Source: Rhodocyclaceae bacterium
GTDB taxonomy: Bacteria; Pseudomonadota; Gammaproteobacteria; Burkholderiales; Rhodocyclaceae
Direction: 5' to 3'
Length of the DNA stretch: 64,000 nucleotides
NCBI GenBank assembly: GCA_044230495.1
Contig: JBGARB010000004.1
Coordinates: forward strand, 438-64,437
Numbering within the stretch: position 1 is the first letter of the stretch; every line of letters starts with the position of its first letter. Positions 1-64,000 of this stretch are shown here, one piece after another. A program made the position numbers and the translations under genes. The notes beneath the pieces were generated by a model that searched no databases, was not told the origin of the DNA, and was given only the letters and a program-made list of their open reading frames with translations.

Positions 1-1399
1 TGCCGGCCAGCAGGACGACATCGTCAGCCGCCGCCGCGCCGATCGCGCGCATGATCGCGGCGCCGCGTTCGGCATCGACAACGCGTTCGGCGCCCGCCGT
101 CATGCCGGCGACGATCTGATCGATGATCGCCTGCGGCGGCTCGCTGCGCGGATTGTCGCTGGTCACCCAGCTCACGTCGGCGAGCCGCTCGGCGATGGCG
201 CCCATCAAGGGCCGCTTGCCCGGATCGCGGTCACCGCCGCAGCCGAACACGCAATGCAGCCGGCCGCCGCGTGCCCGCGCCGTCTCGCGCAGGCTGCCCA
301 GCACCTGCTCCAGCGCGTCCGGCGTATGGGCGTAGTCGACGACCACCAAGGGTTCGTTGGCGCCGCCCAGCGCCTGCATGCGCCCGGGTGGAGGCGCAAG
401 GTGTGTCAGCGCGCCGGCGATGTCGCCAAGCGCATGACCATGCGCGCGCAGCACGCCGATGACCACCAGCAGGTTGGCGACGTTGAAGCGGCCGACCACG
501 GGAGATGCAAAGCAGACCCCGTCGACCTTGAAGGCGACGCCGCCGGCGCTGAAATCGAGCTCTCGTGCCAGCAACGTCCTGCCGCGCCACGCGGCGGGGA
601 TGCTGGCCGCGTCGAGTGCGCAGGCAAAACCCTCGACGGCGCGCGGCAGCCCGAGGGCCAACGTGCGACCAAACGCGTCATCGACGTTGATGACGGCAGC
701 AGGCAGCGCCGGCCAGGCGAACAGCCGCGCCTTGGCCTCGGCATAGGTCGCCATGTCGCCGTGGTAGTCCAGATGGTCGCGCGTGAGGTTGGTAAAGGCG
801 GCGACGGCGAAACGCGCCGCGCACACGCGGCCCTGCGCGATGCCGATCGACGAAACCTCCATCGCGCAGGCCGGCAGGCCGCGGGCGACGAAGCCGGCCA
901 GCGTTTCATGCACCGCCACGGCGTCGGGCGTGGTGTTCGGCGATTCCGCCAGCTCGCCGGGCAGGCCGCTGCCCAGTGTCCCGATGACCGCGCAGGGCGT
1001 GCCTAGCCGGCCCATGGCCTGCGCGATCCATTGCGTCACCGAGGTCTTGCCGTTGGTGCCGGTGACGCCGGCGAGCCAGAGTTGCGCACTGGGATGCCCA
1101 TACACCACGTCGGCAAGGCCGCCGACGCGGTGCGCCAGCCCCTTGACGACGACGATCGGCGCGCGTTTTGCGCCAGGCGCCGTGTCACCACCACTGTAGT
1201 TTGGCGGCGTGCCGTCCTCGGCGACGACGGCGGCGGCGCCGCGCGCCAGCGCATCGGCGATGAACGCGCGGCCATCGACGCGCGCACCGCGCAGCGCGAC
1301 GAAGATGTCGCCGGGCTGCACGCGGCGAGAATCGGCACACAGCCTGCGCGCGACGACGCCGTGGGCGGCGAGCGCATCGAGGATCGCCTGCGGATTCAC
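1..1399 (-). CDS. murE: UDP-N-acetylmuramoyl-L-alanyl-D-glutamate--2,6-diaminopimelate ligase (MurE); 3' end runs off the window
   Basis: My own minus-strand translation from GTG at 1399 reads VNPQAILDAL...LAGVTGTNGKTS (Mur ligase P-loop)...VTSDNPRSEP. It stays open to position 1, so it is absent from the ORF track. It lies directly downstream of ftsI, as in dcw clusters. The start codon choice is uncertain. Confidence 0.85.
   Translation of the reverse strand, partial: MNPQAILDALAAHGVVARRLCADSRRVQPGDIFVALRGARVDGRAFIADALARGAAAVVAEDGTPPNYSGGDTAPGAKRAPIVVVKGLAHRVGGLADVVYGHPSAQLWLAGVTGTNGKTSVTQWIAQAMGRLGTPCAVIGTLGSGLPGELAESPNTTPDAVAVHETLAGFVARGLPACAMEVSSIGIAQGRVCAARFAVAAFTNLTRDHLDYHGDMATYAEAKARLFAWPALPAAVINVDDAFGRTLALGLPRAVEGFACALDAASIPAAWRGRTLLARELDFSAGGVAFKVDGVCFASPVVGRFNVANLLVVIGVLRAHGHALGDIAGALTHLAPPPGRMQALGGANEPLVVVDYAHTPDALEQVLGSLRETARARGGRLHCVFGCGGDRDPGKRPLMGAIAERLADVSWVTSDNPRSEPPQAIIDQIVAGMTAGAERVVDAERGAAIMRAIGAAAADDVVLLAG
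1178..1202 (-). repeat. 25-bp dispersed repeat, copy 1 (AAACTACAGTGGTGGTGACACGGCG)
   Basis: Read directly. It lies inside murE in the sense orientation and is translated NYSGGDTA, in the variable region before the P-loop. Confidence 0.9.
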
Positions 1400-3126
1400 A
1401 ACTTTTTCTCCGCGGGCGCGGCATTGGCCATCACCAGCGGCTTGAGCGGCGCGTCGGGCGCGACGCCCAGCGCCCGCAGCGAGCCGCCCATGATCTCGGC
1501 GAACACCGGTGCGGCGACATCGCCGCCGTAGTGCTTGCCCTGCGGTTCGTCGATGGCCACGGCAACGATCAGGCGCGGTTCGGAGGCCGGCGCGAAGCCG
1601 ACGAAAGAGGACAGGTACTTGTTCACGTACACGCCCTCCTCGATCTTGTGCGCCGTGCCGGTCTTGCCGGCGACGCGATAGCCCGGCACCTGCGCCGCCG
1701 GCGCCGTGCCGCCCGGCTGCACCGCCATCTCGAGCATGGCGCGGACTTCGCGTGCGGTCTGCGGCGTAAATACCGTCGCCGGCTGCGGCAGCGGCGCTGC
1801 GACGCGCACCAGCGAGAGCGGCAGCATGTCGCCATCGCGCGCGAACACCTGGTAGGCGCGCGCCATGTGCATCAGCGACACCGACAAGCCGTGGCCGTAG
1901 GCCATCGTCGCCTGCTCGATCGGCTTCCAGGTTTTCGCCGCCCGCAAGCGCCCGGCGCTGGCGCCGGGGAACCCGATCTGCACCGGCGCGCCGAAGCCGA
2001 GGGAGCGGAAGCCGCGGTCCATGTCGCCGGCTTCCAGGTCCAACGCCACCTTGGCGATGCCGACGTTGGACGATTTCTGGATCACTTCGGCGAGCGTGAG
2101 CAGGCCATGCTTGTGGGCATCGGAAATCTTGGCCTTGCCGATGGTCAGCGATCCGGGCGCGGTCTGGATCGGCGTATTGAAGCGGACGTTGCCCTTGTCC
2201 ATCGCCAGCGCGGCGACGAAGGGCTTCATCGTCGAACCCGGCTCGAAAGTGTCGGTGATCGCGCGATTGCGCAATTGCGGGCCGGAAAGCCGCGCGCGGT
2301 TGTTCGGGTTGTAGGTCGGCAGGTTGGCCAGCGCGAGGATTTCGCCGGTGCGCACGTCGATCGCCACCACGCTCGCGGCGCGGGCGCGCGTGTCGCGCAT
2401 GGCGCGCTCCAGCGCGGCGAAGGCGAGGTGCTGCACCTTGGCGTCCAGCGCCAGCACGATATCCTTGCCGTCCTGCGGCGCACGGATGCTTTCGACATCC
2501 TCGACGACATTGCCGCGGCGATCCTTGATGACCCGCCGGCTGCCGTTGCGACCCGCCAGCTCGGCCTGATAGGCACGCTCGATGCCCTCCTGCCCGGCAT
2601 CGTCTACGCCGGTGAAGCCGAGCATGTGCGCCATCGTTTCGCCGGACGGGTAGTAGCGACGGTATTCGTCCTGCTGGTGGAGGCCGGGCAGCTTCATGGC
2701 GGCGATGCGCGCGGCCAGCTCCGGGCTGATCTGGCGTTTGAGATAAACGAAGTCGCGGTCGCTGCCAAGCTTCTGCGTCAGCTCGCGGCTTTCCATGCCC
2801 AGCAGCTTCGCTAGCTCGCGCAGTTGCGACGGCGCAAGCTGGGCGTCGTCCGGAATCGCCCACAAGGACTTGACCGGCGTCGACACCGCCAGCACGCCGC
2901 CGTGGCGATCGACGATGCGCCCGCGCGTGGCCGGGATCTCGAGCTGCCGTTCATAACGGGCGCGACCCTTCTCGCCGAGAAATTCGTTGTTCACGCCCTG
3001 CAAGAAGAGCGCGCGCCCGGCCTGCGTGGCGAATCCCGCCAGCAGCAAGCCGAGCAGCACGCGTCGACGCCATGCCGGCAGACGCGACGACAACAGCGGA
3101 TTGCGCCCAACGCGACGGCTGATCAT
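1396..3126 (-). CDS. ftsI: peptidoglycan D,D-transpeptidase FtsI (PBP3)
   Basis: Taken from ORF 1396..3450. I chose the start at [12 protein letters not shown] (ATG 3126), which overlaps the ftsL stop as ATGA. It has an N-terminal TM segment, PBP dimerisation and transpeptidase regions (STMKP, SSN, KTGT motifs visible), and dcw synteny. Confidence 0.9.
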   Translation of the reverse strand: MISRRVGRNPLLSSRLPAWRRRVLLGLLLAGFATQAGRALFLQGVNNEFLGEKGRARYERQLEIPATRGRIVDRHGGVLAVSTPVKSLWAIPDDAQLAPSQLRELAKLLGMESRELTQKLGSDRDFVYLKRQISPELAARIAAMKLPGLHQQDEYRRYYPSGETMAHMLGFTGVDDAGQEGIERAYQAELAGRNGSRRVIKDRRGNVVEDVESIRAPQDGKDIVLALDAKVQHLAFAALERAMRDTRARAASVVAIDVRTGEILALANLPTYNPNNRARLSGPQLRNRAITDTFEPGSTMKPFVAALAMDKGNVRFNTPIQTAPGSLTIGKAKISDAHKHGLLTLAEVIQKSSNVGIAKVALDLEAGDMDRGFRSLGFGAPVQIGFPGASAGRLRAAKTWKPIEQATMAYGHGLSVSLMHMARAYQVFARDGDMLPLSLVRVAAPLPQPATVFTPQTAREVRAMLEMAVQPGGTAPAAQVPGYRVAGKTGTAHKIEEGVYVNKYLSSFVGFAPASEPRLIVAVAIDEPQGKHYGGDVAAPVFAEIMGGSLRALGVAPDAPLKPLVMANAAPAEKKL

Positions 3127-3389
3127 GGCCGGGCCTCGATGGCGAGGATCTCGCCGGCGGCGGGACCGCGCATGCCGAGGCGCTCGCGGGCGATCCGCTC
3201 GATGCGCGCCGGTGCCGCGACGGTGTGCAGCTCCAGTTGCAGTTGCCCCCATTCCACATCGAGGGCGCGGGTCCGCTTCTGTTCGACGTCGAGTGCCGAA
3301 TAGAGCGTGCGGGCGCGGTGGTTGGCATTCACCGTCGACAGCGCGCAGACCACGGCGATGAGCAACAGGACGAGATTGACGCGCGTCAT
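3123..3389 (-). CDS. ftsL: cell division protein FtsL
   Basis: An 88-aa protein, [21 protein letters not shown]..., with one TM helix followed by a coiled region. It sits between rsmH and ftsI. Confidence 0.85.
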
Positions 3390-4321
3390 GCGGCGGCCCC
3401 GATGCGTTCGGCCACGCGCAGCACGGCGCTTCTGGCGCGCGGATTGTCATTCACCTCTGCGGCGTCGGCGAAGATCGGCTTGCCGACCAGGCGCAACGGC
3501 GGCGCCGGCAACTCGGCGGCACGCACCGGCACGCCCCGGGGCGGTTGCGGCGCATTCGACTGCTCGCGCAGGAAGCGCTTGACGATGCGATCTTCCAGCG
3601 AATGAAAGCTGATCACCGCCAGCCGCCCTCCTTGCGCCAGTCGTCCCGCAGCCGCGGGCAATGCTAGCGACAGCTCTTCAAGCTCGCGATTGACGTGAAT
3701 CCGTAGAGCCTGGAAGGTGCGCGTCGCCGGGTGCTGGCCGGGCTCGCGCGTGCGCACGACTTGCGCCACGAGCGTGGCCAGCTCTCCTGTCCTTGCAATA
3801 CGTTGTTCGCGCCGAGCAGCAACAAGCGCCTTTGCAACCGCATGAGCAAACCGTTCTTCGCCATAGTCCCTCACCACCCTTTCGATGTCAGCTTCTGATG
3901 CCCGCGCCAGAAAATCGGCGGCGGTCTCCCCCCTCGTGGTGTCCATGCGCATGTCCAGCGGCGCATCGAACCGGAAGCTCATGCCGCGCTCGGCCGTATC
4001 GAGCTGAGGCGACGACACGCCGATGTCCATCAGCACGCCATCCACCTGCCCGACGCCTTGCGCATCGAGTACCGCGCCCATCTCGCTGAATGGCGCATGA
4101 ATCAGGGCCAGCCGCGGATCGCCCAGCGACGCGCCGGCGGCAATCGCCTGCGGATCGCGATCGAGCGCGATCAGCCGGCCCGCCGGACCGATCTGCGCAA
4201 GGATCGCCCGCGCGTGTCCGCCGCGCCCGAAGGTCGCATCGACGTAGATGCCGCCGGGCCGGATGGCCAGCGCCGCCACCGCCTGCGCGAGCAGCACCGG
4301 GACGTGGACGAGCGCAGTCAC
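3386..4321 (-). CDS. rsmH: 16S rRNA (cytosine1402-N4)-methyltransferase RsmH
   Basis: Taken from ORF 3386..4609. The start is trimmed to GTG at 4321 ([11 protein letters not shown]...), which overlaps the mraZ stop. HVPVLL and DATFGRGGH motifs are present. The length (311 aa) is typical. Confidence 0.9.
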
Positions 4322-4761
4322 AGCGCAAGGTTTTCCAGTCCCGGGGGCAGCTGATCGCCCATCGCCAGGATGGCTTCCTGTTGCGCCAGCCAAAGCGCCT
4401 CGGACCAGACCTCGAAATGAGTGCCCTGGCCGACCATCCATACCGATTTTTCGAGCGCGGCGAACTGCCGCAGCGCGGGCGACACCAGCAGGCGACCGGC
4501 AGCGTCGATCTCGACATCCTCGGCAAAGCCGACGAGCAGCCGGCGCACGCGCGCCGTATCGACCTGCAGCGAGGGCGCCGCCAGCACCTGGGCGCGGATC
4601 GGCTGCCACGCCGGCTCCGGATAGAGCAGCAGGCAGCGGTGCGGATGAGCCGTCAGCACGAGGCGGCCATGGCCCGGTGAGGTCAGCGCGTCACGATGCT
4701 TTGCCGGAACCGCCATGCGGCCCTTGGCATCGAGACTCAGCGCTGTCGCACCCTGGAACAT
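4318..4761 (-). CDS. mraZ: transcriptional regulator MraZ
   Basis: The start is at [15 protein letters not shown] (ATG 4761), preceded by GGAGGGGG. It is the first gene of the dcw cluster. Confidence 0.9.
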
Positions 4762-4798
4762 GCCCCCTCCTGGAGCGCTCGATTCGAACGCTCGTTTG

Positions 4799-4823
4799 CC
4801 CACCGTTTCCCACTTAAACCCAC
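4799..4823 (-). promoter_or_regulatory. candidate MraZ operator: three GTGGG direct repeats at 10-bp spacing
   Basis: CCCAC occurs on the + strand at 4799, 4809 and 4819 (GTGGG on the gene strand), 38-62 nt upstream of the mraZ ATG. This matches the known MraZ operator architecture of repeated (T)GGG(N) boxes one helical turn apart. Confidence 0.5.
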
Positions 4824-5056
4824 TCTAAGACACTTTTCTACACCCGTCAAGCGCTTTTCAGTGATTTTTCCCAATCGAACAAGGGCTTACGTTGCATCCA
4901 GGTGGAAATTGCATAGTCATTAAAAATCCGTTGGTTAGACGCAAATGTGAATGTCGATTATTCGAAATGTGCCTGCGCGGCGCGCCGCGGGCGACCCATC
5001 GACGCATAACGTCTTTCGATCAGGCCGGCAGCAGCCTTGCGATATGCTCGTCAGCC

Positions 5057-6529
5057 ATGGCGCAGACCCTGACACTGTCCCGCGCAGCCCACCTGATCGG
5101 CATTTCGCGGACTGAACTGCAGCAACGCATCCACAACGGCGAATTGCCCTCCTTTGACGGCACGGTGACCGCCGAGGACCTGTTGCGTGCGTATCCGCAA
5201 GCGCAGCTGGAGCAAAGCGGCGCCTTCGAGAAGGTCGTCGGCATCCGCGACGATGCGTTCGCCAAACGCTTGCGCGAACGTGTTCTGCCCACGCAGGAAG
5301 TGCTGGCACGCCGGCTGTTCCTGCAAGCACAAGAGCTGGCCGAAGCGCGCCGCCACCTGACGCGTTACCACGCGCTGCTCGACGCCGTACGCACGCGCAT
5401 CGACGCCGTGCCCGTGCCTGACCCCGCCGAGATCGCCCGCCTGCTCGACGACGGACTGGCCGACGTGCTGGCCAGCAGCGCCGCCGCCGATGCCGCCACC
5501 ATGGTCGAGACGCTGACCACCGTGATGCGCGTGATGTCGGCGCAAGTGACGCTGCGGCCGTCGGGGCACGAGTTCTACGTCGATGGTTCGGAGACGCTGC
5601 TCAAATCGGCCCTGGCCGCGGGCCTGGCGCCGAACTACGGCTGCGGCAATGGCACTTGCGGACTGTGCAAATGCCGGGTGATCGAAGGCGAAGTCCGGCC
5701 CGTCGTCCACGCCGACTACCCGTTCTCTGCCGCCGAGCGCGCGCAGGGCTTCGCATTGATGTGCTGCAACACGGCCGTCAGCCCCGAACTGGTCATCGAG
5801 GCGATCGAGGCCGGCGCGGCGGCGGATGTGCCCGAACAGCGCCTCATCGCCCGCGTTCGTGCGATCGACACGCTGGGCGGTGACGTGCTGCGCCTGCATC
5901 TGCAAACACCGCGCAGCAACCGCCTGCGCTTCTTCGCCGGGCAGCGCGTCACGCTGGGCCTGAGTGGCGCGAGCGATGCCCACGGCGATTTCCCCATCGC
6001 CAGTTGTCCGTGCGACGATCGCAACCTGCATTTCCACTTGTCGCGCAGCGAAGTGCGCGAACAGGCGGCGCGCTTCGTGCATGCCGCATTTGCCGGACAG
6101 ATCAAGGCCGGCGACGACATCTCGGTGTGGGGTCCGTGGGGCGACTTCACGCTGCCCGCCGACGATCTGCGCCCGCTGCTGTTCGTCGCCGTCGACCATG
6201 GCTACGCACCGATCGCCAGCCTCATCGAGCACGCACTGGCGCAGGACGACGCCCGCCCCATCACCCTCGTCTGGCTTTCGTCACAACCGGGCGGCATCTA
6301 CCTGCCCAATCCGGCACGCGCCTGGGCCGATGCGATCGAAAGCTTCGAGTTCCTGCCCGTGGTCGCCGACGATCCTGTCGCCGCTCTGGCCGAGCGGCTG
6401 CCGGAGCAGATGGCGCTCGCTGCGGCGTCCGTGTATGTCGCGGCACCGCCTGCCGACCTTGATCGCCTGCTCCCGGCCTTGCGCGAAGCAGGTGCCGACC
6501 CGAAACGCCTGCGTGGCGAAGCGTGCTGA
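5057..6529 (+). CDS. multidomain protein: N-terminal HTH-like segment, plant-type 2Fe-2S ferredoxin domain, FNR-like (FAD/NAD-binding fold) domain
   Basis: Taken from ORF 4892..6529, with the start trimmed to MAQTLTLSRAAHLIGISRTELQQRIHNGEL (ATG 5057). A CGNGTCGLCKC...C cluster is typical of 2Fe-2S ferredoxins. The following ~230 aa resemble ferredoxin-reductase folds, but the RxYS and GGxGxxP positions look degenerate (FPIASCP, VAVDHGYAPI). Confidence 0.65.
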   Translation: MAQTLTLSRAAHLIGISRTELQQRIHNGELPSFDGTVTAEDLLRAYPQAQLEQSGAFEKVVGIRDDAFAKRLRERVLPTQEVLARRLFLQAQELAEARRHLTRYHALLDAVRTRIDAVPVPDPAEIARLLDDGLADVLASSAAADAATMVETLTTVMRVMSAQVTLRPSGHEFYVDGSETLLKSALAAGLAPNYGCGNGTCGLCKCRVIEGEVRPVVHADYPFSAAERAQGFALMCCNTAVSPELVIEAIEAGAAADVPEQRLIARVRAIDTLGGDVLRLHLQTPRSNRLRFFAGQRVTLGLSGASDAHGDFPIASCPCDDRNLHFHLSRSEVREQAARFVHAAFAGQIKAGDDISVWGPWGDFTLPADDLRPLLFVAVDHGYAPIASLIEHALAQDDARPITLVWLSSQPGGIYLPNPARAWADAIESFEFLPVVADDPVAALAERLPEQMALAAASVYVAAPPADLDRLLPALREAGADPKRLRGEAC

Positions 6530-6556
6530 CGCTGCTCGCGGTAGCATGCGGGCACG

Positions 6557-6928
6557 ATGAATCAACGCAAGATCATTCCGCTGCATCCGGTCAGCGACGA
6601 AGACCCGACGGTGAAATCCTGTGCCGGCGGCGAACCCTTTGCCCTGATGGTGCTTGGCGACAGCATGGAGCCCGAATTCGTCGAGGGCGACATCATCCTC
6701 GTCGAACCCGAAGGCCTGGCGACCGATGGCAGCTACGTGCTGGCGCAGGTCGAGGACGAATGGGTCTTCCGGCAATTGCGCCGGCAAGGCGAGGGATGGC
6801 AACTCGCCGCGCTCAATGCCGCCTATCCGTCGGCCGCGATCCCCGCCATCCGCGGCACGGTCAAGGGCGTCATCATCCAGAAATCCAAGCCCGGCCGGCG
6901 CAAGGCCACCGTGCGCTACGTGGACTAG
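6557..6928 (+). CDS. stand-alone S24 (LexA/UmuD-like) peptidase-fold protein with no DNA-binding domain
   Basis: A 123-aa protein containing LGDSMEPEFVEGDIILVEP, the hallmark S24 serine motif. The position equivalent to the catalytic Lys (LexA VTVKRL) reads WVFRQL by my eye alignment. Confidence 0.7.
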   Translation: MNQRKIIPLHPVSDEDPTVKSCAGGEPFALMVLGDSMEPEFVEGDIILVEPEGLATDGSYVLAQVEDEWVFRQLRRQGEGWQLAALNAAYPSAAIPAIRGTVKGVIIQKSKPGRRKATVRYVD

Positions 6929-6934
6929 CCTGCC

Positions 6935-7168
6935 GTGCCCTACTACATCTACCGCGTTACCCCGCTCGGCCCCGTGCGCAATCTCGCGCGTCTCGATCAG
7001 CACGAGGCCTTCAAGCCCGCCTCGAACGAGGCCAAGCGGCTGCGCCGCGAACTCGACCTCGCCCCCGGCGAACTGGTCAAGGTCATCTTCGCCGACAACG
7101 AGTTGCAGGCCGAAGAGCTGCTCAGCCAGGTGCGCGAAGGCGAACCGCTGACGGGAGACGATTGGTAG
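6935..7168 (+). CDS. hypothetical small protein (77 aa)
   Basis: A clean ORF 7 nt after the S24 gene on the same strand. No motif recognised. Confidence 0.5.
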   Translation: MPYYIYRVTPLGPVRNLARLDQHEAFKPASNEAKRLRRELDLAPGELVKVIFADNELQAEELLSQVREGEPLTGDDW

Positions 7169-7175
7169 CGACCGC

Positions 7176-7628
7176 ATGGACGAGTCCGCGTTCCGGCACG
7201 CCAAAGGCGAAATCAACCGCCTGCCCTGCGTCTTCGAACGCGCGCTGCTCGCCCGCCACGGTGTCTGCGAATGCGCCGTGCGGCACCAGATCGGCGAGCG
7301 CGAGACGATCGCCTGTGCGCAACCCGTGGCGCGCGCCGCCTGCGGTGAACTGCTGAACCTGCTGCGCGAAAAGTCCGCCTTCGCGCTGGGCATCGCCGAC
7401 GCCCGTCGTATCCTGCCTCATGCCATGGTGATGAAGATCCAATGCGGCGGCCTCGACGGCCTGCGCGACGCCGTGGCACCCGATGCCGCCGCGCCGAACG
7501 TGCACGCGCTGGTGCGCGCCGGCATCGACGCGCACGGCAGCCTCGCCGCGCTGCCGTTCGAACGCATCGTGCGCGGCATCGCGGCCTGGAAGGGTCGCCG
7601 TCGCCACGGCACGCGGAGCGCAACATGA
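7176..7628 (+). CDS. hypothetical protein (150 aa, several Cys)
   Basis: The ORF starts 8 nt after the previous gene. Its stop overlaps the next start (ATGA at 7625-7628), suggesting translational coupling. No family recognised. Confidence 0.5.
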   Translation: MDESAFRHAKGEINRLPCVFERALLARHGVCECAVRHQIGERETIACAQPVARAACGELLNLLREKSAFALGIADARRILPHAMVMKIQCGGLDGLRDAVAPDAAAPNVHALVRAGIDAHGSLAALPFERIVRGIAAWKGRRRHGTRSAT

Positions 7629-8665
7629 TCGCCGGCCTCGGCACGCTGATCGACACCGTGCAACGCAATTGCGACATCGCCGACGCGCGCCACGCTCGCG
7701 ACGTGACCATGTGCACCTACCTGCTCGGCATGCGCGAGCACTACCGTTGGGAGCATGCGCTGCCGTTCGGCGCCTCGCCGCCGCGTCAGGAAGTCGGTCG
7801 CTGGATCAGCGAGCGCGAAATCGGCTGGGCGCAACTGGACGAGGCCGAGTACGCCCCGCTCGCACTGGGTGACGAAAGCGTCGCGCCCTTCGACGCGCCG
7901 CGCGCCAACGTGCTGCTCAACCGCCACGGCCTCGTCTATGGCGCCGGCATCGGCCGCTTCGGCAAGCCGCATTTCTTCCTTGGCCGGCTGGCCCGCACCG
8001 AACGACGCGACGGCGCGCAGTTGCTCGTCTGCGAATGCGAATACGCGCGCGACATCAGCGCCATTCCGGCGGCTTTGCAGGGCGAGACCATCCTCGTGCG
8101 CCGCGATGCCCTGCGCCAATGGTTGTGGCAGAAGGTCGAGGGCTGGGCGGTGAAGCGCCAGCCGGGCGCACTGGCGCGCGCGCTGGCCGCCTACGACTAC
8201 GATGCCGATCCGCACGCGGCGCTCGAACGCCTCGTCGAGAGCGAGACCGAAACCCTGATCCTGCACGAGACCGGCGAGCTGGCCGCCGGCCGCCTGCTCG
8301 GTCCGGCCTGGCACGAGCGCCTCGCGGCGCTGCGCCATCGCCACGCCGAACTGCTGCTGCGCGCCGTGCGCGACCTGCTCGCCGATTGCCTGGTGACCCT
8401 GCCCGCGCTCGTCGCGCAGCGTCGCGATGCCTCGCTGCATCTGTGGTTCGCCGATTTCGACGGCCTGCGCCGCGAGCTGGCGCCCGGCCTCGCCGCCGCC
8501 TACGGCCAGGCAAACTACAGTGGTGGCGGGACGGCGGTTGACGCCTTGCAGCACGCCATCGCCGCCGGCGCCGCACACTGGCTGCACGTCGCGCGCACGC
8601 TGCTCGATGCCGACGACCACGCGCTGGTGGCGCTGGCGCAGGCGCCGCAATCCCTCACGCTATAG
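7625..8665 (+). CDS. conserved hypothetical protein (346 aa)
   Basis: Taken from ORF 7442..8665, trimmed to MIAGLGTLIDTVQRNCDIAD (ATG 7625). It contains one in-frame copy of the 25-bp repeat (…[16 protein letters not shown]…). Confidence 0.55.
   Translation: MIAGLGTLIDTVQRNCDIADARHARDVTMCTYLLGMREHYRWEHALPFGASPPRQEVGRWISEREIGWAQLDEAEYAPLALGDESVAPFDAPRANVLLNRHGLVYGAGIGRFGKPHFFLGRLARTERRDGAQLLVCECEYARDISAIPAALQGETILVRRDALRQWLWQKVEGWAVKRQPGALARALAAYDYDADPHAALERLVESETETLILHETGELAAGRLLGPAWHERLAALRHRHAELLLRAVRDLLADCLVTLPALVAQRRDASLHLWFADFDGLRRELAPGLAAAYGQANYSGGGTAVDALQHAIAAGAAHWLHVARTLLDADDHALVALAQAPQSLTL
8512..8536 (+). repeat. 25-bp dispersed repeat, copy 2 (AAACTACAGTGGTGGCGGGACGGCG)
   Basis: Lies inside CDS 7625..8665 in the sense orientation, translated NYSGGGTA. 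Confidence 0.9.
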
Positions 8666-8672
8666 TCGTGGC

Positions 8673-9455
8673 ATGCCCGCCACGCTGAATTTCTCGGCCA
8701 ACATTTCGTTCCTGTTTCAGGAGCTGCCGTTCCTCGAACGCTTCCGGGCCGCCGCGAACGCCGGTTTCGAGGCCGTCGAATTCCACTTTCCCTACGCGTG
8801 GGACGCCGCCGCGCTGGCTGAAGTGATGCTCACCTCGGGCACACGTGTCGTGTTGTTCAACCTGCCGGCCGGTGACTGGGCGGCGGGTGAACGCGGCATC
8901 GCCTGCCTGCCCGATCGCGTCGACGAATTCCGCGCCGGCGTTTCGCGTGCCCTCGACTACGCGCGCGCGCTCGACGTACCGCGGCTCAATTGCCTCGCCG
9001 GCATTCCGCCGCCCGGCCTGGCGCGCGACACCGCCATGGCCACGCTCACCGACAACCTGCGTCACGCCGCCCAGGTGCTTGGCGATGCCGGCATCGCGTT
9101 GCTCGTCGAGCCGCTCAACAGCCGCGACAACCCCGGCTTCCTGATTCCCACGTCGCGCCAGATGCTGGCGCTGATCGATGCGGTCGGCGCACCGAATCTG
9201 AAACTGCAATACGACCTCTATCACGCGCAGGTCATGGAAGGCGATCTGGCGGGAACGCTGGCGACGCACTTGCCGCGCATCGGCCATATCCAGTTCGCCG
9301 ACAACCCGGGGCGCCACCAGCCGGGCACCGGCGAAATCCGCTTCGAATTCCTCTTCGCCGAATTGCGGCGACTGGGCTACGCGCATTGGGTCGGCGCCGA
9401 ATACCTGCCACTGGGGGCGACGTCGGACAGCTTCGGCTGGCGGAACGCCCTGTGA
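8673..9455 (+). CDS. hyi: hydroxypyruvate isomerase family protein (xylose-isomerase-like TIM barrel)
   Basis: MPATLNFSANISFLFQELPFLERF...AVEF...HIQFAD...GEI pattern, 260 aa. It is adjacent to glycerate kinase and glcDEF. Confidence 0.8.
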   Translation: MPATLNFSANISFLFQELPFLERFRAAANAGFEAVEFHFPYAWDAAALAEVMLTSGTRVVLFNLPAGDWAAGERGIACLPDRVDEFRAGVSRALDYARALDVPRLNCLAGIPPPGLARDTAMATLTDNLRHAAQVLGDAGIALLVEPLNSRDNPGFLIPTSRQMLALIDAVGAPNLKLQYDLYHAQVMEGDLAGTLATHLPRIGHIQFADNPGRHQPGTGEIRFEFLFAELRRLGYAHWVGAEYLPLGATSDSFGWRNAL

Positions 9456-10503
9456 CGCCCCGCGAGCTGCTGCGCGCGCTGTTCGACGCCGCGGTGCACC
9501 GCGCCGACGCCGCACATTGCCTGCCGCCTCATCTGCCCGCCCCGCCTGCCGGGCGCACGATCGTCGTCGGCGCCGGCAAGGCCGCTGCCGCGATGGCCGC
9601 CGCCGTCGAGGCGCACTGGCCCGCCGCTGCGCCGTTGGCCGGCCTCGTCGTCACGCGCTATGGCCACGGCATGCCGACGACCCGCATCGAGGTCATCGAA
9701 GCCGCGCATCCGGTTCCCGATGCCGCCGGCGCCGCAGCGGCGCAGCGCATCCTGGCCGCCGTACAGGGTTTGCATGCCGACGACCTCGTGCTGGCGCTGA
9801 TGTCGGGCGGCGGCTCGGCATTGCTGGCGCTGCCGGCGCCGGGCGTCACGCTCGCCGAAAAGCAGGCCCGCACGCGCGAGCTGCTGCGCAATGGCGCCTC
9901 GATCCACGCGATCAACGCCGAGCGCAAGCGGCTGTCGGCGATCAAGGGCGGCAAGCTCGCCGCCGCCGCGATGCCGGCGCGCGTACTCACACTGGCGATC
10001 TCCGACGTGCCTGGCGACGACCCGGCCACCATCGCCTCCGGGCCGACGGTGCCGTCGGCGGGCGATGCCGCCTTCCCGTTTTGCCGGACGCAGGTCATCG
10101 CCACGCCGCACGACAGCCTCGAGGCCGCTGCCACCATCGCCCGCGCGCAGGGCATCACGCCGGTGATCCTCGGCGACCGCATCGAAGGCGAAGCGCGCGA
10201 AGTGGCGCGCGTGCTCGCCGGCATCGCGCTGGCCTGCCGGGCGCACGGCACGCCGGCCGGCGCCCCCTGCGTGCTGCTCTCGGGCGGCGAGACCACGGTG
10301 ACGGTATCGACGGCGTGGAACACAATGCCGGCGCATTGCTTGCGCCGGATACGCTGGCACGCATGGCGGCAGCCGGCATCGACGCGCGTGCCCGGCTCGC
10401 CGACAACGACGCCTTCGGCGCCTTCGAGGCAGCCGACGACCTCGTCGTCACCGGCCCGACGCGCACCAACGTCAACGATTTTCGTGCCATCCTCGTCACA
10501 TGA
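9452..10503 (+). pseudogene. glycerate 2-kinase / hydroxypyruvate reductase-type (DUF4147+MOFRL) gene with an internal deletion and frameshift
   Basis: Frame 2 from GTG 9452 gives VTPRELLRALFDAA...LLSGGETTVTV up to about 10304. The expected continuation (GIDGVEHNAGALLAPDTLARM...VVTGPTRTNVNDFRAILVT-stop at 10503) is in frame 1. The usual G-x-GRGGRN...DTD block between the two parts is missing. Frame 2 reads on without a stop until 11056. Confidence 0.6.
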
Positions 10504-11987
10504 CTGCGTCGCACGAACCCGATTTTTCGACGGCCGACATCGCGGCATTGCTGGCGGCATTGCGCGAGACATTGCCCCCCGCCCGCCTGCTGGTCGACGC
10601 CGAGGATTTGCGGCCCTACGAATGCGACGGGCTGTCCGCCTACCGCCACCTGCCGCGCGCCGTGACGCTGCCCGAAAGCGAAGCCGAGGTAATCGCCATC
10701 CTGCGCGCCTGCCATCGCTTCGGCGTGCCGGTGGTGCCGCGCGGTGCCGGCACCGGCCTGTCCGCCGGCGCCCTGCCGCACGTCGACGGCATCGTGCTGA
10801 GCACCGCGCGCATGAAGCGCATCGTCCGCCTCGACCCGCTCGCGCGCGTGGCCGTGGTGCAACCGGGCGTACGCAACCTGGCCATCTCCGAAGCCGCCGC
10901 GGCGCACGGCCTCTATTACGCGCCGGACCCCAGCTCGCAGATCGCCTGCACCATCGGCGGCAATGTCGCCGAGAACTCGGGCGGCGTGCATTGCCTGAAA
11001 TACGGGCTGACGGTGCACAACGTCATGCGCGTGCGCGCCGTGCTGATCGACGGTGACGTCATCGAGTTGGGCGGCGAGGCGCCGGATGCGCCCGGCCTCG
11101 ACCTGCTGGCGCTGTTCATCGGCTCGGAGGGCCTGCTCGGCGTCGTCACCGAAGTCACCGTCAAGCTGTGTCCGAAGCCGCAGACGGCGCAGTGCATCAT
11201 GGCCTCGTTCGATGACGTCGGCAAGGCCGGCGATGCGGTGGCGGCGATCATCGCCGCCGGCATCATCCCGGCCGGACTGGAGATGATGGACAAGCCGGCC
11301 ACCGCCGCCGTCGAGCCCTTCGTCAAGGCCGGCTACGACCTGGACGCCGCCGCCATCCTGTTGTGCGAATCGGACGGCACGCCGGATGAGGTGCGCGAGG
11401 AAGTCGGCCGCATGAGCGCCGTGCTCGAGGGCGCCGGCGCGAAGGCGCTGCGCGTATCGGCGTCGGAGGCCGAGCGGCTGCGCTTCTGGGCCGGCCGCAA
11501 GGCGGCCTTCCCCGCGGCAGGACGCATTTCCGCCGACTATTACTGCATGGACGGCACCATACCGCGCAAGCGCCTGGGCGACATGCTCGGCGCCATCACG
11601 CAGATGGAACGGAAATACGGCCTGCGCTGCATCAACGTCTTTCATGCCGGCGACGGCAACCTGCATCCGCTGATTCTCTACGACGCCAATGTGCCCGGCG
11701 AACTGGAGCGCACCGAGGAGTTCGGCGCCGAGATCCTGCGTTTGTCGGTGGCGCTGGGCGGCACGATCACCGGCGAGCACGGCGTCGGCTTCGAGAAGAT
11801 CGGCGCCATGTGCGACCAGTTCGCCACCGACGAGCTGGCCGCCTTCCATGCCGTCAAGGCCGCCTTCGATCCCGCCGGCCTGCTCAATCCGGGCAAGGCG
11901 GTGCCGACGCTGCACCGCTGCGCCGAGCTGGGCCGCATGCATGTGCATGGCGGCCAGCTGCCGCATCCCGAACTGGAGCGCTTCTGA
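10500..11987 (+). CDS. glcD: glycolate oxidase subunit GlcD (FAD-linked oxidase)
   Basis: A 495-aa ORF with an FAD-binding PCMH domain (PRGAGTGLSAGALP), followed by glcE and glcF. Confidence 0.9.
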   Translation: MTASHEPDFSTADIAALLAALRETLPPARLLVDAEDLRPYECDGLSAYRHLPRAVTLPESEAEVIAILRACHRFGVPVVPRGAGTGLSAGALPHVDGIVLSTARMKRIVRLDPLARVAVVQPGVRNLAISEAAAAHGLYYAPDPSSQIACTIGGNVAENSGGVHCLKYGLTVHNVMRVRAVLIDGDVIELGGEAPDAPGLDLLALFIGSEGLLGVVTEVTVKLCPKPQTAQCIMASFDDVGKAGDAVAAIIAAGIIPAGLEMMDKPATAAVEPFVKAGYDLDAAAILLCESDGTPDEVREEVGRMSAVLEGAGAKALRVSASEAERLRFWAGRKAAFPAAGRISADYYCMDGTIPRKRLGDMLGAITQMERKYGLRCINVFHAGDGNLHPLILYDANVPGELERTEEFGAEILRLSVALGGTITGEHGVGFEKIGAMCDQFATDELAAFHAVKAAFDPAGLLNPGKAVPTLHRCAELGRMHVHGGQLPHPELERF

Positions 11988-13066
11988 TGGACGCCCTGCT
12001 TGCCGGGTTCCGTGAGCGCATCCGCGCCGGCACGCCGCTGGTCGTCCGCGGCGGCGGCAGCAAGGATTTCTACGGCGGCGCAGCGACGGGCAACGTGCTC
12101 GACGTGCGCGCCTGGCAGGGCATCGCCAACTACGAACCGAGCGAGCTGGTCATCACCGCCCGCGCCGGCACGCCGCTGGCCGAGGTCGAGTCGCGGCTCG
12201 CCGCGCAAGGCCAGTGCCTCGCCTTCGAGCCGCCGCGCTTCGGCGCCGGTGGCACCATCGGCGGCATGGTGGCTTGCGGGCTCTCCGGTCCGCGGCGCAT
12301 GAGCGTGGGCGCGCTGCGCGATTTCGTGCTCGGCGTCACGATCATGGACGGCAACGGCCGCGTGCTGAAGTTCGGCGGCGAAGTAATGAAGAACGTCGCC
12401 GGCTTCGATGTCTCGCGCCTGATGGCCGGCAGCATGGGCACGCTGGGCGTGCTGCTGGACGTTTCGGTGAAGGTGCTGCCGGTGCCCGTGGCCGACGCCA
12501 CGGTGGTCCTGGCGATGAACGAAGCGGACGCGCTGCAGGCCGTCAATCAGTGGGCCGGCCAGCCCCTGCCGTTGGCCGCGACGTGCTGGTCGCCCGAGCA
12601 GGGCGGCATGCTCGCCGTGCGCCTGGCCGGCGCCCGCGCGGCGGTCGAGGCGGCGGCGCGCAAGATCGGTGGCGAGCCGCCCTCGCCTGAAGGCGCAAAC
12701 TACAGTGGTGGTGGCACGGCGCTGTGGGCGTCGCTGCGCGATCACACGCACGCATTCTTCGCCGGTGACGCGCCGCTGTGGCGGCTTGCCGTGCCATCGA
12801 CCGCGCCTGCACTCGATCTGGGGCCGACGCTGGTCGAATGGGGCGGCGGCCAGCGCTGGTTGCGCGGCGAATTCGACGCCCGGTCGCTGCGCGAAACCGT
12901 CGCCAAGGCGGGCGGCCACGCGACGCTGTTTCGCGGCGGCGACAAGTCGGTGGGCGTCTTCACGCCGACGGTACCCGCGATCGCCGCCTTGCAGCAGCGG
13001 CTGCGCGCCGCATTCGATCCGCATGGCGTGTTCAACGCGGGTCGTTTGTACCCGGCTGTGCCATGA
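11987..13066 (+). CDS. glcE: glycolate oxidase FAD-binding subunit GlcE
   Basis: The start, MDALLAGFRERIRAGTPLVVRGGGSKDFYG (ATG 11987), overlaps the glcD stop. It carries an in-frame copy of the 25-bp repeat (…[17 protein letters not shown]…). Confidence 0.85.
   Translation: MDALLAGFRERIRAGTPLVVRGGGSKDFYGGAATGNVLDVRAWQGIANYEPSELVITARAGTPLAEVESRLAAQGQCLAFEPPRFGAGGTIGGMVACGLSGPRRMSVGALRDFVLGVTIMDGNGRVLKFGGEVMKNVAGFDVSRLMAGSMGTLGVLLDVSVKVLPVPVADATVVLAMNEADALQAVNQWAGQPLPLAATCWSPEQGGMLAVRLAGARAAVEAAARKIGGEPPSPEGANYSGGGTALWASLRDHTHAFFAGDAPLWRLAVPSTAPALDLGPTLVEWGGGQRWLRGEFDARSLRETVAKAGGHATLFRGGDKSVGVFTPTVPAIAALQQRLRAAFDPHGVFNAGRLYPAVP
12697..12721 (+). repeat. 25-bp dispersed repeat, copy 3 (AAACTACAGTGGTGGTGGCACGGCG)
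   Basis: Lies inside glcE in the sense orientation, translated NYSGGGTA. Confidence 0.9.
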
Positions 13067-13217
13067 GCCCGACCCGACGGAGCACAGGCCGTCGCGAGCG
13101 CAGCCCAGATGGCCGCGCCCGGCGCACAGCAAGGAGACATGCCTGGCTGGCAGGCGACGAAGCGAGCACCGCGCAAGGCCATATCGGCAAGCGCAGCAGG
13201 CATGGGGACGTCGGCTG

Positions 13218-14453
13218 ATGGAGACCCACCTCGCCGATTTCATCCGCGGCACGCCCGACGGCGACGAGGCCGAGCGCATCCTGCGCCGCTGCGTGCATTG
13301 CGGCTTCTGCACCGCCACCTGTCCCACCTACCAACTGCTCGGCGACGAACTCGACGGCCCGCGCGGCCGCATCTATCTGATCAAGCAGGTACTCGAAGGC
13401 GCGCAGCCGACAGCGCGTACGCAGCTGCACCTCGACCGCTGCCTGACCTGCCGCTCGTGCGAATCGACGTGCCCTTCCGGCGTCGAGTACGCGCGCCTGC
13501 TCGACATCGGCCGCGCCGTCGTCGATGCGCGCGTGCCGCGCACGGGCACCCAGGCGCTGCTGCGCGGCGCCCTGCGGCGCTTCGTGCCCAACCGCGCGCT
13601 GTTCGGCACGGCGATGGCGCTGGGCAAGGCCGTGCGGCCGCTGCTGCCGGCGGCGCTGAAGGCCAAGGTGCCGGCGCCCGCGCACGTCGGCGCGCGGCCG
13701 CGGCAGGGCGACACGCACCGCCGCCGCGTGATTTCGCTTGCCGGCTGCGTGCAGCCGGGCATGTTTCCCAACATCAACGTCGCCACCGCGCGCGTGCTCG
13801 ATGCCGCGGGCATCGGCGTGATCGAACCGGGGGGCGCCGGCTGTTGCGGTGCCGTGCGCCATCACCTGTCGGACGGCGCAGGGGCCCTCGACGACGCGCG
13901 GCGAAACATCGACGCCTGGTGGCCGCTGGTCGAAGGCGGCGCCGAGGCCATCGTCATCAACGCGTCGGGGTGCGGCGCACATGTGCGCGAATACGGCCAT
14001 CTGCTGCGCCACGACGCGGCGTACGCCGCAAAGGCCGCGCGCATCACCACGATGGTGCGCGACATCGGCGAAGTGGTGGCCGCCGAGTTCGGTACGCTGG
14101 CGCCGCGCCTCGCCCGCGCCGACGACACGCGGATCGCCATCCACAACCCCTGCTCGCTGCAGCACGGCCAGCAATTGCGCGGTCTGATCGAGGCCATCGT
14201 GGCGGCGACCGGAGCCACGGCCGTGCCGGTGGCCGAAGGCCACCTGTGCTGCGGCTCGGCCGGCACCTACTCGATCCTGCAGCCGGAACTGTCGCAGCGG
14301 CTGCGCGACAACAAGCTTGCCGCCCTGACGGCAGCGGCGCCGTCGCTGATCGTCAGCGCCAACGTCGGCTGCATCGCCCATCTTGGCGATGCGGCCGGAA
14401 TCCCGGTACGCCACTGGATCGAATTCGTCGATTCGCTGCTCGGCACGAGTTGA
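13218..14453 (+). CDS. glcF: glycolate oxidase iron-sulfur subunit GlcF
   Basis: METHLADFIRG...CVHCGFCTATCPTY...CLTCRSCESTCPSGV (two 4Fe-4S motifs) plus CCG domains, 411 aa. Confidence 0.9.
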   Translation: METHLADFIRGTPDGDEAERILRRCVHCGFCTATCPTYQLLGDELDGPRGRIYLIKQVLEGAQPTARTQLHLDRCLTCRSCESTCPSGVEYARLLDIGRAVVDARVPRTGTQALLRGALRRFVPNRALFGTAMALGKAVRPLLPAALKAKVPAPAHVGARPRQGDTHRRRVISLAGCVQPGMFPNINVATARVLDAAGIGVIEPGGAGCCGAVRHHLSDGAGALDDARRNIDAWWPLVEGGAEAIVINASGCGAHVREYGHLLRHDAAYAAKAARITTMVRDIGEVVAAEFGTLAPRLARADDTRIAIHNPCSLQHGQQLRGLIEAIVAATGATAVPVAEGHLCCGSAGTYSILQPELSQRLRDNKLAALTAAAPSLIVSANVGCIAHLGDAAGIPVRHWIEFVDSLLGTS

Positions 14454-14520
14454 CCTCGGACAAGCCCGGCACCGGCGGCTGCCGCTATGATGGCCGCCAC
14501 TCGAAATGGAGGGAGTACCC

Positions 14521-16101
14521 ATGCCGATGACCATAGGCGTGCCGCGCGAGACATTCGCCGGCGAGAAACGTGTTGCCACCGTGCCCGAGGTGGTCGAGAA
14601 GCTCATCAAGCTCGGCTTTGCCGTGCAGGTGGAAAGCGGCGCCGGCGCGGCGGCCAACTGCGACGACGACAGCTATCGCGCCGTCGGCGCGACGGTGGTC
14701 GACAACGCCGCCGCGCTGTGGGCCAATTCGGACATCGTCTTCAAGGTGCGGCCGCCGTCTGCCGACGAAGTCGGCCTGATGCGCGAAGGCGGCACGCTGC
14801 TCGGCTTCGTGTGGCCGGCGCAGAATCCCGAGCTGATGCAGCAGTTGGCGGCGAAGCACGCCACTGTGCTGGCCATCGACGCGCTGCCGCGCATGCTCAG
14901 TCGTGCGCAAAAGATGGACGCGCTGACCTCGCAGGCCGGCGTCGCGGGCTACCGCGCGGTCATCGAGGCGGCCAACGCCTTCGGCCGCTTCTTCAACGGC
15001 CAGATCACCGCCGCCGGCAAGGTGCCGCCGGCCAAGGTGTTCATCGCCGGCGCCGGTGTCGCCGGCCTCGCGGCGATCGGCACGGCCGCCGGACTGGGCG
15101 CCATCGTGCGCGCCAACGACACGCGGGCCGAGGTCGCCGACCAGGTGGTGTCGCTGGGCGGCGAGTTCGTCAAGGTCGATTACGAAGAGGAAGGCTCGGG
15201 TGGTGGCGGCTACGCCAAGGTCATGTCCGAGGGCTTCCAGCAGGCGCAGCGCGAGATGTACGCCAAACAGGCGCGCGAGGTGGACATCATCATCACCACG
15301 GCGCTGATTCCCGGCAAGCCGGCGCCGCGCCTCATCACCGCCGAAATGGTCAGGACCATGAAGCCCGGCAGCGTCATCGTGGACATGGCCGCCGAGCAGG
15401 GCGGCAACTGCGAGCTGACCGAGCCGGGCCAATCGGTGGTGAAGCACGGCGTCACCATCGTCGGCTACACCGACCTGGTCAGCCGTCTGGCCAAGCAGTC
15501 ATCGACGCTGTACGCCACCAACCTGTTCCGCCTGACCGAGGAACTGTGCAAGACCAAGGACGGCGTCATCAACGTCAACATGGAGGACGACGCGATCCGC
15601 GGCCTGACGGTCGTCAAGGAGGGCGCCATCACCTGGCCGGCGCCGCCGATCACGCTGCCGGCGGCACCGCCCAAGCCTGCCGCTGCCGCGCCGGCGGCCA
15701 AGAAGGGCCATGGCCACGGCGCCAGCGAGCCGATGTCGGTGAAATCGCTGGGGCTGCTGTTCGGCATCGGCGCGCTGGCGTTCTGGTTCATCGGTGCAAT
15801 GGCGCCGGCGGCCTTCCTCGGTCACTTCACGGTCTTCGTGCTGGCCTGCTTCGTCGGCTACATGGTGGTGTGGAACGTCACGCCGGCGCTGCACACGCCG
15901 CTGATGAGCGTGACCAACGCGATCTCCAGCATCATCGCCATCGGTGCGCTGGTGCAGATCGCCCCGCCGGTGACCGGCACCGACGCCAGACTGGAGACGT
16001 GGATTGCCGGCATGGCCTTCCTCGCCATCGTGCTCACGGCCATCAACATGTTCGGCGGCTTCGCGGTGACGCGGCGCATGCTCGACATGTTCCGCAAATA
16101 A
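14521..16101 (+). CDS. pntA: NAD(P) transhydrogenase subunit alpha (full-length, with C-terminal TM helices)
   Basis: [19 protein letters not shown]..., with GGAGGGA 6 nt upstream of ATG 14521. An alternative start lies at 14506. It has an Ala-dehydrogenase-like dI domain followed by TM helices. Confidence 0.9.
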
Positions 16102-16111
16102 GGAGACCGCC

Positions 16112-17524
16112 ATGCTGACCTCCAGTCTCGCCACGGTCTCCTACATCGGGGCCACCATCCTGTTCATCCTCAGCCTCGGCGGCCTGTCCAACCCGGAAAG
16201 CTCCCGGCGCGGCAACCTCTACGGCATCATCGGCATGGCGCTCGCCGTGCTCGCCACGGTGTTCGGTCCGCGCGTCTCGCCCGAGGGCCTGGGCTACATC
16301 GTGCTGGCCATGGCCATCGGCGGCAGCATCGGCCTCTATGCGGCGCGCACCGTGCAGATGACGCAGATGCCCGAGCTCGTCGCGCTGATGCACAGCCTCG
16401 TCGGCCTCGCCGCGTGCCTGGTCGGCTTTGCCAGCTACATCGACACCTCGATCGTGTTCGCCGGCGCCGAAAAGACCATCCACGAAATCGAGATCTACCT
16501 GGGCATCCTGATCGGTGCGGTGACCTTCTCCGGTTCGCTGATCGCCTTCGGCAAGCTCTCCGGCAAGATCGGCGGCAAGCCGCTGATGCTCCCGGCGCGG
16601 CACTGGCTGAACCTCGGACTGCTGATCATCGTGATCGTCGTCGGCAAGATGTTCCTCGACGCGCATTCGATCAACGACGGCATGCTGCCGCTGATCATCA
16701 TGACGGTCGTCGCCCTGCTCTTCGGCATCCACATGGTGATGGCGATCGGCGGCGCCGACATGCCGGTGGTGGTGTCGATGCTCAACAGCTATTCGGGCTG
16801 GGCGGCGGCGGCCACCGGCTTCATGCTCAGCAACGACCTGCTGATCGTCACCGGCGCACTGGTCGGTTCGAGCGGCGCGATCCTTTCGTACATCATGTGC
16901 AACGCGATGAACCGCAATTTCATCAGCGTCATCGCCGGCGGCTTCGGCACCGGCGAGGGCGCCAAGCCGGCGGCCGCCGGCGCGCAACCGGCGGGCGAAG
17001 TCGTGGCGGTCAGCGCGCTGGAAACCGCCGAGCTGCTGCGCGAAGCCAAGAGCGTGATCATCGTTCCAGGCTACGGCATGGCGGTGGCGCAGGCGCAGCA
17101 CACGGTGTTCGAGATCACCAAACATCTGCGCGACAAGGGCGTGAACATCCGCTTCGGCATCCACCCGGTGGCCGGCCGCATGCCTGGCCACATGAACGTG
17201 CTGCTCGCCGAAGCCAAGGTGCCGTATGACATTGTGATGGAGATGGACGAGATCAACGACGACTTTCCGGCAACCGATGTGGCGATGGTGATCGGCGCCA
17301 ACGATATCGTCAATCCGAGCGCGCAGGAAGATCCGGGCAGCCCGATCGCCGGCATGCCGGTGCTGGAGGTGTGGAAGGCACGCACGTCCATCGTCATGAA
17401 GCGCTCGATGGCCTCCGGTTACGCCGGCGTGGACAATCCGCTGTTCTACAAGGAGAACAACCGCATGTTGTTCGGCGACGCGAAGAAGATGCTCGACGAA
17501 GTGCTGGTTGCGCTGAAGGCCTGA
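16112..17524 (+). CDS. pntB: NAD(P) transhydrogenase subunit beta
   Basis: A 470-aa protein with a polytopic N-terminus and a C-terminal dIII domain (…[11 protein letters not shown]…[18 protein letters not shown]…). Confidence 0.95.
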
Positions 17525-17525
17525 C

Positions 17526-18311
17526 GTGAAGCGCGACCTCGAGGGTCAATGGGCGCTGATTACCGGCGCGTCGAGCGGCTTCGGCATCGATTTCGCGCAT
17601 CTGCTCGCCGCGCGCGGTGCCAAACTCGTGCTGGTGGCCCGCCGGGTGACGCCGATGCGTGCGCTGGCCCGCGAGTTGCGCGCCGCGCACGGCACGCAAT
17701 GCGAAGTCATCGGCATGGATCTCGCGCATCCCGGCGTCGGCCCGGATCTGGCGGAACGCCTCGATGGCCGCGGCATCGACATCGATCTGCTCATCAACAA
17801 CGCCGGCTACGGCGTCTTCGGCGATTTCGTCGACCAGCCGCTGGCCGCGCATGGCGCCATGCTGCTGCTCAACATCGTCGCGCTCACCGAGCTGACGCAC
17901 GTCTTCGGCGCGCGCATGGCCGCCAGGGGTGCCGGGCGCATCCTGCTCGTCGGCTCGCTCGGCGGCTTCCAGCCGCTGCCCACCTACGCCGCGTATGCGG
18001 CCAGCAAGGCCTACGTCCTGAGCTTCGGCGAGGCGCTGCACATCGAGCTGGCGCCGCGCGGCGTCACGGTCACCGTCCTGTGTCCCGGCGCCACGCGCAC
18101 CAATTTCCTCAGCGTTTCGGGACAGACCCTGCCCTACGCCGACAAACTGCTGGCCGACAGCCGCCCGGTGGCGAAGGCCGGGCTTGATGCGCTCTTCGCC
18201 GGGCGCGCCAGCGTCGTGCCGGGCATCGCCAACAAATCCACCGCGTTCTCCAATCGCATGCTGCCGCGGGGCGTGCTGCCCAAGCTCGCCTACCGACTGT
18301 TGCGCAAGTGA
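17526..18311 (+). CDS. SDR family oxidoreductase
   Basis: TGASSGFG Rossmann motif, an NNAG motif and YAASK catalytic motif; 261 aa. Confidence 0.8.
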   Translation: MKRDLEGQWALITGASSGFGIDFAHLLAARGAKLVLVARRVTPMRALARELRAAHGTQCEVIGMDLAHPGVGPDLAERLDGRGIDIDLLINNAGYGVFGDFVDQPLAAHGAMLLLNIVALTELTHVFGARMAARGAGRILLVGSLGGFQPLPTYAAYAASKAYVLSFGEALHIELAPRGVTVTVLCPGATRTNFLSVSGQTLPYADKLLADSRPVAKAGLDALFAGRASVVPGIANKSTAFSNRMLPRGVLPKLAYRLLRK

Positions 18312-18958
18312 GCGCGCGCACGCTGCTGCTGGTCGGCGCCACTGGCGCCGTCGGCAGCGAAGTCCTCGGGCAGGCGCTGGCCGACCGCCGGGTCGGCCGC
18401 ATCGTCGCGCCGACGCGGCGACCGCTCGCCACGGCGCACGCGGGTGCGCACGCCAAACTCCTCAACCCGGTCGTCGATTTTGCCGCGCTCACCGGCGCGG
18501 AGCCGTGGTGGCCTTGCGACGCGGTGATCTGCACGCTGGGCACGACGATCCGCATCGCCGGCTCGCAGGCCGCATTCGCGCAGGTGGATCGCGACCTGCC
18601 GATCCGCTTCGGCCGCCTCGCCCTCGCTGCCGGCGCCACGGCCTATGCGCTCAATTCGTCGCTCGGGGCCAGCGCGAAAGGCAACTTCTATCTGCGCACC
18701 AAGGCCGAGGCCGAGGCCGGCATCCTTGCGCTGGGTTTCGCCAGCGTCACCCTCGTGCGGCCGTCTCTGATCGACGCCGAGCGCAGCGAGTCGCGCCCCG
18801 GCGAGCGTGCCGGCATTCTCGTCGCCCGCGCGTTGCGGCCGCTGATTCCGGCGCGCTATCGTGCCGTCACATCGGCCGCCATCGCCCGCGCCCTGCTCGA
18901 CGGCGCGCTTGCCGCGCCGCCCGGCACGACGATCGTCGAGTCGAAAGACCTCGCGTAG
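18308..18958 (+). CDS. NAD(P)H-binding (atypical SDR / NmrA-like) protein
   Basis: LLVGATGAVGSEVL glycine-rich N-terminus; 216 aa. The start overlaps the preceding stop. Confidence 0.6.
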   Translation: MSARTLLLVGATGAVGSEVLGQALADRRVGRIVAPTRRPLATAHAGAHAKLLNPVVDFAALTGAEPWWPCDAVICTLGTTIRIAGSQAAFAQVDRDLPIRFGRLALAAGATAYALNSSLGASAKGNFYLRTKAEAEAGILALGFASVTLVRPSLIDAERSESRPGERAGILVARALRPLIPARYRAVTSAAIARALLDGALAAPPGTTIVESKDLA

Positions 18959-18964
18959 TCCGCC

Positions 18965-18989
18965 AAACTACAGTGGTGGTGGGACGGCG
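18965..18989 (+). repeat. 25-bp dispersed repeat, copy 4 (AAACTACAGTGGTGGTGGGACGGCG)
   Basis: Lies at a convergent junction, 6 nt after the stop at 18958. Its reverse strand supplies …AVPPPL-TAG, the end of the TerC-family gene. A CGGCGGCG/CGCCGCCG hairpin follows (18991-19009). Confidence 0.9.
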
Positions 18990-19936
18990 CCGGCGGCGGG
19001 CCGCCGCCGCAGCGACAGCCACACCGAACCGCCGATCAGCGCGGCGACGATGGCCAGCGACAGGCCGACCGGCACCTTGATGAAATCGACCAGCAGCATC
19101 TTCGCGCCGATGAACACGAGCACGGCGGCGAGGCCGTATTTCAGCAGCGAGAAGCGGTCGGCCATGTCGGCGAGCAGAAAATACATCGCGCGCAGGCCGA
19201 GGATCGCAAAGACGTTGGACGTCAGCACGATGAACGGATCGGTGGTGATGGCGAAGATCGCCGGGATCGAATCCACCGCAAAGATGATGTCGGAAAACTC
19301 GACCATCACCAGCGCGAGGAACAGCGGCGTGAACAGCCGCACGCCATCCTCGACCACGATGAAACGCTCGCCGCGCAGGCCGTCGGTCAGCGGCAGCCGC
19401 GCACGCAGCCAGCGCAGCAGCGGATTGTCGGACAGCCCGTGGTCGCTGCCGGCCAGCCAGAACATCTTGATGCCGGTGACGAGCAGGAAGCCGCCGAACA
19501 GATAGAGCAGCCAGTGGAACTGCGTGATCAGCCAGGCGCCGGCGAAGATCATGATCGTGCGCAGCACGATGGCGCCCAGCACGCCGTAGATCAGTACGCG
19601 GCGCTGCAGTTCGATCGGTACGCCGATGACGGCAAACAGCATCAGCCAGACGAAGACGTTGTCCACGGCCAGCGACTTTTCGATCACGTAGCCGGTGAGG
19701 AACTCCAGCGCAGTCCGCGTGGCGCGCGCCTCGCCGGCGCTGCCGGCCAGCCAGACCCACAGGCCGGCGGCGAAGGCCAGCGACACGGCCACCCACACCG
19801 CCGACCACGTGGCGGCGGCGCGCAGCGACATGCGCTGACCGCGCCCGCCGCCGGCCGCAAGGAGGTCGATCGCCAGCATCGTCGCGACCACCGCCGCGAA
19901 ACTCGCCCACATCCAGCCATTGGCCACGCTTTCCAT
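18968..19936 (-). CDS. TerC family integral membrane protein
   Basis: Trimmed to [13 protein letters not shown]... (ATG 19936). It is polytopic, with LAVDNVF and SIPAIFAIT TerC motifs. The last six codons and the stop codon lie inside a copy of the 25-bp repeat. Confidence 0.8.
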
Positions 19937-20142
19937 GTTGCCGTTCCGTCCCGAAGAAGCGCGCAGCGTAGCGGCGCGACGATGGCCGGACAATTCGGAA
20001 GAATCTCGCCGCAACTCGGTTTTTTCGATGTCTCGACGCGCAGTAAGCTGCGTTCGGGAGGAAAGAGGCCATCGATACGCTGAACGCCAACACACCATCC
20101 GCCGCGCGCACGCTGCCGTGGCGACGCATTGCCGTCGCCCTC

Positions 20143-21619
20143 GTGCTGGCCGTCGCCGCCGCGCTGGTGGGCGAACGGATTGCCGGTGAGCGCGACGTCG
20201 CCCGCCACGAGCGACTGGTGACGGCGATGGCCGGACAACTCGCCGAAGGCGGCGTGCGCGCCAAGGTATTCGGCGCCATGATCGCGCTCGGGCAGATCAA
20301 CGCAGCGATACGCGAAACGGCGGCCGGTCGCCGGCCGCCCGACAATGCCGAGACCATCGAAGTGCTCCGGGCGCTCGATCAAGCGTTCGACCTGGGCAAT
20401 GCCTTCGTGACCAATCTCGATGGCGTGGTGGTTGCCTATCACGTCGACTCGGGCGTCTCCGGCAGCGGCCGCAACCTGTTCTTCCGCCCGTACATTCGTG
20501 CCGCGCTGTCGGGGACGCCCGCCATGTACGCCGCGATGGGCACCGCCACGGGCGATCGCGGCATCTACGTCGCCGCGCCGATCCCGCAACGGCGGACCGC
20601 GCCCGGCGCCATCGAGGGCGAGCCCATCGGTGCCGTGGTGGCGAAAGTCTCGTTCGACGAAATCGACGAACTGCTCGACGCGGCGCCGATCCCGGTGGCG
20701 CTCGTTTCTCCGGAAGGCGTGGTGTTTGCGTCCAACCAGTTGTCTTGGCGCTCCCGCATCGTCGGCGCAAACGTCGATGCCGCCGCGGTGGCCAAGGATC
20801 CGCGTGCCGGCCGCGCTTACGATCTGATCCAGCCGCAGCGGCTCGACATCGCCGTGGACGGCACGCTTGAACTCGATGGCCAACGCCATCGCATGGTGGC
20901 CCTCGATGTCGATTGGCACGATCCGCAGGGCAACTGGCGCCTGCTGGGTTTCGCCAATGCCGGCGCCAGCTACGGCTGGCCCGGTCGCGCCATCGTCGGC
21001 CTGACGACGTTCCTGCTCGTTCTGCTCGCCTTGCAGTGGCGAGCGGCGCATCGCGCAGCGCACGGCCGAACTGGAAATCGCCAACCGCAAGCTGGCCGCA
21101 TTGTCCGCCACCGATCCGCTGACCGGGCTCGCCAACCGCCGGCGCTTCGACGAGGCGCTGGCGACCGAGACGCTGCAGGCAAGGCGCGCCGGCAAGCCGA
21201 TGGCGCTGGCGATGATCGACGTCGACCATTTCAAGAAATTCAACGACCTCTATGGCCACCAGGGCGGTGACGACACGCTGCGCCAGGTCGCCGCGGTCAT
21301 GGCCGCACACGCCCGACGTCCGAGCGACCTCATCGCCCGCTATGGCGGCGAGGAGATCGCGATGATCCTGCCGGAGACGCCGATCGACGACGCACTGCGC
21401 ATCCTGGACGCCATCCGCGCCGACATCGAAACCCGCCAGCTGCCGCATGCGGGCGCGCCGCTGGGCCACGTTTCCGTCAGCATCGCCATCGCCGCGCTGA
21501 ACGCGCCGCTGCCCGACGCAGCGGCCGTGCTGATCGCGGCCGCCGATCAGGCGCTTTATCGCGCCAAGGACGGCGGACGCAACCGCGTTGTCGTGGCGGG
21601 CAGCGCGATCGCGCGATAG
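20143..21619 (+). pseudogene. diguanylate cyclase (periplasmic sensor domain - TM - GGDEF) with an apparent frameshift near 21040
   Basis: Frame 1 (20143..) encodes a sensor domain and the TM helix GRAIVGLTTFLLVLLALQW. The natural continuation, ERRIAQRTAELEIANRKLAALSATDPLTGLANRR...RYGGEEIA (GGDEF), is in frame 2 from about 21041 to the stop at 21619. The true N-terminus is probably upstream of 20143: an in-frame TM helix starts near 20080, but no ATG/GTG/TTG is present there. This could be a sequencing error rather than decay. Confidence 0.55.
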
Positions 21620-21644
21620 CGCCGTGTCACCACCACTGTAGTTT
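21620..21644 (-). repeat. 25-bp dispersed repeat, copy 5 (AAACTACAGTGGTGGTGACACGGCG)
   Basis: Fills most of the 34-nt convergent spacer between the GGDEF gene stop (21619) and the uvrA stop (21654). Confidence 0.9.
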
Positions 21645-21653
21645 GCGGGGGCG

Positions 21654-24521
<2,868 letters not shown>

Positions 24522-24560
24522 GGGGCGCAGGGCGAAAAGGGAAGCCGGGCAATATACAGG

Positions 24561-25253
24561 CTAGCGCTCGATCGGCGTAATGGTCAGACTGTCCGGCCCG
24601 GAGCGCACGTGGATCAGCAGTTCCGCGCGCACGGCACGCCGTCCGATCCGGGCCGGGAAGTAGCGGGCGCCTGCGAAGGCCGCGGCGGCCTCCGCTGACA
24701 GCGCCGCTTCGATGGCCGACAGCACGACGACGGAGTCGACGCTGCCGCCGTCGCTGATGCGGACTGAAAGCAGCGTTTCCGACACAGGATAGAGACGCCC
24801 CGCCTCTTCACGCAGTACCGGTGCCTGCAGCACTGGCCGCTGTGTCAGCTCCGACAACCGGTGATAGTGCGGCAACGCGGCCGACGCCAGGTCAGCCAGT
24901 GCCACGCGATCGGTTCCCATGGCATCCGTCAGTCCATCTGTCGGTCGCACTGCCGGTATCGGCGGCGGATGGAACGAAACAGCAGGCCTTGGCGACACTT
25001 CCGTCCCCGACATGATGGATTCATGTGTTGCCTGGTCGCTGCGCGCAAGGGCAACGGCGTCCCTTACTTCCGACACGGCGCTACCTGCTTGCCCTTCCGG
25101 TCGGGACGCCAGGCTGCCGACCACGAACGCCCACGATTGGGCGGGGCCGGCCTCCCGGGCCAGCCCCGCCGGTGTCACCGGAACATAGAGCAGCGAACCG
25201 TGCAGCAACAACGAGCCAAGCAATGCCCCCGCTAGTTCGTGATCTCGCGCCAT
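24561..25253 (-). CDS. hypothetical protein with a weak TonB C-terminal-like domain; last gene of the pilus operon
   Basis: Taken from ORF 24561..25703, trimmed to MARDHELAGALLGSLLLHG (ATG 25253), which overlaps the pilY1 stop by 22 nt. It has an N-terminal TM helix, a Pro-rich middle and a C-terminal ~80 aa that resembles TonB_C by eye only. Confidence 0.4.
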   Translation of the reverse strand: MARDHELAGALLGSLLLHGSLLYVPVTPAGLAREAGPAQSWAFVVGSLASRPEGQAGSAVSEVRDAVALARSDQATHESIMSGTEVSPRPAVSFHPPPIPAVRPTDGLTDAMGTDRVALADLASAALPHYHRLSELTQRPVLQAPVLREEAGRLYPVSETLLSVRISDGGSVDSVVVLSAIEAALSAEAAAAFAGARYFPARIGRRAVRAELLIHVRSGPDSLTITPIER

Positions 25254-28200
25254 GTCAGGCGGCGGCCTTCCGGATTGCCGATGGCGATAGGCGGCTCCAG
25301 CGTGATGGTCTCCGCGTCGGACAAGGTCGCAATCACCTTCGTCTTGCCGCTGGGCAGTCGGATCACGTTGATGCCGACCGCCAGCGCATCGGCGAGGCGT
25401 TGGCCGACCTTGCCGTCCGCAATACCGCAGCCGTTGCGCAGGTCGAAGTAGTTCAGCCAGCTGTAGCCCCCGACATTGCAGGCCTGCGGATCCGGCACGT
25501 TGGAGGCGACAATCAGCGTACCCAACTGGATCTGCATATCGACGTTCACCCGCTCCTTGCTGTCGGGCAGGTTGACGTACCAGCCATTCGGCGTCGAATT
25601 CGTGCAGCTCGTGACGGTACGAATCTGCGATGCCCCTGATCCGGTTTGCGTGACCGTCTGTGCGATGAGGTCGGTACGTCCATTGACGACCACCGGAGCG
25701 CACGCAGATGCGGGTTCGGTCATCGGATCCTTGATGCCATAGACCGACTGCACTTGCGTCGAAGTCATGTCGGTGCTGCCCAGGTAGCGGCCGGTTCCGA
25801 CATAGACGAAGATTTCCGTGCCCACCAGCGAGACGAGCGGCTTGACGGTGATCGGTTGCGGCGTGCCGCCCGCATCGGTCACGGTGATCAGCTTGGTCGC
25901 CTCCAGACCCGTCGGCGCGATGCTGTCATTGACATCGAATCGCCACACATTGCCGGCCATGTCGGCGCCGTAGATATGGCTGACCGTGTTGTTGATGATC
26001 GGGTCGGCCGCTGACCAGCCGGCGATCTTCATCAGGTTCGACGGCGTGCCGGCGGACCCTTCGCAGGTGACGATGTCGCTGAGCAGTGCGCCCGTCACCG
26101 CGTTGAGGACGTACAGGTGTCCCTTGCCGTCGGCGTTGTTCACTCCGGAGGTCACGAATACCGCCCACGTGCCGTCAGCCAGCTTGCCGATCAGCGGATT
26201 GCCGTAGCTGTAGCCGAGGTTGGCATCGGTGAATTCCCACAGCGCCTTGGGAGCCGCCGGATCGGTGACATCCAGCGCGTAGTACGACTTGCCGCCCTTG
26301 TTCAGCCCGCCGACGACGATCGTGCGCCAGTTGGTGCCATCGAACACGTCTCCCGCAACCGGCGAGCCGTCCACCAGGAAGCGGTGTGCCGTGGCGTAAT
26401 CACGATTGGTAAGCTTGTGCAATTCCGGCAGGACAGCGCGCGGCATGAATGCCCACGCCTCGCTTCCGTCATTGCCGTTGAAGGCATGCAACATGCCGTC
26501 ATTGGACGCCACATACACCATCGATGCCCGCGACGCATTCGCGGACTTGAACGCCGCGTAGCCCGTGTCTTCGTACAGCGCAAACGGTTTGCGCACGAAC
26601 AGCGGCTGGGCATTGACGATGTCGCCCAACACCGTATCGAGGTCGGTGTCGCCCCGCTTGCGGTAGAACTGCGTCGACGAAGCGGCATCCCATGCGTCCG
26701 CATTGCTGTTGACTTCATTGCCTCGCTGACCGCGGATGAAGTTCACCATCCGGTAGCCGGCCGCCGCCGCGCGCTGGTTGTAGGTCGTACCGGAACCATC
26801 TCCCATGTCCGGGTACTGGCCGAGGCTCGAGACCTGCGTGCTGCCGAAGTAGCCCTGCTCGGTGGCGTCCAGGGTCGTCACGGCTGCGCCGGTCGGGTTC
26901 TTGCTGCCGTCGCACGCATAGGTGTTCCACTTGAAGTCGACCATGTTGTCAGTCGCACCCGAGCGGAAGAGCTTGATCGTCCGCGTATCGCAGGCGCCGC
27001 CCACCTTGTTGTTGAGCTGCGTGGCCGCGGTCCAGACCGATGCATCCAGCACCTGTCCCTCGACCACGTTTTCGCCATCGACGACGCCATCGGCAAGCGC
27101 AATCGCATGCGCCTCGATATCGCCATACCAGGATTGCGTCTTGTACTTCGCGAGGTAAGCAAAGTTGTCGCCGGCCACCGGCTCCAGGTTCGATGTGGCG
27201 GCCGCCGCGGCAGATGCCACGCGGGCGTTCAGGCCGGAAAGTGCAGTGCGCAGGGAGGACGCCACCGATTCCGGGTCGGACGCGCTGAAGTACTGGCCAC
27301 GACCGTTCACCGCCGCATGCCAGAGGTCGTCCAGTGCCGACGGACTGTCGGCTGAGGGCGCCGGCCAGTTCAGCGTGCCCTCGCGAATCGCGCCGAAATT
27401 GCCGTCCGCCGCGGTCTGCTGCTGCTTGTAATTCTGCGCGTAGGCGATGGTGCCGGACAGGCCGAGACCCAGGGTATAGGTGGACATGTGCTGCCAGGTC
27501 GCGCGGTCAGCCTCGACATCGGAGCCGGCAGCCGGCACGTTGTTCTCGAGCGTCGGACGCAGGTCATTGACGTAGTAGTACTGCGCGACATCGGCCAGCG
27601 TGCCGTTGGCACCGGCGGTGAGCGCGCCATAGCTCACGCACGGCCACGCGGTACACGGCGCGGTCGGGAGGGGGGGCTCCGGGTCGACAGGGCGGCGCGG
27701 ATTCGGTGTTGGCGCGGTCGGGGTGCCACTGGCGGTTGGCATGCAGGTGCCTTCAGGGGCCGCCATGTTGGTCCATGCCGAATAGCTGTTGGTGACGGTC
27801 GGCGAGCCGACGTCGACACCACCGCTGGTGTTCTGCGTCGTGGTCGTCGTTTGTGTGCGGTACTGGATGCGATTGCCCGGATCGGAGCCCGAGCCCGGAT
27901 CGCAGATCACCTCCACGCCACTGCCATCTGGTCCTGATGGCGTACAGGAAGCCACATTGGTCCAGTCCTGAATCACGATCGACTGGCAGAAATTCGTGGG
28001 GGTGGCAACGCAGGGCCCGGTGGTATTCGTCCATGGCCCGCCGCTGATGATGTCACAGGTCACGCGCACGCCGCCGGCATTGGACTCAGTGCACGAGGGC
28101 GCATTCGGCTCGGTGGAAACCGTAATTTCCCGACAGTCCCGGCGATTCGTGCCGCTGTTGTCCACTGTGCAGGACGATGCATTGACCCAGCCGTTCCACA

Positions 28201-29911
28201 CCACGCTGCAGGTGCGCGCCGTACCGGCCGTGTAGTTCGTCGGTCCGGGGCTTTGCGCCACCGGCGTGCAGCTGCTGGTCGTGCCCTGATCGGTATAGGC
28301 CGTGTATTGGCATTGGCGGGCGAGCGCCCACACCGCGCCGTTGGCCGTGCTCGTCTGCTCGTTCACCACGGTGCAGGAGGACTGGTTCGACCAGGATGAC
28401 CAGGATGCGGCATAGCGGCAGTCACGCCGGCTACTTCCGCTCGCATCGATCGTGCAGCTTGACGTGCCGCCGCTGCCGGTGGCCGCCCATCCAGTCCAGG
28501 TGGCACCGCTGTTGGCCGAGGTTCGCGTTTCCAGTGTCCGCTGACGACGCTGCAGATAGGACTCGTAGTAATGCTGCTGGCCGTCATTGCTTTGCAATTG
28601 GTAGATCGTCTTCGTGATCGACCCACTCTGCTGCTGCCATTGCAGCGTGCGCTGCCGGTCAACCGTCACCGTGCAGGCGGCGACCTGATAGTGATTCAGC
28701 TTGTCGATCGTCGTGCGCACTTGCGATGCGCCGTCGAACATCGGGCGACCGCTGATCAGCAGACCTGTCCCTTGCGCGTCTGTCGCCGTGACGTTGCTGT
28801 CGTAGGTCTGCGTATCCATCGAACTGCCATCCAGCGTCGAACCGCCGCCGCCGTTCCAGTATCCGTCAGTGGTCAGGATGGTGAAATTTTGCTGGCAGGA
28901 ATACTGCACCGGATCGTCCGCTGCCGACGGAATCATGCCGGCGTTGATGCCGTCGTTCTTGCCGGCGAAGTAACGGCCGACGCGCGACAGTGCCGGGCGC
29001 AGCGGCGTCGAGCCGCTGGTCGAGGCGCCGTAAAGCTTGTCGAACCAGCTGCGCTTCTGTTCGCCGACATTGACCCCTTCAAAAGGCGCCGGCTTGAGGA
29101 ACTTGCTGGCGTTGATGGTTGCTGGATCGCCGGTCATCGGATTGATGGTGATGAAACCTACGCGGTAACGGTTGTTGATGCCGTCGAAGGCCTCGCCGAC
29201 GGCTGCCTTCATCATCATCAGGCGCTTGCGGTAATAGCTGTACCAGTTGGCGAAATTGGTGCGCTCGTCCGTTCCACCGGGGCCGGATGTGGCTGAAACC
29301 ACCCTCTTTGTCCAGGAGCCGCCGCTCGGGTCGGCGATTGTGTTGGGCCAGGACCATGGCTGTTCGGTTGTGTTTTGTGACGCATCGACCTTGATCGTGC
29401 AGGACGATGACAGCGGTGACAGCTTCGTGATCGCAGACACGCCGTCGAAGGCCGTGCCGCCAAACGACTGCTTCGAATGCACGTAGTAGTAGGCGGGCTG
29501 AGGAGAGCTGTCGAACGGATCCCAACGGCCCTGATGCGCAAAGGACGTGGACAGGTCATTTGTGCACCCCGGTGAACTGCTGTAGCCGTTGGTGCAGGCT
29601 GCGGTAAATGTACGACTCGCCTTGCGCGTGCCATCGGCGTTCTTGGGTGGCAGGTAGGTAAGGTTCGGGTTGTAATAGACGGTGTTGCATTCCCAGTTGC
29701 GTGCGCCAACGTCGTTCAGTCGATCATCCAGCGCGTCCGGCATGAACATCCAGTCCATCGACCCGGAATCGTCGAGCACGAACATCACGTTCGGCTTGAC
29801 GTCGGCAGAGGTTACGGAAACCAGCGGCTGGTCGGAAAGATCGGCCAGCGCGGCGTAGGCCACGGGCGCTGCCATGGTCAGCAGCGCACAGGCGAGAAGG
29901 CGTCGTTTCAT
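25232..29911 (-). CDS. pilY1: type IV pilus tip-associated adhesin PilY1 (vWA domain + Cys-rich insert + C-terminal PilY1/PilC propeller), 1559 aa
   Basis: Trimmed to MKRRLLACALLTMAAPVAYA (signal peptide, ATG 29911). A vWA MIDAS motif (VMFVLDDSGSMDW) is present. The long C-terminal region is typical of PilY1, and the gene follows pilX as in fimU-pilVWXY1E operons. Confidence 0.85.
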   Translation of the reverse strand: MKRRLLACALLTMAAPVAYAALADLSDQPLVSVTSADVKPNVMFVLDDSGSMDWMFMPDALDDRLNDVGARNWECNTVYYNPNLTYLPPKNADGTRKASRTFTAACTNGYSSSPGCTNDLSTSFAHQGRWDPFDSSPQPAYYYVHSKQSFGGTAFDGVSAITKLSPLSSSCTIKVDASQNTTEQPWSWPNTIADPSGGSWTKRVVSATSGPGGTDERTNFANWYSYYRKRLMMMKAAVGEAFDGINNRYRVGFITINPMTGDPATINASKFLKPAPFEGVNVGEQKRSWFDKLYGASTSGSTPLRPALSRVGRYFAGKNDGINAGMIPSAADDPVQYSCQQNFTILTTDGYWNGGGGSTLDGSSMDTQTYDSNVTATDAQGTGLLISGRPMFDGASQVRTTIDKLNHYQVAACTVTVDRQRTLQWQQQSGSITKTIYQLQSNDGQQHYYESYLQRRQRTLETRTSANSGATWTGWAATGSGGTSSCTIDASGSSRRDCRYAASWSSWSNQSSCTVVNEQTSTANGAVWALARQCQYTAYTDQGTTSSCTPVAQSPGPTNYTAGTARTCSVVWNGWVNASSCTVDNSGTNRRDCREITVSTEPNAPSCTESNAGGVRVTCDIISGGPWTNTTGPCVATPTNFCQSIVIQDWTNVASCTPSGPDGSGVEVICDPGSGSDPGNRIQYRTQTTTTTQNTSGGVDVGSPTVTNSYSAWTNMAAPEGTCMPTASGTPTAPTPNPRRPVDPEPPLPTAPCTAWPCVSYGALTAGANGTLADVAQYYYVNDLRPTLENNVPAAGSDVEADRATWQHMSTYTLGLGLSGTIAYAQNYKQQQTAADGNFGAIREGTLNWPAPSADSPSALDDLWHAAVNGRGQYFSASDPESVASSLRTALSGLNARVASAAAAATSNLEPVAGDNFAYLAKYKTQSWYGDIEAHAIALADGVVDGENVVEGQVLDASVWTAATQLNNKVGGACDTRTIKLFRSGATDNMVDFKWNTYACDGSKNPTGAAVTTLDATEQGYFGSTQVSSLGQYPDMGDGSGTTYNQRAAAAGYRMVNFIRGQRGNEVNSNADAWDAASSTQFYRKRGDTDLDTVLGDIVNAQPLFVRKPFALYEDTGYAAFKSANASRASMVYVASNDGMLHAFNGNDGSEAWAFMPRAVLPELHKLTNRDYATAHRFLVDGSPVAGDVFDGTNWRTIVVGGLNKGGKSYYALDVTDPAAPKALWEFTDANLGYSYGNPLIGKLADGTWAVFVTSGVNNADGKGHLYVLNAVTGALLSDIVTCEGSAGTPSNLMKIAGWSAADPIINNTVSHIYGADMAGNVWRFDVNDSIAPTGLEATKLITVTDAGGTPQPITVKPLVSLVGTEIFVYVGTGRYLGSTDMTSTQVQSVYGIKDPMTEPASACAPVVVNGRTDLIAQTVTQTGSGASQIRTVTSCTNSTPNGWYVNLPDSKERVNVDMQIQLGTLIVASNVPDPQACNVGGYSWLNYFDLRNGCGIADGKVGQRLADALAVGINVIRLPSGKTKVIATLSDAETITLEPPIAIGNPEGRRLTWREITN

Positions 29912-29924
29912 GATCGCTCCTGGA

Positions 29925-30581
29925 TCAGAACATCGTGGTTTGCGTGAAGGCGACCGCGTTGCGCGGCCCGCGAACGCGGGTGGTGATGCGGTAATAGGGC
30001 CGCATCGTCGTCGAAAGCTGTTGCGTGCCGTAGGTGATCGTCCCATGGCCACCGCTGCCACCGCCCGTCTGCAGCGCCAGCACGCAGCTTTGGCCCGATG
30101 CATCGATCGAACCAATGCGATCGCACAGCCGATGCACGACATAGCGAACGCTATTGCCGGCGGCATCGAGATCATCGTCACCGTCACCATCGGTGTCCGT
30201 CACCAGAATGCTCTGGTTGGTACCTTCCCAGTCGTAGGTGAAGGGATCGAAACGCGACGGTGTGGCCGAAGCATTGCAATTGGTCGCACTGGCCACATCA
30301 GTCTGATCGTTGTAGCAGTGGGCGGGGAAATAGCCCGGAAAGGCCGCAAAGAGGGCCGATCCGGTCTGGTTCATCAGCCAGTCGCGCGCCACTTCCTGGC
30401 CGCTGTCGGCACCGGCGATGGCGGAATTGGTAAACGTGAGGTTGCCGGAAATCATCGCGCTGGCCGCCAGCTTGCGGAACATCGCGACGCCGGAGAGCAT
30501 CATCGCGCCGAGGATGATGATGGCGATGATCAGTGAAACGCCCTGCTGGGCGCGCCGGCCGGTCAATGATCGTGCGCTCAT
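29925..30581 (-). CDS. pilX: type IV pilus minor pilin PilX
   Basis: Trimmed to MSARSLTGRRAQQGVSLIIAIIILGAMMLSGVAMF (PilX N-terminal type). The start overlaps the pilW stop. Confidence 0.7.
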   Translation of the reverse strand: MSARSLTGRRAQQGVSLIIAIIILGAMMLSGVAMFRKLAASAMISGNLTFTNSAIAGADSGQEVARDWLMNQTGSALFAAFPGYFPAHCYNDQTDVASATNCNASATPSRFDPFTYDWEGTNQSILVTDTDGDGDDDLDAAGNSVRYVVHRLCDRIGSIDASGQSCVLALQTGGGSGGHGTITYGTQQLSTTMRPYYRITTRVRGPRNAVAFTQTTMF

Positions 30582-31678
30582 GCTGCGACATTCCTCCAGA
30601 TCATGTTGCGCAGGGGAACCATGACTTCCTGCACCTGATACTTGTAGTGCCGCCAGTTGTTGATGGCGGCGCCACCGGCGCCCGAATCGGCCGTGCCGTC
30701 GACATTGCGCATCGTGAAGGCGCCGCCCGCCCACCCTGGCGCGGTGGTCGTCACCGGCGCGTTGGCGCGCTCCTGCCCGCGAATGAGGATGGCAAAGCGG
30801 ATCAGGCGCAACTGCTCCCAAGCGGCGGCATTGGCGGGCGTCGTCGCCGTCCACGTGTCGGCGGCTGTATCACCGTCCGTATCGAGGCCGTACTCGGCCT
30901 GCAGGTCGACCACGTTATCCACCACATCGCCCCATGCGGGCGGCGCGGCATGATCGTTGAGCAGATTGGCCCGTACCAAGCGGTTGTTGTCAATCGCCCA
31001 CGCATTCAGGCGCGGCGAGAACTGCCAATCATTGGCGGGCATCACGGGTGCTTTGCCCAGGTTATGCAGAACGGCATTCGATGCCGGAAAGGTCAGAGTG
31101 ACGGCCGTTGAGCCGCTGAACCGGCCAAACCCTGCCGCATGAAGAATCTGCGGCGCCGCATCCGCGCCTTGCGCGACTGTCGCGGCACTGACATGCATCA
31201 ACCGGCAACCCGACGCCGATGCGAGTACGACAAGGTCGTTCTGCTCGATGCCGCCGCGCGCATCAAGCAGCGTATCGCCGGCCGCCGATGACTGCACGAT
31301 GTAAGTAGACGAAGGCGCCTGCGAACTGCCGTAAAGCACATGGATCTGGTCCGGTGCGCCTCCAGCGCCGTCGATGATCCGGACGGGCGCGAGCGGGAAG
31401 GTAAAAGCCGTACCGTTGTCGCTCGCGGCGACGCTGCAGCCGAAATAGGTGGTGCCGGCTATCGGTTCGCCGGTGATGCCCATGCCGCCATTGCGGATGT
31501 CGCGTTCGAGCTGGAAGGCTGCGACAGTGCCCGATACCTGCGCCTCGCCGCCAGACGACAAGGCGCGCTTGTTGCGATCGAAATCTTCTTGGGTACGCAG
31601 GATCATGAACATGCCGATGATGCCGATGAAGGCACCGATCAACACCTCGAGAATGGTGAAACCGCCTTGCCGCTTCAT
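30578..31678 (-). CDS. pilW: type IV pilus minor pilin PilW
   Basis: MKRQGGFTILEVLIGAFIG prepilin-type N-terminus; 366 aa; lies between pilV and pilX. Confidence 0.8.
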   Translation of the reverse strand: MKRQGGFTILEVLIGAFIGIIGMFMILRTQEDFDRNKRALSSGGEAQVSGTVAAFQLERDIRNGGMGITGEPIAGTTYFGCSVAASDNGTAFTFPLAPVRIIDGAGGAPDQIHVLYGSSQAPSSTYIVQSSAAGDTLLDARGGIEQNDLVVLASASGCRLMHVSAATVAQGADAAPQILHAAGFGRFSGSTAVTLTFPASNAVLHNLGKAPVMPANDWQFSPRLNAWAIDNNRLVRANLLNDHAAPPAWGDVVDNVVDLQAEYGLDTDGDTAADTWTATTPANAAAWEQLRLIRFAILIRGQERANAPVTTTAPGWAGGAFTMRNVDGTADSGAGGAAINNWRHYKYQVQEVMVPLRNMIWRNVAA

Positions 31679-32157
31679 GTCACGGTCCCCATCAGCACGT
31701 GCCGGCGCGGCACGGACAATCCTGGCTGCTGCCAGCAGACGACGATGCGCACCTGATTGACGCGCGATGGCGCCACCGCCGGGATCACGCGTACCTGACC
31801 GCTGGCTTGCGGCAGCGCCTGCGCAGCCTGCAGGTCGGCAACCCAGGTGGTGATGATCGCGTTGGCGGAATCCGCACCGCTGAACGCGCAGTCGGTGTCG
31901 CCACCCGTCGGTTGATGGTCGAAGGACGCGAGGTCGGCGTTGTAATTCACCATCGTGTCGCGACGGATATTGGCCTGGATTTCGGAGAACAGCCGGTTGG
32001 CGAAGTTGTTGGCTTCGACGCGATAGCCTGTATCGACATTCGTATTGATGGCCGCGGCCTGCAGGCCGATGAGGCCGAGGATGCCAAACGAAAAAAGGAC
32101 CAGTGCGATCAGCGCCTCGATGATCATCGAGCCTTGTTGAGACCTCATGATTCTCAT
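31675..32157 (-). CDS. pilV: type IV pilus minor pilin PilV
   Basis: MRIMRSQQGSMIIEALIALVLFSFGILG prepilin-like N-terminus; 160 aa; 4-nt overlaps on both sides. Confidence 0.8.
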   Translation of the reverse strand: MRIMRSQQGSMIIEALIALVLFSFGILGLIGLQAAAINTNVDTGYRVEANNFANRLFSEIQANIRRDTMVNYNADLASFDHQPTGGDTDCAFSGADSANAIITTWVADLQAAQALPQASGQVRVIPAVAPSRVNQVRIVVCWQQPGLSVPRRHVLMGTVT

Positions 32158-32744
32158 GGCGGGCAGGACCTCGGATCGTTCGCGTTCTCTGCGGTGGTTT
32201 TCGGGTCGCAGAGCTTCACCCGGCCGGTCGCCGTAACGGCCACTTGCAGGCAGCGCACCTTGCCGCCGGCGCCCTCATGGACACAACTGCCGTGCAGCGG
32301 GTAGGAAAGGTTGAAACGGGCTACGGTGACCGGAGTCGCCAGGATGCTGAGATTCGTGCCGCCCAGTGGCGTGAAAGGCACCACGCCGCTGTTGCTGCCG
32401 AGCACGACGCGTGACTGTCCGTCCTCGGCAAGTTTCAGTCCGGCGACGTATTCGCTGCGATCAGCGGGGCGCACCATCCAGCCTTCCGCGGCGGTATCGG
32501 GATCCGCCGTCGCGACGTCTTCGGGCGACGCCACGGTCTGCACCAGTTCGACCACGACATTGCGCGACGCGGCTTCGGCCTTGGCGCGCATCATGTCGGC
32601 GACTAGATTTTCGGCCGCCGCACGCACACGGCTGTTGACGAGGAAATCCTGAAAATACGGAATCGCGATCGCCATCAGGATGCCCATCAGCGCCACTGCG
32701 ACCATCATCTCGACCAGCGAGAACCCACGCTGCAAGGCACGCAT
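32154..32744 (-). CDS. fimT: GspH/FimT-family minor pilin
   Basis: Trimmed to MRALQRGFSLVEMMVAVALMGILMAIAIP (ATG 32744, sharing one base with the pilE stop codon). FimT versus FimU cannot be separated by eye. Confidence 0.7.
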   Translation of the reverse strand: MRALQRGFSLVEMMVAVALMGILMAIAIPYFQDFLVNSRVRAAAENLVADMMRAKAEAASRNVVVELVQTVASPEDVATADPDTAAEGWMVRPADRSEYVAGLKLAEDGQSRVVLGSNSGVVPFTPLGGTNLSILATPVTVARFNLSYPLHGSCVHEGAGGKVRCLQVAVTATGRVKLCDPKTTAENANDPRSCPP

Positions 32745-33217
32745 CAGCAGCCTCCCGCCTTGTTCTTGGCCCAGCAATTGCCGGTGGGTGCCGTCCAGCC
32801 GGCCGGCACGGAGTCTGTCGCGCGGATGTTGCGCTCGTCGATCGAATACACGAGGCCCGCCAGATCGCCCGAACCGCTTGCCGTGATGACGAACGTCGAG
32901 CCCGTCAGCGTCGGGCAGGCAAAGGTGAAACCGCCCGGCGTCGGCTCGGGGAGCGGCGCCTGCGTGCCGGGCTGGCATGCCCCGGCGTAGGTGCGGAAGT
33001 CCTGGAACTGGCGCTCCATGCGGATACGCATTTCGGACAACGTATTGATCGCCTCAGAGATCTTGCCGCGCCGCACGTATTCGACGTAGTTCGGATAGAC
33101 GATGCCGGCCAGAATGCCGATGATCGTCAGCACGACCATCAGTTCGATCAGCGAAAAGCCGCCCTCGCCGCCACGTTGGCGCATCGGTTGCTCGGCAGTG
33201 AAGATTGCAACGGACAT
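32744..33217 (-). CDS. pilE: type IV pilin PilE-like
   Basis: …GG|FSLIELMVVLTIIGILAGIVYPNYVEYVRRGKISEA is a class III signal plus a pilin N-terminal helix. The start is either ATG 33217 (good AAAGGGGA RBS) or ATG 33184. A C-terminal Cys pair is present. Confidence 0.8.
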   Translation of the reverse strand: MSVAIFTAEQPMRQRGGEGGFSLIELMVVLTIIGILAGIVYPNYVEYVRRGKISEAINTLSEMRIRMERQFQDFRTYAGACQPGTQAPLPEPTPGGFTFACPTLTGSTFVITASGSGDLAGLVYSIDERNIRATDSVPAGWTAPTGNCWAKNKAGGC

Positions 33218-33261
33218 CGGATCCCCTTTCAGCGTCGCCAGTTTCGTCGCCGGTCCCCACG

Positions 33262-33282
33262 CCGGCAATCAGGCATTGCCGG
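33262..33282. promoter_or_regulatory. inverted repeat CCGGCAAT-N5-ATTGCCGG in the divergent pilE / sensor-kinase spacer
   Basis: Perfect 8-bp arms were read directly from the sequence. It may be an operator for the adjacent NarL-type regulator or simply a hairpin. No functional evidence. Confidence 0.25.
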
Positions 33283-33313
33283 AGCATCATAGGGGAAACC
33301 TGATCAGCGCCCG

Positions 33314-33338
33314 AAACTACAGTGGTGGTGACACGGCG
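33314..33338 (+). repeat. 25-bp dispersed repeat, copy 6 (AAACTACAGTGGTGGTGACACGGCG)
   Basis: Lies in the divergent pilE / sensor-kinase spacer. Its 3' CGGCGC forms the base of an imperfect hairpin, CGGCGC-TT-GGC-cgcaaa-GCC-GCGCCG. Confidence 0.9.
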
Positions 33339-33395
33339 CTTGGCCGCAAAGCCGCGCCGGCAGGGCGATTCGCGGCGCTGGGCTATAGTAGCCGC

Positions 33396-34619
33396 ATGAC
33401 CCGCCGCGCCCTGCTCTGCGGAATACTCACGACCGCGCCAAGCCTCGCCCCGGCCGCCGATGGCACTGCCGGCGGCACGCTGATGCCGGTCATGCTGACC
33501 TTGGCGGCGAGCTTCTTCGGCGCGCTGCTGCTGCTCGCGCTGTGGTCGGGCTGGCGGCAGCGGCGCCTGCTGCGCGAACTGCGCCGGCGCGAAACGCTGT
33601 TCGCGGCCTTCTTCGACCAATCGCCCACGGGCCTCGCGATGCTCGACCGCGAGCTGCGCTACGTGCGCGCCAACGCCGTGCGCGAGCGTCTGCCCGGCGC
33701 CTCCGGCGCGCTCGCCGGTCGCGCCATGCGCGATGCGGCGCCGGCGCTGGCGGCAGCGGCGATGCCGCGGCTGCATGATCTCGTGGTGGCCGGCCGCGCG
33801 GTGACTGCCCTCGACATCGCGCTGCCGCTGCCCGAGGGCGAACGCCGCTGGCTGGTGTCGTGGTTCCCGCTGCCGGGCGTACATGGCGCGCCGGGCGGCG
33901 TCGGCGAAATCGTCGTCGATGTCACCGAACGGGCGCTGGCCGAGCGCGCGCTGGCCGCATCGGCAACGCAGATCAGACGGCTGGCGGCGCATCGCGAGGA
34001 CGAACGCGAACGCGAATACCGTCGCCTGGCGCGCGAATTCCACGACGAACTGGGCCAGACGCTCACCGGCGCACGCCTGCAGTTGCAACTCGTCGAGAAG
34101 GCGCTGCGCGGCGACGAATCCGGCCTGCTCGCGCTGGCCACCATCGAACGCATGCTCGGCGAGGCTTATCGCAGCGTCAAGACCATCGCCGCCGAGCTGC
34201 GTCCGCCGGCGCTGAACCTCGGCCTCGCCGCCGCCATCGAGTGGCAGGCCGAGCGCCTGCTGGTGCCCGCCGGCATCCGCTTCACGCTGGCGCCGGGACC
34301 GGCCGACGGCCTCGACGAAGCGCGCGCGACGACGCTGTTCCGCATCGTGCAGGAGGCGCTGACCAATATCGTGCGCTATGCCGGCGCCTCCACGGTGCAT
34401 GTCTCGCTGCGCACCGAAGGCGCGGAGCACGTGCTGACCATCGCTGATGACGGCCGCGGCTTTGCGCCGGACGGCGTCGACCGGCTGGCGCATTTCGGCC
34501 TGTCCGGCATGAGCGAGCGTGCCAGTGCACTGGGTGGTCGCCTCGACATCGACAGCGCGCCCGGCGAAGGCACGCGCATTGCTGTCTTTCTGCCCGTCCT
34601 GCTGGAGCCTGCCGCATGA
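33396..34619 (+). CDS. sensor histidine kinase (TM - PAS-like - HisKA_3 - HATPase)
   Basis: Trimmed to MTRRALLCGIL (ATG 33396). It contains the HisKA_3 H-box LAREFHDELGQTLTG and a C-terminal ATPase with GGRLDIDSAPGEGTRI. Confidence 0.8.
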   Translation: MTRRALLCGILTTAPSLAPAADGTAGGTLMPVMLTLAASFFGALLLLALWSGWRQRRLLRELRRRETLFAAFFDQSPTGLAMLDRELRYVRANAVRERLPGASGALAGRAMRDAAPALAAAAMPRLHDLVVAGRAVTALDIALPLPEGERRWLVSWFPLPGVHGAPGGVGEIVVDVTERALAERALAASATQIRRLAAHREDEREREYRRLAREFHDELGQTLTGARLQLQLVEKALRGDESGLLALATIERMLGEAYRSVKTIAAELRPPALNLGLAAAIEWQAERLLVPAGIRFTLAPGPADGLDEARATTLFRIVQEALTNIVRYAGASTVHVSLRTEGAEHVLTIADDGRGFAPDGVDRLAHFGLSGMSERASALGGRLDIDSAPGEGTRIAVFLPVLLEPAA

Positions 34620-35245
34620 TCCGCGCCATCGTCGCCGACGACCACACCCTGTTCCGCATCGGCCTCAAGCAATTGCTGGAGTCGTTCGGCGACATCGCCG
34701 TCGTCGCCGAGGCCGCGAACGCCGACGAAGCCCTGCACCGCCTGGCGACCGTTAACTGCACGCTGCTGGTGTGCGACCTGACGATGCCCGGCGTCACCGG
34801 CACCAGCCTGATCGAGGCCGTGCGCGCCGCGCACGCCGGGCTGCCGATCCTCGTGTTGTCGATGCACGATGAACCGGCCACCGTACGTCGTGCACTGGCT
34901 GCCGGAGCGACCGGCTACCTCACCAAGGAATCCTCACCGGATGTCCTCCATGCGGCCGTGCAGGCGGTGGCGCGCGGTGAACGTTACCTGCCGCCGACGC
35001 TGGCACAGGCTCTGGCATTCGAGTCGGCGGCGGCCACCCGCGCCGCACACGAGGCCCTGAGCCAGCGCGAGTTGCAGGTTTTCCGGCTGATTGCCGCCGG
35101 GTCGTCGCTGGCGGCCATCGCCGAGCAACTGGGACTGTCGCCGAAGACCATCACCACGCACAAGACGCACCTGATGGAGAAGCTCGGCGTCGCGAACAAC
35201 GCCGACCTGATCCGCTACGCCGTCGAACACCGGCTGTTTGAATGA
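34616..35245 (+). CDS. NarL/FixJ-family response regulator (REC + LuxR HTH)
   Basis: MIRAIVADDHTLFRIGL...DLTMPG... REC domain and LSQRELQVFRLIAAGSSLAAIAEQLGLSPKTITTHKTHLMEKLG HTH. The start overlaps the kinase stop. Confidence 0.9.
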   Translation: MIRAIVADDHTLFRIGLKQLLESFGDIAVVAEAANADEALHRLATVNCTLLVCDLTMPGVTGTSLIEAVRAAHAGLPILVLSMHDEPATVRRALAAGATGYLTKESSPDVLHAAVQAVARGERYLPPTLAQALAFESAAATRAAHEALSQRELQVFRLIAAGSSLAAIAEQLGLSPKTITTHKTHLMEKLGVANNADLIRYAVEHRLFE

Positions 35246-35299
35246 CGGCATTGCATCGATTGATCTGGGGGCGCCAAGCCGGCGGTTAGACTGACGAGC

Positions 35300-35324
35300 C
35301 GCCGTTCCGCCGCCACTGTCGTTT
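35300..35324 (-). repeat. 25-bp dispersed repeat, degenerate copy 7 (AAACGACAGTGGCGGCGGAACGGCG, 22/25 match)
   Basis: Lies immediately upstream of, and overlapping, the TTG start of the SulP-Usp gene. Confidence 0.6.
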
Positions 35325-37899
35325 GACCGCCGTTCCCGACCGCGCCACGTTGTTGCGTCTGCTGCCCTTCCTGCGCTGGTGGCCGCTGGTCACGCGTGCA
35401 ACGCTGAAGGAAGACCTGCTCGCCGGCCTCACCGGCGCGCTGATCGTGCTGCCGCAAGGCGTCGCCTTTGCCACCATCGCCGGCCTGCCGCCGCAGTACG
35501 GCCTCTACGCGGCGATGATGCCGGCAATCGTCGCCGCGCTGTTCGGCTCCTCGTGGCATCTGGTGTCCGGCCCCACCACCGCGATCTCCATTGCGCTCTA
35601 CGCCGCGCTGCATTCGCTCGCCGAACCGGGCACGCCCGAATACGTCGGCCTGGCGCTGACGCTGACGCTGCAGGTGGGCATCTTCCAGATGGCGCTTGGC
35701 CTGGCGCGCATGGGTGCCGTGGTGAATTTCATTTCGCATACCGTGGTCATCGGCTTCACCACCGGCGCGGCGGTGCTCATCGCCGCCAGCCAGGTGCGCA
35801 GTTTCTTCGGCATCGACATTCCGCGCGGCGTCCCGTTCTATGAAATCCTCCACCAGTTCGCGTTGCAGATCGACCGCATCAACCCGTGGGTGACGGCGGT
35901 CGGCGTGGCGACGCTGGCGGCCGGCCTGTTCGTCAAGCGACGCTGGAAGAAGTTTCCCTACATGATCGCGGCGATGGTCGGCGGCGGCCTCGTCGCCTTC
36001 GCCTTCAACACCGAGTTCGGCCAGACCGAAACCGGCATCCGGACGGTCGGCGCGCTGCCTGCCGGGTTGCCGCCGTTCTCTTGGCCGGACTTCTCCTTCG
36101 CGGCGCTGAAAAAGACCTTCGGCCCCGCGCTGGTCATCACCATGCTGGCGCTTACCGAAGCGGTGTCGATCGCGCGCGCCATCGCCGTACGCTCGGAACA
36201 GCGCATCGACGGCAACCAGGAGTTCATCGGCCAGGGCCTGTCGAACCTCGTCGGCGCGTTCTTTTCGGGCTATGCGTCTTCGGGTTCGTTCAACCGCTCC
36301 GGCGTGAACTACGAAGCCGGCGCGCGCACGCCGCTGGCCACGGTCTTCGCATCGCTGTTCCTGCTCGTCATCCTGCTCGTCGTCGCACCGCTCGCCGCCT
36401 ATCTGCCCAACGCCGCGATGGCCGGCATCCTGTTCCTCGTCGCCTGGGGACTGATCGACTTCCACCACATCACCTCGATCTGGCGGACCAGCCGCACCGA
36501 ATCCGCCGTGCTGTGGGTCACCGTCATCGGCACGTTGATGAACCTCGAGGCCGGCATCGTCGCCGGCGTCCTGCTCTCGCTGCTGCTCTACCTGCATCGC
36601 ACCTCGCGGCCGACCATCGACACGCTGGTGCCGGCGGTCGATGCCAGCGGCTATCATTTCATCGATGCGCGCGGCCACAAGGAGTGCCCGCAACTGCGCA
36701 TCGTGCGCATCAACGGTTCGGCCTATTTCGGCGCGGTCGACCACATCCAGAGCGCGCTGCAGCAGATCGATCTGGACAACCCGCGGCAGAAATCCGTACT
36801 CGTCGTTTCGCTGGGCATGAACTTCATCGACGTCGCCGGCGCCGAGATGTTCGCGCAGGAGGCACGCCGTCGCCGACGGCTTGGCGGCGGACTGTACTTC
36901 TATCGCATGAAGCCGGCAGCGTACGAAATCCTCCGCCAGGGCGACTACGTACACGACATCGGCGAAGGCGCGTTTTTCCCGGTGAAGACCAATCCCACCG
37001 ACGCGCTGTACTGGACGCTCGACCCGGACATTTGCCGCACTTGCAAGGCGCGCATCTTCGCCAACTGCCACAGCGGCCGCCTGCCCGACGGCGACCGCCG
37101 CCTGCGCCTGATGCTCGCCGCCGACGGCAGCGACATGGCCGCGGCGCCCCGCGCCCTGGCACTCGACCTTGCCCATGCCATGGGCGTCACGCTCGACGTG
37201 GTGGGCGTCAGCGCCAACGACGCCGAGGCCTTCGAGGTCGACACGCGCCTGGCCGACATCGCCCGCGAAGGCGTGCGCCGCGATGTCGCCTGCGAGCCGG
37301 TGCATCGACGCGGCAACGACCTCGCGCGCGAAATCCACGACGCCGCGGCGCGCGCCCATACGCAATTGCTCGTCATCGGCCGCCGGCTGATCCCGCTCAA
37401 GGGCAACGAGTTCGGCCCCTTCGCGCAGCGCCTCGTCGCCACCGCGCCGTGCCATACGTTGATCGTCGCGCCGGAAAGCCGGTTGTGGTCGCGGCGCATT
37501 CTGGTCGCCTTCGACGGCAGCGACGCCGCGCTGCAGGCCTGCGACTTCGCCGCGCAGCTTGCCAAGCCGGCTCATTTGCCGATCACGCTGCTGTCGGTAG
37601 GCGATGCCGCCAGCGCCGCCTTTGCACCGATCAGCGATGCCGCGCAACTGGCGCTGGCGCGGCTGCGCGCCGACGGCGTCGAGGGCGCGCACGAGGTGCG
37701 CAGCGGCCGCGTTGCCGATGCGCTGATCACTTGCGCCGCCGAGGGCGGCGCCGACCTCATCGTGCTCTATCGCCATACGCGCGGCGCGCTCGCGCGCACC
37801 TTGCTGGGCAGCGTCAGCCATGAAGTGATTCTGCGCGCCGGCGTCCCTGTGCTGCTCGTTGGTGCCGCCGAGCAGCGCGCGGCGGCGCTCAACGGCTGA
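35323..37899 (+). CDS. SulP-family anion transporter fused to STAS and two C-terminal universal-stress-protein (Usp) domains
   Basis: An 858-aa ORF with a TTG start. It has a SulP TM core (…GLPPQYGLYAAMMPAIV…), a STAS domain (…VVSLGMNFIDVAGAEMF…), then two Usp-like halves (…LMLAADGSDMA… and …ILVAFDGSDAAL…GSVSHEVILRAGVPVLLV). Confidence 0.85.
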   Translation: MTAVPDRATLLRLLPFLRWWPLVTRATLKEDLLAGLTGALIVLPQGVAFATIAGLPPQYGLYAAMMPAIVAALFGSSWHLVSGPTTAISIALYAALHSLAEPGTPEYVGLALTLTLQVGIFQMALGLARMGAVVNFISHTVVIGFTTGAAVLIAASQVRSFFGIDIPRGVPFYEILHQFALQIDRINPWVTAVGVATLAAGLFVKRRWKKFPYMIAAMVGGGLVAFAFNTEFGQTETGIRTVGALPAGLPPFSWPDFSFAALKKTFGPALVITMLALTEAVSIARAIAVRSEQRIDGNQEFIGQGLSNLVGAFFSGYASSGSFNRSGVNYEAGARTPLATVFASLFLLVILLVVAPLAAYLPNAAMAGILFLVAWGLIDFHHITSIWRTSRTESAVLWVTVIGTLMNLEAGIVAGVLLSLLLYLHRTSRPTIDTLVPAVDASGYHFIDARGHKECPQLRIVRINGSAYFGAVDHIQSALQQIDLDNPRQKSVLVVSLGMNFIDVAGAEMFAQEARRRRRLGGGLYFYRMKPAAYEILRQGDYVHDIGEGAFFPVKTNPTDALYWTLDPDICRTCKARIFANCHSGRLPDGDRRLRLMLAADGSDMAAAPRALALDLAHAMGVTLDVVGVSANDAEAFEVDTRLADIAREGVRRDVACEPVHRRGNDLAREIHDAAARAHTQLLVIGRRLIPLKGNEFGPFAQRLVATAPCHTLIVAPESRLWSRRILVAFDGSDAALQACDFAAQLAKPAHLPITLLSVGDAASAAFAPISDAAQLALARLRADGVEGAHEVRSGRVADALITCAAEGGADLIVLYRHTRGALARTLLGSVSHEVILRAGVPVLLVGAAEQRAAALNG

Positions 37900-37904
37900 T
37901 CGGA

Positions 37905-37929
37905 AAACTACAGTGGTGGCAGGACGGCG
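37905..37929 (+). repeat. 25-bp dispersed repeat, copy 8 (AAACTACAGTGGTGGCAGGACGGCG)
   Basis: Lies 5 nt after the SulP-Usp stop. It is the first of two direct copies in the 337-nt convergent spacer. Confidence 0.9.
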
Positions 37930-38100
37930 GTAGAGGCGTCGCCGGCACGGGTGACGTCGTGGCGCCGTAGCGCCCCGCACCTCGGGCGGCCGGCGCAGCG
38001 AGGTAGAGAAGGAGCCGCCGGAGGCGGCGGGTGACACGAGCGTAGTCGGTGCCCGAAGGTCGCGGGGCGCGGAACCGCATTGCGGTTTCGGCGCCCGCCC

Positions 38101-38125
38101 AAACTACAGTGGTGGCGGGACGGCG
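38101..38125 (+). repeat. 25-bp dispersed repeat, copy 9 (AAACTACAGTGGTGGCGGGACGGCG)
   Basis: The second direct copy, 196 nt after copy 8 and 111 nt before the stop of the small hydrogenase-like subunit. Confidence 0.9.
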
Positions 38126-38236
38126 GTCGAGTCGCCCCAAGCCTGAGTCGCCACCACGCATCCCGCTCGCGGGCGCTGCGCCCTCACTGCGTGGGGCCCC
38201 CTCCGCTGCGAGCGGTCGCTATGGCAACACGGCGCT

Positions 38237-38758
38237 TCAGCGCCTGGCCACGGCGGCGAGAATCCCGCGCATGATCGCCAGCGGCGTCGGCGGGCAGCCC
38301 GGCACGCGCACATCGACGGGGATCACGTCGGCGACCGCACCGCAGGTCGCGTAATTGGCACCGAACAGCGCGCCGGCTTCGCCGCAGCCGGCGCCGCAAT
38401 CACCCACGGCGACGACGAGCTTCGGATCGGGCGTGCACTCGTAGGCGATCTTCAGCGCGTTCTCCATGTTCTTCGTCACCGGCCCGGTGACCAGCAGCAT
38501 GTCGGCGTGGCGCGGGCTGGCCACGAACTTGATGCCGCGTCCTTCGAGGTTGTAGTACGGATTGTTCATCGCGTGCACTTCCAGCTCGCAGCCGTTGCAC
38601 GAGCCGGCATCGACCTCGCGGATGGTCAGCGCGCGGCCGAGGATCGCCAGCACCTCGTCGCCCAGCCGCTCGACCTCGCGTGCCGGCGCATCCGTCGTGA
38701 GGTCGTGGCGCTCGGTGACGATGCCGGTCGAGAAGATGCGACGAATGAGCGGGATCAC
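38237..38758 (-). CDS. NuoB/HycG/HyfI-like small subunit (4Fe-4S) of a group-4-hydrogenase-related complex
   Basis: Trimmed to a GTG at 38758 overlapping the large-subunit stop. GSCNGCELE, VGDCG and PGCPPTP Cys motifs are retained. Confidence 0.85.
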   Translation of the reverse strand: MIPLIRRIFSTGIVTERHDLTTDAPAREVERLGDEVLAILGRALTIREVDAGSCNGCELEVHAMNNPYYNLEGRGIKFVASPRHADMLLVTGPVTKNMENALKIAYECTPDPKLVVAVGDCGAGCGEAGALFGANYATCGAVADVIPVDVRVPGCPPTPLAIMRGILAAVARR

Positions 38759-40314
38759 AGGTCGACTCCGCTGTAGGAGAGATTGAACGACTTGTTGATG
38801 AGCGGAAAATCGGGAACGATGTCCTTGAGCACGGCATGTTCGAGCGCCGGCCAGTTCTGCCACGACGGGTCGTGCGGATGCGCACGGGCGAGGCGGCCGT
38901 CGCCGTCGAGACGCACGCCGACCAGCGTCTCGCCGCGCCAACCCTCGACGACGCCCAGACCTTCGACGTGCGGCTGCGGCACCACGGTGACGCGCGACTC
39001 GCCCGAGGGCAGGCCGACGCACAGCTCGCGCAGCAGACGCAGCGATTCGGCGAGCTCCGAAAAACGTACCGCGGCGCGCGCCGCAACGTCGCCGCGTTCG
39101 TCGCTCGCCGGCCGCACGCCGAGCGCGGCGTAGGGCGGCGGCGGCGTGTAGCCGAGCCGATGGGCGCGGCCATCGAGCAGCAGGCCGCAGGCGCGCACGG
39201 CAAAGCCGGTGATCGACAGCTCGCGCGCCAGTTCCGCGGAGATCGTGCCGGTGGTGACGAAGCGGTCCTGCAGGCCGGCATGGTCGTCGTAGATCGCGCG
39301 CAAGATGGCTACTTCGCGGGCCATCGTTTCGCCCTGTGCAACGAGTTGCGCCAGCGCGCCGGCGGGCGGGTCGACAGCGACGCCGCCGGGCACGATGCGA
39401 TCCATCATGAAGCGGTGGCCGAACACCTCGGCGTTCAGCCGCAGCCAATCTTCCTTGAGGCGCAGGAACTGCGTCAGGCCAAAGGCCAGCGCGGCATCGT
39501 TGCCCAGCGCGCCGAGATCGCCCAGATGATTGGCCACGCGCTCGCGCTCGAGCATGACCGCGCGCAAACCCAGCGCGCGCGCCGGCACGTCGGTGGCGCA
39601 GGCCGTCTCGACGGCGCTTGCATACGCCCACGCGAAGGCGCAGGTGGAATCACCGGAGACGCGGCCGATCAGCTTGGCGCCGGTGACCAGGTCGGCACCG
39701 GCCAGCCGCCGCTCGGTACCCTTGTGCTGATAGCCCAGGCGCTGTTCGAGCCGCAGCACGCGCTCGCCGACGACCGAAAAGCGGAAGTGTCCCGGCTCGA
39801 TGATGCCGGCATGGATCGGGCCAACGGGGATCTCGTGCGCACCCTCGCCGCCGACCGTGACGAACGGGTAGTCGGTCGGCGCGTTGGCGTGCGTCGGTGC
39901 CGGGCCGGCATCGGCGCGCAGCGGGAACCAGCCTGCGGGCCAGCCGCCATGGCGCAGCCACGGACGCTGGTCGGGGCCGTCGTGACGCAGGCCGACCAGA
40001 TCGAAGGTGGCGCGTTGCAAGCGGTTGGCGGCCGAAAAGATGCCGGACAGATCGGGGTACGCGGGGTCGTCGGCGGGCAGCGGCAGCATCACCCACGCGT
40101 GCCCTTCCACCAGCCCGAAAACGACATGCAGGCGGAACCCGGTGCCATTCGCGGTGGCGTCCTCTCCCCACAATGCGGCAAGCCGTCCGTCGGCGGCGCG
40201 CACCGACCGCGCGAAGTCCAGCAGCGCGGCGCCATTTTCGGCCGTGCCGCGCCAGACCGGCGCACCGGCGCCCGGCTGCGGTGCGAAAACGATGGACGTG
40301 TCGATGGCGAACAT
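38755..40314 (-). CDS. NuoC-NuoD/HycE/HyfG-like large subunit lacking the NiFe-binding cysteines
   Basis: A 519-aa ORF. The core GPIHAGIIEPGHFRF…LGYQHKGTE is typical of the family. The N-terminal RxCGxCxxxH position reads GRVSGDSTCAFAW. The C-terminus reads FNLSYSGVDL-stop where DPCxxCxxR is expected. Confidence 0.85.
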   Translation of the reverse strand: MFAIDTSIVFAPQPGAGAPVWRGTAENGAALLDFARSVRAADGRLAALWGEDATANGTGFRLHVVFGLVEGHAWVMLPLPADDPAYPDLSGIFSAANRLQRATFDLVGLRHDGPDQRPWLRHGGWPAGWFPLRADAGPAPTHANAPTDYPFVTVGGEGAHEIPVGPIHAGIIEPGHFRFSVVGERVLRLEQRLGYQHKGTERRLAGADLVTGAKLIGRVSGDSTCAFAWAYASAVETACATDVPARALGLRAVMLERERVANHLGDLGALGNDAALAFGLTQFLRLKEDWLRLNAEVFGHRFMMDRIVPGGVAVDPPAGALAQLVAQGETMAREVAILRAIYDDHAGLQDRFVTTGTISAELARELSITGFAVRACGLLLDGRAHRLGYTPPPPYAALGVRPASDERGDVAARAAVRFSELAESLRLLRELCVGLPSGESRVTVVPQPHVEGLGVVEGWRGETLVGVRLDGDGRLARAHPHDPSWQNWPALEHAVLKDIVPDFPLINKSFNLSYSGVDL

Positions 40315-40320
40315 GATCTG

Positions 40321-41775
40321 CTAGCCCAGCATGCGCGCGGCTTCGTGGAACCACTGCCGCAGGTAGGGGGGAATCCACAGCCCGAACATCAGCACCAGCG
40401 CCAGATGCACGAAGACCGGCAGGATCGCCGGCGCGTGCGGCAACCGCCGCGCGCTGGTCTCGCCGAAGACCATCGGCTGCACCTTGCCGAAGATCGCCGC
40501 GAAGGCGACGCCCAGGCCGATGAGCAGGATCGGCATGGTCCACGGATAGTGGCGCATGGCGTGCGTCAGGATCATGAATTCGCTGGCGAAGACGCCGAAC
40601 GGCGGCATGCCGAGGATCGCCAGCGTGCCGATCATCAGGCCCCAGCCGATCAGCGGATTGATGTGCATGAGACCGCGGATGTCATCCATGATCTGCGTGC
40701 CGGTCTTCTGCGTGGCATGGCCGACGGCGAAGAAGATCGCCGACTTGGTCAGCGAATGCATGGTCATGTGCAGCAGACCGGCGAAATTCGCCACGGCGCC
40801 GCCCATGCCGGAAGCGAAGGTGATGAGCCCCATGTGTTCGATGGACGAATACGCGAACATGCGCTTGACGTCCTTCTGGCGCAGCAGGAAAAAGGCGGCA
40901 ACGAGCAGCGTGAACAGCCCGAAGCCCATCATCAGCGTGCCAGCGAAATCGGCCGGCAGCGCGCCGTCGGCGATCACCTTGCAACGCAGGATGGCGTAGA
41001 GCGCGACGTTGAGCAGCAGCCCGGAGAGTACGGCCGAAACGGGCGTCGGACCTTCGGCGTGGGCGTCGGGAAGCCAGTTGTGCAACGGCGCGAGGCCGAC
41101 CTTGGTGCCGTAGCCGACGAGCAGGAAGATGAAGGCCAGCGCCATGATCGCCGGCTCGAGCTGCGTATTGACGTTGACTAGGTAAGTCCACAGCAACGCG
41201 TTGCCCGTCTGGCCGAGCACGCGCTCGGCGGCGAAGTAGAGCAGGATGGTGCCGAACAGCGCCTGCGCAATGCCGACGCCGCAAAGGATGAAATATTTCC
41301 AGGCCGCTTCGAGGCTGGCCGGCGTGCGGTAGAGCGAGACCAGCAGCACGGTCGTCAACGTCGCCGCCTCCATCGCCACCCACAGGATGCCGAGGTTGTT
41401 GGTGGTCAGCGCCAGCAGCATGGTGAACATGAAGAGCTGGTACATGCTCTTGTAAAGGCGCAGGCGCGGGCGCGTCAGGCGCCCGTGCTCGCGCTCGTTC
41501 TTCATGTACGGGCCGGAGAAGATGCTGGTGGTCAGACCGACGAAGGCCGTCAGCGCGACGAAAAAGACGTTCAGCGAATCGATGAAGAACTGCTCGCCGA
41601 AGGCGAAGCGCGGTCCGTTGGCGACCACCTCGGCGGTGAGGCCGGCGGCGGCGAGGAAGGTGCCGAGGCTGGCGAGCGCGTTGAGGTTCGGCGCCCATGC
41701 GCGTTCGCCGGCGACGGTGAGCACCGCACCGCTGGCAAGCGGAATCAGCAGCATGAGGGCGAAGAAATCCGGCAT
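40321..41775 (-). CDS. NuoM/NuoN-type antiporter-like subunit (HyfF/HycQ-like)
   Basis: Trimmed to MPDFFALMLLIPLASG (ATG 41775, overlapping the upstream stop as TGATG). It is polytopic, with the WLPDAHAEGPTPVSA motif. Confidence 0.85.
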   Translation of the reverse strand: MPDFFALMLLIPLASGAVLTVAGERAWAPNLNALASLGTFLAAAGLTAEVVANGPRFAFGEQFFIDSLNVFFVALTAFVGLTTSIFSGPYMKNEREHGRLTRPRLRLYKSMYQLFMFTMLLALTTNNLGILWVAMEAATLTTVLLVSLYRTPASLEAAWKYFILCGVGIAQALFGTILLYFAAERVLGQTGNALLWTYLVNVNTQLEPAIMALAFIFLLVGYGTKVGLAPLHNWLPDAHAEGPTPVSAVLSGLLLNVALYAILRCKVIADGALPADFAGTLMMGFGLFTLLVAAFFLLRQKDVKRMFAYSSIEHMGLITFASGMGGAVANFAGLLHMTMHSLTKSAIFFAVGHATQKTGTQIMDDIRGLMHINPLIGWGLMIGTLAILGMPPFGVFASEFMILTHAMRHYPWTMPILLIGLGVAFAAIFGKVQPMVFGETSARRLPHAPAILPVFVHLALVLMFGLWIPPYLRQWFHEAARMLG

Positions 41776-42443
41776 CACTCGTCTTTCAGGCGTTCCATGT
41801 GGTGGATGTCGAGGCTGTCGAACTGGTCGCGGATCTGGAAGAAGAACACGCCGAGAATGATGACGCCGACCAGCACGTCGAGCGCGATGCCCAGCTCGAC
41901 CACCATCGGCATGCCGTAGGTTGCGCTGGTCGCGGCAAGGAAGAGCCCGTTTTCCATGGCCAGAAAGCCGACCACCTGGGTGATCGCCTTGCGCCGCGTG
42001 ATCATCATCAGGAAGGCCAGCATCACGGTCGCCAGCGCGATGCCCAGTGTGCCGCGCGAGACGGTCGACGAGAACTCGGCGATCGGCAGCGCGACGTTGA
42101 AGGCAATGATGACGAGCCCGAGGCCGACCAGCAGCGTGGTGGTGATGTTGATCATCGGCTCGACTTCGCGCTTGATCTTCAGTTGCGTCATCAGCCGGTG
42201 CAGGATCCACGGCAGCAGCGCGGCCTTGAGCACCAGCGTCAGCGCCGCCGAGTAGTAAAGGTGCGTCTGCCCGGTGGTCACGGCCACCACCAGCGTGGAC
42301 AGGAACAGCACCAGTCCCTGCACGGCGAACAGGTCGATCAGGCCGCGCACGCTGCGCTGCGCGAGCATGGCGAAGGCGAGCAGCAGGATCACTGCGGCGA
42401 ACAGGTTGATGAGCTGGGCCGACAGCGGCAGCGCGGTGGTCAT
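41775..42443 (-). CDS. HyfE/HycP-like small membrane subunit (NuoK-related)
   Basis: Trimmed to MTTALPLSAQLINLFAAVILL (ATG 42443, ATGA overlap); 222 aa; multi-TM. Confidence 0.8.
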   Translation of the reverse strand: MTTALPLSAQLINLFAAVILLLAFAMLAQRSVRGLIDLFAVQGLVLFLSTLVVAVTTGQTHLYYSAALTLVLKAALLPWILHRLMTQLKIKREVEPMINITTTLLVGLGLVIIAFNVALPIAEFSSTVSRGTLGIALATVMLAFLMMITRRKAITQVVGFLAMENGLFLAATSATYGMPMVVELGIALDVLVGVIILGVFFFQIRDQFDSLDIHHMERLKDE

Positions 42444-43393
42444 GCCCCCCTCTCCAGCAGCAGGCGCACCAGCAGTCCGAGCACGGCGATGAGGAAGGCG
42501 GTGCCGAGGAACTCTGGGGCGCGGAAGATGCGCAGCTTGGCGTTGATGGTCTCGATGGCGGCCAGGAAGGCACCGCCAAGCGCAAGCTTGACGAGAAGCA
42601 GCGGGATCGCGGCCACCAGTGCGAGGAAATTGTCGCGCTCGGCAATGCCCCAAGGGAAAAACAGCGCCAGGCCCAGGCACGAGTACGCGTAGAGCTTGAG
42701 GCTCGCTGCCCATTCGAGCAGGGCCAGGTGCCGGCCCGAATATTCGAGGATCAGCGCCTCGTGGATCATCGTCAGTTCGAGGTGCGTGGCCGGGTTGTCC
42801 ACCGGCACGCGCGCATTCTCGGCGAAGGATACGAAGGTGAAGGCGATGCCGGCGAAGGCCAGGCTGGGATGGATCACCAGCTCGCGGTGGGCAAGCGTCT
42901 CGACGATGGTGGCCACCGAAGTCGATTGGGCAATCATCGCCAGCGTGAAGATGACCATCAGCAGCGCCGGCTCGGCGAGGAAGCCGATGAGCATTTCGCG
43001 CCGCGCGCCAAGGCTGCCGAAGGCCGTGCCGACATCCATCGCGGCCAGCGAAATGAACACCCGGGCGAGGCCGAAGACGCCGACCAGCGCAATGACGTCG
43101 GCGGCCGGCGCGAACGGCAGGTCGGTCGACAGCGTGGGGATGATCGCGCAAGCCAGCAGCATGCAGCCGAAAACGATGAAGGGCGCGAAGCGGAACAGCG
43201 TCGAGGCGCCATGCGCCAGCACCACGTCCTTGTGGAACAGCTTGTGCAGCATGAAATACGGCTGCCACAAGGGTGGCGCCGTGCGGTTCTGCATCCACGC
43301 GCGACATTGGTTGACCCAGCCGGTGAGCAGCGGCGCCAGCGCGGCAGCGAGCACAATCGCGAAGAGTTGTCCCAGGAAACCGGCAATGCTCAT
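42440..43393 (-). CDS. NuoH/HycD/HyfC-like membrane subunit
   Basis: Trimmed to MSIAGFLGQLFAIVLAAAL (ATG 43393, ATGA overlap with the upstream stop); 317 aa; polytopic. Confidence 0.85.
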   Translation of the reverse strand: MSIAGFLGQLFAIVLAAALAPLLTGWVNQCRAWMQNRTAPPLWQPYFMLHKLFHKDVVLAHGASTLFRFAPFIVFGCMLLACAIIPTLSTDLPFAPAADVIALVGVFGLARVFISLAAMDVGTAFGSLGARREMLIGFLAEPALLMVIFTLAMIAQSTSVATIVETLAHRELVIHPSLAFAGIAFTFVSFAENARVPVDNPATHLELTMIHEALILEYSGRHLALLEWAASLKLYAYSCLGLALFFPWGIAERDNFLALVAAIPLLLVKLALGGAFLAAIETINAKLRIFRAPEFLGTAFLIAVLGLLVRLLLERGA

Positions 43394-45450
43394 GGCCGCC
43401 CCAGCAACAACAGCAGCAACAGCGTGACGAAGCTGTACAGCAGGTAGATCGCGATGCGCCCGCCTTGCAGCGTCGCGATGCGATCGGACAGCCGGTGCGC
43501 CAGGCCGGCCACCGGCAGGTAGAGCCAGTGCCAGAAGTGGTCTTCGATCTTGACGCGGTAGACCGGCTCGGCATCGCGCACCGACGGAAATTGCCGCTCC
43601 ATGCGGAACATCGGCTCGAAGATGCGCCGGATCGGCTGGCTGAAGCCCTCGGCGCTGTCCTGCGCGCGAGGTCCCTCGAAGTAGTAGCCACAATCCCAAG
43701 GCTGCGAGCGGCGGATGCGGCCGTGGTAGAGCTTTTTCACCAGCCAGCGGCCGAGCAGCAGCGTGGCGGCGATGACGGCGAGGAACAGCACCGGCTGATA
43801 GCTGGCGCGCGCAGCCGAAATCGGCGCCAGCAACCACCAGTCGTGCTCGGCCAAACGTGCCGTCAGCCCGGCGCCGAGCAACTGCGTCGTTGCCGCATCG
43901 ATGCGCAGCATGACGGTCACCGGCAGCAGCCCGAGCACCAGCGTCAGCCCCACCAGCCACAGAAGGCCCGCGCGTTCCCACGGGCCGGCATCGTGGGCAT
44001 CGTTCAGGCTCGGCTCGCGCATCTGGCCGAGGAAGACGATGCCGTGGAACTTGACCATGGCGAAGCCGGCCATCGCCGCCACCAGCACGACCAGCGCCGC
44101 GGCGACGGGCACGATCATGTTCAGCCACGGATGCGGCAGGCTGGGCGAGAACAGGAAGCCCTGCAGCAGCAGCCACTCGGAAACGAAGCCGGACAGCGGC
44201 GGCAGCCCGGCACCGGCGATGACGCCGACCAGCGCCAGCCAGGCGACCCACGGCATGCGGTGGATCAGCCCGCCGAGTTTGCCCAGATTGCGTTCCTTCG
44301 TCGCATGCAGGACCGAGCCGGTGCACAGGAACAGCAGGCTCTTGAAACCGGCGTGGGCCAGGCAGTGATACAACGCGGCGGTCAACGCCAGCGCCGCCAG
44401 CGCCTCCATGTCATAGGCATGAAACGTCAGCGCCAGGCCGAGCGCGACGGCGATAAGGCCGATGTTCTCGATCGACGAATAGGCCAGCAGGCGCTTCATG
44501 TCCGATTGCACCATGCTGTAGAGCACGCCGAACGCGGCGGTGGCGAGCCCGGTGCCGAGCATGACCACGCCCCACCACCACTGCGGCTCGCCGAGCAGGT
44601 CGAAACTCACGCGCAACAGGCCGTAGATCGCGGTCTTGAGCATCACGCCGCTCATCATCGCCGACACCGGCGACGGCGCTGCCGGATGCGCCTCGGGCAG
44701 CCACACGTGGAGCGGCAGCAGGCCGGCCTTGGCGCCGAAGCCGACGAGCGCCAGCAGGAAGCCCGCCGACGCCCACGACGGGCTCAGCTCCTGCGCGCGC
44801 ATCGCCGCGAACGTATAGTCGCCGGCGCCGCCAGTGAGCACGCCGAACGACAGCAGGATCGCCAGCGCCCCCAGGTGCGCGATCAGCAGGTAGATGAAGC
44901 CGGCCGCACGGATCGCCGCGTGCTTGTGGTCGGTGACGACGAGGAAGAAAGACGACAGCGCCATGCACTCCCATGCCACCATGAAGGCGTAGGCGTCGTC
45001 GGCCAGCATGACCAGCGCCATGCTGGCGACGAAGACGTGATACTCGAGGCACAGCAGGCCCGGCGCGGTCCCGGCACCTTCGCGGAAGTAGCCCGCCGCG
45101 TAGATCGAGATGCCGACGGTGGCGAAACCCAGCAACATCACGAACATCGCCGCGAGGCTGTCCAGGCGCAAATGGAATGGCAGGTCGGGCAGACCGATCG
45201 GCAACAGCATCGCGTCGGCCGGAGCGCCGAGCGAGGCGAGGCCCACGAAGCCGACGACGAAGCCGACCAGTGCGCCGAGCGGAAACAACGTCTGCGCCAC
45301 GAAACGTGTGTTGCGCGGCAGCGCCAGCCCGGCCAGCCCGATCAGCAGCCAGCCGACGACGCACAGCAGCAGCGTCTGCAACGGCGCGAGTTCGGGCAGC
45401 GTCATGGCGATCATGGCGTCAGCGCCGCCTGCTTGGGGTGCGGCAAACAT
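43390..45450 (-). CDS. NuoL-type antiporter-like subunit (HyfB-like)
   Basis: A 686-aa polytopic ORF with WLPEAHPAAPSPVSA. The start could be ATG 45450, 45414 or 45405. It begins 24 nt after the upstream SulP gene. Confidence 0.85.
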   Translation of the reverse strand: MFAAPQAGGADAMIAMTLPELAPLQTLLLCVVGWLLIGLAGLALPRNTRFVAQTLFPLGALVGFVVGFVGLASLGAPADAMLLPIGLPDLPFHLRLDSLAAMFVMLLGFATVGISIYAAGYFREGAGTAPGLLCLEYHVFVASMALVMLADDAYAFMVAWECMALSSFFLVVTDHKHAAIRAAGFIYLLIAHLGALAILLSFGVLTGGAGDYTFAAMRAQELSPSWASAGFLLALVGFGAKAGLLPLHVWLPEAHPAAPSPVSAMMSGVMLKTAIYGLLRVSFDLLGEPQWWWGVVMLGTGLATAAFGVLYSMVQSDMKRLLAYSSIENIGLIAVALGLALTFHAYDMEALAALALTAALYHCLAHAGFKSLLFLCTGSVLHATKERNLGKLGGLIHRMPWVAWLALVGVIAGAGLPPLSGFVSEWLLLQGFLFSPSLPHPWLNMIVPVAAALVVLVAAMAGFAMVKFHGIVFLGQMREPSLNDAHDAGPWERAGLLWLVGLTLVLGLLPVTVMLRIDAATTQLLGAGLTARLAEHDWWLLAPISAARASYQPVLFLAVIAATLLLGRWLVKKLYHGRIRRSQPWDCGYYFEGPRAQDSAEGFSQPIRRIFEPMFRMERQFPSVRDAEPVYRVKIEDHFWHWLYLPVAGLAHRLSDRIATLQGGRIAIYLLYSFVTLLLLLLLGRP

Positions 45451-45474
45451 CGTTCGCGACGGGGCCGTTTCATC

Positions 45475-47628
45475 TCAGCGGGCCTCGTTGCCGCCCCAGC
45501 GCTGGGGCATCAGCGGACACGACAGCGGTGCAAGCGCCGTCCCGCCACCACTGTAGTTTGCGTAGATCGCCTCCAGCGCCTGATCGTAGGTGGAGAAGAT
45601 CCTGTCCTCGCCCAGCCAGGCCAGCAGGCCCGTGGCGCGCATGACGTCCAGCACCTGCTTCTTGAGGCCCGAAAACACCACATCGACGCCGCCCTCGCGC
45701 AAGCGGCGGATGACATGGTGCATGACTTCCTCACCCGAGGCATCCAGCTCGTTGATGCCGTCGCCGACGATCAGCAGCGTGCGCGCCTTCGGGTTGCCGG
45801 CCACCGCCTCGAGGATCGCATCCTCGAAGTACGACACGTTGGCGAAATACAGCCGACCGTCGAAGCGCACGGCGGTCACGATCTCCGAGGTCGGCAGGTT
45901 GTGCACCTTGACGTCGCGCAAGGTGCCGTCGGCATGCCGGCCGAGAATCGCCACGCGCGGGCGCATGGTGCGGAAAAGGTACAGCGCGATGGCCACCGCG
46001 GCGCCGACGAGGATGCCGGTATCGAGGTGCGGCGCAAAGGCCAGCGTGGCGGCAAAGGTGATGATCGCCGCGATGCCGTCGTGTCTGCTGGCCTGCCACG
46101 CGTGACGGATGGCACCGAAATTCACCAGCCCGACAACGGCCATGATGATGACCGCCGCCAGCACCGCCTGCGGCAGGTGGTAGAGCAGCGGCGTCAGGAA
46201 CAGCAGCGTGAGCAGCACGAACAAGCCGGTGAATACCGCCGAGAGTCCGCTCGCCGCGCCGGCGTTGAGATTCACCGCCGAGCGCGAGAACGACCCCGAT
46301 ACCGGAAAACCCTGTGTCAGCGCACTGGCCAGATTGGCCAGCCCCTGCCCCAGCAACTCCTGGTTCGGATCGATGCGTTGACGGGTCTTGGCGGCCATTG
46401 CCTTGGCGATCGAGATCGCTTCCATGAACGCCACCAGCGAGATCACCACCGCCGCCGACAGCAGCGCGCGCAGGCTGTCCCAACTGATCGCAGGCAGGGC
46501 CACGGTGGGCAAGCCTTCGGGAACCTTGCCGACGACTTCGCCACCGCCCACCAGCCGAACCTCGCCCCCCGGTGCGCCCGGCGCGCGCGCAATGCGCCAG
46601 CGATGACCGTCCGTCCCTTGTGCGGGTGCCGCCGCGGCATCGACGAACCGGTCCGCAGCGCCCGCCGCACCGGGAAGGCGCGCCAACGACATGCTGCGCA
46701 GCGCCCGGTTGCGCACGCGATTCTCGGCCTCGCGATCTTTCAGTTGCAGCCGCAGCACGTCGATTTCGTAGTTGAGCGTCAGCGCCGCATGCGCGCCACC
46801 GGTACCCGCCTTGCGTGCCGCGGCCAGCGCCGCGCCCCCGCTCGCGATGCGCGCATTCAACTCCTCGATCTTCTGCTGCGCCGAGGCGTATTCGGCGAGC
46901 AGCATCACCGCCTCGGGCGCCTCGATCTGCGCCAGCGATACCGCCGCATTGCGCTCGAAGCCGACGGACCAACTGACCACGGTCGCGATGGCCACGGCCA
47001 CCAGCACGCCGGGCGCGCGCGGCGCAAGCCGCCGCAAGACCGCCATGACGGCGATCGCGCCGACGCCCATCGCCAGCGTCGGCCAGTGCGTGTCGCCGAT
47101 CTGCAGCAGCACGTTCCAGACATCGGCGACAAAGTGCTCGGTGCGCGGCATCGGCACGCCGATGAGCTTGTTCACCTGCGACAGCCCGATGATGATCGCC
47201 GCCGCATTGGTGAAGCCGACGATCACCGGATGCGACAGGAAATTGACCACCACGCCCAGTCGGAAGACGCCGAGCACGAGCTGGAAGACGCCGACCAGCA
47301 GCGCCAGCCCGATCGCCAGCGCGACGTAGGCCTCGGTGCCGCCGGCGGCCAGCGGCGCCAGCGCCGACGCCGTGAGCAGCGAGGCCACGGCGACCGGCCC
47401 GGTGGCGAGCTGGCTGGAGGAGCCCCACAACGCGCCGATCACCGCCGGCAGGAAGCCGGCATACAGCCCGTAGTACGGCGGCACGCCCGCCAGTTGGGCG
47501 TAGGCCATCGATTGCGGCACGAGCACCAGCGCCACCGTCAGGCCGGCGACGAAGTCCGCCCGCATCGAGCCGGCATTCGGCGCCGGCCAGCGCAAAAAGG
47601 GCAACCATGCGGAGAGTGCGGATTTCAT
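45475..47628 (-). CDS. SulP-family anion transporter with a ~140-aa insertion inside the TM core, plus STAS
   Basis: A 717-aa ORF. SulP core motifs (…GVPPYYGLYAGFLPAVIGAL…) are present. A coiled/low-complexity insert lies between …VGFERN and GKVPEGLP…. A STAS domain is present. The C-terminal tail reads through a copy of the 25-bp repeat (…[17 protein letters not shown]…). Confidence 0.85.
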   Translation of the reverse strand: MKSALSAWLPFLRWPAPNAGSMRADFVAGLTVALVLVPQSMAYAQLAGVPPYYGLYAGFLPAVIGALWGSSSQLATGPVAVASLLTASALAPLAAGGTEAYVALAIGLALLVGVFQLVLGVFRLGVVVNFLSHPVIVGFTNAAAIIIGLSQVNKLIGVPMPRTEHFVADVWNVLLQIGDTHWPTLAMGVGAIAVMAVLRRLAPRAPGVLVAVAIATVVSWSVGFERNAAVSLAQIEAPEAVMLLAEYASAQQKIEELNARIASGGAALAAARKAGTGGAHAALTLNYEIDVLRLQLKDREAENRVRNRALRSMSLARLPGAAGAADRFVDAAAAPAQGTDGHRWRIARAPGAPGGEVRLVGGGEVVGKVPEGLPTVALPAISWDSLRALLSAAVVISLVAFMEAISIAKAMAAKTRQRIDPNQELLGQGLANLASALTQGFPVSGSFSRSAVNLNAGAASGLSAVFTGLFVLLTLLFLTPLLYHLPQAVLAAVIIMAVVGLVNFGAIRHAWQASRHDGIAAIITFAATLAFAPHLDTGILVGAAVAIALYLFRTMRPRVAILGRHADGTLRDVKVHNLPTSEIVTAVRFDGRLYFANVSYFEDAILEAVAGNPKARTLLIVGDGINELDASGEEVMHHVIRRLREGGVDVVFSGLKKQVLDVMRATGLLAWLGEDRIFSTYDQALEAIYANYSGGGTALAPLSCPLMPQRWGGNEAR
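45535..45559 (-). repeat. 25-bp dispersed repeat, copy 10 (AAACTACAGTGGTGGCGGGACGGCG)
   Basis: Lies inside the 3' tail of SulP gene 45475..47628 in the sense orientation, translated NYSGGGTA. Confidence 0.9.
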
Positions 47629-47656
47629 GACGTGCGCGTGCGGTGGAAGCAGTGAC

Positions 47657-49294
47657 TCAGCCCCGTACCTTGAAGCGTCCGGTGACGCTGGCCAGCTCGT
47701 CGGTCACCTGGCGCACGCCGGCCATCGCGCGGCTGACGGCTTCGATGGTAGCGACGTTTTCCTCCGACAGCCGGGCCACCTCGTCGACGCGCGCGGCAAT
47801 GCCGCCACTGCGCTCGCGCTGCTCGCGCAGGGTTGCCGAGATGGCGGCCACGGCCGACACGGCCGAGGCCGTGCTGGCCTCGATGTGGCCGACCGCCTGC
47901 GTGGTCTCGCTGACCTGCTGGCGGACGCTGTTCATGGTGCGCCGGCTGTCTTCCATGCTCGACACGACGGCCTCGGTGCCGTCCTGGATGGCGACGATGG
48001 TACGGGTGATCTCCTGCGCGGACGCAGTGGTGCGTTCGGCCAGCTTGCGCACTTCGTCGGCGACGACGGCAAAGCCGCGCCCCTGCTCGCCGGCCCGCGC
48101 CGCCTCGATGGCCGCATTGAGCGCCAGCAGGTTGGTCTGATCGGCGATGTCCTTGATGACATTGGCAATCGCGCCGACCTGCACCATCTGCGTCGACAAC
48201 TGCTGGATCATGTCGGCGGTCTCGCCGACCCGGTCGGCAGCGCGGACCACGTCGCCCGACGCGGCATCGCCGCGCGCACGTCCTGCCTGGGCGGCGGATC
48301 CGGCTTCTGCCGCACGGGCGCTGGCCTCGTCGGCACTGGTGCCGACGCTGTCGATGCTCGCCGCCAGCTCGGACAATGTGGCCGCCGCCGCGCGCACCGC
48401 ATGCGACGACTCGCCCGCCCGGGCCGCCATCGATTCGCTCGAGGCCGAGACCTGGTGCACCGACGCCCGCAGTTGCGTTGCCGTGTCCTGTACCTGCGCC
48501 ACCAGCGCCGACAGACCGCCCTGCACCTCGGCCAGGCTGCGCAACATGGTCGCCGCCTCGTCGTCGCCCTCGGCCCGGATGTGCGATGTCATATCGCCGC
48601 CGGCCAGACGTTTGAGTTCATCGACGGCCACATGCAGCGGGCCGGCGATGTTGCGGGTGACCGCCAGTGCCAGCAGGCCGCCGACCACCAACGCGATGGC
48701 CATCGCGGCGGAGGTGACTACGAAGATGCGCCGGGCAATGCCCTGCCCCTGCTCGTCGGCCTCCCGGGCGCGTTCCTTGTTGAGCTTGACGATCTCGGAG
48801 AGGTCGTCGTCCACCAGCCGGAAGACGTTCTGCACCGATCCCTGCGTCAGCGTCATCGCGCCACCCGTGTTGCCGGCGCGCGCCTGACCGGCGATGTCGC
48901 TGATTTTGCCGGTGTACTGCGGCCAGTTTTCGTTGATGCGCGCCAGCAGCTCGCGCTCCTTGGCGGACAGCTCGAGCTTGGCATACTCGGCCAGCCGCGC
49001 CTTCATGTCGCGCTCGTATTCGCCCATTTCGCGCAGGATGTCGTCGATGACGCCGGCATCCTGCTCGGCTGCGAGCGAATAGATCGTGCGATTGTGCTTG
49101 ACGGCGAGGAAGTTCGCCTCGTCGACCATGCCGATGGCTGCGACGCGCTGGGCGTACATGTCGTTGAGCAGCCGGCCCAGGCGCTGCGCCGAGAGCATGC
49201 CGTAGCCGCCGATGGCGCACAGCAGGAAGATCAGCACGCCAAAGCCGATGGCGAGCTTCTTGCCCGTGCTGAAGCGGCTGAGAAAAGCGTTCAT
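47657..49294 (-). CDS. methyl-accepting chemotaxis protein (4-helix-bundle sensor, HAMP, MA domain)
   Basis: Taken from ORF 47657..51070, trimmed to [19 protein letters not shown] (ATG 49294). It contains the signalling hairpin [40 protein letters not shown]. Confidence 0.9.
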
Positions 49295-49359
49295 GGTATC
49301 TCCCGAGGGCGTTGCGCCGAACCCCAGGCGCGGCACAGTGGTTTTTGCGAGCGATGATA

Positions 49360-49382
49360 GCCGACGCGGAACACGCGTCGGC
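49360..49382. other. 9-bp-stem hairpin GCCGACGCG-gaaca-CGCGTCGGC in the divergent MCP / kinase spacer
   Basis: Read directly from the sequence. Function unknown. Confidence 0.3.
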
Positions 49383-49471
49383 GCGGGAAAAGGCTCGCTT
49401 GCCCGGCCATTCATTGTGTCTATACTGGCTGCGCCTGGCGGTCGGCCGCCACCTTTCAGCCGGATGAACTC

Positions 49472-51034
49472 TTGACGACCGAACGACCGATGCAACGGAT
49501 TCTCGACGGCCTGCGCTCCCTTCGCGCCGCCGTGATCCTCGCTGCACTGTTCGGCGTCGCGCTGCCGACGGCGCTGCTGTCGTATGCCGACCTGCAGCGC
49601 CTGCGCGGCGATGCCGAGACCGCATTGGACGCCGACGTGGCGCGTACAGCCGAGCTGCTGGCGATGTCCATGCGCGAACCGATCTGGCAGTTCGCGCCCG
49701 ATCAGGCGCAAAGCATCATCGAAGCCTCGCTGCTCGACATGCGCATTCTCGAGGTGCAGGTCTTCGACAGCTCGGGGCGGGTGTTCGCGGCCAAGAAACG
49801 CGACGGCCAGGGCGCGAACGATGCCCTGCGCTACACGACCTCGGTGACGCGCCAGGAGCAGCGTGTCGGCCATGTCGAAGTCGCCATCTCCAAGGCCGGC
49901 TACCAGCAGGCCATCGCGCAAAGCATGAATCGCGTGCTGCTCAATCTGGTGATCAGCATCATCGCTTCCGTCATCGTCATCACCTGGCTGCTGCACATCC
50001 GCCTGGTCAAGCCGGTCGACCGGCTGGTGAGGGCATCGCAAAACGTCGCCGGCGGCAATCTGGCGGCGCCGATTCCGCCCGGCACGGGTGATGAACTGGG
50101 CCGCCTCTCGGAGAGTCTGGGCCGCATGCGCGACAAGCTCGCCGGCCTGGTCGCGGAACTCGAGGGCCGCAACGAAGAGTTGCGGGTCGCCAACGAGCAG
50201 TTGGAAGCGCGTGTCGCCGAGCGCACGGCCGAACTGGAGACCGCGCTCGAAAAGCTCGTTCGCGCGCAGGAAGACATGGTCGAGTCGGAGAAGCTGGCGT
50301 CGCTGGGCCGCATCGTCGCCGGCGTCGCGCACGAGCTGAACACACCCATCGGCAATGCATTGACCGTTGCCTCGACGGTCAATGATTCGCTGCGCCCCCT
50401 GATCGTGGAGTTCGAGGCCGGCAGTGTGCGCAAATCCACGCTGGCGGCGGCGGCGAAAAGCGATGCCGGACTCAACATCCTGATGCGCAATCTCGAAAAG
50501 GCGGCGAAGATGATCGCCAACTTCAAGCAGGTGGCGGTCGACCAGACCAGCGAGCAGCGCCGCGAATTCGATCTCGCCGACGTCACCGAAGAGGTCCTCA
50601 GCACGCTGGGGCCGAGCATCAACAAATCGGGCCAGCATGTCGTCACCGACCTTGCGCCCGACCTGCGCTGCGACAGCTTCCCCGGACCTTACGGCCAGGT
50701 GCTCACCAACCTGATCACCAACGCGCTGATGCATGCCTTTCCCGGCGAGCGCCGCGGCGGGCGCGTGACAGTCCGCACCGAAGCGGCCGGGCCGCACGAG
50801 GTCCGCCTGATCGTCGAGGACGACGGCGCCGGCATGACCGCGGAGGTCAAGCGGCGGATATTCGACCCCTTCTTCACCACCAGCATGGGCCGCGGTGGCA
50901 GCGGCCTGGGCATGAACATCTGCCAGGGCTTCGTCAATCGTGTGCTCGGCGGCACGATCCGCGTCGAAAGCGCGCTGGGCAGCGGTTCGCGCTTCACGGT
51001 CGAGTTCCCGCGGACGGCGCCGAAGGGACACTGA
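49472..51034 (+). CDS. HAMP-domain sensor histidine kinase
   Basis: A 520-aa ORF (alternative ATG at 49490) with two TM segments, a HAMP domain, a coiled coil, the H-box [12 protein letters not shown], and an ATPase with GSGLGMNI. Confidence 0.85.
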
Positions 51035-51050
51035 GCGTGAAACACTGAGC

Positions 51051-51602
51051 ATGGGACACCGGCTGAGCAAAATCTACACGCGCACGGGCGACGCAGGCAC
51101 GACGGGGCTGGGCGATGGATCGCGCATCGACAAGAGTTCGCCGCGCGTCGCCGCGATGGGCGATGTGGACGAGCTCAATTCGCATCTGGGCGTGCTCGCC
51201 TGTGAAGACCTGCCGGGCGACGTCGCCGAGTTGCTGGCCGGCATCCAGCATGACCTGTTCGATCTCGGCGGCGAGCTGTCGATTCCGGGTGCGACGCTGC
51301 TCAAGGCCACGCAGCCGGCGCGGCTCGAACAGGCCATCGACCATTACAACGCGACGCTCTCGCCGCTCAAGGAGTTCATTCTGCCCGGCGGCACGCGCGC
51401 TGCGGCGCTGACGCACGTCGCCCGTGCCGTCTGCCGGCGTGCCGAACGCAGCGTGATCGAGCTGGCGCGCCGGGAAGCGGTGGCCGATACCAGCCGGCAA
51501 TACCTCAACCGGCTCTCCGATCTGCTGTTCGTGCTCGCGCGCTGGCTCAACCGTCACGCCGGCGGCACCGACGTGCTGTGGCAAAAGGGCAAGAACGCCT
51601 GA
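51051..51602 (+). CDS. ATP:cob(I)alamin adenosyltransferase, PduO type
   Basis: [20 protein letters not shown]…LPGG…RAVCRRAER pattern; 183 aa. Confidence 0.85.
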
Positions 51603-51611
51603 GCGCGCTGG

Positions 51612-51636
51612 CGCCGTGCCGCCACCACTGTAGTTT
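51612..51636 (-). repeat. 25-bp dispersed repeat, copy 11 (AAACTACAGTGGTGGCGGCACGGCG)
   Basis: Lies in the 35-nt convergent spacer between the adenosyltransferase stop (51602) and the cNMP-binding gene stop (51638). Confidence 0.9.
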
Positions 51637-51637
51637 G

Positions 51638-52171
51638 CTAGCGGCGCAAGGCGCGGCGGCGCGACTCCATGCACTCCATGAGCTGGCCGCTGATCGTGCG
51701 CAGCCGCTGGTTGAGCAGGATGAGGAACTCCATCATCAGCTTGACGCCGATCTGCGGGTCCTCCGCAATCAGCGCGGTCATCGCGGCGCGGTCGAGCACC
51801 GCGAATTCGACATCGTCGACGGCCACGCAACTGGCGAAGCGCGGCTCACCGTCGATCAGCGACATCTCGCCCAGGGTCTTGCCGGGTCCGGCCACCGCGA
51901 TCTGTACCGGGAGCCCGTGCGCATCGCGCTTGACGATCTCGACGGCGCCACTGAGGATCAGCACCATGTAGTCGCCGGGATCGCCTTCGTTGATGATGGC
52001 CAGGCCCGCCGGCGCGCGGTAGCAGCGCATGCTGGCCGCCAGGCGATCGAGATCGCCCGCCTCGAAATCCTCGAACAGCGCGATCGACTGGATGATCTCG
52101 CGGATGCGCGGAACGAATGGCGTGGCACTGCCCAATGCGCTCATCTGCGGGAACCGTTCGTCTGTGACCAT
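51638..52171 (-). CDS. cyclic-nucleotide-binding domain protein
   Basis: …LFEDFEAGDLDRLA…GDYMVLILSGAVEI…GKTLGEMSLIDGEPRFASCVA… is a cNMP-binding fold; 177 aa. Confidence 0.8.
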   Translation of the reverse strand: MVTDERFPQMSALGSATPFVPRIREIIQSIALFEDFEAGDLDRLAASMRCYRAPAGLAIINEGDPGDYMVLILSGAVEIVKRDAHGLPVQIAVAGPGKTLGEMSLIDGEPRFASCVAVDDVEFAVLDRAAMTALIAEDPQIGVKLMMEFLILLNQRLRTISGQLMECMESRRRALRR

Positions 52172-52210
52172 GGCGTCCGATTATAGGTACGGACGACGCC
52201 GGCGGCACGC

Positions 52211-53818
52211 CTACTTCGTGCAGGATTCGCCAGGAAAGTAGCGGTCGCAGAAATAGCAGCCGCGCTGCGGCAGCCATGCCGGCAGCTGGTAGTAGCGCCG
52301 ACGCACCTCGCGCAGCACTTCTTCGCGATAGCGCGCGTAATCGAAGCCCTCGCCGCGGATCAGCCAGAAAGTCGCTCCGCGTACCTCGATCGTCTGCACG
52401 CGCGAACGGCGGAAATACGGCTGGTAGTAGCCGGCCTCGGGCGCCGTCTTGCGCAGGATCAGGAGGTTGCGGCCGTCGAGCGAGCGTACATCCGTCATGA
52501 TGTCGTCGTGCCGCGCATGCGAGGAGCCCAGGCCGAAGACCATCACGTAACGCTTCAGGTTCCACGCCAGCGTGATCGCGTTCGAATAACCGTCCATCGC
52601 CGGCACCCAGTTCTTCTGCGCATCGGCAAGGTCCGCCGCCAGCGCCGCCGCAATGCCGGCGCCATCGACGGTCAGCACGGCGCTCGGGTAGATGCGCTGT
52701 TTGCGCCATGTCTCCAGCGGCAACTGCGCCATGACGAACGCGGCGACGACGTGCAGCACGGCGAAGCCGACGAAGAACACGCCGAGCCGGCGCAAGGTCG
52801 GCAGCGGCACGCGCAGCGCCACCCAGATCAGCACGAAGGGCACGAACGACAGCAGCCAGTGCAGGCCGATGGTCTTCGGCCCGGAGAGCAGCCCGAACAG
52901 CAGCAACGGCACGCCGGCCAGCACGACCAATGAAACGACAGTGGTGGCGGGACGGCGCATGACATCGACCGCGTCGGCCGGATCGGCTGGCGGGCCGGCC
53001 GGCAGCGGATCGAGCGTGCGGCGCACGGCCAGCCAGGCTGCCGGCGGCGAAAAGACGTAGAGCAGCGTTGCCGCGTAGAGCAGCGGCGTTACCCACGAGA
53101 AGGCCGCGTCGGCGTTGCGATTGACGAAATTGAACATGTAGTTCGGCCAGCAATGGCCGGCGTTCCACCAGGCCATCAGCGCCAGCGCCGGCACGCACAT
53201 CGCATACGTGACGAACAACCCCGCCCAGATGCCGCGGCGGCGCAGGCGCGCCGTATCGACGAGATAGGCAAAGCCCAGCAAGGCGACGAAATATTTCGAC
53301 AGCACGGCGCCGGCCAGCAGTACACCACACAAGACGAACCAGCCCCAGCCATCGCCGGGACGCCGCTGCACCGCACGCAGCCAGGCCAGACCCGAAAGCA
53401 CGCTGAAATAGACCAGCGGCGTGTCGGTGGTGACGAAGACGTTCCAGACGTTGGCCGGCGCCAGCAGCACCAGCAGGAACAGCGCATTGCGCCGCGCCGG
53501 CTCGATGCCGGGCCAGAGCCGTGGCGCGGCCCAGGCGATGGCCAGCGCCAGCAGCAGCGGCTGCAGGATCGTCGCCACGCGCAGCAGCAGCGCCGAATCG
53601 CCCAGCGCGGAAAGCGCTGCGAGCCACCAGCCGATCATCGGCGGATGATCGTAATAGCCCCAGTCCGGCGCAAAGCCCCACCAAATGAAATATGCCTCGT
53701 CGCCGGTGACCGGCGTGACCCAGCCCAGCCAGAAACGGAAGACCAGCGAGGCGACGACGATCGCCGCCAGGACCGGCACATCGAGCAGGCCGGCGCGGGC
53801 CGGCGGGATGTGCGCCAT
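52211..53818 (-). CDS. ArnT/PMT-like (GT39/GT83) membrane glycosyltransferase with a C-terminal soluble domain
   Basis: A 535-aa ORF with an N-terminal …GDEAYFIWWG…YYDHPPM… motif and about 11 TM helices. It carries a reverse-oriented copy of the 25-bp repeat in a loop (…VMRRPATTVVSLV…). Confidence 0.75.
   Translation of the reverse strand: MAHIPPARAGLLDVPVLAAIVVASLVFRFWLGWVTPVTGDEAYFIWWGFAPDWGYYDHPPMIGWWLAALSALGDSALLLRVATILQPLLLALAIAWAAPRLWPGIEPARRNALFLLVLLAPANVWNVFVTTDTPLVYFSVLSGLAWLRAVQRRPGDGWGWFVLCGVLLAGAVLSKYFVALLGFAYLVDTARLRRRGIWAGLFVTYAMCVPALALMAWWNAGHCWPNYMFNFVNRNADAAFSWVTPLLYAATLLYVFSPPAAWLAVRRTLDPLPAGPPADPADAVDVMRRPATTVVSLVVLAGVPLLLFGLLSGPKTIGLHWLLSFVPFVLIWVALRVPLPTLRRLGVFFVGFAVLHVVAAFVMAQLPLETWRKQRIYPSAVLTVDGAGIAAALAADLADAQKNWVPAMDGYSNAITLAWNLKRYVMVFGLGSSHARHDDIMTDVRSLDGRNLLILRKTAPEAGYYQPYFRRSRVQTIEVRGATFWLIRGEGFDYARYREEVLREVRRRYYQLPAWLPQRGCYFCDRYFPGESCTK
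52933..52957 (+). repeat. 25-bp dispersed repeat, copy 12 (AAACGACAGTGGTGGCGGGACGGCG, 24/25 match)
   Basis: Lies inside the GT39-like gene in antisense orientation, translated RRPATTVVS in a predicted loop. The T-to-G change falls in the TAG triplet of the repeat's reverse strand, which lies in a frame other than the one this gene reads. Confidence 0.85.
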
Positions 53819-53830
53819 GCCCGTGGGGAT

Positions 53831-54904
53831 CTAGCGCTCGGCCAACTTCAGTCGACGCGCGCGCACCGCCGCGGCCAGCGCGTCGAGCACCTGCACGGTG
53901 TCGTCCCAGCCGATGCAGGCATCGGTCACCGACTGGCCGTATTCGAGCGGCTTGCCGGGCGTCAGGTCCTGGCGCCCCGGCTTGAGGTGCGACTCGATCA
54001 TCACGCCGACGACGCGCTCGTCGCCGGCGGCGATCTGCGCGCCGACCTCGCCCGCGACGTCGATCTGCAGCTCGAATTTCTTGCGGCTGTTGGCGTGCGA
54101 GCAATCGATCATGGCCCGCGCCGCGAGACCGGCCTTGGCCAGTTCGCTGCAAGCGGCATCGATCGCCGCGGCGTCGTAGTTCGGCGCCGTGCCGCCACGC
54201 AGGATGACATGGCAATCCTCGTTGCCGTTGGTCGAGACGATGGCCGAGTGCCCCGCCTTGGTCACCGACAGGAAGTGATGCGGACTGGCGGCGGCCTTGA
54301 TGGCATCGACGGCGATGCGCACGTTGCCGTCGGTGCCGTTCTTGAAGCCGACCGGGCACGACAGGCCGGAAGCCAGTTCGCGGTGCACCTGCGACTCGGT
54401 GGTGCGGGCACCGATCGCGCCCCAGGCGATCAGGTCGGCCGTGTATTGCGGCGTGATGGTATCGAGGAACTCCGTGGCGCACGGCAGGCCCAGCTCGTTG
54501 ATCTCCCACAACAGCCGTCGCGCCAGGCGCAGGCCGTCGTTGATGCGGAAGCTGCCGTCGAGGCGCGGGTCGTTGATGAGCCCCTTCCAGCCCACCGTGG
54601 TGCGCGGCTTCTCGAAATAGACGCGCATCAGGATCACCAGGTCGTCGGCCAGGCGCGCACGTTCGCCGACCAGCCGGGCGGCATATTCCATCGCCGCGTC
54701 GTAGTCGTGGATCGAGCACGGACCGACGACCACGATCAGCCGGTCGTCGGCGCCGTGCAGCACGCGATGCAGATCGTTGCGGGCCTGAAAGGTCGTGTCC
54801 GCCGCCTTGTCGGTCGCCGGGAATTCGCGCAGGATGTGGGCCGGCGGCGAAAGCTCCTTGATCTCCTTGATGCGGACGTCGTCGATGATGTGCTTCATGG
54901 GCAT
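53831..54904 (-). CDS. class I 3-deoxy-7-phosphoheptulonate (DAHP) synthase
   Basis: Trimmed to MPMKHIIDDVRIKEIKEL… It contains GPCSIHD, KPRTTVGWKGLINDP and IDCSHANS motifs; 357 aa. The isozyme cannot be assigned. Confidence 0.9.
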   Translation of the reverse strand: MPMKHIIDDVRIKEIKELSPPAHILREFPATDKAADTTFQARNDLHRVLHGADDRLIVVVGPCSIHDYDAAMEYAARLVGERARLADDLVILMRVYFEKPRTTVGWKGLINDPRLDGSFRINDGLRLARRLLWEINELGLPCATEFLDTITPQYTADLIAWGAIGARTTESQVHRELASGLSCPVGFKNGTDGNVRIAVDAIKAAASPHHFLSVTKAGHSAIVSTNGNEDCHVILRGGTAPNYDAAAIDAACSELAKAGLAARAMIDCSHANSRKKFELQIDVAGEVGAQIAAGDERVVGVMIESHLKPGRQDLTPGKPLEYGQSVTDACIGWDDTVQVLDALAAAVRARRLKLAER

Positions 54905-55073
54905 GGAATTGGTCGGGGTCAAAGGCCATTTTGCCAGAAGGTGCACGACCTCACGCTGCACTGCGGCAAACGCCGTCGATACAATTCTTTTCAATTGGTC
55001 ACCGCACCGCCGCCACTTGGCCGCGGCCGTGCTGGTTCAATGCGTTGTCGTTTCAATTCCGGAGACATGCAAC

Positions 55074-56546
55074 ATGCAAACCCGCACCCTTTCAACCCGG
55101 CGCAGCCGGCTCATCGCCGCCGCAACCGGCAGCGCACTGACGCTTGCCGGTGTCGCCTGGTTCTCGTCGCAGTCGTCGCCGATTGCGCAGGCGCAAGCCG
55201 CGCCCGCCCAGGAGCAACGCTGGACCGGCGGCCAGGGGCTTCCCGACTTCACCGGCATCGTCGAGCGTCATGGCCCGGCAGTGGTCAACATCAGCGTCAC
55301 CGGCAAGGCCAGGCGCGGTTCGCCGCATCTTGACCCGAACGATCCGTTCTACGAGTTCTTCCGCCGCTTCGGCCCCAACACGCCGAACATCCCCAACATG
55401 CCGCGCGGCCGCGGCGCGCCGGCACAGAGCATGGGCTCGGGTTTCATCGTCAGCAGCGACGGCGTCATCCTGACCAATGCGCACGTCGTCGACGACGCCG
55501 AGGAAGTCACGGTCAAGCTGACCGACCGCCGCGAGTTCAAGGCCAAGGTGGTGGGTCTGGACAAGGCGACCGATGTCGCGGTGCTGCGCATTGAAGCCAA
55601 GGGGCTGCCCACCGTCACGCTGGGCAGCGCCGATGCGATGCGCGTGGGCGAATGGGTCGTTGCCATCGGCTCGCCGTTCGGCTTCGAAAACACCGTCACC
55701 GCCGGCATCATCTCGGCGAAGTCGCGCGCGCTGCCGCAGGAAGGCTATGTACCCTTCCTGCAAACCGACGTGGCGATCAACCCCGGCAACTCCGGCGGCC
55801 CGCTGTTCAACATGCGCGGCGAAGTCGTCGGCATCAACTCGCAGATCTACTCGCGCAGCGGCGGCTACCAGGGCGTCTCGTTCGCGATCCCGATCGACAC
55901 CGCGATGAAGATCCAGCGCCAGTTGCTCGACGGCGGCAAGGTGCAGCGCGGCCGCCTCGGCGTCGTCATCCAGGAGGTCGATCAGGCACTGGCCAACTCG
56001 TTCGGCCTCGACAAGGCCATCGGCGCACTGGTCAGCGAAGTCGAGGATGCCAGCCCGGCGGCCAAGGCCGGCGTCGAACCGGGCGACGTGATCATCAAGT
56101 TCAACGGCCGCGAAATCGCGCGCTCGAGCGAACTGCCCCTGCTCGTCGGCGATGTGCTCCCTGGCCGCAAGGCAACGCTGGAAGTCTGGCGCAATGGCAA
56201 GACGCTGTCGCTCGCCGTCACCGTCGGCGAGGCGCCGAATGCATCCGGCAAGGCCGATCCGTCTGATCCCGACAAGGGCAACGACCGCCTCGGCCTGTCG
56301 GTGCGGCCGCTGTCGCCGCAGGAGAAGCGCCAGCTCGGCACCGACAAGGGGCTGATCGTCGATGACGTGTCGGGCGCAGCCGAAAACGCCGGCATCCGCG
56401 CCGGCGACATCGTGATCGCGCTCAACGGCACGCCGGTGCAAAGCGCCCAGCAGTTGCGGTCGCTGGCGGCCAAGGCCGGCAAGCGGGTCGCGCTGCTGAT
56501 CCAGCGCGGCGAGCGCAAGCTGTTCGTGCCGCTCGACCTGGACTGA
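55074..56546 (+). CDS. DegP/DegQ/MucD-type periplasmic serine endoprotease (trypsin domain + 2 PDZ)
   Basis: Trimmed to MQTRTLSTRR (ATG 55074, GGAGA RBS). It has a signal peptide, TNAHVV, DVAVL and GNSGGPL catalytic-triad motifs, and two PDZ-like regions. Confidence 0.9.
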   Translation: MQTRTLSTRRSRLIAAATGSALTLAGVAWFSSQSSPIAQAQAAPAQEQRWTGGQGLPDFTGIVERHGPAVVNISVTGKARRGSPHLDPNDPFYEFFRRFGPNTPNIPNMPRGRGAPAQSMGSGFIVSSDGVILTNAHVVDDAEEVTVKLTDRREFKAKVVGLDKATDVAVLRIEAKGLPTVTLGSADAMRVGEWVVAIGSPFGFENTVTAGIISAKSRALPQEGYVPFLQTDVAINPGNSGGPLFNMRGEVVGINSQIYSRSGGYQGVSFAIPIDTAMKIQRQLLDGGKVQRGRLGVVIQEVDQALANSFGLDKAIGALVSEVEDASPAAKAGVEPGDVIIKFNGREIARSSELPLLVGDVLPGRKATLEVWRNGKTLSLAVTVGEAPNASGKADPSDPDKGNDRLGLSVRPLSPQEKRQLGTDKGLIVDDVSGAAENAGIRAGDIVIALNGTPVQSAQQLRSLAAKAGKRVALLIQRGERKLFVPLDLD

Positions 56547-56568
56547 CGCCTTAGTCGCACGCATTGCC

Positions 56569-57141
56569 GTGCAACGCAACCCCGCGACCGCGATCACGCT
56601 GCTGATCGCGGTCGCGTCTTTTCTGCTGCATGCCTACGGTGAACCGGTAGACGAACTGATCTGGCGAAGTGGCATGGGTGCCGCCGCGCCTTGGCGCTGG
56701 ATCAGCGCGCATGTCGCGCACCTGTCGGCGACGCACTTTGCCGCCAACGCCGCTGCCGCGCTCGTGCTGGCCTTCGCCGCTGACCGGCTGGCGATCTCGC
56801 GCGGTTTGCCCGGTGCTTGGGTGATGTCGCTGATCGCCGTCGATCTCGGGCTGCTCGTCGGGCCGTGGCAAATCGCATGGTATGCCGGCGCCTCCGGTAC
56901 GTTGTACGGCGTAGCAGGCTGGGTTTGCCTGCGGCTCGCGCTCGACCCGATGCGTTTGCCTGCGCCCGGCGCGCAGCGGACGGCCGCCGCCCTCTACGCG
57001 CTGCTCGTCGTCAGGGTACTGTGGTCGCTCGCCACGCCGGTCGGCGAAACGGGCTGGCTGGGCGTGGCGACGGCCACGCCCGCGCACCTCTATGGCCTGG
57101 TCGGCGGCAGCATCTGGGCGCTGCTGCGCCGGGCACGGTAG
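56569..57141 (+). CDS. rhombosortase (rhomboid-family intramembrane protease for GlyGly-CTERM proteins)
   Basis: A 190-aa polytopic protein with WRWISAHVAHLSATH, YAGASGTLYG (Ser motif) and PAHLYGLVGG (His motif). It is adjacent to a GlyGly-CTERM protease. Confidence 0.7.
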   Translation: MQRNPATAITLLIAVASFLLHAYGEPVDELIWRSGMGAAAPWRWISAHVAHLSATHFAANAAAALVLAFAADRLAISRGLPGAWVMSLIAVDLGLLVGPWQIAWYAGASGTLYGVAGWVCLRLALDPMRLPAPGAQRTAAALYALLVVRVLWSLATPVGETGWLGVATATPAHLYGLVGGSIWALLRRAR

Positions 57142-58982
57142 GCGAAAGCACCGATCGCCAGCAGCAGCGCGAGGTCGGCCAGCCCCCATGCACCACCACC
57201 GCCGCCGCCACCGCTGTTCGATGCCGGCGGCGTAACGATCACCACCGGCGCCGCTTCGATGACCACGTCGCTCTGCGTGCTCGCCGAGGCGCCCAGCGAG
57301 TCGGTCACCATCAGCCGCACGACGTAGGTGCCGGCCACTGTCGCCTGAAAGCTCGTGGCGGCCGAATCGAGCCGCGAGAGCGCGGCACCGCTGCCGGCAG
57401 GCGACGAGGCCAATTGCCAGGTCCATGTCGATACCGTCAGCCCGGGCGCGGCGGTGCTGCCGCTGCCGTCCAGCGCGATGACATTGCCGGCGACCAGCGT
57501 ACCGCTGGCGACGATGCGCGCGACGGGGGGTAGCGCCTCGCGTACCGACGCCGCGGCATCGAGCAACCCGGCCCCGCAGGTGCTCGTGGTGCAATTGCAC
57601 TGCCCCTGCGTCAGTTCGCCCTCGGCCAGCGTCGGGCAGGTCGGCAACAGGGCATCCGCCGGGAAGGAGCGCGCCGTGCGCTGGATGCGGCGGATGATGT
57701 CCGCCGGCGCGAGGGCCGGATTGGCCGCCAGCATCAGTGCCGCAACGGCGGAAACCTGCGGCGCCGAGAAGCTCGTGCCGACATTGAAATTGAATTCGTC
57801 GGTATAGCCGTTGGCGGCGGGCGTGGTGGCGCCGAGGTTGGTCGTCGTGCGGATGCTGAACAGGCACGCGCCGCTGGCATTGACGCAATTGCCGGCTGGC
57901 GCGCTGATGCCGACTTCGGGACCGAGGCTGCTGTAGCCGACCTTGGTGCCGACATGGCGCACGCCGCCCACCGCCAGCACGCCGACGCAATTCGCCGGCT
58001 CGGCGACAGGCCCCGATGAATTGCCGGCGGCGACCACCATCAGCACGCCGCGCGCGTTCAATTCGTTGAGCAGGTCGAGATACGATGCCGCGCATGCGCC
58101 GGCGCCGCCCAGGCTCAGGCTGACGATGCGGGCGGGATTCGGATTGGCCGGCACGCCGGGGACCGTGCCGCCGGCCGCCCAGCGCGTGCCGGCGATGATG
58201 TCGGAATCGTAGCCGCCGCATTTGCCGAGCACGCGCACCGGCAACAGGCCGACGCGCCAGTTGATGCCGGCGATGCCGATGGAATTGTTGCCCTCGGCGC
58301 CGATGATGCCGGCCACGCGCGTGCCATGCCAACTGCTGTCCTGCACCTCGAGGTCGTCGCCGCACGCCGCCTTCACCGCCGGGTCGGCCACGTCGGCGGC
58401 AGAAATGAAATCGCCGGCATCGGACGCGTCGGCATCGCGGCTGTCGCCGTCGCCGGCATTCACGCGGTCGCTGATGAAGTCATAGCCGGGCAACAGCCGA
58501 TTGGCGAGGTCCGGGTGGTCGTAGCGCACGCCGGTATCGACGAAGGCGACGACGATGGACGCATCGCCGGTCGTGGAATCCCACGCCGTCACGGCATCGA
58601 TGGCCGCTGGCGCCGCGGTGATCGGCTGGTGGTACCACTGCGTGGCATGCAGGGGATCGTTGGGCAGCGCGCGGATCGTCCGCCGGCGGTCGGGCACGGC
58701 ATATTCGACGTCGGCCTGCGCCGATAGCCGCCGGGCCAGTTCGTCGGAATCCACGCCGCTCGCGGTGACCACCTCGGCGCGCTCGTGCAGCATGTTGCCG
58801 CGCACGAGGCGCACACCGATGCGCGCCGAGAGCCTGTCCGTGCGGTCGGCCGCCAACGCCTGCTTGAGCGCAGCATCGGTGGCCTTGTACTTGACGATGA
58901 CGCGTCCGCCGGGCGCCTGCGCCCAGGCGGCGCCGGCGCACAAGGCGAACGAGGCGAACAGCACGGTGAGCAGCCTGCGCAT
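57090..58982 (-). CDS. secreted subtilisin-like (S8) serine protease with a GlyGly-CTERM sorting signal
   Basis: The start is at MRRLLTVLFASFALCAGAAWA (ATG 58982; alternatives at 59000 and 59045). DTG, HGT and GTSFSAP catalytic motifs are present. The C-terminus reads NSGGGGGGGAWGLADLALLLAIGAFAYRARR. The 3' end overlaps the rhombosortase 3' end by 52 nt. Confidence 0.85.
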   Translation of the reverse strand: MRRLLTVLFASFALCAGAAWAQAPGGRVIVKYKATDAALKQALAADRTDRLSARIGVRLVRGNMLHERAEVVTASGVDSDELARRLSAQADVEYAVPDRRRTIRALPNDPLHATQWYHQPITAAPAAIDAVTAWDSTTGDASIVVAFVDTGVRYDHPDLANRLLPGYDFISDRVNAGDGDSRDADASDAGDFISAADVADPAVKAACGDDLEVQDSSWHGTRVAGIIGAEGNNSIGIAGINWRVGLLPVRVLGKCGGYDSDIIAGTRWAAGGTVPGVPANPNPARIVSLSLGGAGACAASYLDLLNELNARGVLMVVAAGNSSGPVAEPANCVGVLAVGGVRHVGTKVGYSSLGPEVGISAPAGNCVNASGACLFSIRTTTNLGATTPAANGYTDEFNFNVGTSFSAPQVSAVAALMLAANPALAPADIIRRIQRTARSFPADALLPTCPTLAEGELTQGQCNCTTSTCGAGLLDAAASVREALPPVARIVASGTLVAGNVIALDGSGSTAAPGLTVSTWTWQLASSPAGSGAALSRLDSAATSFQATVAGTYVVRLMVTDSLGASASTQSDVVIEAAPVVIVTPPASNSGGGGGGGAWGLADLALLLAIGAFAYRARRSSAQMLPPTRP

Positions 58983-59108
58983 GCGTCTATCCTGAATCAT
59001 CGGCGATTCGCCATGTTCGGCAAACACGGATGCGGCGTCAAGCACCTTTGCATGACTTGACGCGCGTTGCCGTTACACTGGCCCGCACGCGTTCGTCCGG
59101 GAGTCGCC

Positions 59109-59576
59109 ATGGAAACCAAGCCGCCGTTGCCGCCTTTCACCGCCGAAACCGCCGCGCAGAAAGTGCGCATGGCCGAGGATGCATGGAACACCCGCGATCC
59201 GGATCGTGTCGCGCTGGTCTATACGGAGGACACGCGCTGGCGCAATCGCGCCGAATTCCCGGTCGGCCGCGAGGAGGTCCGGCAGTTCCTGCGCCGCAAG
59301 TGGGCTCGCGAACTCGATTACCGCCTGATCAAGGAACTGTGGGCGACCAGCGGCAATCGCATCGCGGTGCGTTTCGCCTACGAATACCGCGACGATTCGG
59401 GCAATTGGTTCCGCGCTTACGGCAACGAGAACTGGGAGTTCAACGAGCAGGGCTTCATGATGCGACGATTCGCCAGCATCAATGATCTGCCCATCACCGA
59501 GGCGGAATGCAAGTTCCGCTGGCCGCTCGGCCGCAGGCCGGACGATCACCCCGGACTGTCGGACCTCGGGCTCTGA
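59109..59576 (+). CDS. DUF1348-like / NTF2-fold (SnoaL-like) protein
   Basis: Trimmed to [31 protein letters not shown] (ATG 59109, GGGAG RBS); 155 aa. The family name is from memory of similar proteins. Confidence 0.65.
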
Positions 59577-59598
59577 CGCGCCGCCACAGCGCGGCGCG
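59577..59598 (+). terminator. GC-rich hairpin CGCGCCGC-cacagc-GCGGCGCG immediately after the stop codon
   Basis: Perfect 8-bp arms were read from the sequence. No U-tract follows, so its role as an intrinsic terminator is uncertain. Confidence 0.3.
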
Positions 59599-59603
59599 GT
59601 GCG

Positions 59604-59628
59604 AAACTACAGTGGTGGTGACACGGCG
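59604..59628 (+). repeat. 25-bp dispersed repeat, copy 13 (AAACTACAGTGGTGGTGACACGGCG)
   Basis: Lies in the convergent spacer between the DUF1348-like gene and phoX, bracketed by the two GC-rich hairpins. Confidence 0.9.
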
Positions 59629-59659
59629 CCCCGCGCGGAACTGCCGCGCAAGGGGCGCC
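59625..59659. terminator. strong bipartite hairpin GGCGCCCCGCGCGG-aactg-CCGCGCaaGGGGCGCC
   Basis: The 8-bp and 6-bp stems were read from the sequence. The 5' arm starts inside the last 4 nt of the repeat copy at 59604-59628. It lies between convergent genes. Confidence 0.35.
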
Positions 59660-59711
59660 AAGTCGCAGTACACGACAATCCCCACCCCCTGTCCAGGAAT
59701 GGGGGTCGACA

Positions 59712-61850
59712 TCAGCCGCCGATGATGCCGCCGTCGGCACGACGCACGATGACGGTCGCCGAACGTGGCCGCGCGCCGGCTGTCGGCCATTGCGAGAAAG
59801 CCGTTGGATTGCGCGCCGTGTCGTTGTCCGTGAAGGTCGTGCCGGCCTGCGTCTTCGGCGCCCGCGGGTGGTTGCCGACTTCGCCGGGATGCTGCACGTT
59901 GATGAACATCGTCGTGCGGTCCGGTGTCCAGGTCACGCCGGTGATTTCGCAGCCGGACGGACCGACGAGGAAGCGGCGGATTTCCTTCGTCGTCGGGTCG
60001 GCCACCAGCATCTGGTTGTTGCCCATGTTGGCGAAGTCACCCGAATTGGCATAGCTGCCGTCGGTCTGGATCCACAGCCGGCCGAAGCTGTCAAAGGCCA
60101 GACCATCCGGGCTGTTGAACAGGTTGGAGGCAGTGACATTAGATGACGGCTTGCGCGCGTCGGTGATCGACGGCTGCCCCGCGAGAACGAAGATGTCCCA
60201 CGCGAAGGTGAGCGCCGTCGGGTCGCCACCGGCTTCATTCCAGCGGATGATGTGGCCCCAGACGTTGTTGGCGCGGGGGTTCGCTTCGTCTGCCGGCGGG
60301 CGCGCCGAACCGGCCGACGTCGTGCCGTCCGGCTTGTTCGACACCGTGCCGCCACGGCGGTTGTTGTTGGTCAGCGTGCAGTACACCTCGCCGGCCTTCT
60401 TCGGGTTGGCGGCGATCCACTCGGGGCGATCCATCATCGTCGCGCCGACGCGATCGGCGGCCTGGCGCGTCTTGATCAGGATGTCGGCCTGGCTGGCGAA
60501 GCCGTTCTCGGCGGTGAGGCCGTTCTGACCATGCACGAGCGGAATCCAGCTGCCGGTGCCCATGTTGTCGGCGGCCGTCGCGCCAGCCTCGAACTTGGCC
60601 ACGTAGAGCGTCCCGCTCTCGAGCAGCTTGCGGTTGGCGGCGCCTGTGGGATTGCTCGCGTCGTAGGTGCCGGCGGAGACGAACTTGTAGATGTACTCGT
60701 TGCGCTCGTCGTCGCCCATGTACACGACCACCTTGCCGTTGGCGGCGATGACATGCTCGGCGTTCTCGTGCTTGACGCGTCCGAGCGCCGTGCGCTTGAC
60801 GGGCTTGGATGCCGGCGCGAACGGATCGATCTCGACGACCCAGCCGAAGCGGTGCGGCTCGTTGGGATTGACATCGGCATCGAAGCGCGGATCGACGGTG
60901 TGCCAGCGGTAGCCGAAGCCGGCGGTGGTAATGCCATAGCGCGATTGTCCGCCGACGATCTCGGCCTTCTGGTCCTGGAATTCCGGTGCGATGCTGGCGC
61001 CGCTGGTCGGCGCGCCGAAATAGCCGTTCCAGTTCTCTTCGCAGGTCAGGTAGGTGCCCCACGGCGTCCAGCCGTTGGCACAGTTGTTGAGCGTGCCGAG
61101 CACCTCCGTGCCGGTCGGGTCGGCGGCTGTCTTCATCAGCACGTGGCCGGCGGCGGGGCCTTGCAGCGTCATCGGCGTGTTGCCGTGGATGCGCCGGTTG
61201 TAGGGCGAGGTCTTGACGTGCTCCCACGCACCGCTGGCGTTGCGCTTGATGTGCACGACGCTGACGCCGTGCGCGGCCTGCGCCCTGCGCGCCTTCTCGA
61301 GCGTGAAGGGCGCCATCCAGTCGGCGGCGTCGGTATCCGGCGCGTAAAAGTACTCGGGGTTGATGTACTCGTGATTCATCACCAGCAGGCCTTCGTCGCT
61401 GCGGTCGCCCGGCGCGTTGCCGGCGGCGTTGAAGCCGAAGTAGCGCATGCCGTCGTGGTTGTCGCCGATCTGCTGCTCCTGATCGAGCGCAGTGTTCATG
61501 GCATCGCTGCGCCAGGCCGGACCGAAGGCATTGATCGGTTCGCCCCACGGCAGGAAGGGCGTGGCGGTATAGCCGGTGGGCACGACGACGGTATCGCCGG
61601 TGGCAGTGGCAATACCTTCGAAGCCGAACAGCTTTTCGGCAGCCGGCGTGGCGGCGGCAGCCTTGCCGTCGCCGTCGCCAAGGCAACCGCCGAGGCCGCC
61701 GAAAAATGGCACGGCGGCAAGCCCGAGGCCGCTCTTGAGCAACGAGCGACGCGTCGGGTTGGCCGCGATGGCGCGGTCTACGACTTCTTCAAGGTGCGAA
61801 TTTTGCGACGGGTTGGTGACGCCGTCGTCGTCGAGCAGGGATTGCGACAT
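59712..61850 (-). CDS. phoX: PhoX-family alkaline phosphatase (DUF839), Tat-exported
   Basis: Trimmed to MSQSLLDDDG (ATG 61850). It has a twin-arginine signal (NPTRRSLLKSGLGLAAVPF) and a beta-propeller PhoX-like body ending …RPRSATVIVRRADGGIIGG. Confidence 0.85.
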   Translation of the reverse strand: MSQSLLDDDGVTNPSQNSHLEEVVDRAIAANPTRRSLLKSGLGLAAVPFFGGLGGCLGDGDGKAAAATPAAEKLFGFEGIATATGDTVVVPTGYTATPFLPWGEPINAFGPAWRSDAMNTALDQEQQIGDNHDGMRYFGFNAAGNAPGDRSDEGLLVMNHEYINPEYFYAPDTDAADWMAPFTLEKARRAQAAHGVSVVHIKRNASGAWEHVKTSPYNRRIHGNTPMTLQGPAAGHVLMKTAADPTGTEVLGTLNNCANGWTPWGTYLTCEENWNGYFGAPTSGASIAPEFQDQKAEIVGGQSRYGITTAGFGYRWHTVDPRFDADVNPNEPHRFGWVVEIDPFAPASKPVKRTALGRVKHENAEHVIAANGKVVVYMGDDERNEYIYKFVSAGTYDASNPTGAANRKLLESGTLYVAKFEAGATAADNMGTGSWIPLVHGQNGLTAENGFASQADILIKTRQAADRVGATMMDRPEWIAANPKKAGEVYCTLTNNNRRGGTVSNKPDGTTSAGSARPPADEANPRANNVWGHIIRWNEAGGDPTALTFAWDIFVLAGQPSITDARKPSSNVTASNLFNSPDGLAFDSFGRLWIQTDGSYANSGDFANMGNNQMLVADPTTKEIRRFLVGPSGCEITGVTWTPDRTTMFINVQHPGEVGNHPRAPKTQAGTTFTDNDTARNPTAFSQWPTAGARPRSATVIVRRADGGIIGG

Positions 61851-61940
61851 GGTGAGGCTCCATCGTGGGTCGGGAAGGCGCGCAGTCTGGTGCGCGTCCA
61901 TGACGCCACGATGACGCTCACGTGACGCAAGGCCAGCCGA

Positions 61941-62246
61941 TCACGGCTTGCCGTCCTTGATGGCGAACTTTTCCCGCGACTTGCCCGCCGCTTCGGCCGC
62001 AGCCAGCCAGCGCGGCGTGCGCCCCCGCCCGCTCCAGGTTTCGCCGCTGGCGGGATTGCGGTATTTGGGTTTCACCGGCTTGCGTTTGGCCTTGCGTTCC
62101 GACAGGTCCGCCGCCGTGATGCCGTAGGCCTTCATCTTGGCGCGGATGTCGTCGACGACGGCAGCAAGTTCGGCGGCACGAACGGATTCGGCCTCGCGCT
62201 GCAAGCGGGTGATTTCGGCTTGCAGGTCAGCATAGCTCTTGGGCAT
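61941..62246 (-). CDS. H-NS-like nucleoid-associated protein (Bph3/BpH3 type)
   Basis: Trimmed to MPKSYADLQAEITRLQREAE (ATG 62246, AGGAG RBS). It has an N-terminal coiled coil and a C-terminal YRNPASGETWSGRGRTPRWL DNA-binding motif; 101 aa. Confidence 0.8.
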   Translation of the reverse strand: MPKSYADLQAEITRLQREAESVRAAELAAVVDDIRAKMKAYGITAADLSERKAKRKPVKPKYRNPASGETWSGRGRTPRWLAAAEAAGKSREKFAIKDGKP

Positions 62247-62320
62247 GGATCGGCTCCTGGGCTTCATAATGGCTTTCACGGCTGGCTTACGCCCGCGCAG
62301 GGGAAAACAGGAAAACGACG

Positions 62321-63340
62321 ATGGCACATTATCTGGTGACGGGCGGCACGGGTTATATCGGCAGCCATACGGTAATTGAATTGCTCAATGCCGGCGACAA
62401 CATAACCATTATCGACAATCTTTACAACAGCGATATCGAGGTATTGAACCGCATCGAGCGCATTTGCGGCCGGCGACCGGCGTTTGCGCACGCCGATATT
62501 CGCAACGGAGAGGCGCTCGACGAGATATTCCACGCCGGCGACATTTCGGCGGTGATCCATTTCGCCGGCCTCAAGGCGGTCGGCGAGTCGGTCGAAAAGC
62601 CCCTCGAATACTACGACAACAATGTCTTCGGCACGCTCGCGCTGTTGCATGCAATGCAGCGCGCCAACGTGAAACGGATCGTTTTCAGTTCGTCGGCGAC
62701 CGTTTATGGCACGCCGGCTTCCGTGCCGATCCGCGAAGATTTTCCGTTGAGCGCCACCAATCCCTACGGGCAATCGAAATTGATGATCGAGCATATTTTG
62801 CGCGATCTGGCGATTTCCGACCCGTCATGGAAAATCGCCATCCTGCGCTATTTCAATCCGGTCGGCGCGCATGCCAGCGGATTGATCGGCGAATCGCCCA
62901 ACGGCATTCCGAACAATCTGCTGCCCTACGTGTCGCAGGTCGCGGTCGGCAAGCGCGAATGCCTGTCCGTATTCGGCGGCGACTACCCGACGCGCGACGG
63001 CACCGGCGTGCGCGACTACATCCATGTCGTCGACCTGGCTCGCGGCCACCTGGCGGCGTTGCACGCGCTCGATGGCGCGCGGGAAACGCTGGTCGTCAAT
63101 CTCGGCACCGGCAACGGCTACTCGGTGCTGGAGATGGTGCGTGCTTTCGAGGCCGCGAGCGGACGACCGGTGCCTTACCGTGTCGTCGCGCGGCGCCCCG
63201 GCGACATCGCCGAATGCTTCGCCGACCCGGCGCATGCACGCGCCGTCCTCGGCTGGCAGGCCGAGTTCGACCTCGCGGCGATGTGCCGGGATGCCTGGAA
63301 CTGGCAGCACAACAACCCGGATGGCTACGCGCGCCCGTAG
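62321..63340 (+). CDS. galE: UDP-glucose 4-epimerase
   Basis: MAHYLVTGGTGYIGSHT…, YGQSK catalytic motif; 339 aa. Confidence 0.95.
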   Translation: MAHYLVTGGTGYIGSHTVIELLNAGDNITIIDNLYNSDIEVLNRIERICGRRPAFAHADIRNGEALDEIFHAGDISAVIHFAGLKAVGESVEKPLEYYDNNVFGTLALLHAMQRANVKRIVFSSSATVYGTPASVPIREDFPLSATNPYGQSKLMIEHILRDLAISDPSWKIAILRYFNPVGAHASGLIGESPNGIPNNLLPYVSQVAVGKRECLSVFGGDYPTRDGTGVRDYIHVVDLARGHLAALHALDGARETLVVNLGTGNGYSVLEMVRAFEAASGRPVPYRVVARRPGDIAECFADPAHARAVLGWQAEFDLAAMCRDAWNWQHNNPDGYARP

Positions 63341-63355
63341 CGGCGCGCACGGCGA

Positions 63356-64000
63356 CTACGCGCGTCCGTAGGTATCCTCGAAGCGCACAATGTCGTCTTC
63401 GCCGAGGTAGCTGCCCGACTGCACCTCGATGATCTCCAGCGGAATGGTGCCGGGGTTGGCGAGGCGATGCGTCTGCCCCAGCGGAATGTAGGTGCTCTGG
63501 TTTTCGCCGAGCACGACCCGGGCTTCGCCGTTGGTGATCTCGGCTGTGCCCGATACCACAACCCAGTGTTCCGCGCGGTGGTAGTGCATCTGCAGGCTGA
63601 GCGAGGCGCCCGGCTTGACCATGATGCGCTTGACCTTGAACCGCGTGCCTTCGTCGATGCTGTCGTACCAACCCCACGGCCGCTGCACCTTGCGATGCAG
63701 GCTTTGCTCGGCGCGATCCTCGCTGACGAGGCGGGCAACGATCTTCTTGACGTCCTGGCTGCGTGAGCGGTCGGCCACCAGCACCGCATCCGGCGTCTCG
63801 ACGATCACCACGTTGTCCAGACCGACGACGCCGACGAGCCGGCTGGTCGCATGCACCAGCGTGTTGCGGCTGTCTTCGAGCAGCACGTCGCCCACCGCGC
63901 AATTGCCGTCGGCGTCCTTGCCGGCCATGTGCCACACCGCATCCCATGCGCCGAGGTCGTTCCAGCCGGCATCGAGGACCACCATGCGCAGATCGATGCC
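63356..64000 (-). CDS. manC: mannose-1-phosphate guanylyltransferase / mannose-6-phosphate isomerase; only the C-terminal part is in the window
   Basis: A C-terminal cupin region is present: …RPWGWY…KRIMVKPGASLSLQMHYHRAEHWVVVSGTAE…IPLGQTHRLANPG… The reading frame continues past 64000. Confidence 0.9.
   Translation of the reverse strand, partial: GIDLRMVVLDAGWNDLGAWDAVWHMAGKDADGNCAVGDVLLEDSRNTLVHATSRLVGVVGLDNVVIVETPDAVLVADRSRSQDVKKIVARLVSEDRAEQSLHRKVQRPWGWYDSIDEGTRFKVKRIMVKPGASLSLQMHYHRAEHWVVVSGTAEITNGEARVVLGENQSTYIPLGQTHRLANPGTIPLEIIEVQSGSYLGEDDIVRFEDTYGRA

Follow-up and report, generated by a model that had tools for sequence, protein, structure and literature searches.

Uptake signals (USS) of the Pasteurellaceae come in a Hin type (AAGTGCGGT) and an Apl type (ACAAGCGGT), with an extended consensus of about 30 nt. 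Their perfect copies far outnumber singly mismatched ones, a pattern that Redfield et al. considered characteristic of USS but anomalous if these were binding sites of the ordinary kind, and the same authors tested USS and found them not to be insertions (PMC1626085). Both USS and the DUS of Neisseriaceae show a bias in reading frame and a preference for poorly conserved residues, and their density is 0.8 to 0.9 per kb (PMC2817400). The temperate phages of Pasteurellaceae, including those assembled in IMG/VR, accumulate USS (PMC6776037).

Here we describe a 25-base repeat in a 64-kb stretch of betaproteobacterial DNA (the window), where the consensus AAACTACAGTGGTGG-YGRS-ACGGCG, designated W, is present in 11 perfect and 2 near-perfect copies against an expectation of 0. 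USS resemble this repeat in being nonpalindromic, in lying on both strands, and in the excess of perfect over mismatched copies (PMC1626085, PMC2817400, PMC6776037). Further likenesses are the many in-gene copies, which favor one frame and residues of low conservation, the clade dialects, the mostly gap-free sites, and the accumulation in temperate phages and IMG/VR contigs; the W dialect and a sister dialect, R, parallel the Hin- and Apl-type USS (PMC1626085) as well as the DUS dialects (PMC3630211). Unlike USS, which consist of a 9-bp core and AT tracts, the repeat has 21 to 23 conserved positions and a fixed 4-nt free center, a density about 4 times lower, and at least one en bloc insertion of 18 nt (in glcE), and its length of 25 to 27 bp contrasts with the 9- to 12-bp cores of USS and DUS. 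DUS are 12-mers whose reader is the minor pilin ComP (the window, too, encodes minor pilins of a type IV pilus), and they share with the repeat betaproteobacterial hosts, dialects that track lineages, and copies that often lie just downstream of genes (PMC3630211, PMC3868556). In contrast to DUS, the repeat forms no inverted terminator pairs, is twice as long, and has a larger coding share.

The SDRs of Nostocaceae (21 to 27 nt) are of the same size class, are likewise dispersed, and reportedly include some insertions relative to orthologues (Elhai et al. 2008, as cited in PMC5861425 and PMC3116915). SDR4 to SDR6 reportedly share a stem-loop, which the repeat lacks. To our knowledge, SDRs have been reported only in Nostocaceae, with neither a dialect shift at orthologous sites nor a presence in phages described. 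Rickettsia palindromic elements are about 100 to 150 bp long, palindromic, and always insertions that lie in frame in genes, and they have in common with the repeat that a DNA-level sequence is tolerated in frame within conserved proteins. REP/REPIN sequences with their RAYT transposases are similarly short, of high copy number, and prone to occupy the spacers of convergent genes, but REPs are extragenic imperfect palindromes, whereas the repeat has no hairpin and 7 of its 13 copies overlap coding sequence.

Results

Composition of the repeat. The exact 15-mer AAACTACAGTGGTGG occurs 11 times in the 64-kb window and 0 times in dinucleotide shuffles, and two further copies (35300-35324, minus strand; 52933-52957, plus strand) match it with one or two mismatches. 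In 13 of 13 copies, ACGGCG lies exactly 4 nt 3' of the 15-mer. The count of 11 full and 2 diverged copies given in a preliminary description is therefore upheld, as is its statement that positions 1 to 15 and 20 to 25 are fixed: in the 11 full copies all variation falls at positions 16 to 19, which read TGAC (four copies), CGGG (three copies), or TGGC, TGGG, CAGG, and CGGC (one copy each). Over the 21 fixed positions the mismatch spectrum is bimodal, with 11, 1, and 1 copies at 0, 1, and 2 mismatches, none at 3 to 5, and chance levels at 6 or more. Eight copies are on the plus strand and five on the minus strand, at distances of 196 bp to 11.7 kb and a density of 0.2 per kb.

Weak flanking preferences (C or G 5' of position 1; S and Y 3' of position 25) stretch the unit to about 27 nt, and information content is at background right outside positions 0 to 27, in keeping with the earlier claim that no conserved flanks exist beyond a C/G. 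The two diverged copies have a T5-to-G change in common. By a hand count of the 11 full copies, G26 is confined to C.GG centers (3 of 4 such copies versus 0 of 7 others), and this linkage hints at descent from master copies. Neither strand of the repeat forms a significant hairpin (z, -1.5 to +1.5), and no palindrome, terminal inverted repeat, target duplication, or array was found at the window copies, so the prior exclusion of REP/BIME, MITE, CRISPR, and attC- or dif-like elements stands. The W genome was sampled over 64 kb, in which no other such repeat family was found, and R-type hosts over about 34 kb.

Placement of copies. The sense in-gene copies (n = 5; in murE, DUF6866, glcE, SulP, and, just beyond the 64-kb window, DUF3299) are all read in a single frame, N-Y-S-G/R-G-x-T-A, the one in which rare codons are fewest. 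They fall where the proteins are poorly conserved, in linkers, loops, or termini. Elsewhere, copies are found in short spacers, mainly between convergent genes, and many lie 1 to 9 nt past stop codons in very short convergent spacers that have no terminator hairpin.

All copies but the two diverged ones (copies 7 and 12) are W-type. Copy 1 (1178-1202, minus strand; center TGAC) lies inside murE, where it reads N-Y-S-G-G-D-T-A in a loop about 7 amino acids longer than in most homologues. The frame NYSGGGTA is read from copy 2 (8512-8536, plus; CGGG) in the DUF6866 gene (7625-8665), copy 3 (12697-12721, plus; TGGC) in glcE (11987-13066), and copy 10 (45535-45559, minus; CGGG) near the C terminus of a SulP/STAS gene (45475-47628, minus). 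Copy 4 (18965-18989, plus; TGGG) begins 6 nt past the stop of a plus-strand gene (end, 18958); on the reverse strand, it provides the final codons (..AVPPPL) and TAG stop of terC (18968-19936, minus). The 34-nt convergent spacer between a GGDEF gene (stop at 21619) and uvrA (stop at 21654) is occupied by copy 5 (21620-21644, minus; TGAC), and the divergent spacer between a minor-pilin operon and a PAS/HisKA_3 sensor kinase gene contains copy 6 (33314-33338, plus; TGAC). Copy 8 (37905-37929, plus; CAGG), 5 nt past the SulP-Usp stop, shares a 337-nt spacer between convergent genes with copy 9 (38101-38125, plus; CGGG), 196 nt away in direct orientation. Copy 11 (51612-51636, minus; CGGC) is 1 nt past the stop of a cNMP-binding gene and 8 nt from that of a converging cob(I)alamin adenosyltransferase gene, and copy 13 (59604-59628, plus; TGAC) is 27 nt past the DUF1348 stop in a spacer common with converging phoX. 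Both diverged copies are antisense: copy 7 (AAACGACAGTGGCGGCGGAACGGCG), also found in Logan contig L100, abuts or overlaps the TTG (35323) called as the start codon of the SulP-Usp gene, and copy 12 (AAACGACAG...) lies in a PMT_2 glycosyltransferase gene (52211-53818, minus), where it is read RRPATTVV and its T-to-G change is synonymous (GTA to GTC).

A sister dialect at orthologous sites and in phages. Related betaproteobacteria, whose closest named homologues are from Rhodocyclales and Sulfuritalea, carry the R dialect, RAAAGTCGGCGCTGG-YGRN-ACGGCG. W and R have the same 15 + 4 + 6 layout: a 15-nt head, a semi-free center (with Y, G, R, and N preferences), and the ACGGCG tail, followed by a weak S-Y. 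At the SulP C terminus, the R copy of relative L103 (GAAAGTCGGCGCTGGCGGGACGGCG) sits without an indel at the position of copy 10; the two are equal in length and identical at 18 of 25 nt, including 12 of the 3' 12 nt (GCA AAC TAC AGT GGT GGC GGG ACG GCG in the window versus GCG AAA GTC GGC GCT GGC GGG ACG GCG in L103). The DUF6866 site, NYSGGGTA in the window, holds an R copy in relative L104 (AAAAGTCGGCGCTGGTGACACGGCG, read KVGAGDTA), and the PMT_2 loop of L103 has an R-like copy (CAAACTCGGCGCCGGCGGTACGGCG, read RRTAGAEF) in the strand and frame of copy 12. The Fer2 gene of L104 contains a second perfect R copy, in antisense; the window sequence at that site is unrelated but just as long. The lineages in which copy positions are conserved are 25 to 40% divergent in protein sequence. 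Judged from these alignments, the 25-base repeat is a lineage-specific dialect of an older two-part, nonpalindromic DNA tag of 25 to 27 bp.

The R dialect extends to phages: at least 120 IMG/VR contigs carry it, in at least 80 unrelated contexts, among them portal, terminase, methylase, and PAPS-reductase-like genes. The imperfect phage copies form a graded tail, with 22, 17, 17, and 18 copies at 1 to 4 mismatches among the matches listed.

Stability and origin of copies. More than 10 independent assemblies (ENA and Logan) have the same copies at the same sites, indicating that the repeat is not an assembly artifact, a possibility raised at the outset. Copies are kept at all sites covered in strains of 95.8 to 99.8% identity (copy 11 has one SNP in the ENA strains); down to 95.8% identity, none of the 10 sites covered was polymorphic for the presence of its copy. 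Plasmids, cultured phages, and Rfam gave no match to the motif, nor did tRNA scans, and no promoter-like context was found around it.

Copies have originated both without gaps and by en bloc insertion. At most coding sites the alignment is free of gaps (SulP, Fer2, terminase in L171 versus L165, L214 versus L204, and an RT-like gene in L152). In glcE, codon alignment reveals 18 nt inserted cleanly just 5' of ACGGCG, between GC(A) and the hexamer, and the hexamer is already present at this site in relative L089. The cNMP/CobA spacer with copy 11 is 16 nt longer in the window than in L103 (35 versus 19 nt), and one phage 5' region differs in length by about 30 nt. Set against the finding of Redfield et al. 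for USS, insertions of the glcE type imply that copying from a template must take place in at least some cases. The wider-family dialect, the single reading frame, the phage-borne sister dialect, and the glcE insertion all go beyond the preliminary description.

Discussion

From sequence comparison, the repeat is best read, tentatively, as a DNA uptake or self-recognition signal akin to USS and DUS. Favoring it are the strong consensus (11:1:1), both orientations, lack of structure, and single frame, together with the dialects at orthologous sites, shared architecture, phage copies, mostly gap-free sites, and stability; its counterpoints are the 21 to 23 conserved positions, the 0.2-per-kb density, the en bloc insertion, and the linked positions. 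A DUS-like signal had already been proposed, and later evidence favors that proposal, whereas the two other options named with it, a binding site and an insertion mechanism, keep a lower probability; the type IV pili invoked with it are represented in the window by a minor-pilin operon at 24.5 to 33 kb, which is not specific evidence. Type IV pili are widespread and are no proof of uptake.

Among the alternatives, an actively written or mobile ultra-small element, copied from a fixed template by a trans-acting enzyme (e.g., a reverse transcriptase or recombinase), is unlikely. The head and center (about 18 to 19 nt) would be copied beside an ACGGCG anchor, overwriting older copies that share it; a change of template would create a new dialect, and selection would purge harmful insertions. 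The glcE copy, as an exact insertion next to a preexisting hexamer, fits such copying, as do the net length gains (murE, the cNMP/CobA spacer, and one phage 5' region), the bimodal mismatch spectrum in the host, the linkage of center to position 26, which suggests subfamilies, the shared T5-to-G change, and the presence of the motif in many unrelated phage genes. There is a precedent in the 21- to 27-nt SDRs, reported as mobile (Elhai et al. 2008, as cited in PMC5861425 and PMC3116915). However, length is unchanged at SulP, Fer2, terminase, and L214, where insertion fits only if exactly 25 nt were replaced; the 10 covered sites show no presence/absence polymorphism; terminal repeats, target duplications, and hairpins are all absent; and the 64 kb yielded no candidate enzyme or template. 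We know of no such writer in bacteria.

Somewhat less probable still is the reading that the repeat serves as the target of a conserved cellular factor that binds DNA or RNA. The sites would be selected for function one by one and would coevolve with the factor, which might act in nucleoid organization, in the packaging or transduction of DNA (pac-like), or in the handling of RNA 3' ends. A two-domain reader would account for the two-part layout with its fixed 4-nt spacer, and the conservation of positions across divergent lineages, the many copies just past stops in hairpin-free convergent spacers, and the retention of the motif by phages of the same clade are in line with such a site. But ordinary sites have a relaxed consensus rather than identity at 21 of 21 positions (an argument from PMC1626085), and there is neither an Rfam hit nor a promoter-like context. 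Copies face either way with respect to genes and also fall within coding regions unrelated to one another, which speaks against a role at the RNA level or one tied to transcription. In phage genomes their positions vary (portal, terminase, methylase, and others), which does not fit a single pac or cos site. Derivation from a longer known element (an IS end, REP/REPIN, MITE, or CRISPR repeat) or an assembly or vector artifact is highly improbable and effectively refuted by the background-level flanks, the lack of palindrome, hairpin, or array, the lack of plasmid, cultured-phage, Rfam, or tRNA-scan matches, and the recurrence of copies across the independent assemblies. The sole point for a known element is a short GTAG on the reverse strand of the repeat, which we take to recall REP heads.

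Under the uptake or self-recognition reading, tagged DNA would be favored by a component of the corresponding machinery that recognizes the sequence, and tagged alleles would spread by recombination. Copies would then persist only at low-harm sites, namely, in one frame at poorly conserved positions, at gene ends, and in convergent spacers, and a change in the recognizing component would bring about a concerted shift from R heads to W heads at orthologous copies. We infer that biased DNA uptake is the driver and that the tag is read by a receptor, e.g., a minor pilin of the type IV pilus. The two-part tag family, common to a group of betaproteobacteria and their phages, is previously undescribed. 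Uptake signals have so far come from two bacterial families, and the host of this repeat is a betaproteobacterium outside both.

Structure and abundance of the tag

The 15-nucleotide (nt) head of the repeat, AAACTACAGTGGTGG, has 11 exact copies and two with one or two mismatches in the 64-kb window, where the expected number is 0, and in 13 of 13 copies the hexamer ACGGCG lies exactly 4 nt 3' of the head. In a column-by-column count, positions 1 to 15 and 20 to 25 of this two-part repeat (hereafter, the tag) are invariant and its center is semi-free (Y, G, R, S). C or G is favored 5' of position 1 and S-Y is favored 3' of position 25, and elsewhere the information content is that of the background. 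The 15 and 6 invariant positions, together with the semi-conserved center, give a total length of 25 to 27 bp, and center variants are linked to position 26. Across the 21 fixed positions, 11, 1, and 1 copies have zero, one, and two mismatches; none have three to five, and numbers at six or more are those of the Markov expectation.

Copies are distributed over both strands (8 forward and 5 reverse) at spacings of 196 bp to 11.7 kb and a density of 0.2 per kb, and two further copies occur in the 10 kb next to the window. The G+C content of the window is 63 to 71%, and its GC skew is flat. Neither strand of the tag folds into a hairpin better than shuffled sequence does. Within the window, the tag is the sole repeat family of its type, and there are no tRNA, tmRNA, or Rfam matches.

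Gene context and reading frame

Gene context was established by translation around each copy and from the gene calls of matching public contigs. Six copies are intergenic, and five of these are in spacers between convergent genes, where they begin 1 to 27 nt after a stop codon. Four perfect copies lie in the sense orientation inside genes (murE, a DUF6866 gene, glcE, and a SulP/STAS gene) and are read in a single frame as N-Y-S-G-G-(G/D)-T-A; a fifth sense copy, in a DUF3299 gene just past the right end of the window, uses the same frame. All five are located in linkers, loops, or termini. By our own arithmetic, the probability that five sense copies share one of six frames is P ~ 1e-3 if frames are equally likely, and of all the frames, the one used contains the fewest codons that are rare in a high-G+C genome. 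One further copy, through its reverse strand, forms the end of terC (six codons and the TAG stop). One of the diverged copies (copy 12, 52933-52957, +) is antisense within a loop of a PMT_2 glycosyltransferase, where its T-to-G change is synonymous, and the other (copy 7, 35300-35324, -) adjoins the start of a SulP-Usp gene. The intergenic and antisense copies exclude a role at the protein level, such as that of an N-glycosylation sequon (N-Y-S).

Three other features of the window were recorded. An unusually long convergent spacer of 337 nt (37900-38236) contains a short hairpin (GAACCGCATTGCGGTTTC) and two copies of the tag, in direct orientation and separated by 196 nt; this spacer has no open reading frame (ORF) with a coding signal and no Rfam match. 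A minor-pilin operon of a type IV pilus (24500-33000, -), encoding a FimT/U-like protein with an N-methyl motif, a PilV-like protein, PilW, and a PilY1 of 1652 amino acids, is the lowest-G+C part of the window (0.63 to 0.65) and has no copy inside it. At 10300-10305, a glycerate-kinase-like gene (DUF4147/MOFRL) lacks 101 bp that are present in three ENA strain contigs, which read ..GETTVTV-RGTGRGGRNAEFLLALALAL..DTDGIDG.. at this site. The deletion is flanked by GACGG direct repeats and is not divisible by 3 in length, indicating either a pseudogene or an assembly error.

Stability among strains

The same population is represented by more than 20 independent contigs that exact-protein look-ups recovered from ENA megahit assemblies (ERZ272584xx) and Logan runs; they are 95.8 to 99.8% identical to the window. 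Every copy that they cover (copies 2 to 5, 7, and 10 to 13, numbered along the window) is at the same place, with one single-nucleotide polymorphism, in copy 11, and all GlcE variants within a 90% cluster keep the tag. The recurrence of the same copies at the same sites in independent contigs indicates that the tag is not an artifact and has not been recently mobile on the timescale of strains; the possibility of an assembly artifact, raised in the preliminary description, was thus not borne out.

The absence of copy 14 from strain contig L097 is uninformative about mobility, as it belongs to a larger replaced segment with a breakpoint about 90 nt away. At positions ~3400 to 3790, the whole upstream cassette differs between strain contigs L095 and L097 (Zip/ZrgA/ABC-FtsX versus ZnuA/ABC); the breakpoint is inside the DUF3299 gene, just past the signal peptide, and the tag-bearing N terminus is in one strain only. 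Within the GlcE cluster, a divergent sequence replaces the first ~20 residues of P0393 and P0395, which are otherwise identical to the other members, a mosaic produced by recombination within the population.

Two dialects at orthologous sites

To judge from orthologous sites, relatives carry a sister repeat of the same architecture, and each lineage has its own head. We refer to the head of the window as the W dialect and to that of the relatives, AAAGTCGGCGCTGG, as the R dialect. The two heads have 9 of their 15 positions in common, the differences being at positions 4, 5, 6, 8, 10, and 12; the R dialect was not found in the window, nor the W dialect in the relatives. SulP proteins of closer relatives (73 to 76% identity) have the same length and read AIYA-KVGAGGTA-A at the segment encoded by the tag in the window. 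In the syntenic relative L103, GAAAGTCGGCGCTGGCGGGACGGCG occupies the identical position and matches the window at 18 of 25 nt, including all of the last 12 (12/12). Homologues of the DUF6866 protein read KVGAGDTA at the tag site, for which the DNA of relative L104 is AAAAGTCGGCGCTGGTGACACGGCG. A second copy in L104, with an identical 15-nt head and tail and another center, is antisense in a Fer2 gene, at a site occupied in the window by unrelated sequence of equal length. L103 likewise has a further copy, slightly variant and antisense, in the same PMT_2 loop as copy 12 of the window. This concerted change of heads at orthologous copies is the outcome expected of a genome-wide change in recognition specificity, and transposition followed by decay fits it badly.

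Alignments reveal no gap at the SulP, Fer2, and terminase sites or at the phage loci L214 and L152, as against 18 nt at glcE, about 7 additional amino acids in murE, and 16 additional nt in one spacer. The murE loop, ~7 residues longer than in most homologues, is variable. In glcE, six residues are absent from relatives exactly at the tag, and the codon alignment places a clean 18-nt insertion, AACTACAGTGGTGGTGGC, between GC(A/G) and ACGGCG, a hexamer that pre-exists in relative L089. This en bloc insertion, anchored on a pre-existing ACGGCG, implies that copying from a template takes place at least sometimes. An R-like match in the glcE of relatives (ELESALAARRQ) was dismissed as a chance likeness to G+C-rich coding sequence, the segment being conserved far beyond the clade.

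Relatives also contain other short repeats. L091 has three copies of GCCGGGCCGCCCCAAGG in 14.5 kb (at 1798, 5830, and 11996), with a REP-like look, and L104 has five of GACGGTATCCCC (7064-7146 and 12978-13024), three of them at 41-bp spacing.

Distribution of the dialects

The W lineage is isolated in the databases. Its 25-mer pattern was found in one contig of the metagenome collection, the lineage being rare in collections, and had 0 matches in IMG/VR. Homologues of the window's proteins are at most 65 to 76% identical, and those that are named belong to Rhodocyclales, Sulfuritalea, or Sterolibacteriaceae metagenome-assembled genomes; carriers are uncultured metagenome lineages. The W 15-mer alone had 71 matches in reference genome contigs (596 Gb), where about 1,100 are expected by chance according to our arithmetic; these single matches in unrelated phyla were taken as chance hits. 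BLAST searches of plasmids and cultured phages with either dialect yielded chance-level partial matches only.

A scan of IMG/VR for AAAGTCGGCGCTGG-N4-ACGGCG returned at least 120 stretches. The 120 matches listed (1.15 Mb, 60% G+C) contain 128 exact copies and 22, 17, 17, and 18 copies with one, two, three, and four mismatches, respectively. At least 80 copies share neither flank with any other copy and so represent independent contexts; across 80 such contexts, the only flank conservation is an R just 5' of the head and a weak S-Y just 3' of the tail, and their center preferences are as in the window. The R copies occur in genuine phage genes, including those for portal, large terminase, DNA methylase, PAPS-reductase-like, and giant polyvalent proteins, and this placement in many different genes rules out a pac site. 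Among the matches listed, the commonest register by a longest-ORF heuristic, K-V-G-A-G-x-T-A, is that of NYSGGxTA in the window. Homologous phage ORFs, in a rough gap test, were mostly gap-free, with a few indels (e.g., ~30 nt in a 5' region).

Several phage loci have arrangements of their own. A ~55-nt module closes a phage DNA-methylase gene in L106, L110, L121, L126, L133, L140, L168, and others; it consists of an R-type tag plus GTGCAGGGCGACATGCTTTTGCCTGCYAAC and encodes KVGAG(D/E)TAVQGDMLLPAN*. At least six unrelated sequences precede this module, and the mosaic junction coincides exactly with the 5' edge of the tag (compare L108, L120, L134, L146, and L209). In L141 (882-2240), five R-type copies with the tail ACGGCA and identical short flanks are spaced 316 to 385 bp apart, the tag lying within a tandemly repeated unit. 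The gpA-type large terminase ORF of L171 (IMG/VR_UViG_3300034053_000033; 1126 amino acids) has an intein- or homing-endonuclease-like segment between its ATPase motifs and an R-type tag just past the nuclease domain.

Likeness to uptake signals and alternative explanations

Neither dialect appears as a repeat in the searchable literature, in keeping with the statement in the preliminary description that no described element is known to have this sequence. That description had also set aside several classes of repeat, and those exclusions hold. REP, MITE, CRISPR, insertion sequence (IS) fragment, and artifact readings all failed on their defining features. A REP or REPIN is a hairpin palindrome at an extragenic site; neither strand of the tag has a significant fold, and 7 of the 13 copies overlap coding sequence. 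A MITE or IS remnant is expected to have terminal inverted repeats, a target duplication, and a longer body; no inverted repeats or duplication were seen, and the flanks are at background information. Lying on both strands at intervals of 196 bp to 11.7 kb, the copies lack the regularity of a CRISPR direct-repeat array. Hairpins that involve the flanks and insertion into hairpins already present were rejected on nonsignificant fold z-scores. An origin from tRNA 3' ends (reverse strand ..GCCACCA..) was rejected as well, given unrelated flanks and no tRNA, tmRNA, or Rfam match in the window. Chi and KOPS sites are 8 nt long with a strong replication-linked strand skew; the tag does not fit in length, and the 8/5 strand split in one 64-kb window argues against strong skew. 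The SDRs of Nostocaceae are reportedly dispersed repeats of 21 to 27 nt that are insertions relative to orthologues, SDR4 to SDR6 having a stem-loop. The tag falls in this size class, but an insertion is seen for glcE only, other sites are gap-free, and the stem-loop is absent.

The closest likeness is to the uptake signals of Pasteurellaceae (USS) and Neisseriaceae (DUS). In those systems, competent cells or their receptor favor DNA bearing the signal in binding and uptake. Uptake sequences are nonpalindromic and similarly numerous on both strands (PMC2817400), and the tag is massively overrepresented on both (13 copies versus 0 expected). Perfect copies of the USS, which has a strong consensus, outnumber mismatched ones (PMC1626085), as do those of the tag (11 versus 1 + 1). 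Uptake sequences have a reading-frame bias and occupy poorly conserved residues (PMC2817400), much as the five sense copies share one frame in linkers, loops, or termini. Their clade-specific dialects (PMC1626085; PMC3630211) are paralleled by the W and R heads, which share their SulP and DUF6866 positions and the PMT_2 loop, and their accumulation in temperate phages, IMG/VR assemblies included (PMC6776037), is paralleled for the R dialect only (80 independent contexts in IMG/VR, where at least 120 contigs carry it). In contrast, USS and DUS cores are 9 to 12 bp, the tag being two to three times longer, and their density is 0.8 to 0.9 per kb (PMC2817400), making the tag about four times sparser. 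Copies of USS and DUS are expected to originate by substitution without insertion; the tag combines gap-free sites with the 18-nt insertion in glcE.

An uptake or self-recognition signal is the best-supported mechanism for the demonstrated anatomy, distribution, and evolutionary pattern of the tag, although we rate it at somewhat below an even chance. We infer DNA uptake to be the driver; candidates for reading the tag would then be the products of the minor-pilin operon (fimT/U-pilV-W-X-Y1). An active "writer" or mini-element is unlikely and fits poorly with the gap-free sites and the absence of polymorphism among the strains, but the length and sparseness of the tag relative to USS and DUS, the anchored insertion in glcE, and the linkage of center variants to position 26 keep it alive. 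With a similarly low probability, the tag is not passively enriched: dedicated machinery might anchor a templated copy process on ACGGCG and insert or overwrite the 19 nt upstream in both chromosomal and phage DNA, the template setting the dialect; a reverse transcriptase or recombinase with a nearby noncoding RNA containing CGCCGU-NNNN-CCACCACUGUAGUUU could serve as such a writer and template. That the tag is a binding site for a cellular factor seems quite improbable: such a site would yield positional conservation and coevolution, but 21/21 identity and copies on either strand within unrelated genes would go unexplained.

Implications

If, as hinted by the 18-nt insertion in glcE, the tag were the product of a writer, it would represent a tiny mobile or templated element of a categorically new kind and would found a new class of ultrasmall, nonautonomous genome-tagging elements. 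To our knowledge, sequence-specific DNA uptake signals come from only two bacterial families. The tag appears to be uptake-signal-like outside those two, with an unusual two-part form and at least two dialects. It makes a third family of such sequences, one unrelated to the other two that shares their evolutionary signatures (dialects, frame bias, and phage accumulation) and occurs in environmental betaproteobacteria whose nearest named homologues are Rhodocyclales and Sulfuritalea. The tag could be used to link uncultured phages with hosts in metagenomes, and it makes the existence of uptake signals beyond two families directly testable.

Follow-up and report, generated by a model that had tools for sequence, protein, structure and literature searches.

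DNA uptake sequences, namely the DUS of Neisseriaceae and the USS of Pasteurellaceae (collectively DUES), are to our knowledge known so far only from these two families. DUS are words of 10–12 contiguous bases present at about 1 per 1 kb, in Neisseria also as terminator-forming inverted pairs, and the receptor of Neisseriaceae is the minor pilin ComP; USS, which occur as Hin and Apl types, are composed of a 9-bp core plus phased AT tracts and span ~29 bp. Two further kinds of dispersed words are relevant here: (i) Chi sites of 5–8 nt, which display a strong leading-strand skew and, in E. coli, have the consensus GCTGGTGG and a density close to one per ~5 kb; and (ii) Rickettsia palindromic elements (RPE), which reportedly (Ogata and colleagues, 2000) lie in-frame within housekeeping genes, on variable surface regions of the proteins. 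DUES have been reported to show a frame bias favouring low biosynthetic cost, to lie in terminator regions in about half of the cases, and to be biased toward gene termini (PMC2346458).

The window, i.e., the whole 64-kb stretch (64,000 nt) of DNA from an uncultured member of Rhodocyclaceae (Rhodocyclales) analysed herein, contained 12 copies plus one degenerate copy of a 25-base motif, AAACTACAGTGGTGG-YGRS-ACGGCG, with a chance expectation of 0 (Table 1). Scanning with AAACTACAGTGGTGG-NNNN-ACGGCG at ≤3 mismatches gave 12 matches in the window (all motif copies of Table 1 except the degenerate one) and none in shuffled sequence. The copies were spaced at about 1 per 5 kb within and between genes, and another ~20 kb sequenced from this species yielded about five more. 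The motif was bipartite, with positions 1–15 and 20–25 nearly invariant and positions 16–19 freely variable. Over the 21 fixed positions, 11 copies scored 21/21, one scored 20/21, and one scored 19/21, while no copy fell in the range 16–18 and the lower part of the 64-kb histogram corresponded to chance.

Table 1. Motif copies, possible relics, and minor-pilin genes in the 64-kb window
Feature	Position	Strand	Context or reading
murE copy, TGAC variant	1178..1202	-	sense, NYSGGDTA; context DGTPP-NYSGGDTA-PGAKR
DUF6866 gene copy	8512..8536	+	sense, NYSGGGTA; gene 7625-8665
glcE copy	12697..12721	+	sense, NYSGGGTA, in linker; gene 11987-13066
Copy between convergent genes	18965..18989	+	begins 6 nt past stop of 216-aa gene
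Copy between convergent uvrA and GGDEF gene	21620..21644	-	fills their 34-nt gap
Copy between divergent minor-pilin operon and histidine kinase gene	33314..33338	+	motif match
Degenerate copy, 19/21	35300..35324	-	overlaps SulP-Usp gene start
Copy in convergent intergenic region	37905..37929	+	begins 5 nt past SulP-Usp stop
Second copy in the same intergenic region as the 37905 copy	38101..38125	+	motif match
Possible partial inverted motif relic, GTCGCCACCACG	38147..38158	-	within 46-nt strain-variable piece; low confidence
Possible relic of motif 3' half, CTATGGCAACACGGCG (other strains: ...TGGCGGGACGGCG)	38219..38234	+	low confidence
SulP C-terminal-tail copy	45535..45559	-	sense, NYSGGGTA; gene 45475-47628
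Copy between convergent genes	51612..51636	-	fills 35-nt gap; begins 1 nt past stop of cNMP-binding protein gene
PMT_2/GT39-like gene copy, T5G	52933..52957	+	antisense to gene, read RRPATTVV
Copy after DUF1348 gene, convergent with phoX	59604..59628	+	27 nt past DUF1348 stop
146-aa type IV minor pilin, Pfam ComP_DUS	32744..33184	-	PF16732, E = 2.9e-9, 38.1 bits vs cut-off 27.3
Remaining type IV pilus minor-pilin operon: GspH/FimT-like, PilV-like, PilW, PilX-like, PilY1	25232..32744	-	Pfam

The copies were thus either perfect or absent (11 perfect vs two one-off copies in the window), and partial or one-off sites were not in excess, so that a stepwise origin of new sites by point mutation is hard to picture, a point against an uptake sequence. 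Such a distribution is typical of copy-multiplied elements (as also noted for USS, PMC1626085), and the lack of a partial-site series from which copies could grow likewise fits an element of minimal length that moves or is copied, that is, a 24–27-nt unit pasted by some enzyme, whose survivors would be seen only in harmless places and frames. The clustering of copies and possible relics at 37.9–38.2 kb, together with a 46-nt strain indel that started precisely at the 3' edge of the 38101 copy, points the same way. However, inspection of the copy edges, a check proposed in the original prediction, revealed neither a target-site duplication nor terminal inverted repeats; no hairpin was found (see below), and the window gene calls included no transposase. 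Comparison of the flanks between copies gave no conserved flanking sequence.

The original prediction had been made from this DNA alone, and its claim that repeat copies sit inside genes without breaking the frame was real: four in-frame copies of the window read NYSGG(G/D)TA, and the sense translations in murE, the gene at 7625-8665, glcE, and the SulP gene at 45475-47628 were reproduced, together with (i) the antisense reading RRPATTVVS in the GT39-like gene and (ii) the TerC end at 18965, where the antisense strand supplied the last six codons (AVPPPL) and the TAG stop. As a correction to that claim, the copies of SulP and TerC were in C-terminal tails, outside conserved domains. The genes carrying coding copies were intact, and the pseudogene possibility was dropped. 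Erroneous was the claim of a forward strand free of stops in all frames, because four TGAC-variant copies had TGA at positions 16–18 in frame 1.

Coding copies of the window species numbered nine, with seven read in sense as NYSGGxTA and two read in antisense as RRPATT(V/A)V, using two of the five open frames (chance of at least seven of nine in one frame, 0.0016), with the stop-giving frame used at the TerC terminus only. The residues encoded by the motif were small (G, A, S, T), and five of the nine coding copies were located in the last 15% of the gene. In the AlphaFold2 model of GlcE, residues 228–243 were coil, residues 235–242 had pLDDT <50, and the motif residues 238–245 were largely in the linker. 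One reading of the recurring peptide is a functional feature of the protein, NYSGGxTA (or xVGAGxTA), such as a glycosylation sequon: the same peptide was found in unrelated proteins, and N-Y-S fits the N-X-S/T sequon. Against this, seven of the 13 window copies were intergenic and others were antisense or stop-supplying, the rare third-position bases (AGT, GGT) were invariant despite a genome with ~88% GC3, and the sequon was missing from other motif versions (KVGAGxTA, QVSAGxTA). Copies between genes and in antisense in effect refute this candidate, and we regard its probability as close to nil.

Of the seven intergenic window copies, six either began within 30 nt of a stop codon or separated convergent genes, and one extra copy just beyond the window had the same placement. 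Many copies began 1–27 nt past a stop codon, and the judgeable copies were sense to the host or preceding gene by about 8 to 2; both observations fit a signal at the RNA level, acting as a sense-read 3'-UTR or in-message element in mRNA stability, processing, or protein binding. Nevertheless, the motif had no match in Rfam; its copies folded no better than shuffles (z-scores -1.3 to +0.3), with no significant or terminator hairpin; and antisense copies (folC) were conserved across genera. The sense bias inside genes is attributable to which frames give tolerable peptides. We consider an RNA signal very improbable.

The comparison of shared sites was applied to the window lineage, L001, L038 (a JGI metagenome relative), Sulfuritalea hydrogenivorans, and MAG JAOAGM01. 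A truA copy, located where the gene ends 3', was common to the window species (L037), L039, and L001, the last being a different species with a TrpF of 77% identity. Between L001 and L037, the motif in truA was 24/25 identical, while the upstream 120 nt was 56% identical and third codon positions matched at 17/40; the third codon positions flanking this copy were saturated, and at ≥30% divergence the probability of all 21 fixed positions remaining unchanged was <6e-4. Two further versions of the motif were detected: (i) CAAGTCAGCGCTGGT-NNN-ACGGCG, present three times in 13 kb of L038 (0 expected); and (ii) AGTCGGCGCTGGC-NNN-ACGGCG, present four times in 20.6 kb of S. hydrogenivorans AP012547.1 (0 expected), two on the plus and two on the minus strand. 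S. hydrogenivorans is a cultured organism, and its genome is complete. The L038 and Sulfuritalea versions were ≤3 mismatches apart; neither was present in the window-type loci searched, and the window version was absent from the searched loci of the other lineages. Dialects were present in three lineages, and their versions occupied matching sites in truA, folC (antisense), lpxH, and murE, paralleling the DUS dialects that follow phylogeny (PMC3630211).

At the murE site, the DNA of MAG JAOAGM010000216.1 was AAAGTCGGCGCTGGCGGGACGGCC, the orthologous MurE residues in other Rhodocyclales were KVGAGGTA, RVGAGDTP, or QVGAGETA, and two GlcE homologues had QVGAG(N/G)TA in the same linker. Related residues in orthologues (KVGAGGTA, QVSAGETA), which the original prediction would have read as a conserved protein motif had the genomes lacked the DNA repeat, were found at the same place, but they did not represent a protein motif, because each of these genomes has a version of the repeat proper to it, also in antisense and between genes. 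The motif is ancient, and related genera retain it at corresponding sites in their genes as lineage-specific versions, a hallmark of DNA uptake sequences. The other half of that prediction, selection for a DNA motif that overrides local protein sequence, was supported and extended by these lineage-specific DNA versions at the same sites.

The original prediction proposed asking whether the 8 residues are a lineage-specific indel. No gap was seen at the motif in FolC compared with E. coli 1W78 or in LpxH compared with P. aeruginosa 5B49, and MurE orthologues with a motif version were only ~1 residue longer than those without; GlcE (+6 aa) and DUF6866 (+3 aa) were longer than their orthologues precisely at the motif, both in length-variable linkers, and these were the sole local length excesses. 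The excesses in GlcE and DUF6866 fit new sites seeded by copying, as would be expected of a copied element, and count against an uptake sequence. Most of the old sites nevertheless appear to have arisen in place, gap-free; the same gap test applied to USS indicated that sites arise by substitution and not by insertion (Redfield et al. 2006, PMC1626085). A mobile element is further opposed by orthologous, ungapped positions in different genera, each with the lineage's own version, and by a motif that has diverged far less among species than the flanking DNA.

About 40 contigs of the window species together with 90% protein clusters gave no presence/absence polymorphism, every copy being present in every contig, and protein length was constant within the clusters. 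The mobile insertion originally put forward was accordingly not supported, the evidence being no target-site duplication, terminal inverted repeat, or hairpin, no variably present copy, and no local excess outside GlcE and DUF6866 beyond the ~1 residue of MurE; we hold a copied element to be improbable. Within the species, the motif was not measurably better conserved than its flanks (about 6 SNP events per 325 motif bases vs about 21 per 1560 flanking bases), which argues against an uptake sequence. Among strains, the variable block of the 33314 copy was TGAC or TGGC and one strain had an A8C change, while the 51612 copy had an A8T change in most other strains; this altered allele was the majority form in the species, again counting against uptake.

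Conservation between species and dialects would fit any co-evolving pair of protein and site, and the motif could instead be a chromosomal site for an intracellular protein, Chi-like (RecBCD/AddAB), FtsK/KOPS-like, or nucleoid-organising, with selected sites that co-evolve with the protein into dialects. All three versions had a Chi-like centre (AGTGGTGG in the window, GCTGGTG/A in L038, and GCTGGCG in Sulfuritalea), and the spacing of the copies was close to the Chi density of E. coli. On the other side, there was no evident strand skew (8 plus to 5 minus copies in the window, 2:2 for Sulfuritalea, small numbers counted without reference to the direction of replication), and the cumulative GC skew was flat over the 64-kb window; Chi and KOPS are 8-mers, leaving 19–21 fixed bases without known precedent; nor is a precedent known for site-by-site selection that converts ~7 positions in all orthologous sites; and gene-end crowding with a strong frame bias is the published pattern of uptake sequences. 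We regard a chromosomal site as unlikely.

Because of its dialects at orthologous sites, perfect-or-absent copies, two reading frames, crowding at gene ends, and occurrence in both orientations, the motif matched the DUS/USS type, and we consider an uptake-sequence-like motif maintained by molecular drive somewhat probable, at slightly better than an even chance. In the literature searched, no relevant record turned up on uptake sequences in Rhodocyclales/Rhodocyclaceae or on the three motif strings. Under the uptake reading, these organisms would presumably be competent, with a biased uptake and a receptor for it. The 25-bp bipartite word AAACTACAGTGGTGG-N4-ACGGCG would be the genome-wide 'self' motif of this lineage, and a type IV pilus/competence surface receptor would prefer DNA that bears it, so that motif-bearing DNA from dead relatives would be taken up and recombined more frequently and alleles nearer to the motif would spread. 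Perfect copies would then build up where tolerated (past stops, in protein tails and loops, and in frames giving harmless peptides) and persist at the same gene positions over very long periods, while a change in receptor preference would shift all copies together, yielding lineage-specific dialects.

The window contained a type IV pilus minor-pilin operon, whose gene calls and Pfam families were made on contig L023 and then mapped to the window; this operon may provide the context for a DNA-uptake machine. Its 146-aa pilin belonged to the ComP_DUS family PF16732, a profile that minor pilins of the common PilE type may match as well. A sequence search with this pilin against solved structures gave no Neisseria ComP match; both points weigh against an uptake sequence. 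Its single-sequence AlphaFold2 model was of too poor quality for use. By its family assignment, the pilin is a candidate DNA receptor.

Compared with known systems, the motif resembled RPE and MITE/REP as an interspersed repeat within housekeeping genes that keeps the frame and lies in variable surface regions, but RPE are palindromic true insertions of 100–150 bp, whereas the motif was 25 bp and strand-asymmetric (one strand being G-rich), had no hairpin, terminal inverted repeat, or target-site duplication, and at old sites was not an insertion. It shared with Chi a G-rich asymmetric word, a TGGTGG/GCTGG centre, a density of ~1 per 5 kb, and variability among lineages, but differed in its 19–21 fixed bases and in showing no evident skew. 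DUS differed in several respects: (i) the 19–21 specified bases, split into two blocks by an unconstrained 3–4-nt spacer, were about twice the length of a DUS or USS core and departed from a core of 9–12 contiguous bases, which speaks against uptake; (ii) the density was about one-fifth that of DUS; (iii) copies were single and not paired as in Neisseria, which also speaks against uptake; (iv) the CTG/CAG core was not retained in the Sulfuritalea version; and (v) uptake bias and receptor are here ones that we infer. Shared with the DUS of Neisseriaceae were a lineage-specific over-represented word in both orientations within and between genes, concentration at gene 3' ends and dialects following phylogeny (PMC3630211), and a host from Betaproteobacteria with a ComP_DUS-family minor pilin; the GCCGT of the DUS GCCGTCTGAA overlapped the other-strand reading CGCCGT of the invariant block, which may be coincidence. 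USS were unrelated in sequence; the host here was GC-rich, one-off copies were fewer (2 vs 11 perfect), and gaps were present at two of the tested sites, GlcE and DUF6866. With USS, the motif shared a composite longer structure in which constrained blocks are separated by free positions, biases in reading frame and toward gene termini (PMC2346458, PMC2817400), an 'anomalously strong consensus' (Redfield et al. 2006, PMC1626085), a probable origin in place by the gap test (here at FolC, LpxH, and MurE), and sites stable over very long times (PMC1626085).

The word AAACTACAGTGGTGG-NNNN-ACGGCG had 12 matches at ≤3 mismatches in the 64-kb window and 0 in dinucleotide-preserving shuffles, and thus the repeat was real and interspersed, with a degenerate 13th copy in addition. 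When all window positions were scored against the 21 constrained bases, 11 sites gave 21/21, one gave 20/21, and one gave 19/21; no site fell at 16–18 and lower scores followed random expectation, resulting in a two-peaked distribution with no excess of partial sites. The four central bases were free (TGAC, CGGG, TGGC, TGGG, CAGG, and CGGC were seen), and the flanks were unrelated from one copy to another. The translations quoted in the original prediction were right, but its statement that no forward frame contained a stop was wrong: the TGAC variants carried TGA in forward frame 1. RNA structure was unsupported, since the window had no Rfam matches and the seven intergenic copies folded with z-scores of -1.3 to +0.3 and no conserved hairpin; these z-scores also removed REP/RAYT-type and terminator-type structures. 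G-quadruplex, tRNA 3′-end, sigma-54 promoter, and IS excision-footprint were dismissed on inspection because their required bases were not kept in all variants. The motif scan detected at least one locus in genome contigs (L001, from a Rhodocyclaceae metagenome-assembled genome [MAG]) and one locus in metagenome contigs; two phage contigs (37–39% GC) with 18/21 matches in the viral-contig scan were judged to be chance, and plasmid BLAST with the motif returned only partial matches at chance level.

Gene calls and Pfam families for the window were taken from contigs of the same species. As predicted, four sense copies shared one frame (murE, the DUF6866 gene, glcE, and the SulP tail), one copy was antisense in the PMT_2/GT39-like gene, and one overlapped the last six codons plus stop of TerC. 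The remaining seven window copies were intergenic, five of them in gaps between convergent genes, and two such gaps (34 and 35 nt) were almost wholly motif. Together with further copies of the window species (see table), nine coding copies used only two of the five open frames: NYSGGxTA in seven and RRPATT(V/A)V in two (P = 0.0016); five of the nine lay in the terminal 15% of the gene. In the AlphaFold2 model of GlcE, residues 228–243 were coil (pLDDT < 50 at 235–242), and the motif residues 238–245 were largely placed in a linker between two helices.

Coordinates of the motif copies and neighbouring features discussed here
Feature	Sequence	Position	Strand	Details
Motif copy	Window	52933		20/21 constrained bases
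13th motif copy	Window	35300-35324		19/21 constrained bases
Motif copy	Window	38101-38125		
46-nt segment	Window	38126-38171		Starts exactly at 3′ edge of copy 38101-38125
100-nt deletion	Window	~10300-10305		Inside DUF4147/MOFRL (glycerate kinase-like) gene
uvrA direct repeats	Window	21746-23120		164 nt + 86 nt, ~1029 nt apart (families D4, D10)
Type IV pilus minor-pilin operon	Window	24600-33200	-	ComP_DUS-like pilin, GspH/FimT-like, PilV-like, PilW, PilX-like, 1559-aa PilY1
Candidate receptor pilin gene	Window	32744-33184		First operon gene
Complex-I-like or hydrogenase-4/Ech-type cluster	Window	38237-45450	-	Oxidored_q6, Complex1_30/49kDa, two Proton_antipo_M, NADHdh
Extra coding copy	Window species, beyond window			DUF3299 N-terminus
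Extra coding copy	Window species, beyond window			TruA tail
Extra coding copy	Window species, beyond window			folC, antisense
FtsX/DUF3299 haplotype	L031	15433-15542		
FtsX/DUF3299 haplotype	L033	11922-16287		
Four copies of Sulfuritalea version	S. hydrogenivorans AP012547.1 (L040)	1327008-1347652 (20.6 kb)		leuC; truA tail; folC (antisense); lpxH

The closest homologues of GlcE, MurE, and DUF6866 were 53–65% identical and came from Sulfuritalea, Sterolibacteriaceae, and Rhodocyclales MAGs, so the window derived from an isolated, uncultured lineage. Every motif copy was present in ~40 same-species contigs (ENA and Logan assemblies, 95.7–100% identity), and the 90% protein clusters were all of constant length; the presence/absence polymorphism that had been suggested as a check was therefore not seen. 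Point changes within copies among strains were A8T, A8C, G9A, and one in the variable block (positions 16–19), and the within-species SNP rate in the motif was not lower than that in the flanks.

Comparison with orthologues gave a divided answer on the proposed lineage-specific indel: (i) no gap was found at the motif between FolC and E. coli FolC (1W78) or between LpxH and P. aeruginosa LpxH (5B49), and in MurE the seven closest homologues with a related peptide at the site (KVGAGGTA, RVGAGDTP, QVGAGETA, and others) were only ~1 residue longer than homologues without it; and (ii) GlcE was ~6 residues longer at the motif than 28 orthologues, and DUF6866 was ~3 residues longer. The copies showed neither target duplications nor inverted ends, and no hairpin. 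The prediction of a mobile insertion was rejected as unsupported: a recently active element conflicts with the fixation of the copies in every strain, with orthologous sites across genera, with the ungapped alignments, and with the absence of transposon anatomy. The search for gaps follows the test by which Redfield et al. (PMC1626085) established that USS, the uptake sequences of Pasteurellaceae, are not insertions. Some seeding of sites through local copying may nevertheless have occurred, given the gaps in GlcE and DUF6866, the cluster of copies and possible relics at 37.9–38.2 kb, and a 46-nt strain indel at a motif edge. The 46-nt segment was absent from five other contigs covering the site (L023, L024, and L026–L028) and contained a possible partial inverted motif (GTCGCCACCACG); the intergenic DNA around it was far more diverged than the motif copies there. 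Two GlcE homologues from ENA metagenomes (P0005 and P0011, 63% identical) had QVGAG(N/G)TA in the linker that contains NYSGGGTA in the window protein, ~9 residues earlier and in place of the widely conserved KLGGE, and this offset indicated that the linker had gained a motif version independently at a slightly different spot.

The sequence comparison was also applied to other species. The motif occupied the same place in the last codons of truA (ending [D/V]*) in the window species, in L001 (another species, with TrpF 77% identical), and in a further contig, L039. Between L001 and the window-species contig L037, the truA motif was 24/25 identical with its sole change in the variable block, while the 120 nt upstream were 56% identical, with 17/40 third codon positions matching; a neutral relic was contradicted by this conservation. 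L038, from a more distant metagenome relative (TrpF 66% identical), contained no window-type copy, but CAAGTCAGCGCTGGT-NNN-ACGGCG occurred three times in its 13 kb, and AGTCGGCGCTGGC-NNN-ACGGCG occurred four times, perfect, in Sulfuritalea hydrogenivorans, with 0 expected by chance in both cases; as a search word for the complete genome AP012547.1, the latter version is AGTCGGCGCTGGCNNNACGGCG. The L038 and Sulfuritalea versions differed by ≤3 mismatches and shared gene positions and reading frames with each other and with the window species (TruA tail and FolC), and they were never found together with the window dialect in one locus. The resulting peptides were QVSAGETA and KVGAGDTA in the TruA tail, RRTTSADL and RRAASADS (RRPATTAV in the window species) in antisense FolC, and QVSAGNTA and TVGAGGTA in LpxH; the murE site of another MAG read AAAGTCGGCGCTGGCGGGACGGCC. 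Dialects at shared gene positions implied that the copies had shifted together toward the consensus of each lineage. Copies that lie between genes, run antisense, or supply a stop codon ruled out a protein motif, as did the invariant rare third-position bases, and the odd conserved peptides NYSGGxTA and KVGAGxTA in housekeeping proteins were attributable to the DNA motif. The alternative offered in the original prediction, selection for a DNA motif overriding local protein sequence, was supported, and its scope widened to a family of motif dialects spanning several genera; a literature search with three motif strings, including that of Sulfuritalea, returned nothing relevant, and this family is not described in the searchable literature.

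A type IV pilus minor-pilin operon was present in the window, with a GC content of 0.63–0.65, below its surroundings, and no motif copy across its 8.7 kb. Its first gene matched Pfam ComP_DUS (E = 2.9e-9), and a motif copy was located 130 nt upstream of it. This family match may hint weakly at a receptor; ComP_DUS may pick up ordinary PilE-type pilins too. A sequence search of the pilin against solved ComP structures gave no match, and its single-sequence AlphaFold2 model (pLDDT 51.6) was too poor for a fold search.

The window lacked 100 nt present in the same-species contigs L002–L004, and because this loss was not a multiple of three, its DUF4147/MOFRL copy was frameshifted, either as a real pseudogene in the strain or through an assembly error. 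Two haplotypes were found ~9 kb past the right end of the window: a 4.3-kb ZnuABC-containing segment lay between the FtsX/MacB gene and the DUF3299 gene in only one of them; each had a motif copy 21–25 nt after the FtsX stop with unrelated flanks, and in the short haplotype the motif formed codons 4–12 of the DUF3299 signal peptide (MNTANYSRGGTA...). The complex-I-like or hydrogenase-4/Ech-type cluster, with an unusually high AT skew of 0.18–0.19, had a SulP-family transporter gene on either side, and one of these two transporters carried a fused tandem Usp domain. The direct repeats within uvrA probably represented the duplicated ABC ATPase modules of UvrA and not a mobile repeat.

The anatomy, distribution, and evolutionary pattern of the motif were direct observations, and the repeat is most likely a candidate uptake-sequence-like motif: uptake drive was proposed because its sharp consensus, both orientations, tolerated frames, small residues, gene ends, old orthologous sites, and dialects match those published for DUS (of Neisseriaceae) and USS. 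Uptake bias, a receptor, and competence are what we infer: a receptor linked to the type IV pilus would take up motif-bearing DNA preferentially, and homologous recombination would then follow, amounting to molecular drive. The Chi-like centre of the motif (TGGTGG/GCTGG) keeps alive a Chi-like recombination signal as a rival. Since S. hydrogenivorans is cultured and fully sequenced, the uptake reading is directly testable; sequencing-based mapping of uptake from sheared genomic DNA has been reported for H. influenzae (PMC7811141). Uptake sequences are the main model of molecular drive reshaping whole genomes and proteomes; if true, the uptake reading would add a system of free-living Betaproteobacteria that is independent of the known ones and whose motif is twice as long and has a free spacer and clear dialects. 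It would also mean that environmental denitrifiers and sulfur oxidisers, which are widespread, undergo self-specific natural transformation. Such a system would test ideas on motif origin (a 21-base word is hard to grow from chance near-matches), reveal the way in which receptor and motif co-evolve, and indicate how often bacteria that are not host-associated exchange genes in a self-specific manner. The dialects could serve as lineage barcodes for metagenome binning and for spotting recently acquired DNA.

Published uptake sequences have a strong consensus, arise in place, and stay stable for long periods (PMC1626085). They are biased in orientation and toward gene termini (PMC2346458), as well as in frame, in cost, and toward terminators (bioRxiv 10.1101/2025.10.24.684340); they affect the proteome (PMC2817400), and their dialects follow phylogeny and ComP (PMC3630211). 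The motif differed from them as follows: (i) it had 19–21 fixed bases in two blocks, while DUS/USS have 9–12; (ii) it occurred only about once per 5 kb; (iii) its copies were single, not in inverted pairs as in Neisseria; and (iv) partial sites were not in excess, which makes the origin of new sites hard to account for. Uptake sequences have been described for Neisseriaceae and Pasteurellaceae only (bioRxiv 10.1101/2025.10.24.684340); as a tentative suggestion, Sulfuritalea and several uncultured lineages, as Sterolibacteriaceae and Rhodocyclales relatives, might form a third group with true uptake sequences. Their bipartite word would be unusually long (22–25 bp), would exist in at least three dialects, and would be recognised by a minor pilin of the type IV pilus; the shared CGCCGT/GCCGT block could conceivably reflect an ancestor in common with DUS-ComP of Neisseriaceae.

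Follow-up and report, generated by a model that had tools for sequence, protein, structure and literature searches.

Comparison with known uptake sequences

In the literature that we searched, DNA uptake sequences are described in two families only, the Neisseriaceae (DUS) and the Pasteurellaceae (USS). For both types, the frame in which copies are read inside genes tracks preferred codons and copies fall at poorly conserved residues (PMC2817400; bioRxiv 10.1101/2025.10.24.684340). Both are also over-represented in terminators and in intergenic DNA that is permissive (PMC3630211; bioRxiv 10.1101/2025.10.24.684340). Here we analyse a short dispersed repeat found in a 64,000-nucleotide stretch of DNA (the window) from a Rhodocyclaceae bacterium. 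This source organism is uncultured and known from metagenomes only. A preliminary description of the window had noticed the repeat at gene 3′ ends, and had called it reminiscent of uptake sequences while also proposing a transcript-3′-end or termination-associated element.

Like the Neisseriaceae DUS, the repeat is a hyper-abundant and nearly invariant short motif. Its copies occur on either strand, with an enrichment behind genes, in permissive intergenic DNA, and beside stem-loops, and a third to half of them are intragenic. It is likewise lineage-specific, with variants in relatives that recall the DUS dialects. Its host falls within the same broad group of betaproteobacteria and encodes a type IV pilus with a minor pilin of the PilE/ComP_DUS family. 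The motif differs from DUS in sequence, being unrelated to the GCCGTCTGAA core or to the invariant-CTG dialects: its reverse strand, GCCGT-N10-CTGTAG, shows only a split resemblance to GCCGTCTGAA, which is probably due to chance. Moreover, its specified positions number at least 21 and are split over two boxes, whereas DUS consist of 10–12 contiguous nt. Its density is lower, with roughly one copy per 5 kb compared to one per kb, and the inverted pairs that are common for DUS at terminators were not found.

The motif shares with the Pasteurellaceae USS an extended asymmetric consensus (~29 bp), in which weaker, spaced flanks accompany a strong core, copies that are mostly single and not paired, and a strong frame preference that tracks codon usage, at poorly conserved residues (PMC2817400). 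It differs from USS in sequence and bacterial class, in its occurrence at lower density in a GC-rich genome, and in having sub-types with linked positions. The repeat is best read, with a probability of roughly 0.45, as a genomic watermark of the uptake-signal (DUS/USS) type that gathers where it is tolerated, its uptake role being putative.

Sequence and abundance of the motif

The consensus, S-AAACTACAGTGGTGG-YGRN-ACGGCG-S, is a bipartite site of ~28 bp, in which boxes of 15 bp and 6 bp are separated by a semi-free gap of 4 bp and bordered by weak flanks. Searching the window for matches with at most three mismatches to the 15-mer retrieved 13 copies, 11 of them exact, compared to 0.30 expected from shuffled sequences (top shuffle value, 2). 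No other dispersed repeat family occurs in the window. With 9.3 kb added on the right (contig L008) and 6.6 kb on the left (L025), the sample of unselected sequence amounts to ~80 kb and contains 16 copies, about one per 5 kb, which extrapolates to several hundred copies per genome. A few loci complete this sample: the unrelated loci L001 and L007 hold further copies among the matches listed in a scan of reference genomes. IMG/VR gave no match to the motif.

Over the 21 specified positions, 13 of the 16 copies are perfect, two have one mismatch and one has two. Copies with 3–5 mismatches are absent from the ~80-kb sample, and the spectrum is thus nearly all-or-none. No second copy in inverted orientation (at most five mismatches) was found anywhere in the sample, and the strand distribution is unskewed, nine copies against seven.

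Two conserved boxes around a free gap and a perfect-or-absent spectrum would also suit sites recognised by a chromosomal DNA-binding protein without uptake role, for instance a nucleoid organiser or a self-DNA marker of a recombination or defence system. Such sites would be kept by per-locus selection or by a genome-wide benefit. We consider this unlikely and know of no candidate protein. The known recombination and segregation markers, Chi and KOPS, are 8-mers with a strong strand skew, whereas the motif is asymmetric, has at least 21 specified positions and is unskewed. Chi and KOPS/AIMS resemble the motif in being words that are over-represented throughout the genome, within genes as well as in spacers; a polar motif of the Chi/KOPS type, skewed to the leading strand, was nevertheless rejected given the length of the motif (25 nt) and its 9 versus 7 distribution in ~80 kb.

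The copies fall into sub-types. When the 4-bp gap starts with T, the base after the second box is C (10/10 copies), and when it starts with C this base is G in six of nine; the linkage (p = 0.003) concerns positions that stand 10 nt apart. In addition, the copy in murE (1178..1202) and that at 33314, in the spacer between a pilE-like and a histidine kinase gene (pilE-like/HK), have ~47 nt in common, hairpin included. This shared stretch points to copying or ectopic gene conversion and not to a purely independent origin by point mutation. Both observations favour a very small selfish repeat propagated by copy-and-paste or ectopic gene conversion, perhaps as a substrate of HUH/Y1-type enzymes, as REP are for RAYT transposases (single-stranded motif plus hairpin). 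We hold such an origin to be quite unlikely. In the copies compared, flanks are unrelated immediately beyond 25–33 nt, leaving no longer conserved unit, and neither terminal inverted repeats nor target duplications are present, which also excludes a MITE; intermediate mismatch classes are missing. As to REP/BIME, these too are short and dispersed, often lie between convergent genes, have a stem-loop and a conserved CTAC/GTAG tetranucleotide, and form sub-types. However, in REP the palindrome itself is conserved and extragenic, whereas the motif is non-palindromic, with variable stems and 44% of copies intragenic. Membership of the REP/RAYT system was rejected on these grounds and because no transposase or RAYT gene is present among the annotated genes of the ~80 kb.

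Copies between genes

Gene ends were checked by codon-model calls, by Pfam and against the source annotation available for metagenome contigs that are nearly identical. The copies of the window situated between genes are the following.

18965..18989, + strand: exact copy at the convergent junction (9-nt spacer) between an NAD-binding gene and terC; followed by a palindrome (18991-19009)
21620..21644, − strand: exact copy, which occupies the greater part of the GGDEF/uvrA convergent spacer (34 nt)
33314..33338, + strand: exact copy in a divergent spacer, flanked by the genes for the pilE/ComP-like pilin and a histidine kinase; hairpin at 33334-33359
35300..35324, − strand: copy in the tandem spacer response regulator/SulP-Usp; it is degenerate, with 2 mismatches in the 15-mer, and runs antisense to the two flanking genes
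37905..37929, + strand: exact copy 5 nt past the SulP-Usp stop, in a 337-nt convergent spacer; hairpin with base ACGGCG...CGCCGT at 37924-37968
38101..38125, + strand: second exact copy in the 337-nt spacer, 196 nt downstream of the former and oriented alike; ~40 nt further downstream lies CGCCACCAC, a partial 9-nt inverted match
51612..51636, − strand: exact copy in the 35-nt convergent spacer between a cobalamin adenosyltransferase gene and a cNMP-binding gene, 1 nt past the stop of the latter
59604..59628, + strand: exact copy in the 135-nt convergent spacer DUF1348/phoX; followed by the strongest hairpin (59625-59659; −31.6 kcal/mol for a 48-nt window)

Five of the seven convergent junctions of the window carry the repeat. 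The other two are rhomboid/S8, a 52-nt overlap, and galE/manC, with a 15-nt spacer. One more convergent junction in the added flanking sequence, GGDEF-EAL/MFS (49-nt spacer), also has a copy. The preliminary claim that every convergent spacer of at least 9 nt is marked, galE/manC excepted, holds, since all named positions were matched and the copies cited for it (18965+, 21630−, 37905+, 38101+, 51622− and 59604+) were confirmed. One copy had been counted twice: that described separately at the terC stop is the copy of the 18958/18968 junction, which on its reverse strand codes for the final residues and the TAG stop of terC (A-V-P-P-P-L-*, ending in CTG-TAG).

Tabulation by junction type over the ~80 kb revealed an enrichment at convergent junctions. 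A copy is present in 6/7 convergent spacers of at least 9 nt, compared to 1/8 divergent and 1/18 tandem spacers (2/26 for these others; Fisher p = 1.7e-4). Seven of the nine non-coding copies lie in convergent spacers, which represent 21% of the non-coding DNA (binomial p = 4e-4). Densities per kb are 11.4 in convergent spacers, 1.0 in tandem spacers, 0.7 in divergent spacers and 0.09 in coding DNA, in a very compact genome (3.7% non-coding in the ~80-kb sample). Convergent spacers are permissive because they are devoid of promoters and ribosome-binding sites, and the pattern is best explained if copies build up in those parts of a compact genome that are most permissive, in agreement with the enrichment of uptake sequences in permissive intergenic and terminator DNA. 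On this reading it would be a by-product of tolerance and no sign of a termination function.

Copies inside genes

The remaining copies of the window are intragenic.

1178..1202, − strand: exact copy inside murE, codons ~66-74, reading P-N-Y-S-G-G-D-T-A; followed by the hairpin CGGCGC...GCGCCG at about 1157-1182
8512..8536, + strand: exact copy inside a DUF6866 gene, codons ~296-304 of 346, in frame A-N-Y-S-G-G-G-T-A
12697..12721, + strand: exact copy inside glcE, codons 237-245 of 359, reading A-N-Y-S-G-G-G-T-A, in a linker of variable length
45535..45559, − strand: exact copy in SulP-STAS, downstream of the STAS domain in the C-terminal tail (codons 669-677 of 696), reading A-N-Y-S-G-G-G-T-A
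52933..52957, + strand: copy with 1 mismatch (GTA changed to the preferred GTC), antisense inside a PMT_2 glycosyltransferase gene, reading R-R-P-A-T-T-V-V

In the ~80-kb sample, 7/16 copies (44%) are intragenic, at 2, 10, 13, 54, 66, 86 and 96% of gene length. As a group, coding copies are thus unbiased and the association with gene 3′ ends does not extend to them; the copy placed earlier at the extreme 3′ end of the SulP gene is indeed in the C-terminal tail, though at codons 669–677 of 696. Copies are carried by two genes of the dcw operon, murE and murD, the latter exact and antisense.

All five sense copies are read in a single frame, N-Y-S-G-G-x-T-A, and both internal antisense copies read T-T-V-V. 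The sense frame makes use of rare codons (AGT, 4% of Ser codons; GGT, 11% of Gly codons), which implies that conservation acts at the DNA and not at the peptide level. Alternative frames would require either a stop codon or W-W together with CTA, which makes up 0.4% of Leu codons. Alignment with MurE structures places the murE copy in a variable surface loop, with a net gain of +2 to +6 aa. In GlcE, aligned with 17 homologues, 17 residues separate anchors that are otherwise 11–14 residues apart, again a variable linker, and the copy is retained in 7/7 members of the 90%-identity cluster. Both coding copies compared with homologues (2/2) therefore occupy variable linkers. Frames with tolerable codons and poorly conserved residues are what characterizes intragenic uptake sequences.

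Rare-codon copies within genes would also be consistent with sites for a chromosomal DNA-binding protein, but a local function hardly explains sites in murE, murD, glcE and transporter tails. The net gains of +2 to +6 aa could likewise reflect insertion of a selfish repeat, although REPs are extragenic by definition. Rickettsia palindromic elements and similar in-frame repeats do occur inside genes, in a fixed frame and in surface loops. These are palindromic mobile units of 100–150 nt forming clean insertions, whereas the motif is 25 nt long, non-palindromic and located in linkers with a net gain of +2 to +6 aa only.

Stem-loops and transcription termination

A GC-rich stem-loop had been reported after several copies. 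A perfect stem of at least 6 bp anchored in ACGGCG is present at 10/19 copies, compared to 32/163 random ACGGCG sites (p = 0.003), while the folding energy is only weakly below the null (p = 0.05 for non-coding copies). The enrichment in stems is thus real, the effect modest. Strong hairpins follow the non-coding copies at 59604 (−31.6), 37905 (−29.6) and, in L008, 13713 (−28.8 kcal/mol). Stems differ in sequence from copy to copy.

The enrichment of anchored stems and the CTAC/GTAG tetranucleotide located ~17 nt from the stem foot would suit a selfish, REP-like repeat. Against this, hairpins vary among copies, and that of the pilE-like/HK copy is not kept in the sister lineage L030. The uptake model alone, for its part, does not predict that hairpins anchored in the 3′ box should be enriched.

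A 3′ UTR element acting on RNA or termination, as terminator component, RNA-stability or processing site, appears very unlikely. It would account for the proximity of the motif 5′ end to co-oriented stops (1–9 nt past the stop at five junctions, 21–27 nt at two more), for the strong hairpins behind several non-coding copies and for the sense orientation of the assignable exact copies in tandem spacers (3/3). It would also fit macB, where each of two haplotypes has a copy at the same offset past the stop in otherwise unalignable DNA, an arrangement which equally suits a selfish repeat. However, at three junctions the spacers are so narrow (9–35 nt) that stop proximity is unavoidable. Once the coding-frame effect is set aside, the orientation of assignable copies relative to transcription (8 sense versus 3 antisense) is not significant, and the exact murD copy is antisense. 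Intragenic copies, spread over 2–96% of gene length and including the essential dcw operon, argue in the same direction. T-runs or U-tracts are absent after the stems at the copies examined, and a scan of 37000-39000, which covers the widest convergent junction, found no terminator-like site; an intrinsic (Rho-independent) terminator was rejected on this basis. Finally, Rfam gave no match for the repeat and L030 keeps the motif without the hairpin. The termination part of the earlier interpretation is thus poorly supported.

Conservation among relatives and strains

L030 (61% GC) has 70.5% DNA identity to the window, and L032 represents a second sister lineage. In the orthologous pilE-like/HK spacer, both keep 20/21 specified positions, with C at position 11, and the 4-nt gap varies (TGAC, TGGC or CAAT among the window, L030 and L032 sequences). 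Boxes kept and gap free constitute the same constraint profile as that seen among paralogous copies. Boxes conserved between lineages ~70% identical would also be compatible with sites of a DNA-binding protein, as would this particular spacer, which looks regulatory because it holds several other conserved blocks. They argue against selfish propagation, since old neutral copies should have decayed at 30% divergence.

No presence/absence polymorphism was observed among the strain contigs (L002–L006, L008–L017 and L025–L029; 98.6–99.9% identity), which is again unfavourable to a selfish repeat. For example, the copy at 21620 is found in 5/5 contigs (L002–L006); that at 59604 shows a single change, T5 to G, in one contig (L017). 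Among more distant relatives, no copy and no comparable dispersed motif was found in L023 and L024 (~23 kb each; UvrA 88% identical) or in L018 (19 kb), and no copy in L019–L022 (2–3 kb each). In this small sample, close relatives share the motif, in variant forms, and more distant ones lack it.

A putative uptake signal and its candidate receptor

The resemblance to uptake sequences noted at the outset is supported, and strengthened by features that the preliminary description did not use: intragenic copies in one frame, in variable linkers where checked, both orientations, a nearly all-or-none spectrum, unrelated flanks, restriction to a lineage and boxes kept at ~70% DNA identity. The data show how abundant the motif is, how it is built and where it is placed, as well as its frame bias, its restriction to a lineage and its conservation across lineages. 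Host competence, motif-biased uptake and the choice of a protein that would read the motif are inferences.

In the mechanism that we propose, a DNA-binding part of the type IV pilus/competence machinery would prefer the motif, and fragments bearing it would enter cells and recombine at a higher rate. Such a bias in turnover (molecular drive) would multiply the motif and keep copies perfect chromosome-wide, while purifying selection would remove them where harmful. Survivors would be found in permissive DNA: convergent spacers, the first bases past stops, C-terminal tails and variable surface loops. Loop copies would be confined to the sole frame (N-Y-S-G-G-x-T-A) that avoids stops, tryptophans and the rarest codons.

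We tentatively suggest that the motif may define a third independent family of uptake signals, bipartite and, at 25–28 bp, unusually long, in an uncultured, GC-rich environmental clade of Rhodocyclaceae, and that it may be read by a PilE/ComP-like minor pilin. If true, sequence-selective natural transformation would not be limited to host-associated bacteria. The relevant genes of the window are as follows.

24561-32744: fimT-pilV-pilW-pilX-pilY1 minor-pilin cluster (type IV pilus)
32744..33184, − strand: prepilin-type minor pilin of 146 aa (Pfam N_methyl and ComP_DUS), heading this cluster

The product of 32744..33184 is a generic PilE-type minor pilin and as such only a candidate DNA receptor. 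Its Pfam ComP_DUS score is 38 bits, with a cut-off of 27.3, and its homologues carry a PilE annotation. When its AlphaFold2 model (mean pLDDT 93.6) was compared to the PDB with Foldseek, the best match was PilV of N. meningitidis (2e-4), followed by PilA4 of T. thermophilus, ComP (5hz7) in third place (1.5e-2) and then PilE of P. aeruginosa.

Sequence sample and motif anatomy

A codon model trained on window sequence gave the gene calls, which were then corrected by Pfam and by annotations carried by near-identical metagenome contigs (98.6-99.9% identity, found via exact protein look-ups); some gene starts rest on our codon-model calls. From the window start, the order is a dcw cluster (murE, ftsI), glcDEF, pntAB, terC, uvrA and a type IV pilus minor-pilin cluster, followed by two SulP transporters around a hydrogenase-like operon, then phoX, hns, galE and, at the end, manC. 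The sample used for counting, ~80 kb with a non-coding share of 3.7%, joins the window to 9.3 kb on its right (strain contig L008) and 6.6 kb on its left (strain contig L025), picked regardless of the repeat. Motif-bearing sequence beyond this unselected sample comes from six short loci (L001, L007, L010, L017, L030, L032).

The repeat is an asymmetric element of 25 nt, composed of AAACTACAGTGGTGG, four semi-free bases (Y-G-R-N) and ACGGCG. With up to three mismatches to the 15-mer allowed, the window has 13 matches, including 11 exact ones, for a chance expectation of 0.30 (dinucleotide-preserving shuffles). This is the sole dispersed repeat family of note in the window and the sole over-represented word of at least 12 bases, and its GC content is 47% compared to 67.5% for the window. 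Sixteen copies were counted in the ~80 kb (~1 per 5 kb), nine on one strand and seven on the other. At the 21 specified positions, 13 copies have no mismatch, two have one and one has two; none has three to five, and none is expected by chance up to four. Sites hold an essentially perfect copy or none. When 20 non-redundant copies were aligned, the specified positions proved nearly invariant, with C or G favoured directly before the motif and a weak S-H-T extension after it.

Convergent gene junctions

The preliminary description had placed the repeat at the convergent gene junctions, and every junction it named proved correct. There are eight such junctions in the 80 kb, including an additional copy-bearing one outside the window (GGDEF-EAL/MFS, in L008). 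The two junctions given as copy-less are indeed a 52-nt overlap and galE/manC, with its 15-nt spacer; the remaining six all carry a copy. Among convergent spacers of at least 9 nt, 6/7 hold a copy, versus 1/8 divergent and 1/18 tandem spacers (Fisher p = 1.7e-4). Likewise, seven of the nine non-coding copies lie in convergent spacers, which represent 21% of non-coding DNA (p = 4e-4). Density is 11.4 copies per kb in convergent spacers, 1.0 in tandem spacers, 0.7 in divergent spacers and 0.09 in coding DNA. Since the enrichment holds in ~80 kb when computed by spacer class, the pattern is real, and the small-sample coincidence that had been considered as its possible cause can be set aside.

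At the 18965 junction, the last codons of terC and its TAG stop come from the reverse strand of the copy. Read-through past the stop in frame with the upstream gene was considered and rejected: one of six junction copies is in frame, as by chance.

The 52-nt overlap (57090-57141) involves the 3′ ends of convergent rhomboid and S8-peptidase genes and is the same in all strain contigs. Two short stretches may be remnants of the motif's 3′ half or may be due to chance: GGGTGACACGAGCG, flanked by the two copies of the wide junction (window 38027-38043), and CACGGCG in the galE/manC spacer (63341-63355), which has no full copy.

Stem-loops next to the repeat

Several copies had been described as followed by a stem-loop whose 5′ arm begins in the end of the repeat, as in a termination-associated element. 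This description holds in part. The stems themselves are enriched: a perfect stem of at least 6 bp with its 5′ arm starting in ACGGCG is found at 10/19 copies versus 32/163 random ACGGCG sites (p = 0.003). However, the folding energies at the copies are only slightly below the null, the stems vary in sequence and length, and no T-run follows them at any copy. The repeat fails the defining test of intrinsic terminators. No Rfam match was obtained, either in a gathering-threshold search of the whole window or in an E-value search of the widest junction, and no canonical terminator or promoter was found in 37000-39000. In spite of the stem enrichment, we consider an RNA or terminator element improbable. 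An apparent ‘terminator association’ can reflect nothing more than the places at which a compact genome accepts extra sequence.

A sense-orientation bias, as a sign of RNA function, was also rejected: tandem copies are three sense and one antisense, which is not significant. In this test, coding copies, subject to frame tolerance, and convergent copies, whose orientation is inherently ambiguous, were set aside.

Copies inside genes

Seven of the 16 copies are intragenic. The five sense-strand copies (murE, DUF6866, glcE, SulP-STAS, DUF3299) share one frame, (A)-N-Y-S-G-G-x-T-A, and the two antisense copies (a PMT_2 glycosyltransferase gene and murD) both read R-R-x-x-T-T-V-V. They sit at 2, 10, 13, 54, 66, 86 and 96% of the gene and therefore have no tie to 3′ ends, so that the 3′-end association proposed earlier does not extend to coding copies. 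The codons imposed by the repeat are rare (AGT, 4% of Ser codons; GGT, 11% of Gly codons); it is thus the DNA, not the peptide, that is conserved. In the other frames the repeat would bring in CTA (0.4% of Leu codons) plus two tryptophans, or a stop.

In MurE the motif falls in a surface loop whose length varies among solved structures, and in GlcE it falls in a linker of 17 residues, compared to 11-14 in 17 homologues. Judging from these comparisons, both coding copies checked against homologues lie in tolerant protein segments; they are not clean unit insertions and sit in segments that accept change.

Selection on the peptide, where N-Y-S resembles a glycosylation sequon, was rejected, as identity is at the DNA level and the codons are rare. 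The proteins are moreover cytoplasmic or unrelated, and the same DNA is present in non-coding spacers and antisense. In a separate locus (L001 1618-1760, minus strand), just upstream of trpF, the repeat is in the N-Y-S frame near the stop of a 46-codon ORF with a signal-peptide-like start; this ORF may be spurious in GC-rich DNA.

Sub-types and signs of copying

The first base of the gap is linked to the first base past box 2: T goes with C in 10/10 cases and C with G in 6/9 (p = 0.003; all copies, window and loci). The C...G sub-type has a common extension, GTNGA..CGCC, which forms a short hairpin. In addition, ~47 nt are common to the murE copy and the copy in the spacer between the pilin and histidine kinase genes (pilin/HK). 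Past macB, a 4.4-kb block distinguishes two strain haplotypes, and both bear a copy of their own 21-26 nt beyond the macB stop, in DNA that otherwise does not align. Under any model, such sub-types could come from ectopic gene conversion between identical 25-nt stretches; these features still leave copy-and-paste alive, as for a very small repeat that is selfish or driven by gene conversion. The copies were found to have neither terminal inverted repeats nor target duplications nor inverted partner copies, and no transposase gene is present among the genes of the 80 kb. The repeat fails the defining tests of both MITEs and REP/RAYT systems. We regard the selfish or conversion-driven repeat as quite unlikely.

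The strain-specific block (L010 11922-16287 versus L008 15433-15542, to the right of the window) starts 13 nt past the macB stop; among its five genes are ZnuA and ABC-3 type genes. In L008 the post-macB copy provides codons 4-12 of the signal peptide of DUF3299.

Distribution and conservation in relatives

Among the matches listed for reference genomes, at least one is in an uncultured Rhodocyclaceae MAG, and the closest UvrA homologues are from Rhodocyclaceae or Rhodocyclales MAGs. The motif was found in one short contig of the JGI metagenomes; IMG/VR gave no match and PLSDB plasmids gave matches at chance level only. No copy and no comparable dispersed word were observed in contigs of the two organisms with the nearest UvrA found (L023 and L024, UvrA 88% identical, ~23 kb each) or in a contig with a pilin homologue of 58% identity (L018, 19 kb), nor was any copy seen in four others (L019-L022, pilin 58-60%, 2-3 kb each). 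A search for dialects in L018, L023 and L024 returned tandem coding repeats as the only over-represented words.

The fast-evolving pilin led to contigs of two closer sister lineages, L030 and L032 (72% and 76% identity); L030 shares only 70.5% DNA identity with the window and has 61% GC. Their orthologous pilin/HK spacers still contain the motif at 20/21 specified positions, with a shared G-to-C at position 11, giving the variant AAACTACAGTCGTGG (L030 612-636, L032 ~153-177). At this site the sister lineages have TGAC or CAAT in the 4-nt gap, and the strains of the window itself have TGAC or TGGC. The hairpin beside the motif has not been conserved in L030. The species of the window has the position-11 variant too, as the copy with one mismatch in DUF3299 (L008 15486-15510); it may be a dialect or a recombination import.

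In these alignments, orthologues show the same constraint profile as paralogues, which favours a factor that recognises two boxes and disfavours a recent neutral mobile-element burst. Another kind of protein-binding watermark is a rival reading that we hold to be unlikely. The repeat fails the defining tests of the polar motifs Chi and KOPS. Purifying selection was also sought in strain polymorphism (core 1/168, gap 1/32, flanks 5/480), which has no statistical power at ~1% diversity.

The minor-pilin cluster

Directly upstream of uvrA lies a complete type IV pilus minor-pilin set, with no repeat copy in its 8.7 kb and one in the upstream spacer:

24561-33184 (-), minor-pilin cluster, with the members
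PilE/ComP_DUS-family pilin
FimT/GspH-like protein
PilV
PilW
PilX
PilY1, 1547 aa
TonB_C-like protein, 230 aa

The head pilin (32744-33184, 146 aa) scores above the Pfam ComP_DUS threshold, and its homologues are named simply PilE. Its structure model is confident (pLDDT 93.6); in the fold search, N. meningitidis PilV came best, ComP third and P. aeruginosa PilE fifth. As to a ComP identity, the fold search is unspecific and a PDB sequence search retrieved only the generic pilin N-terminus. On this modelling the pilin is a candidate receptor, and we do not count it as evidence for uptake.

An uptake-type sequence as tentative reading

We tentatively read the repeat as an uptake-type sequence (probability about 0.45), because a nearly invariant genome-wide motif on both strands matches the reported profile of DNA uptake sequences, because intragenic copies use the cheapest frame and, where checked, variable residues, because copies crowd permissive spacers beside stem-loops, and because the motif occurs only in a small clade, where sister lineages carry a variant. 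In known systems, the frame follows preferred codons and the residues at which copies occur are poorly conserved (Findlay and Redfield, PMC2817400). Uptake sequences gather in permissive regions, about half of them in terminators (bioRxiv 10.1101/2025.10.24.684340), and Frye et al. (PMC3630211) link intergenic DUS to terminators. Under the uptake reading, the junction rule would result from tolerance: divergent spacers hold promoters, tandem spacers offer few bases and ribosome-binding sites, and convergent spacers would be the sole free DNA.

The repeat would work like both DUS and USS, but its sequence makes it a member of neither family. It differs from them by its two boxes, its at least 21 specified positions, its density of ~1 per 5 kb, its lack of inverted pairs and its sub-types. 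In the papers cited here (PMC3630211, PMC2817400, bioRxiv 10.1101/2025.10.24.684340), uptake sequences are described from two families only, both of host-associated bacteria. In the full-text literature we found no paper tying them to Rhodocyclaceae or Rhodocyclales, and a literature search with the motif sequence retrieved unrelated primers only.

How uptake motifs originate and spread is still debated, as is the question of whether they are a by-product of the uptake machinery or an adaptation. If the reading is true, a third, unrelated example would provide an independent case to test molecular-drive models, in free-living bacteria, with a different motif architecture and sister lineages bearing a one-base variant. 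It would also indicate a candidate receptor and flag an uncultured clade as naturally transformable. In practice, the motif is a sharp sequence tag to bin contigs of the clade.

Other observations in the window

Two SulP-family transporters, one carrying a fusion to two Usp domains, the other a STAS domain, bracket a seven-gene hydrogenase or complex-I-like operon (35323-47565). The operon itself (38237-45414), with NuoB-like, NuoCD-like and antiporter-like subunits, has no repeat copy in 7.2 kb. At ~10300-10305, a DUF4147/MOFRL (glycerate-kinase-like) gene misses ~100 nt compared to strain contigs L025 and L027 and looks disrupted, by a real deletion or an assembly error. A dCache ORF (20143-21270) and a GGDEF ORF (21101-21619) overlap by 170 nt, and the called GGDEF length varies among strain contigs (85, 135 and 172 aa); a frameshift in one dCache-GGDEF gene is the probable explanation. 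Finally, within the 90%-identity cluster of GlcE (11987-13066), proteins P0363 and P0365 differ in ~20 N-terminal residues and are otherwise identical; such mosaic alleles suggest frequent homologous recombination in the population.
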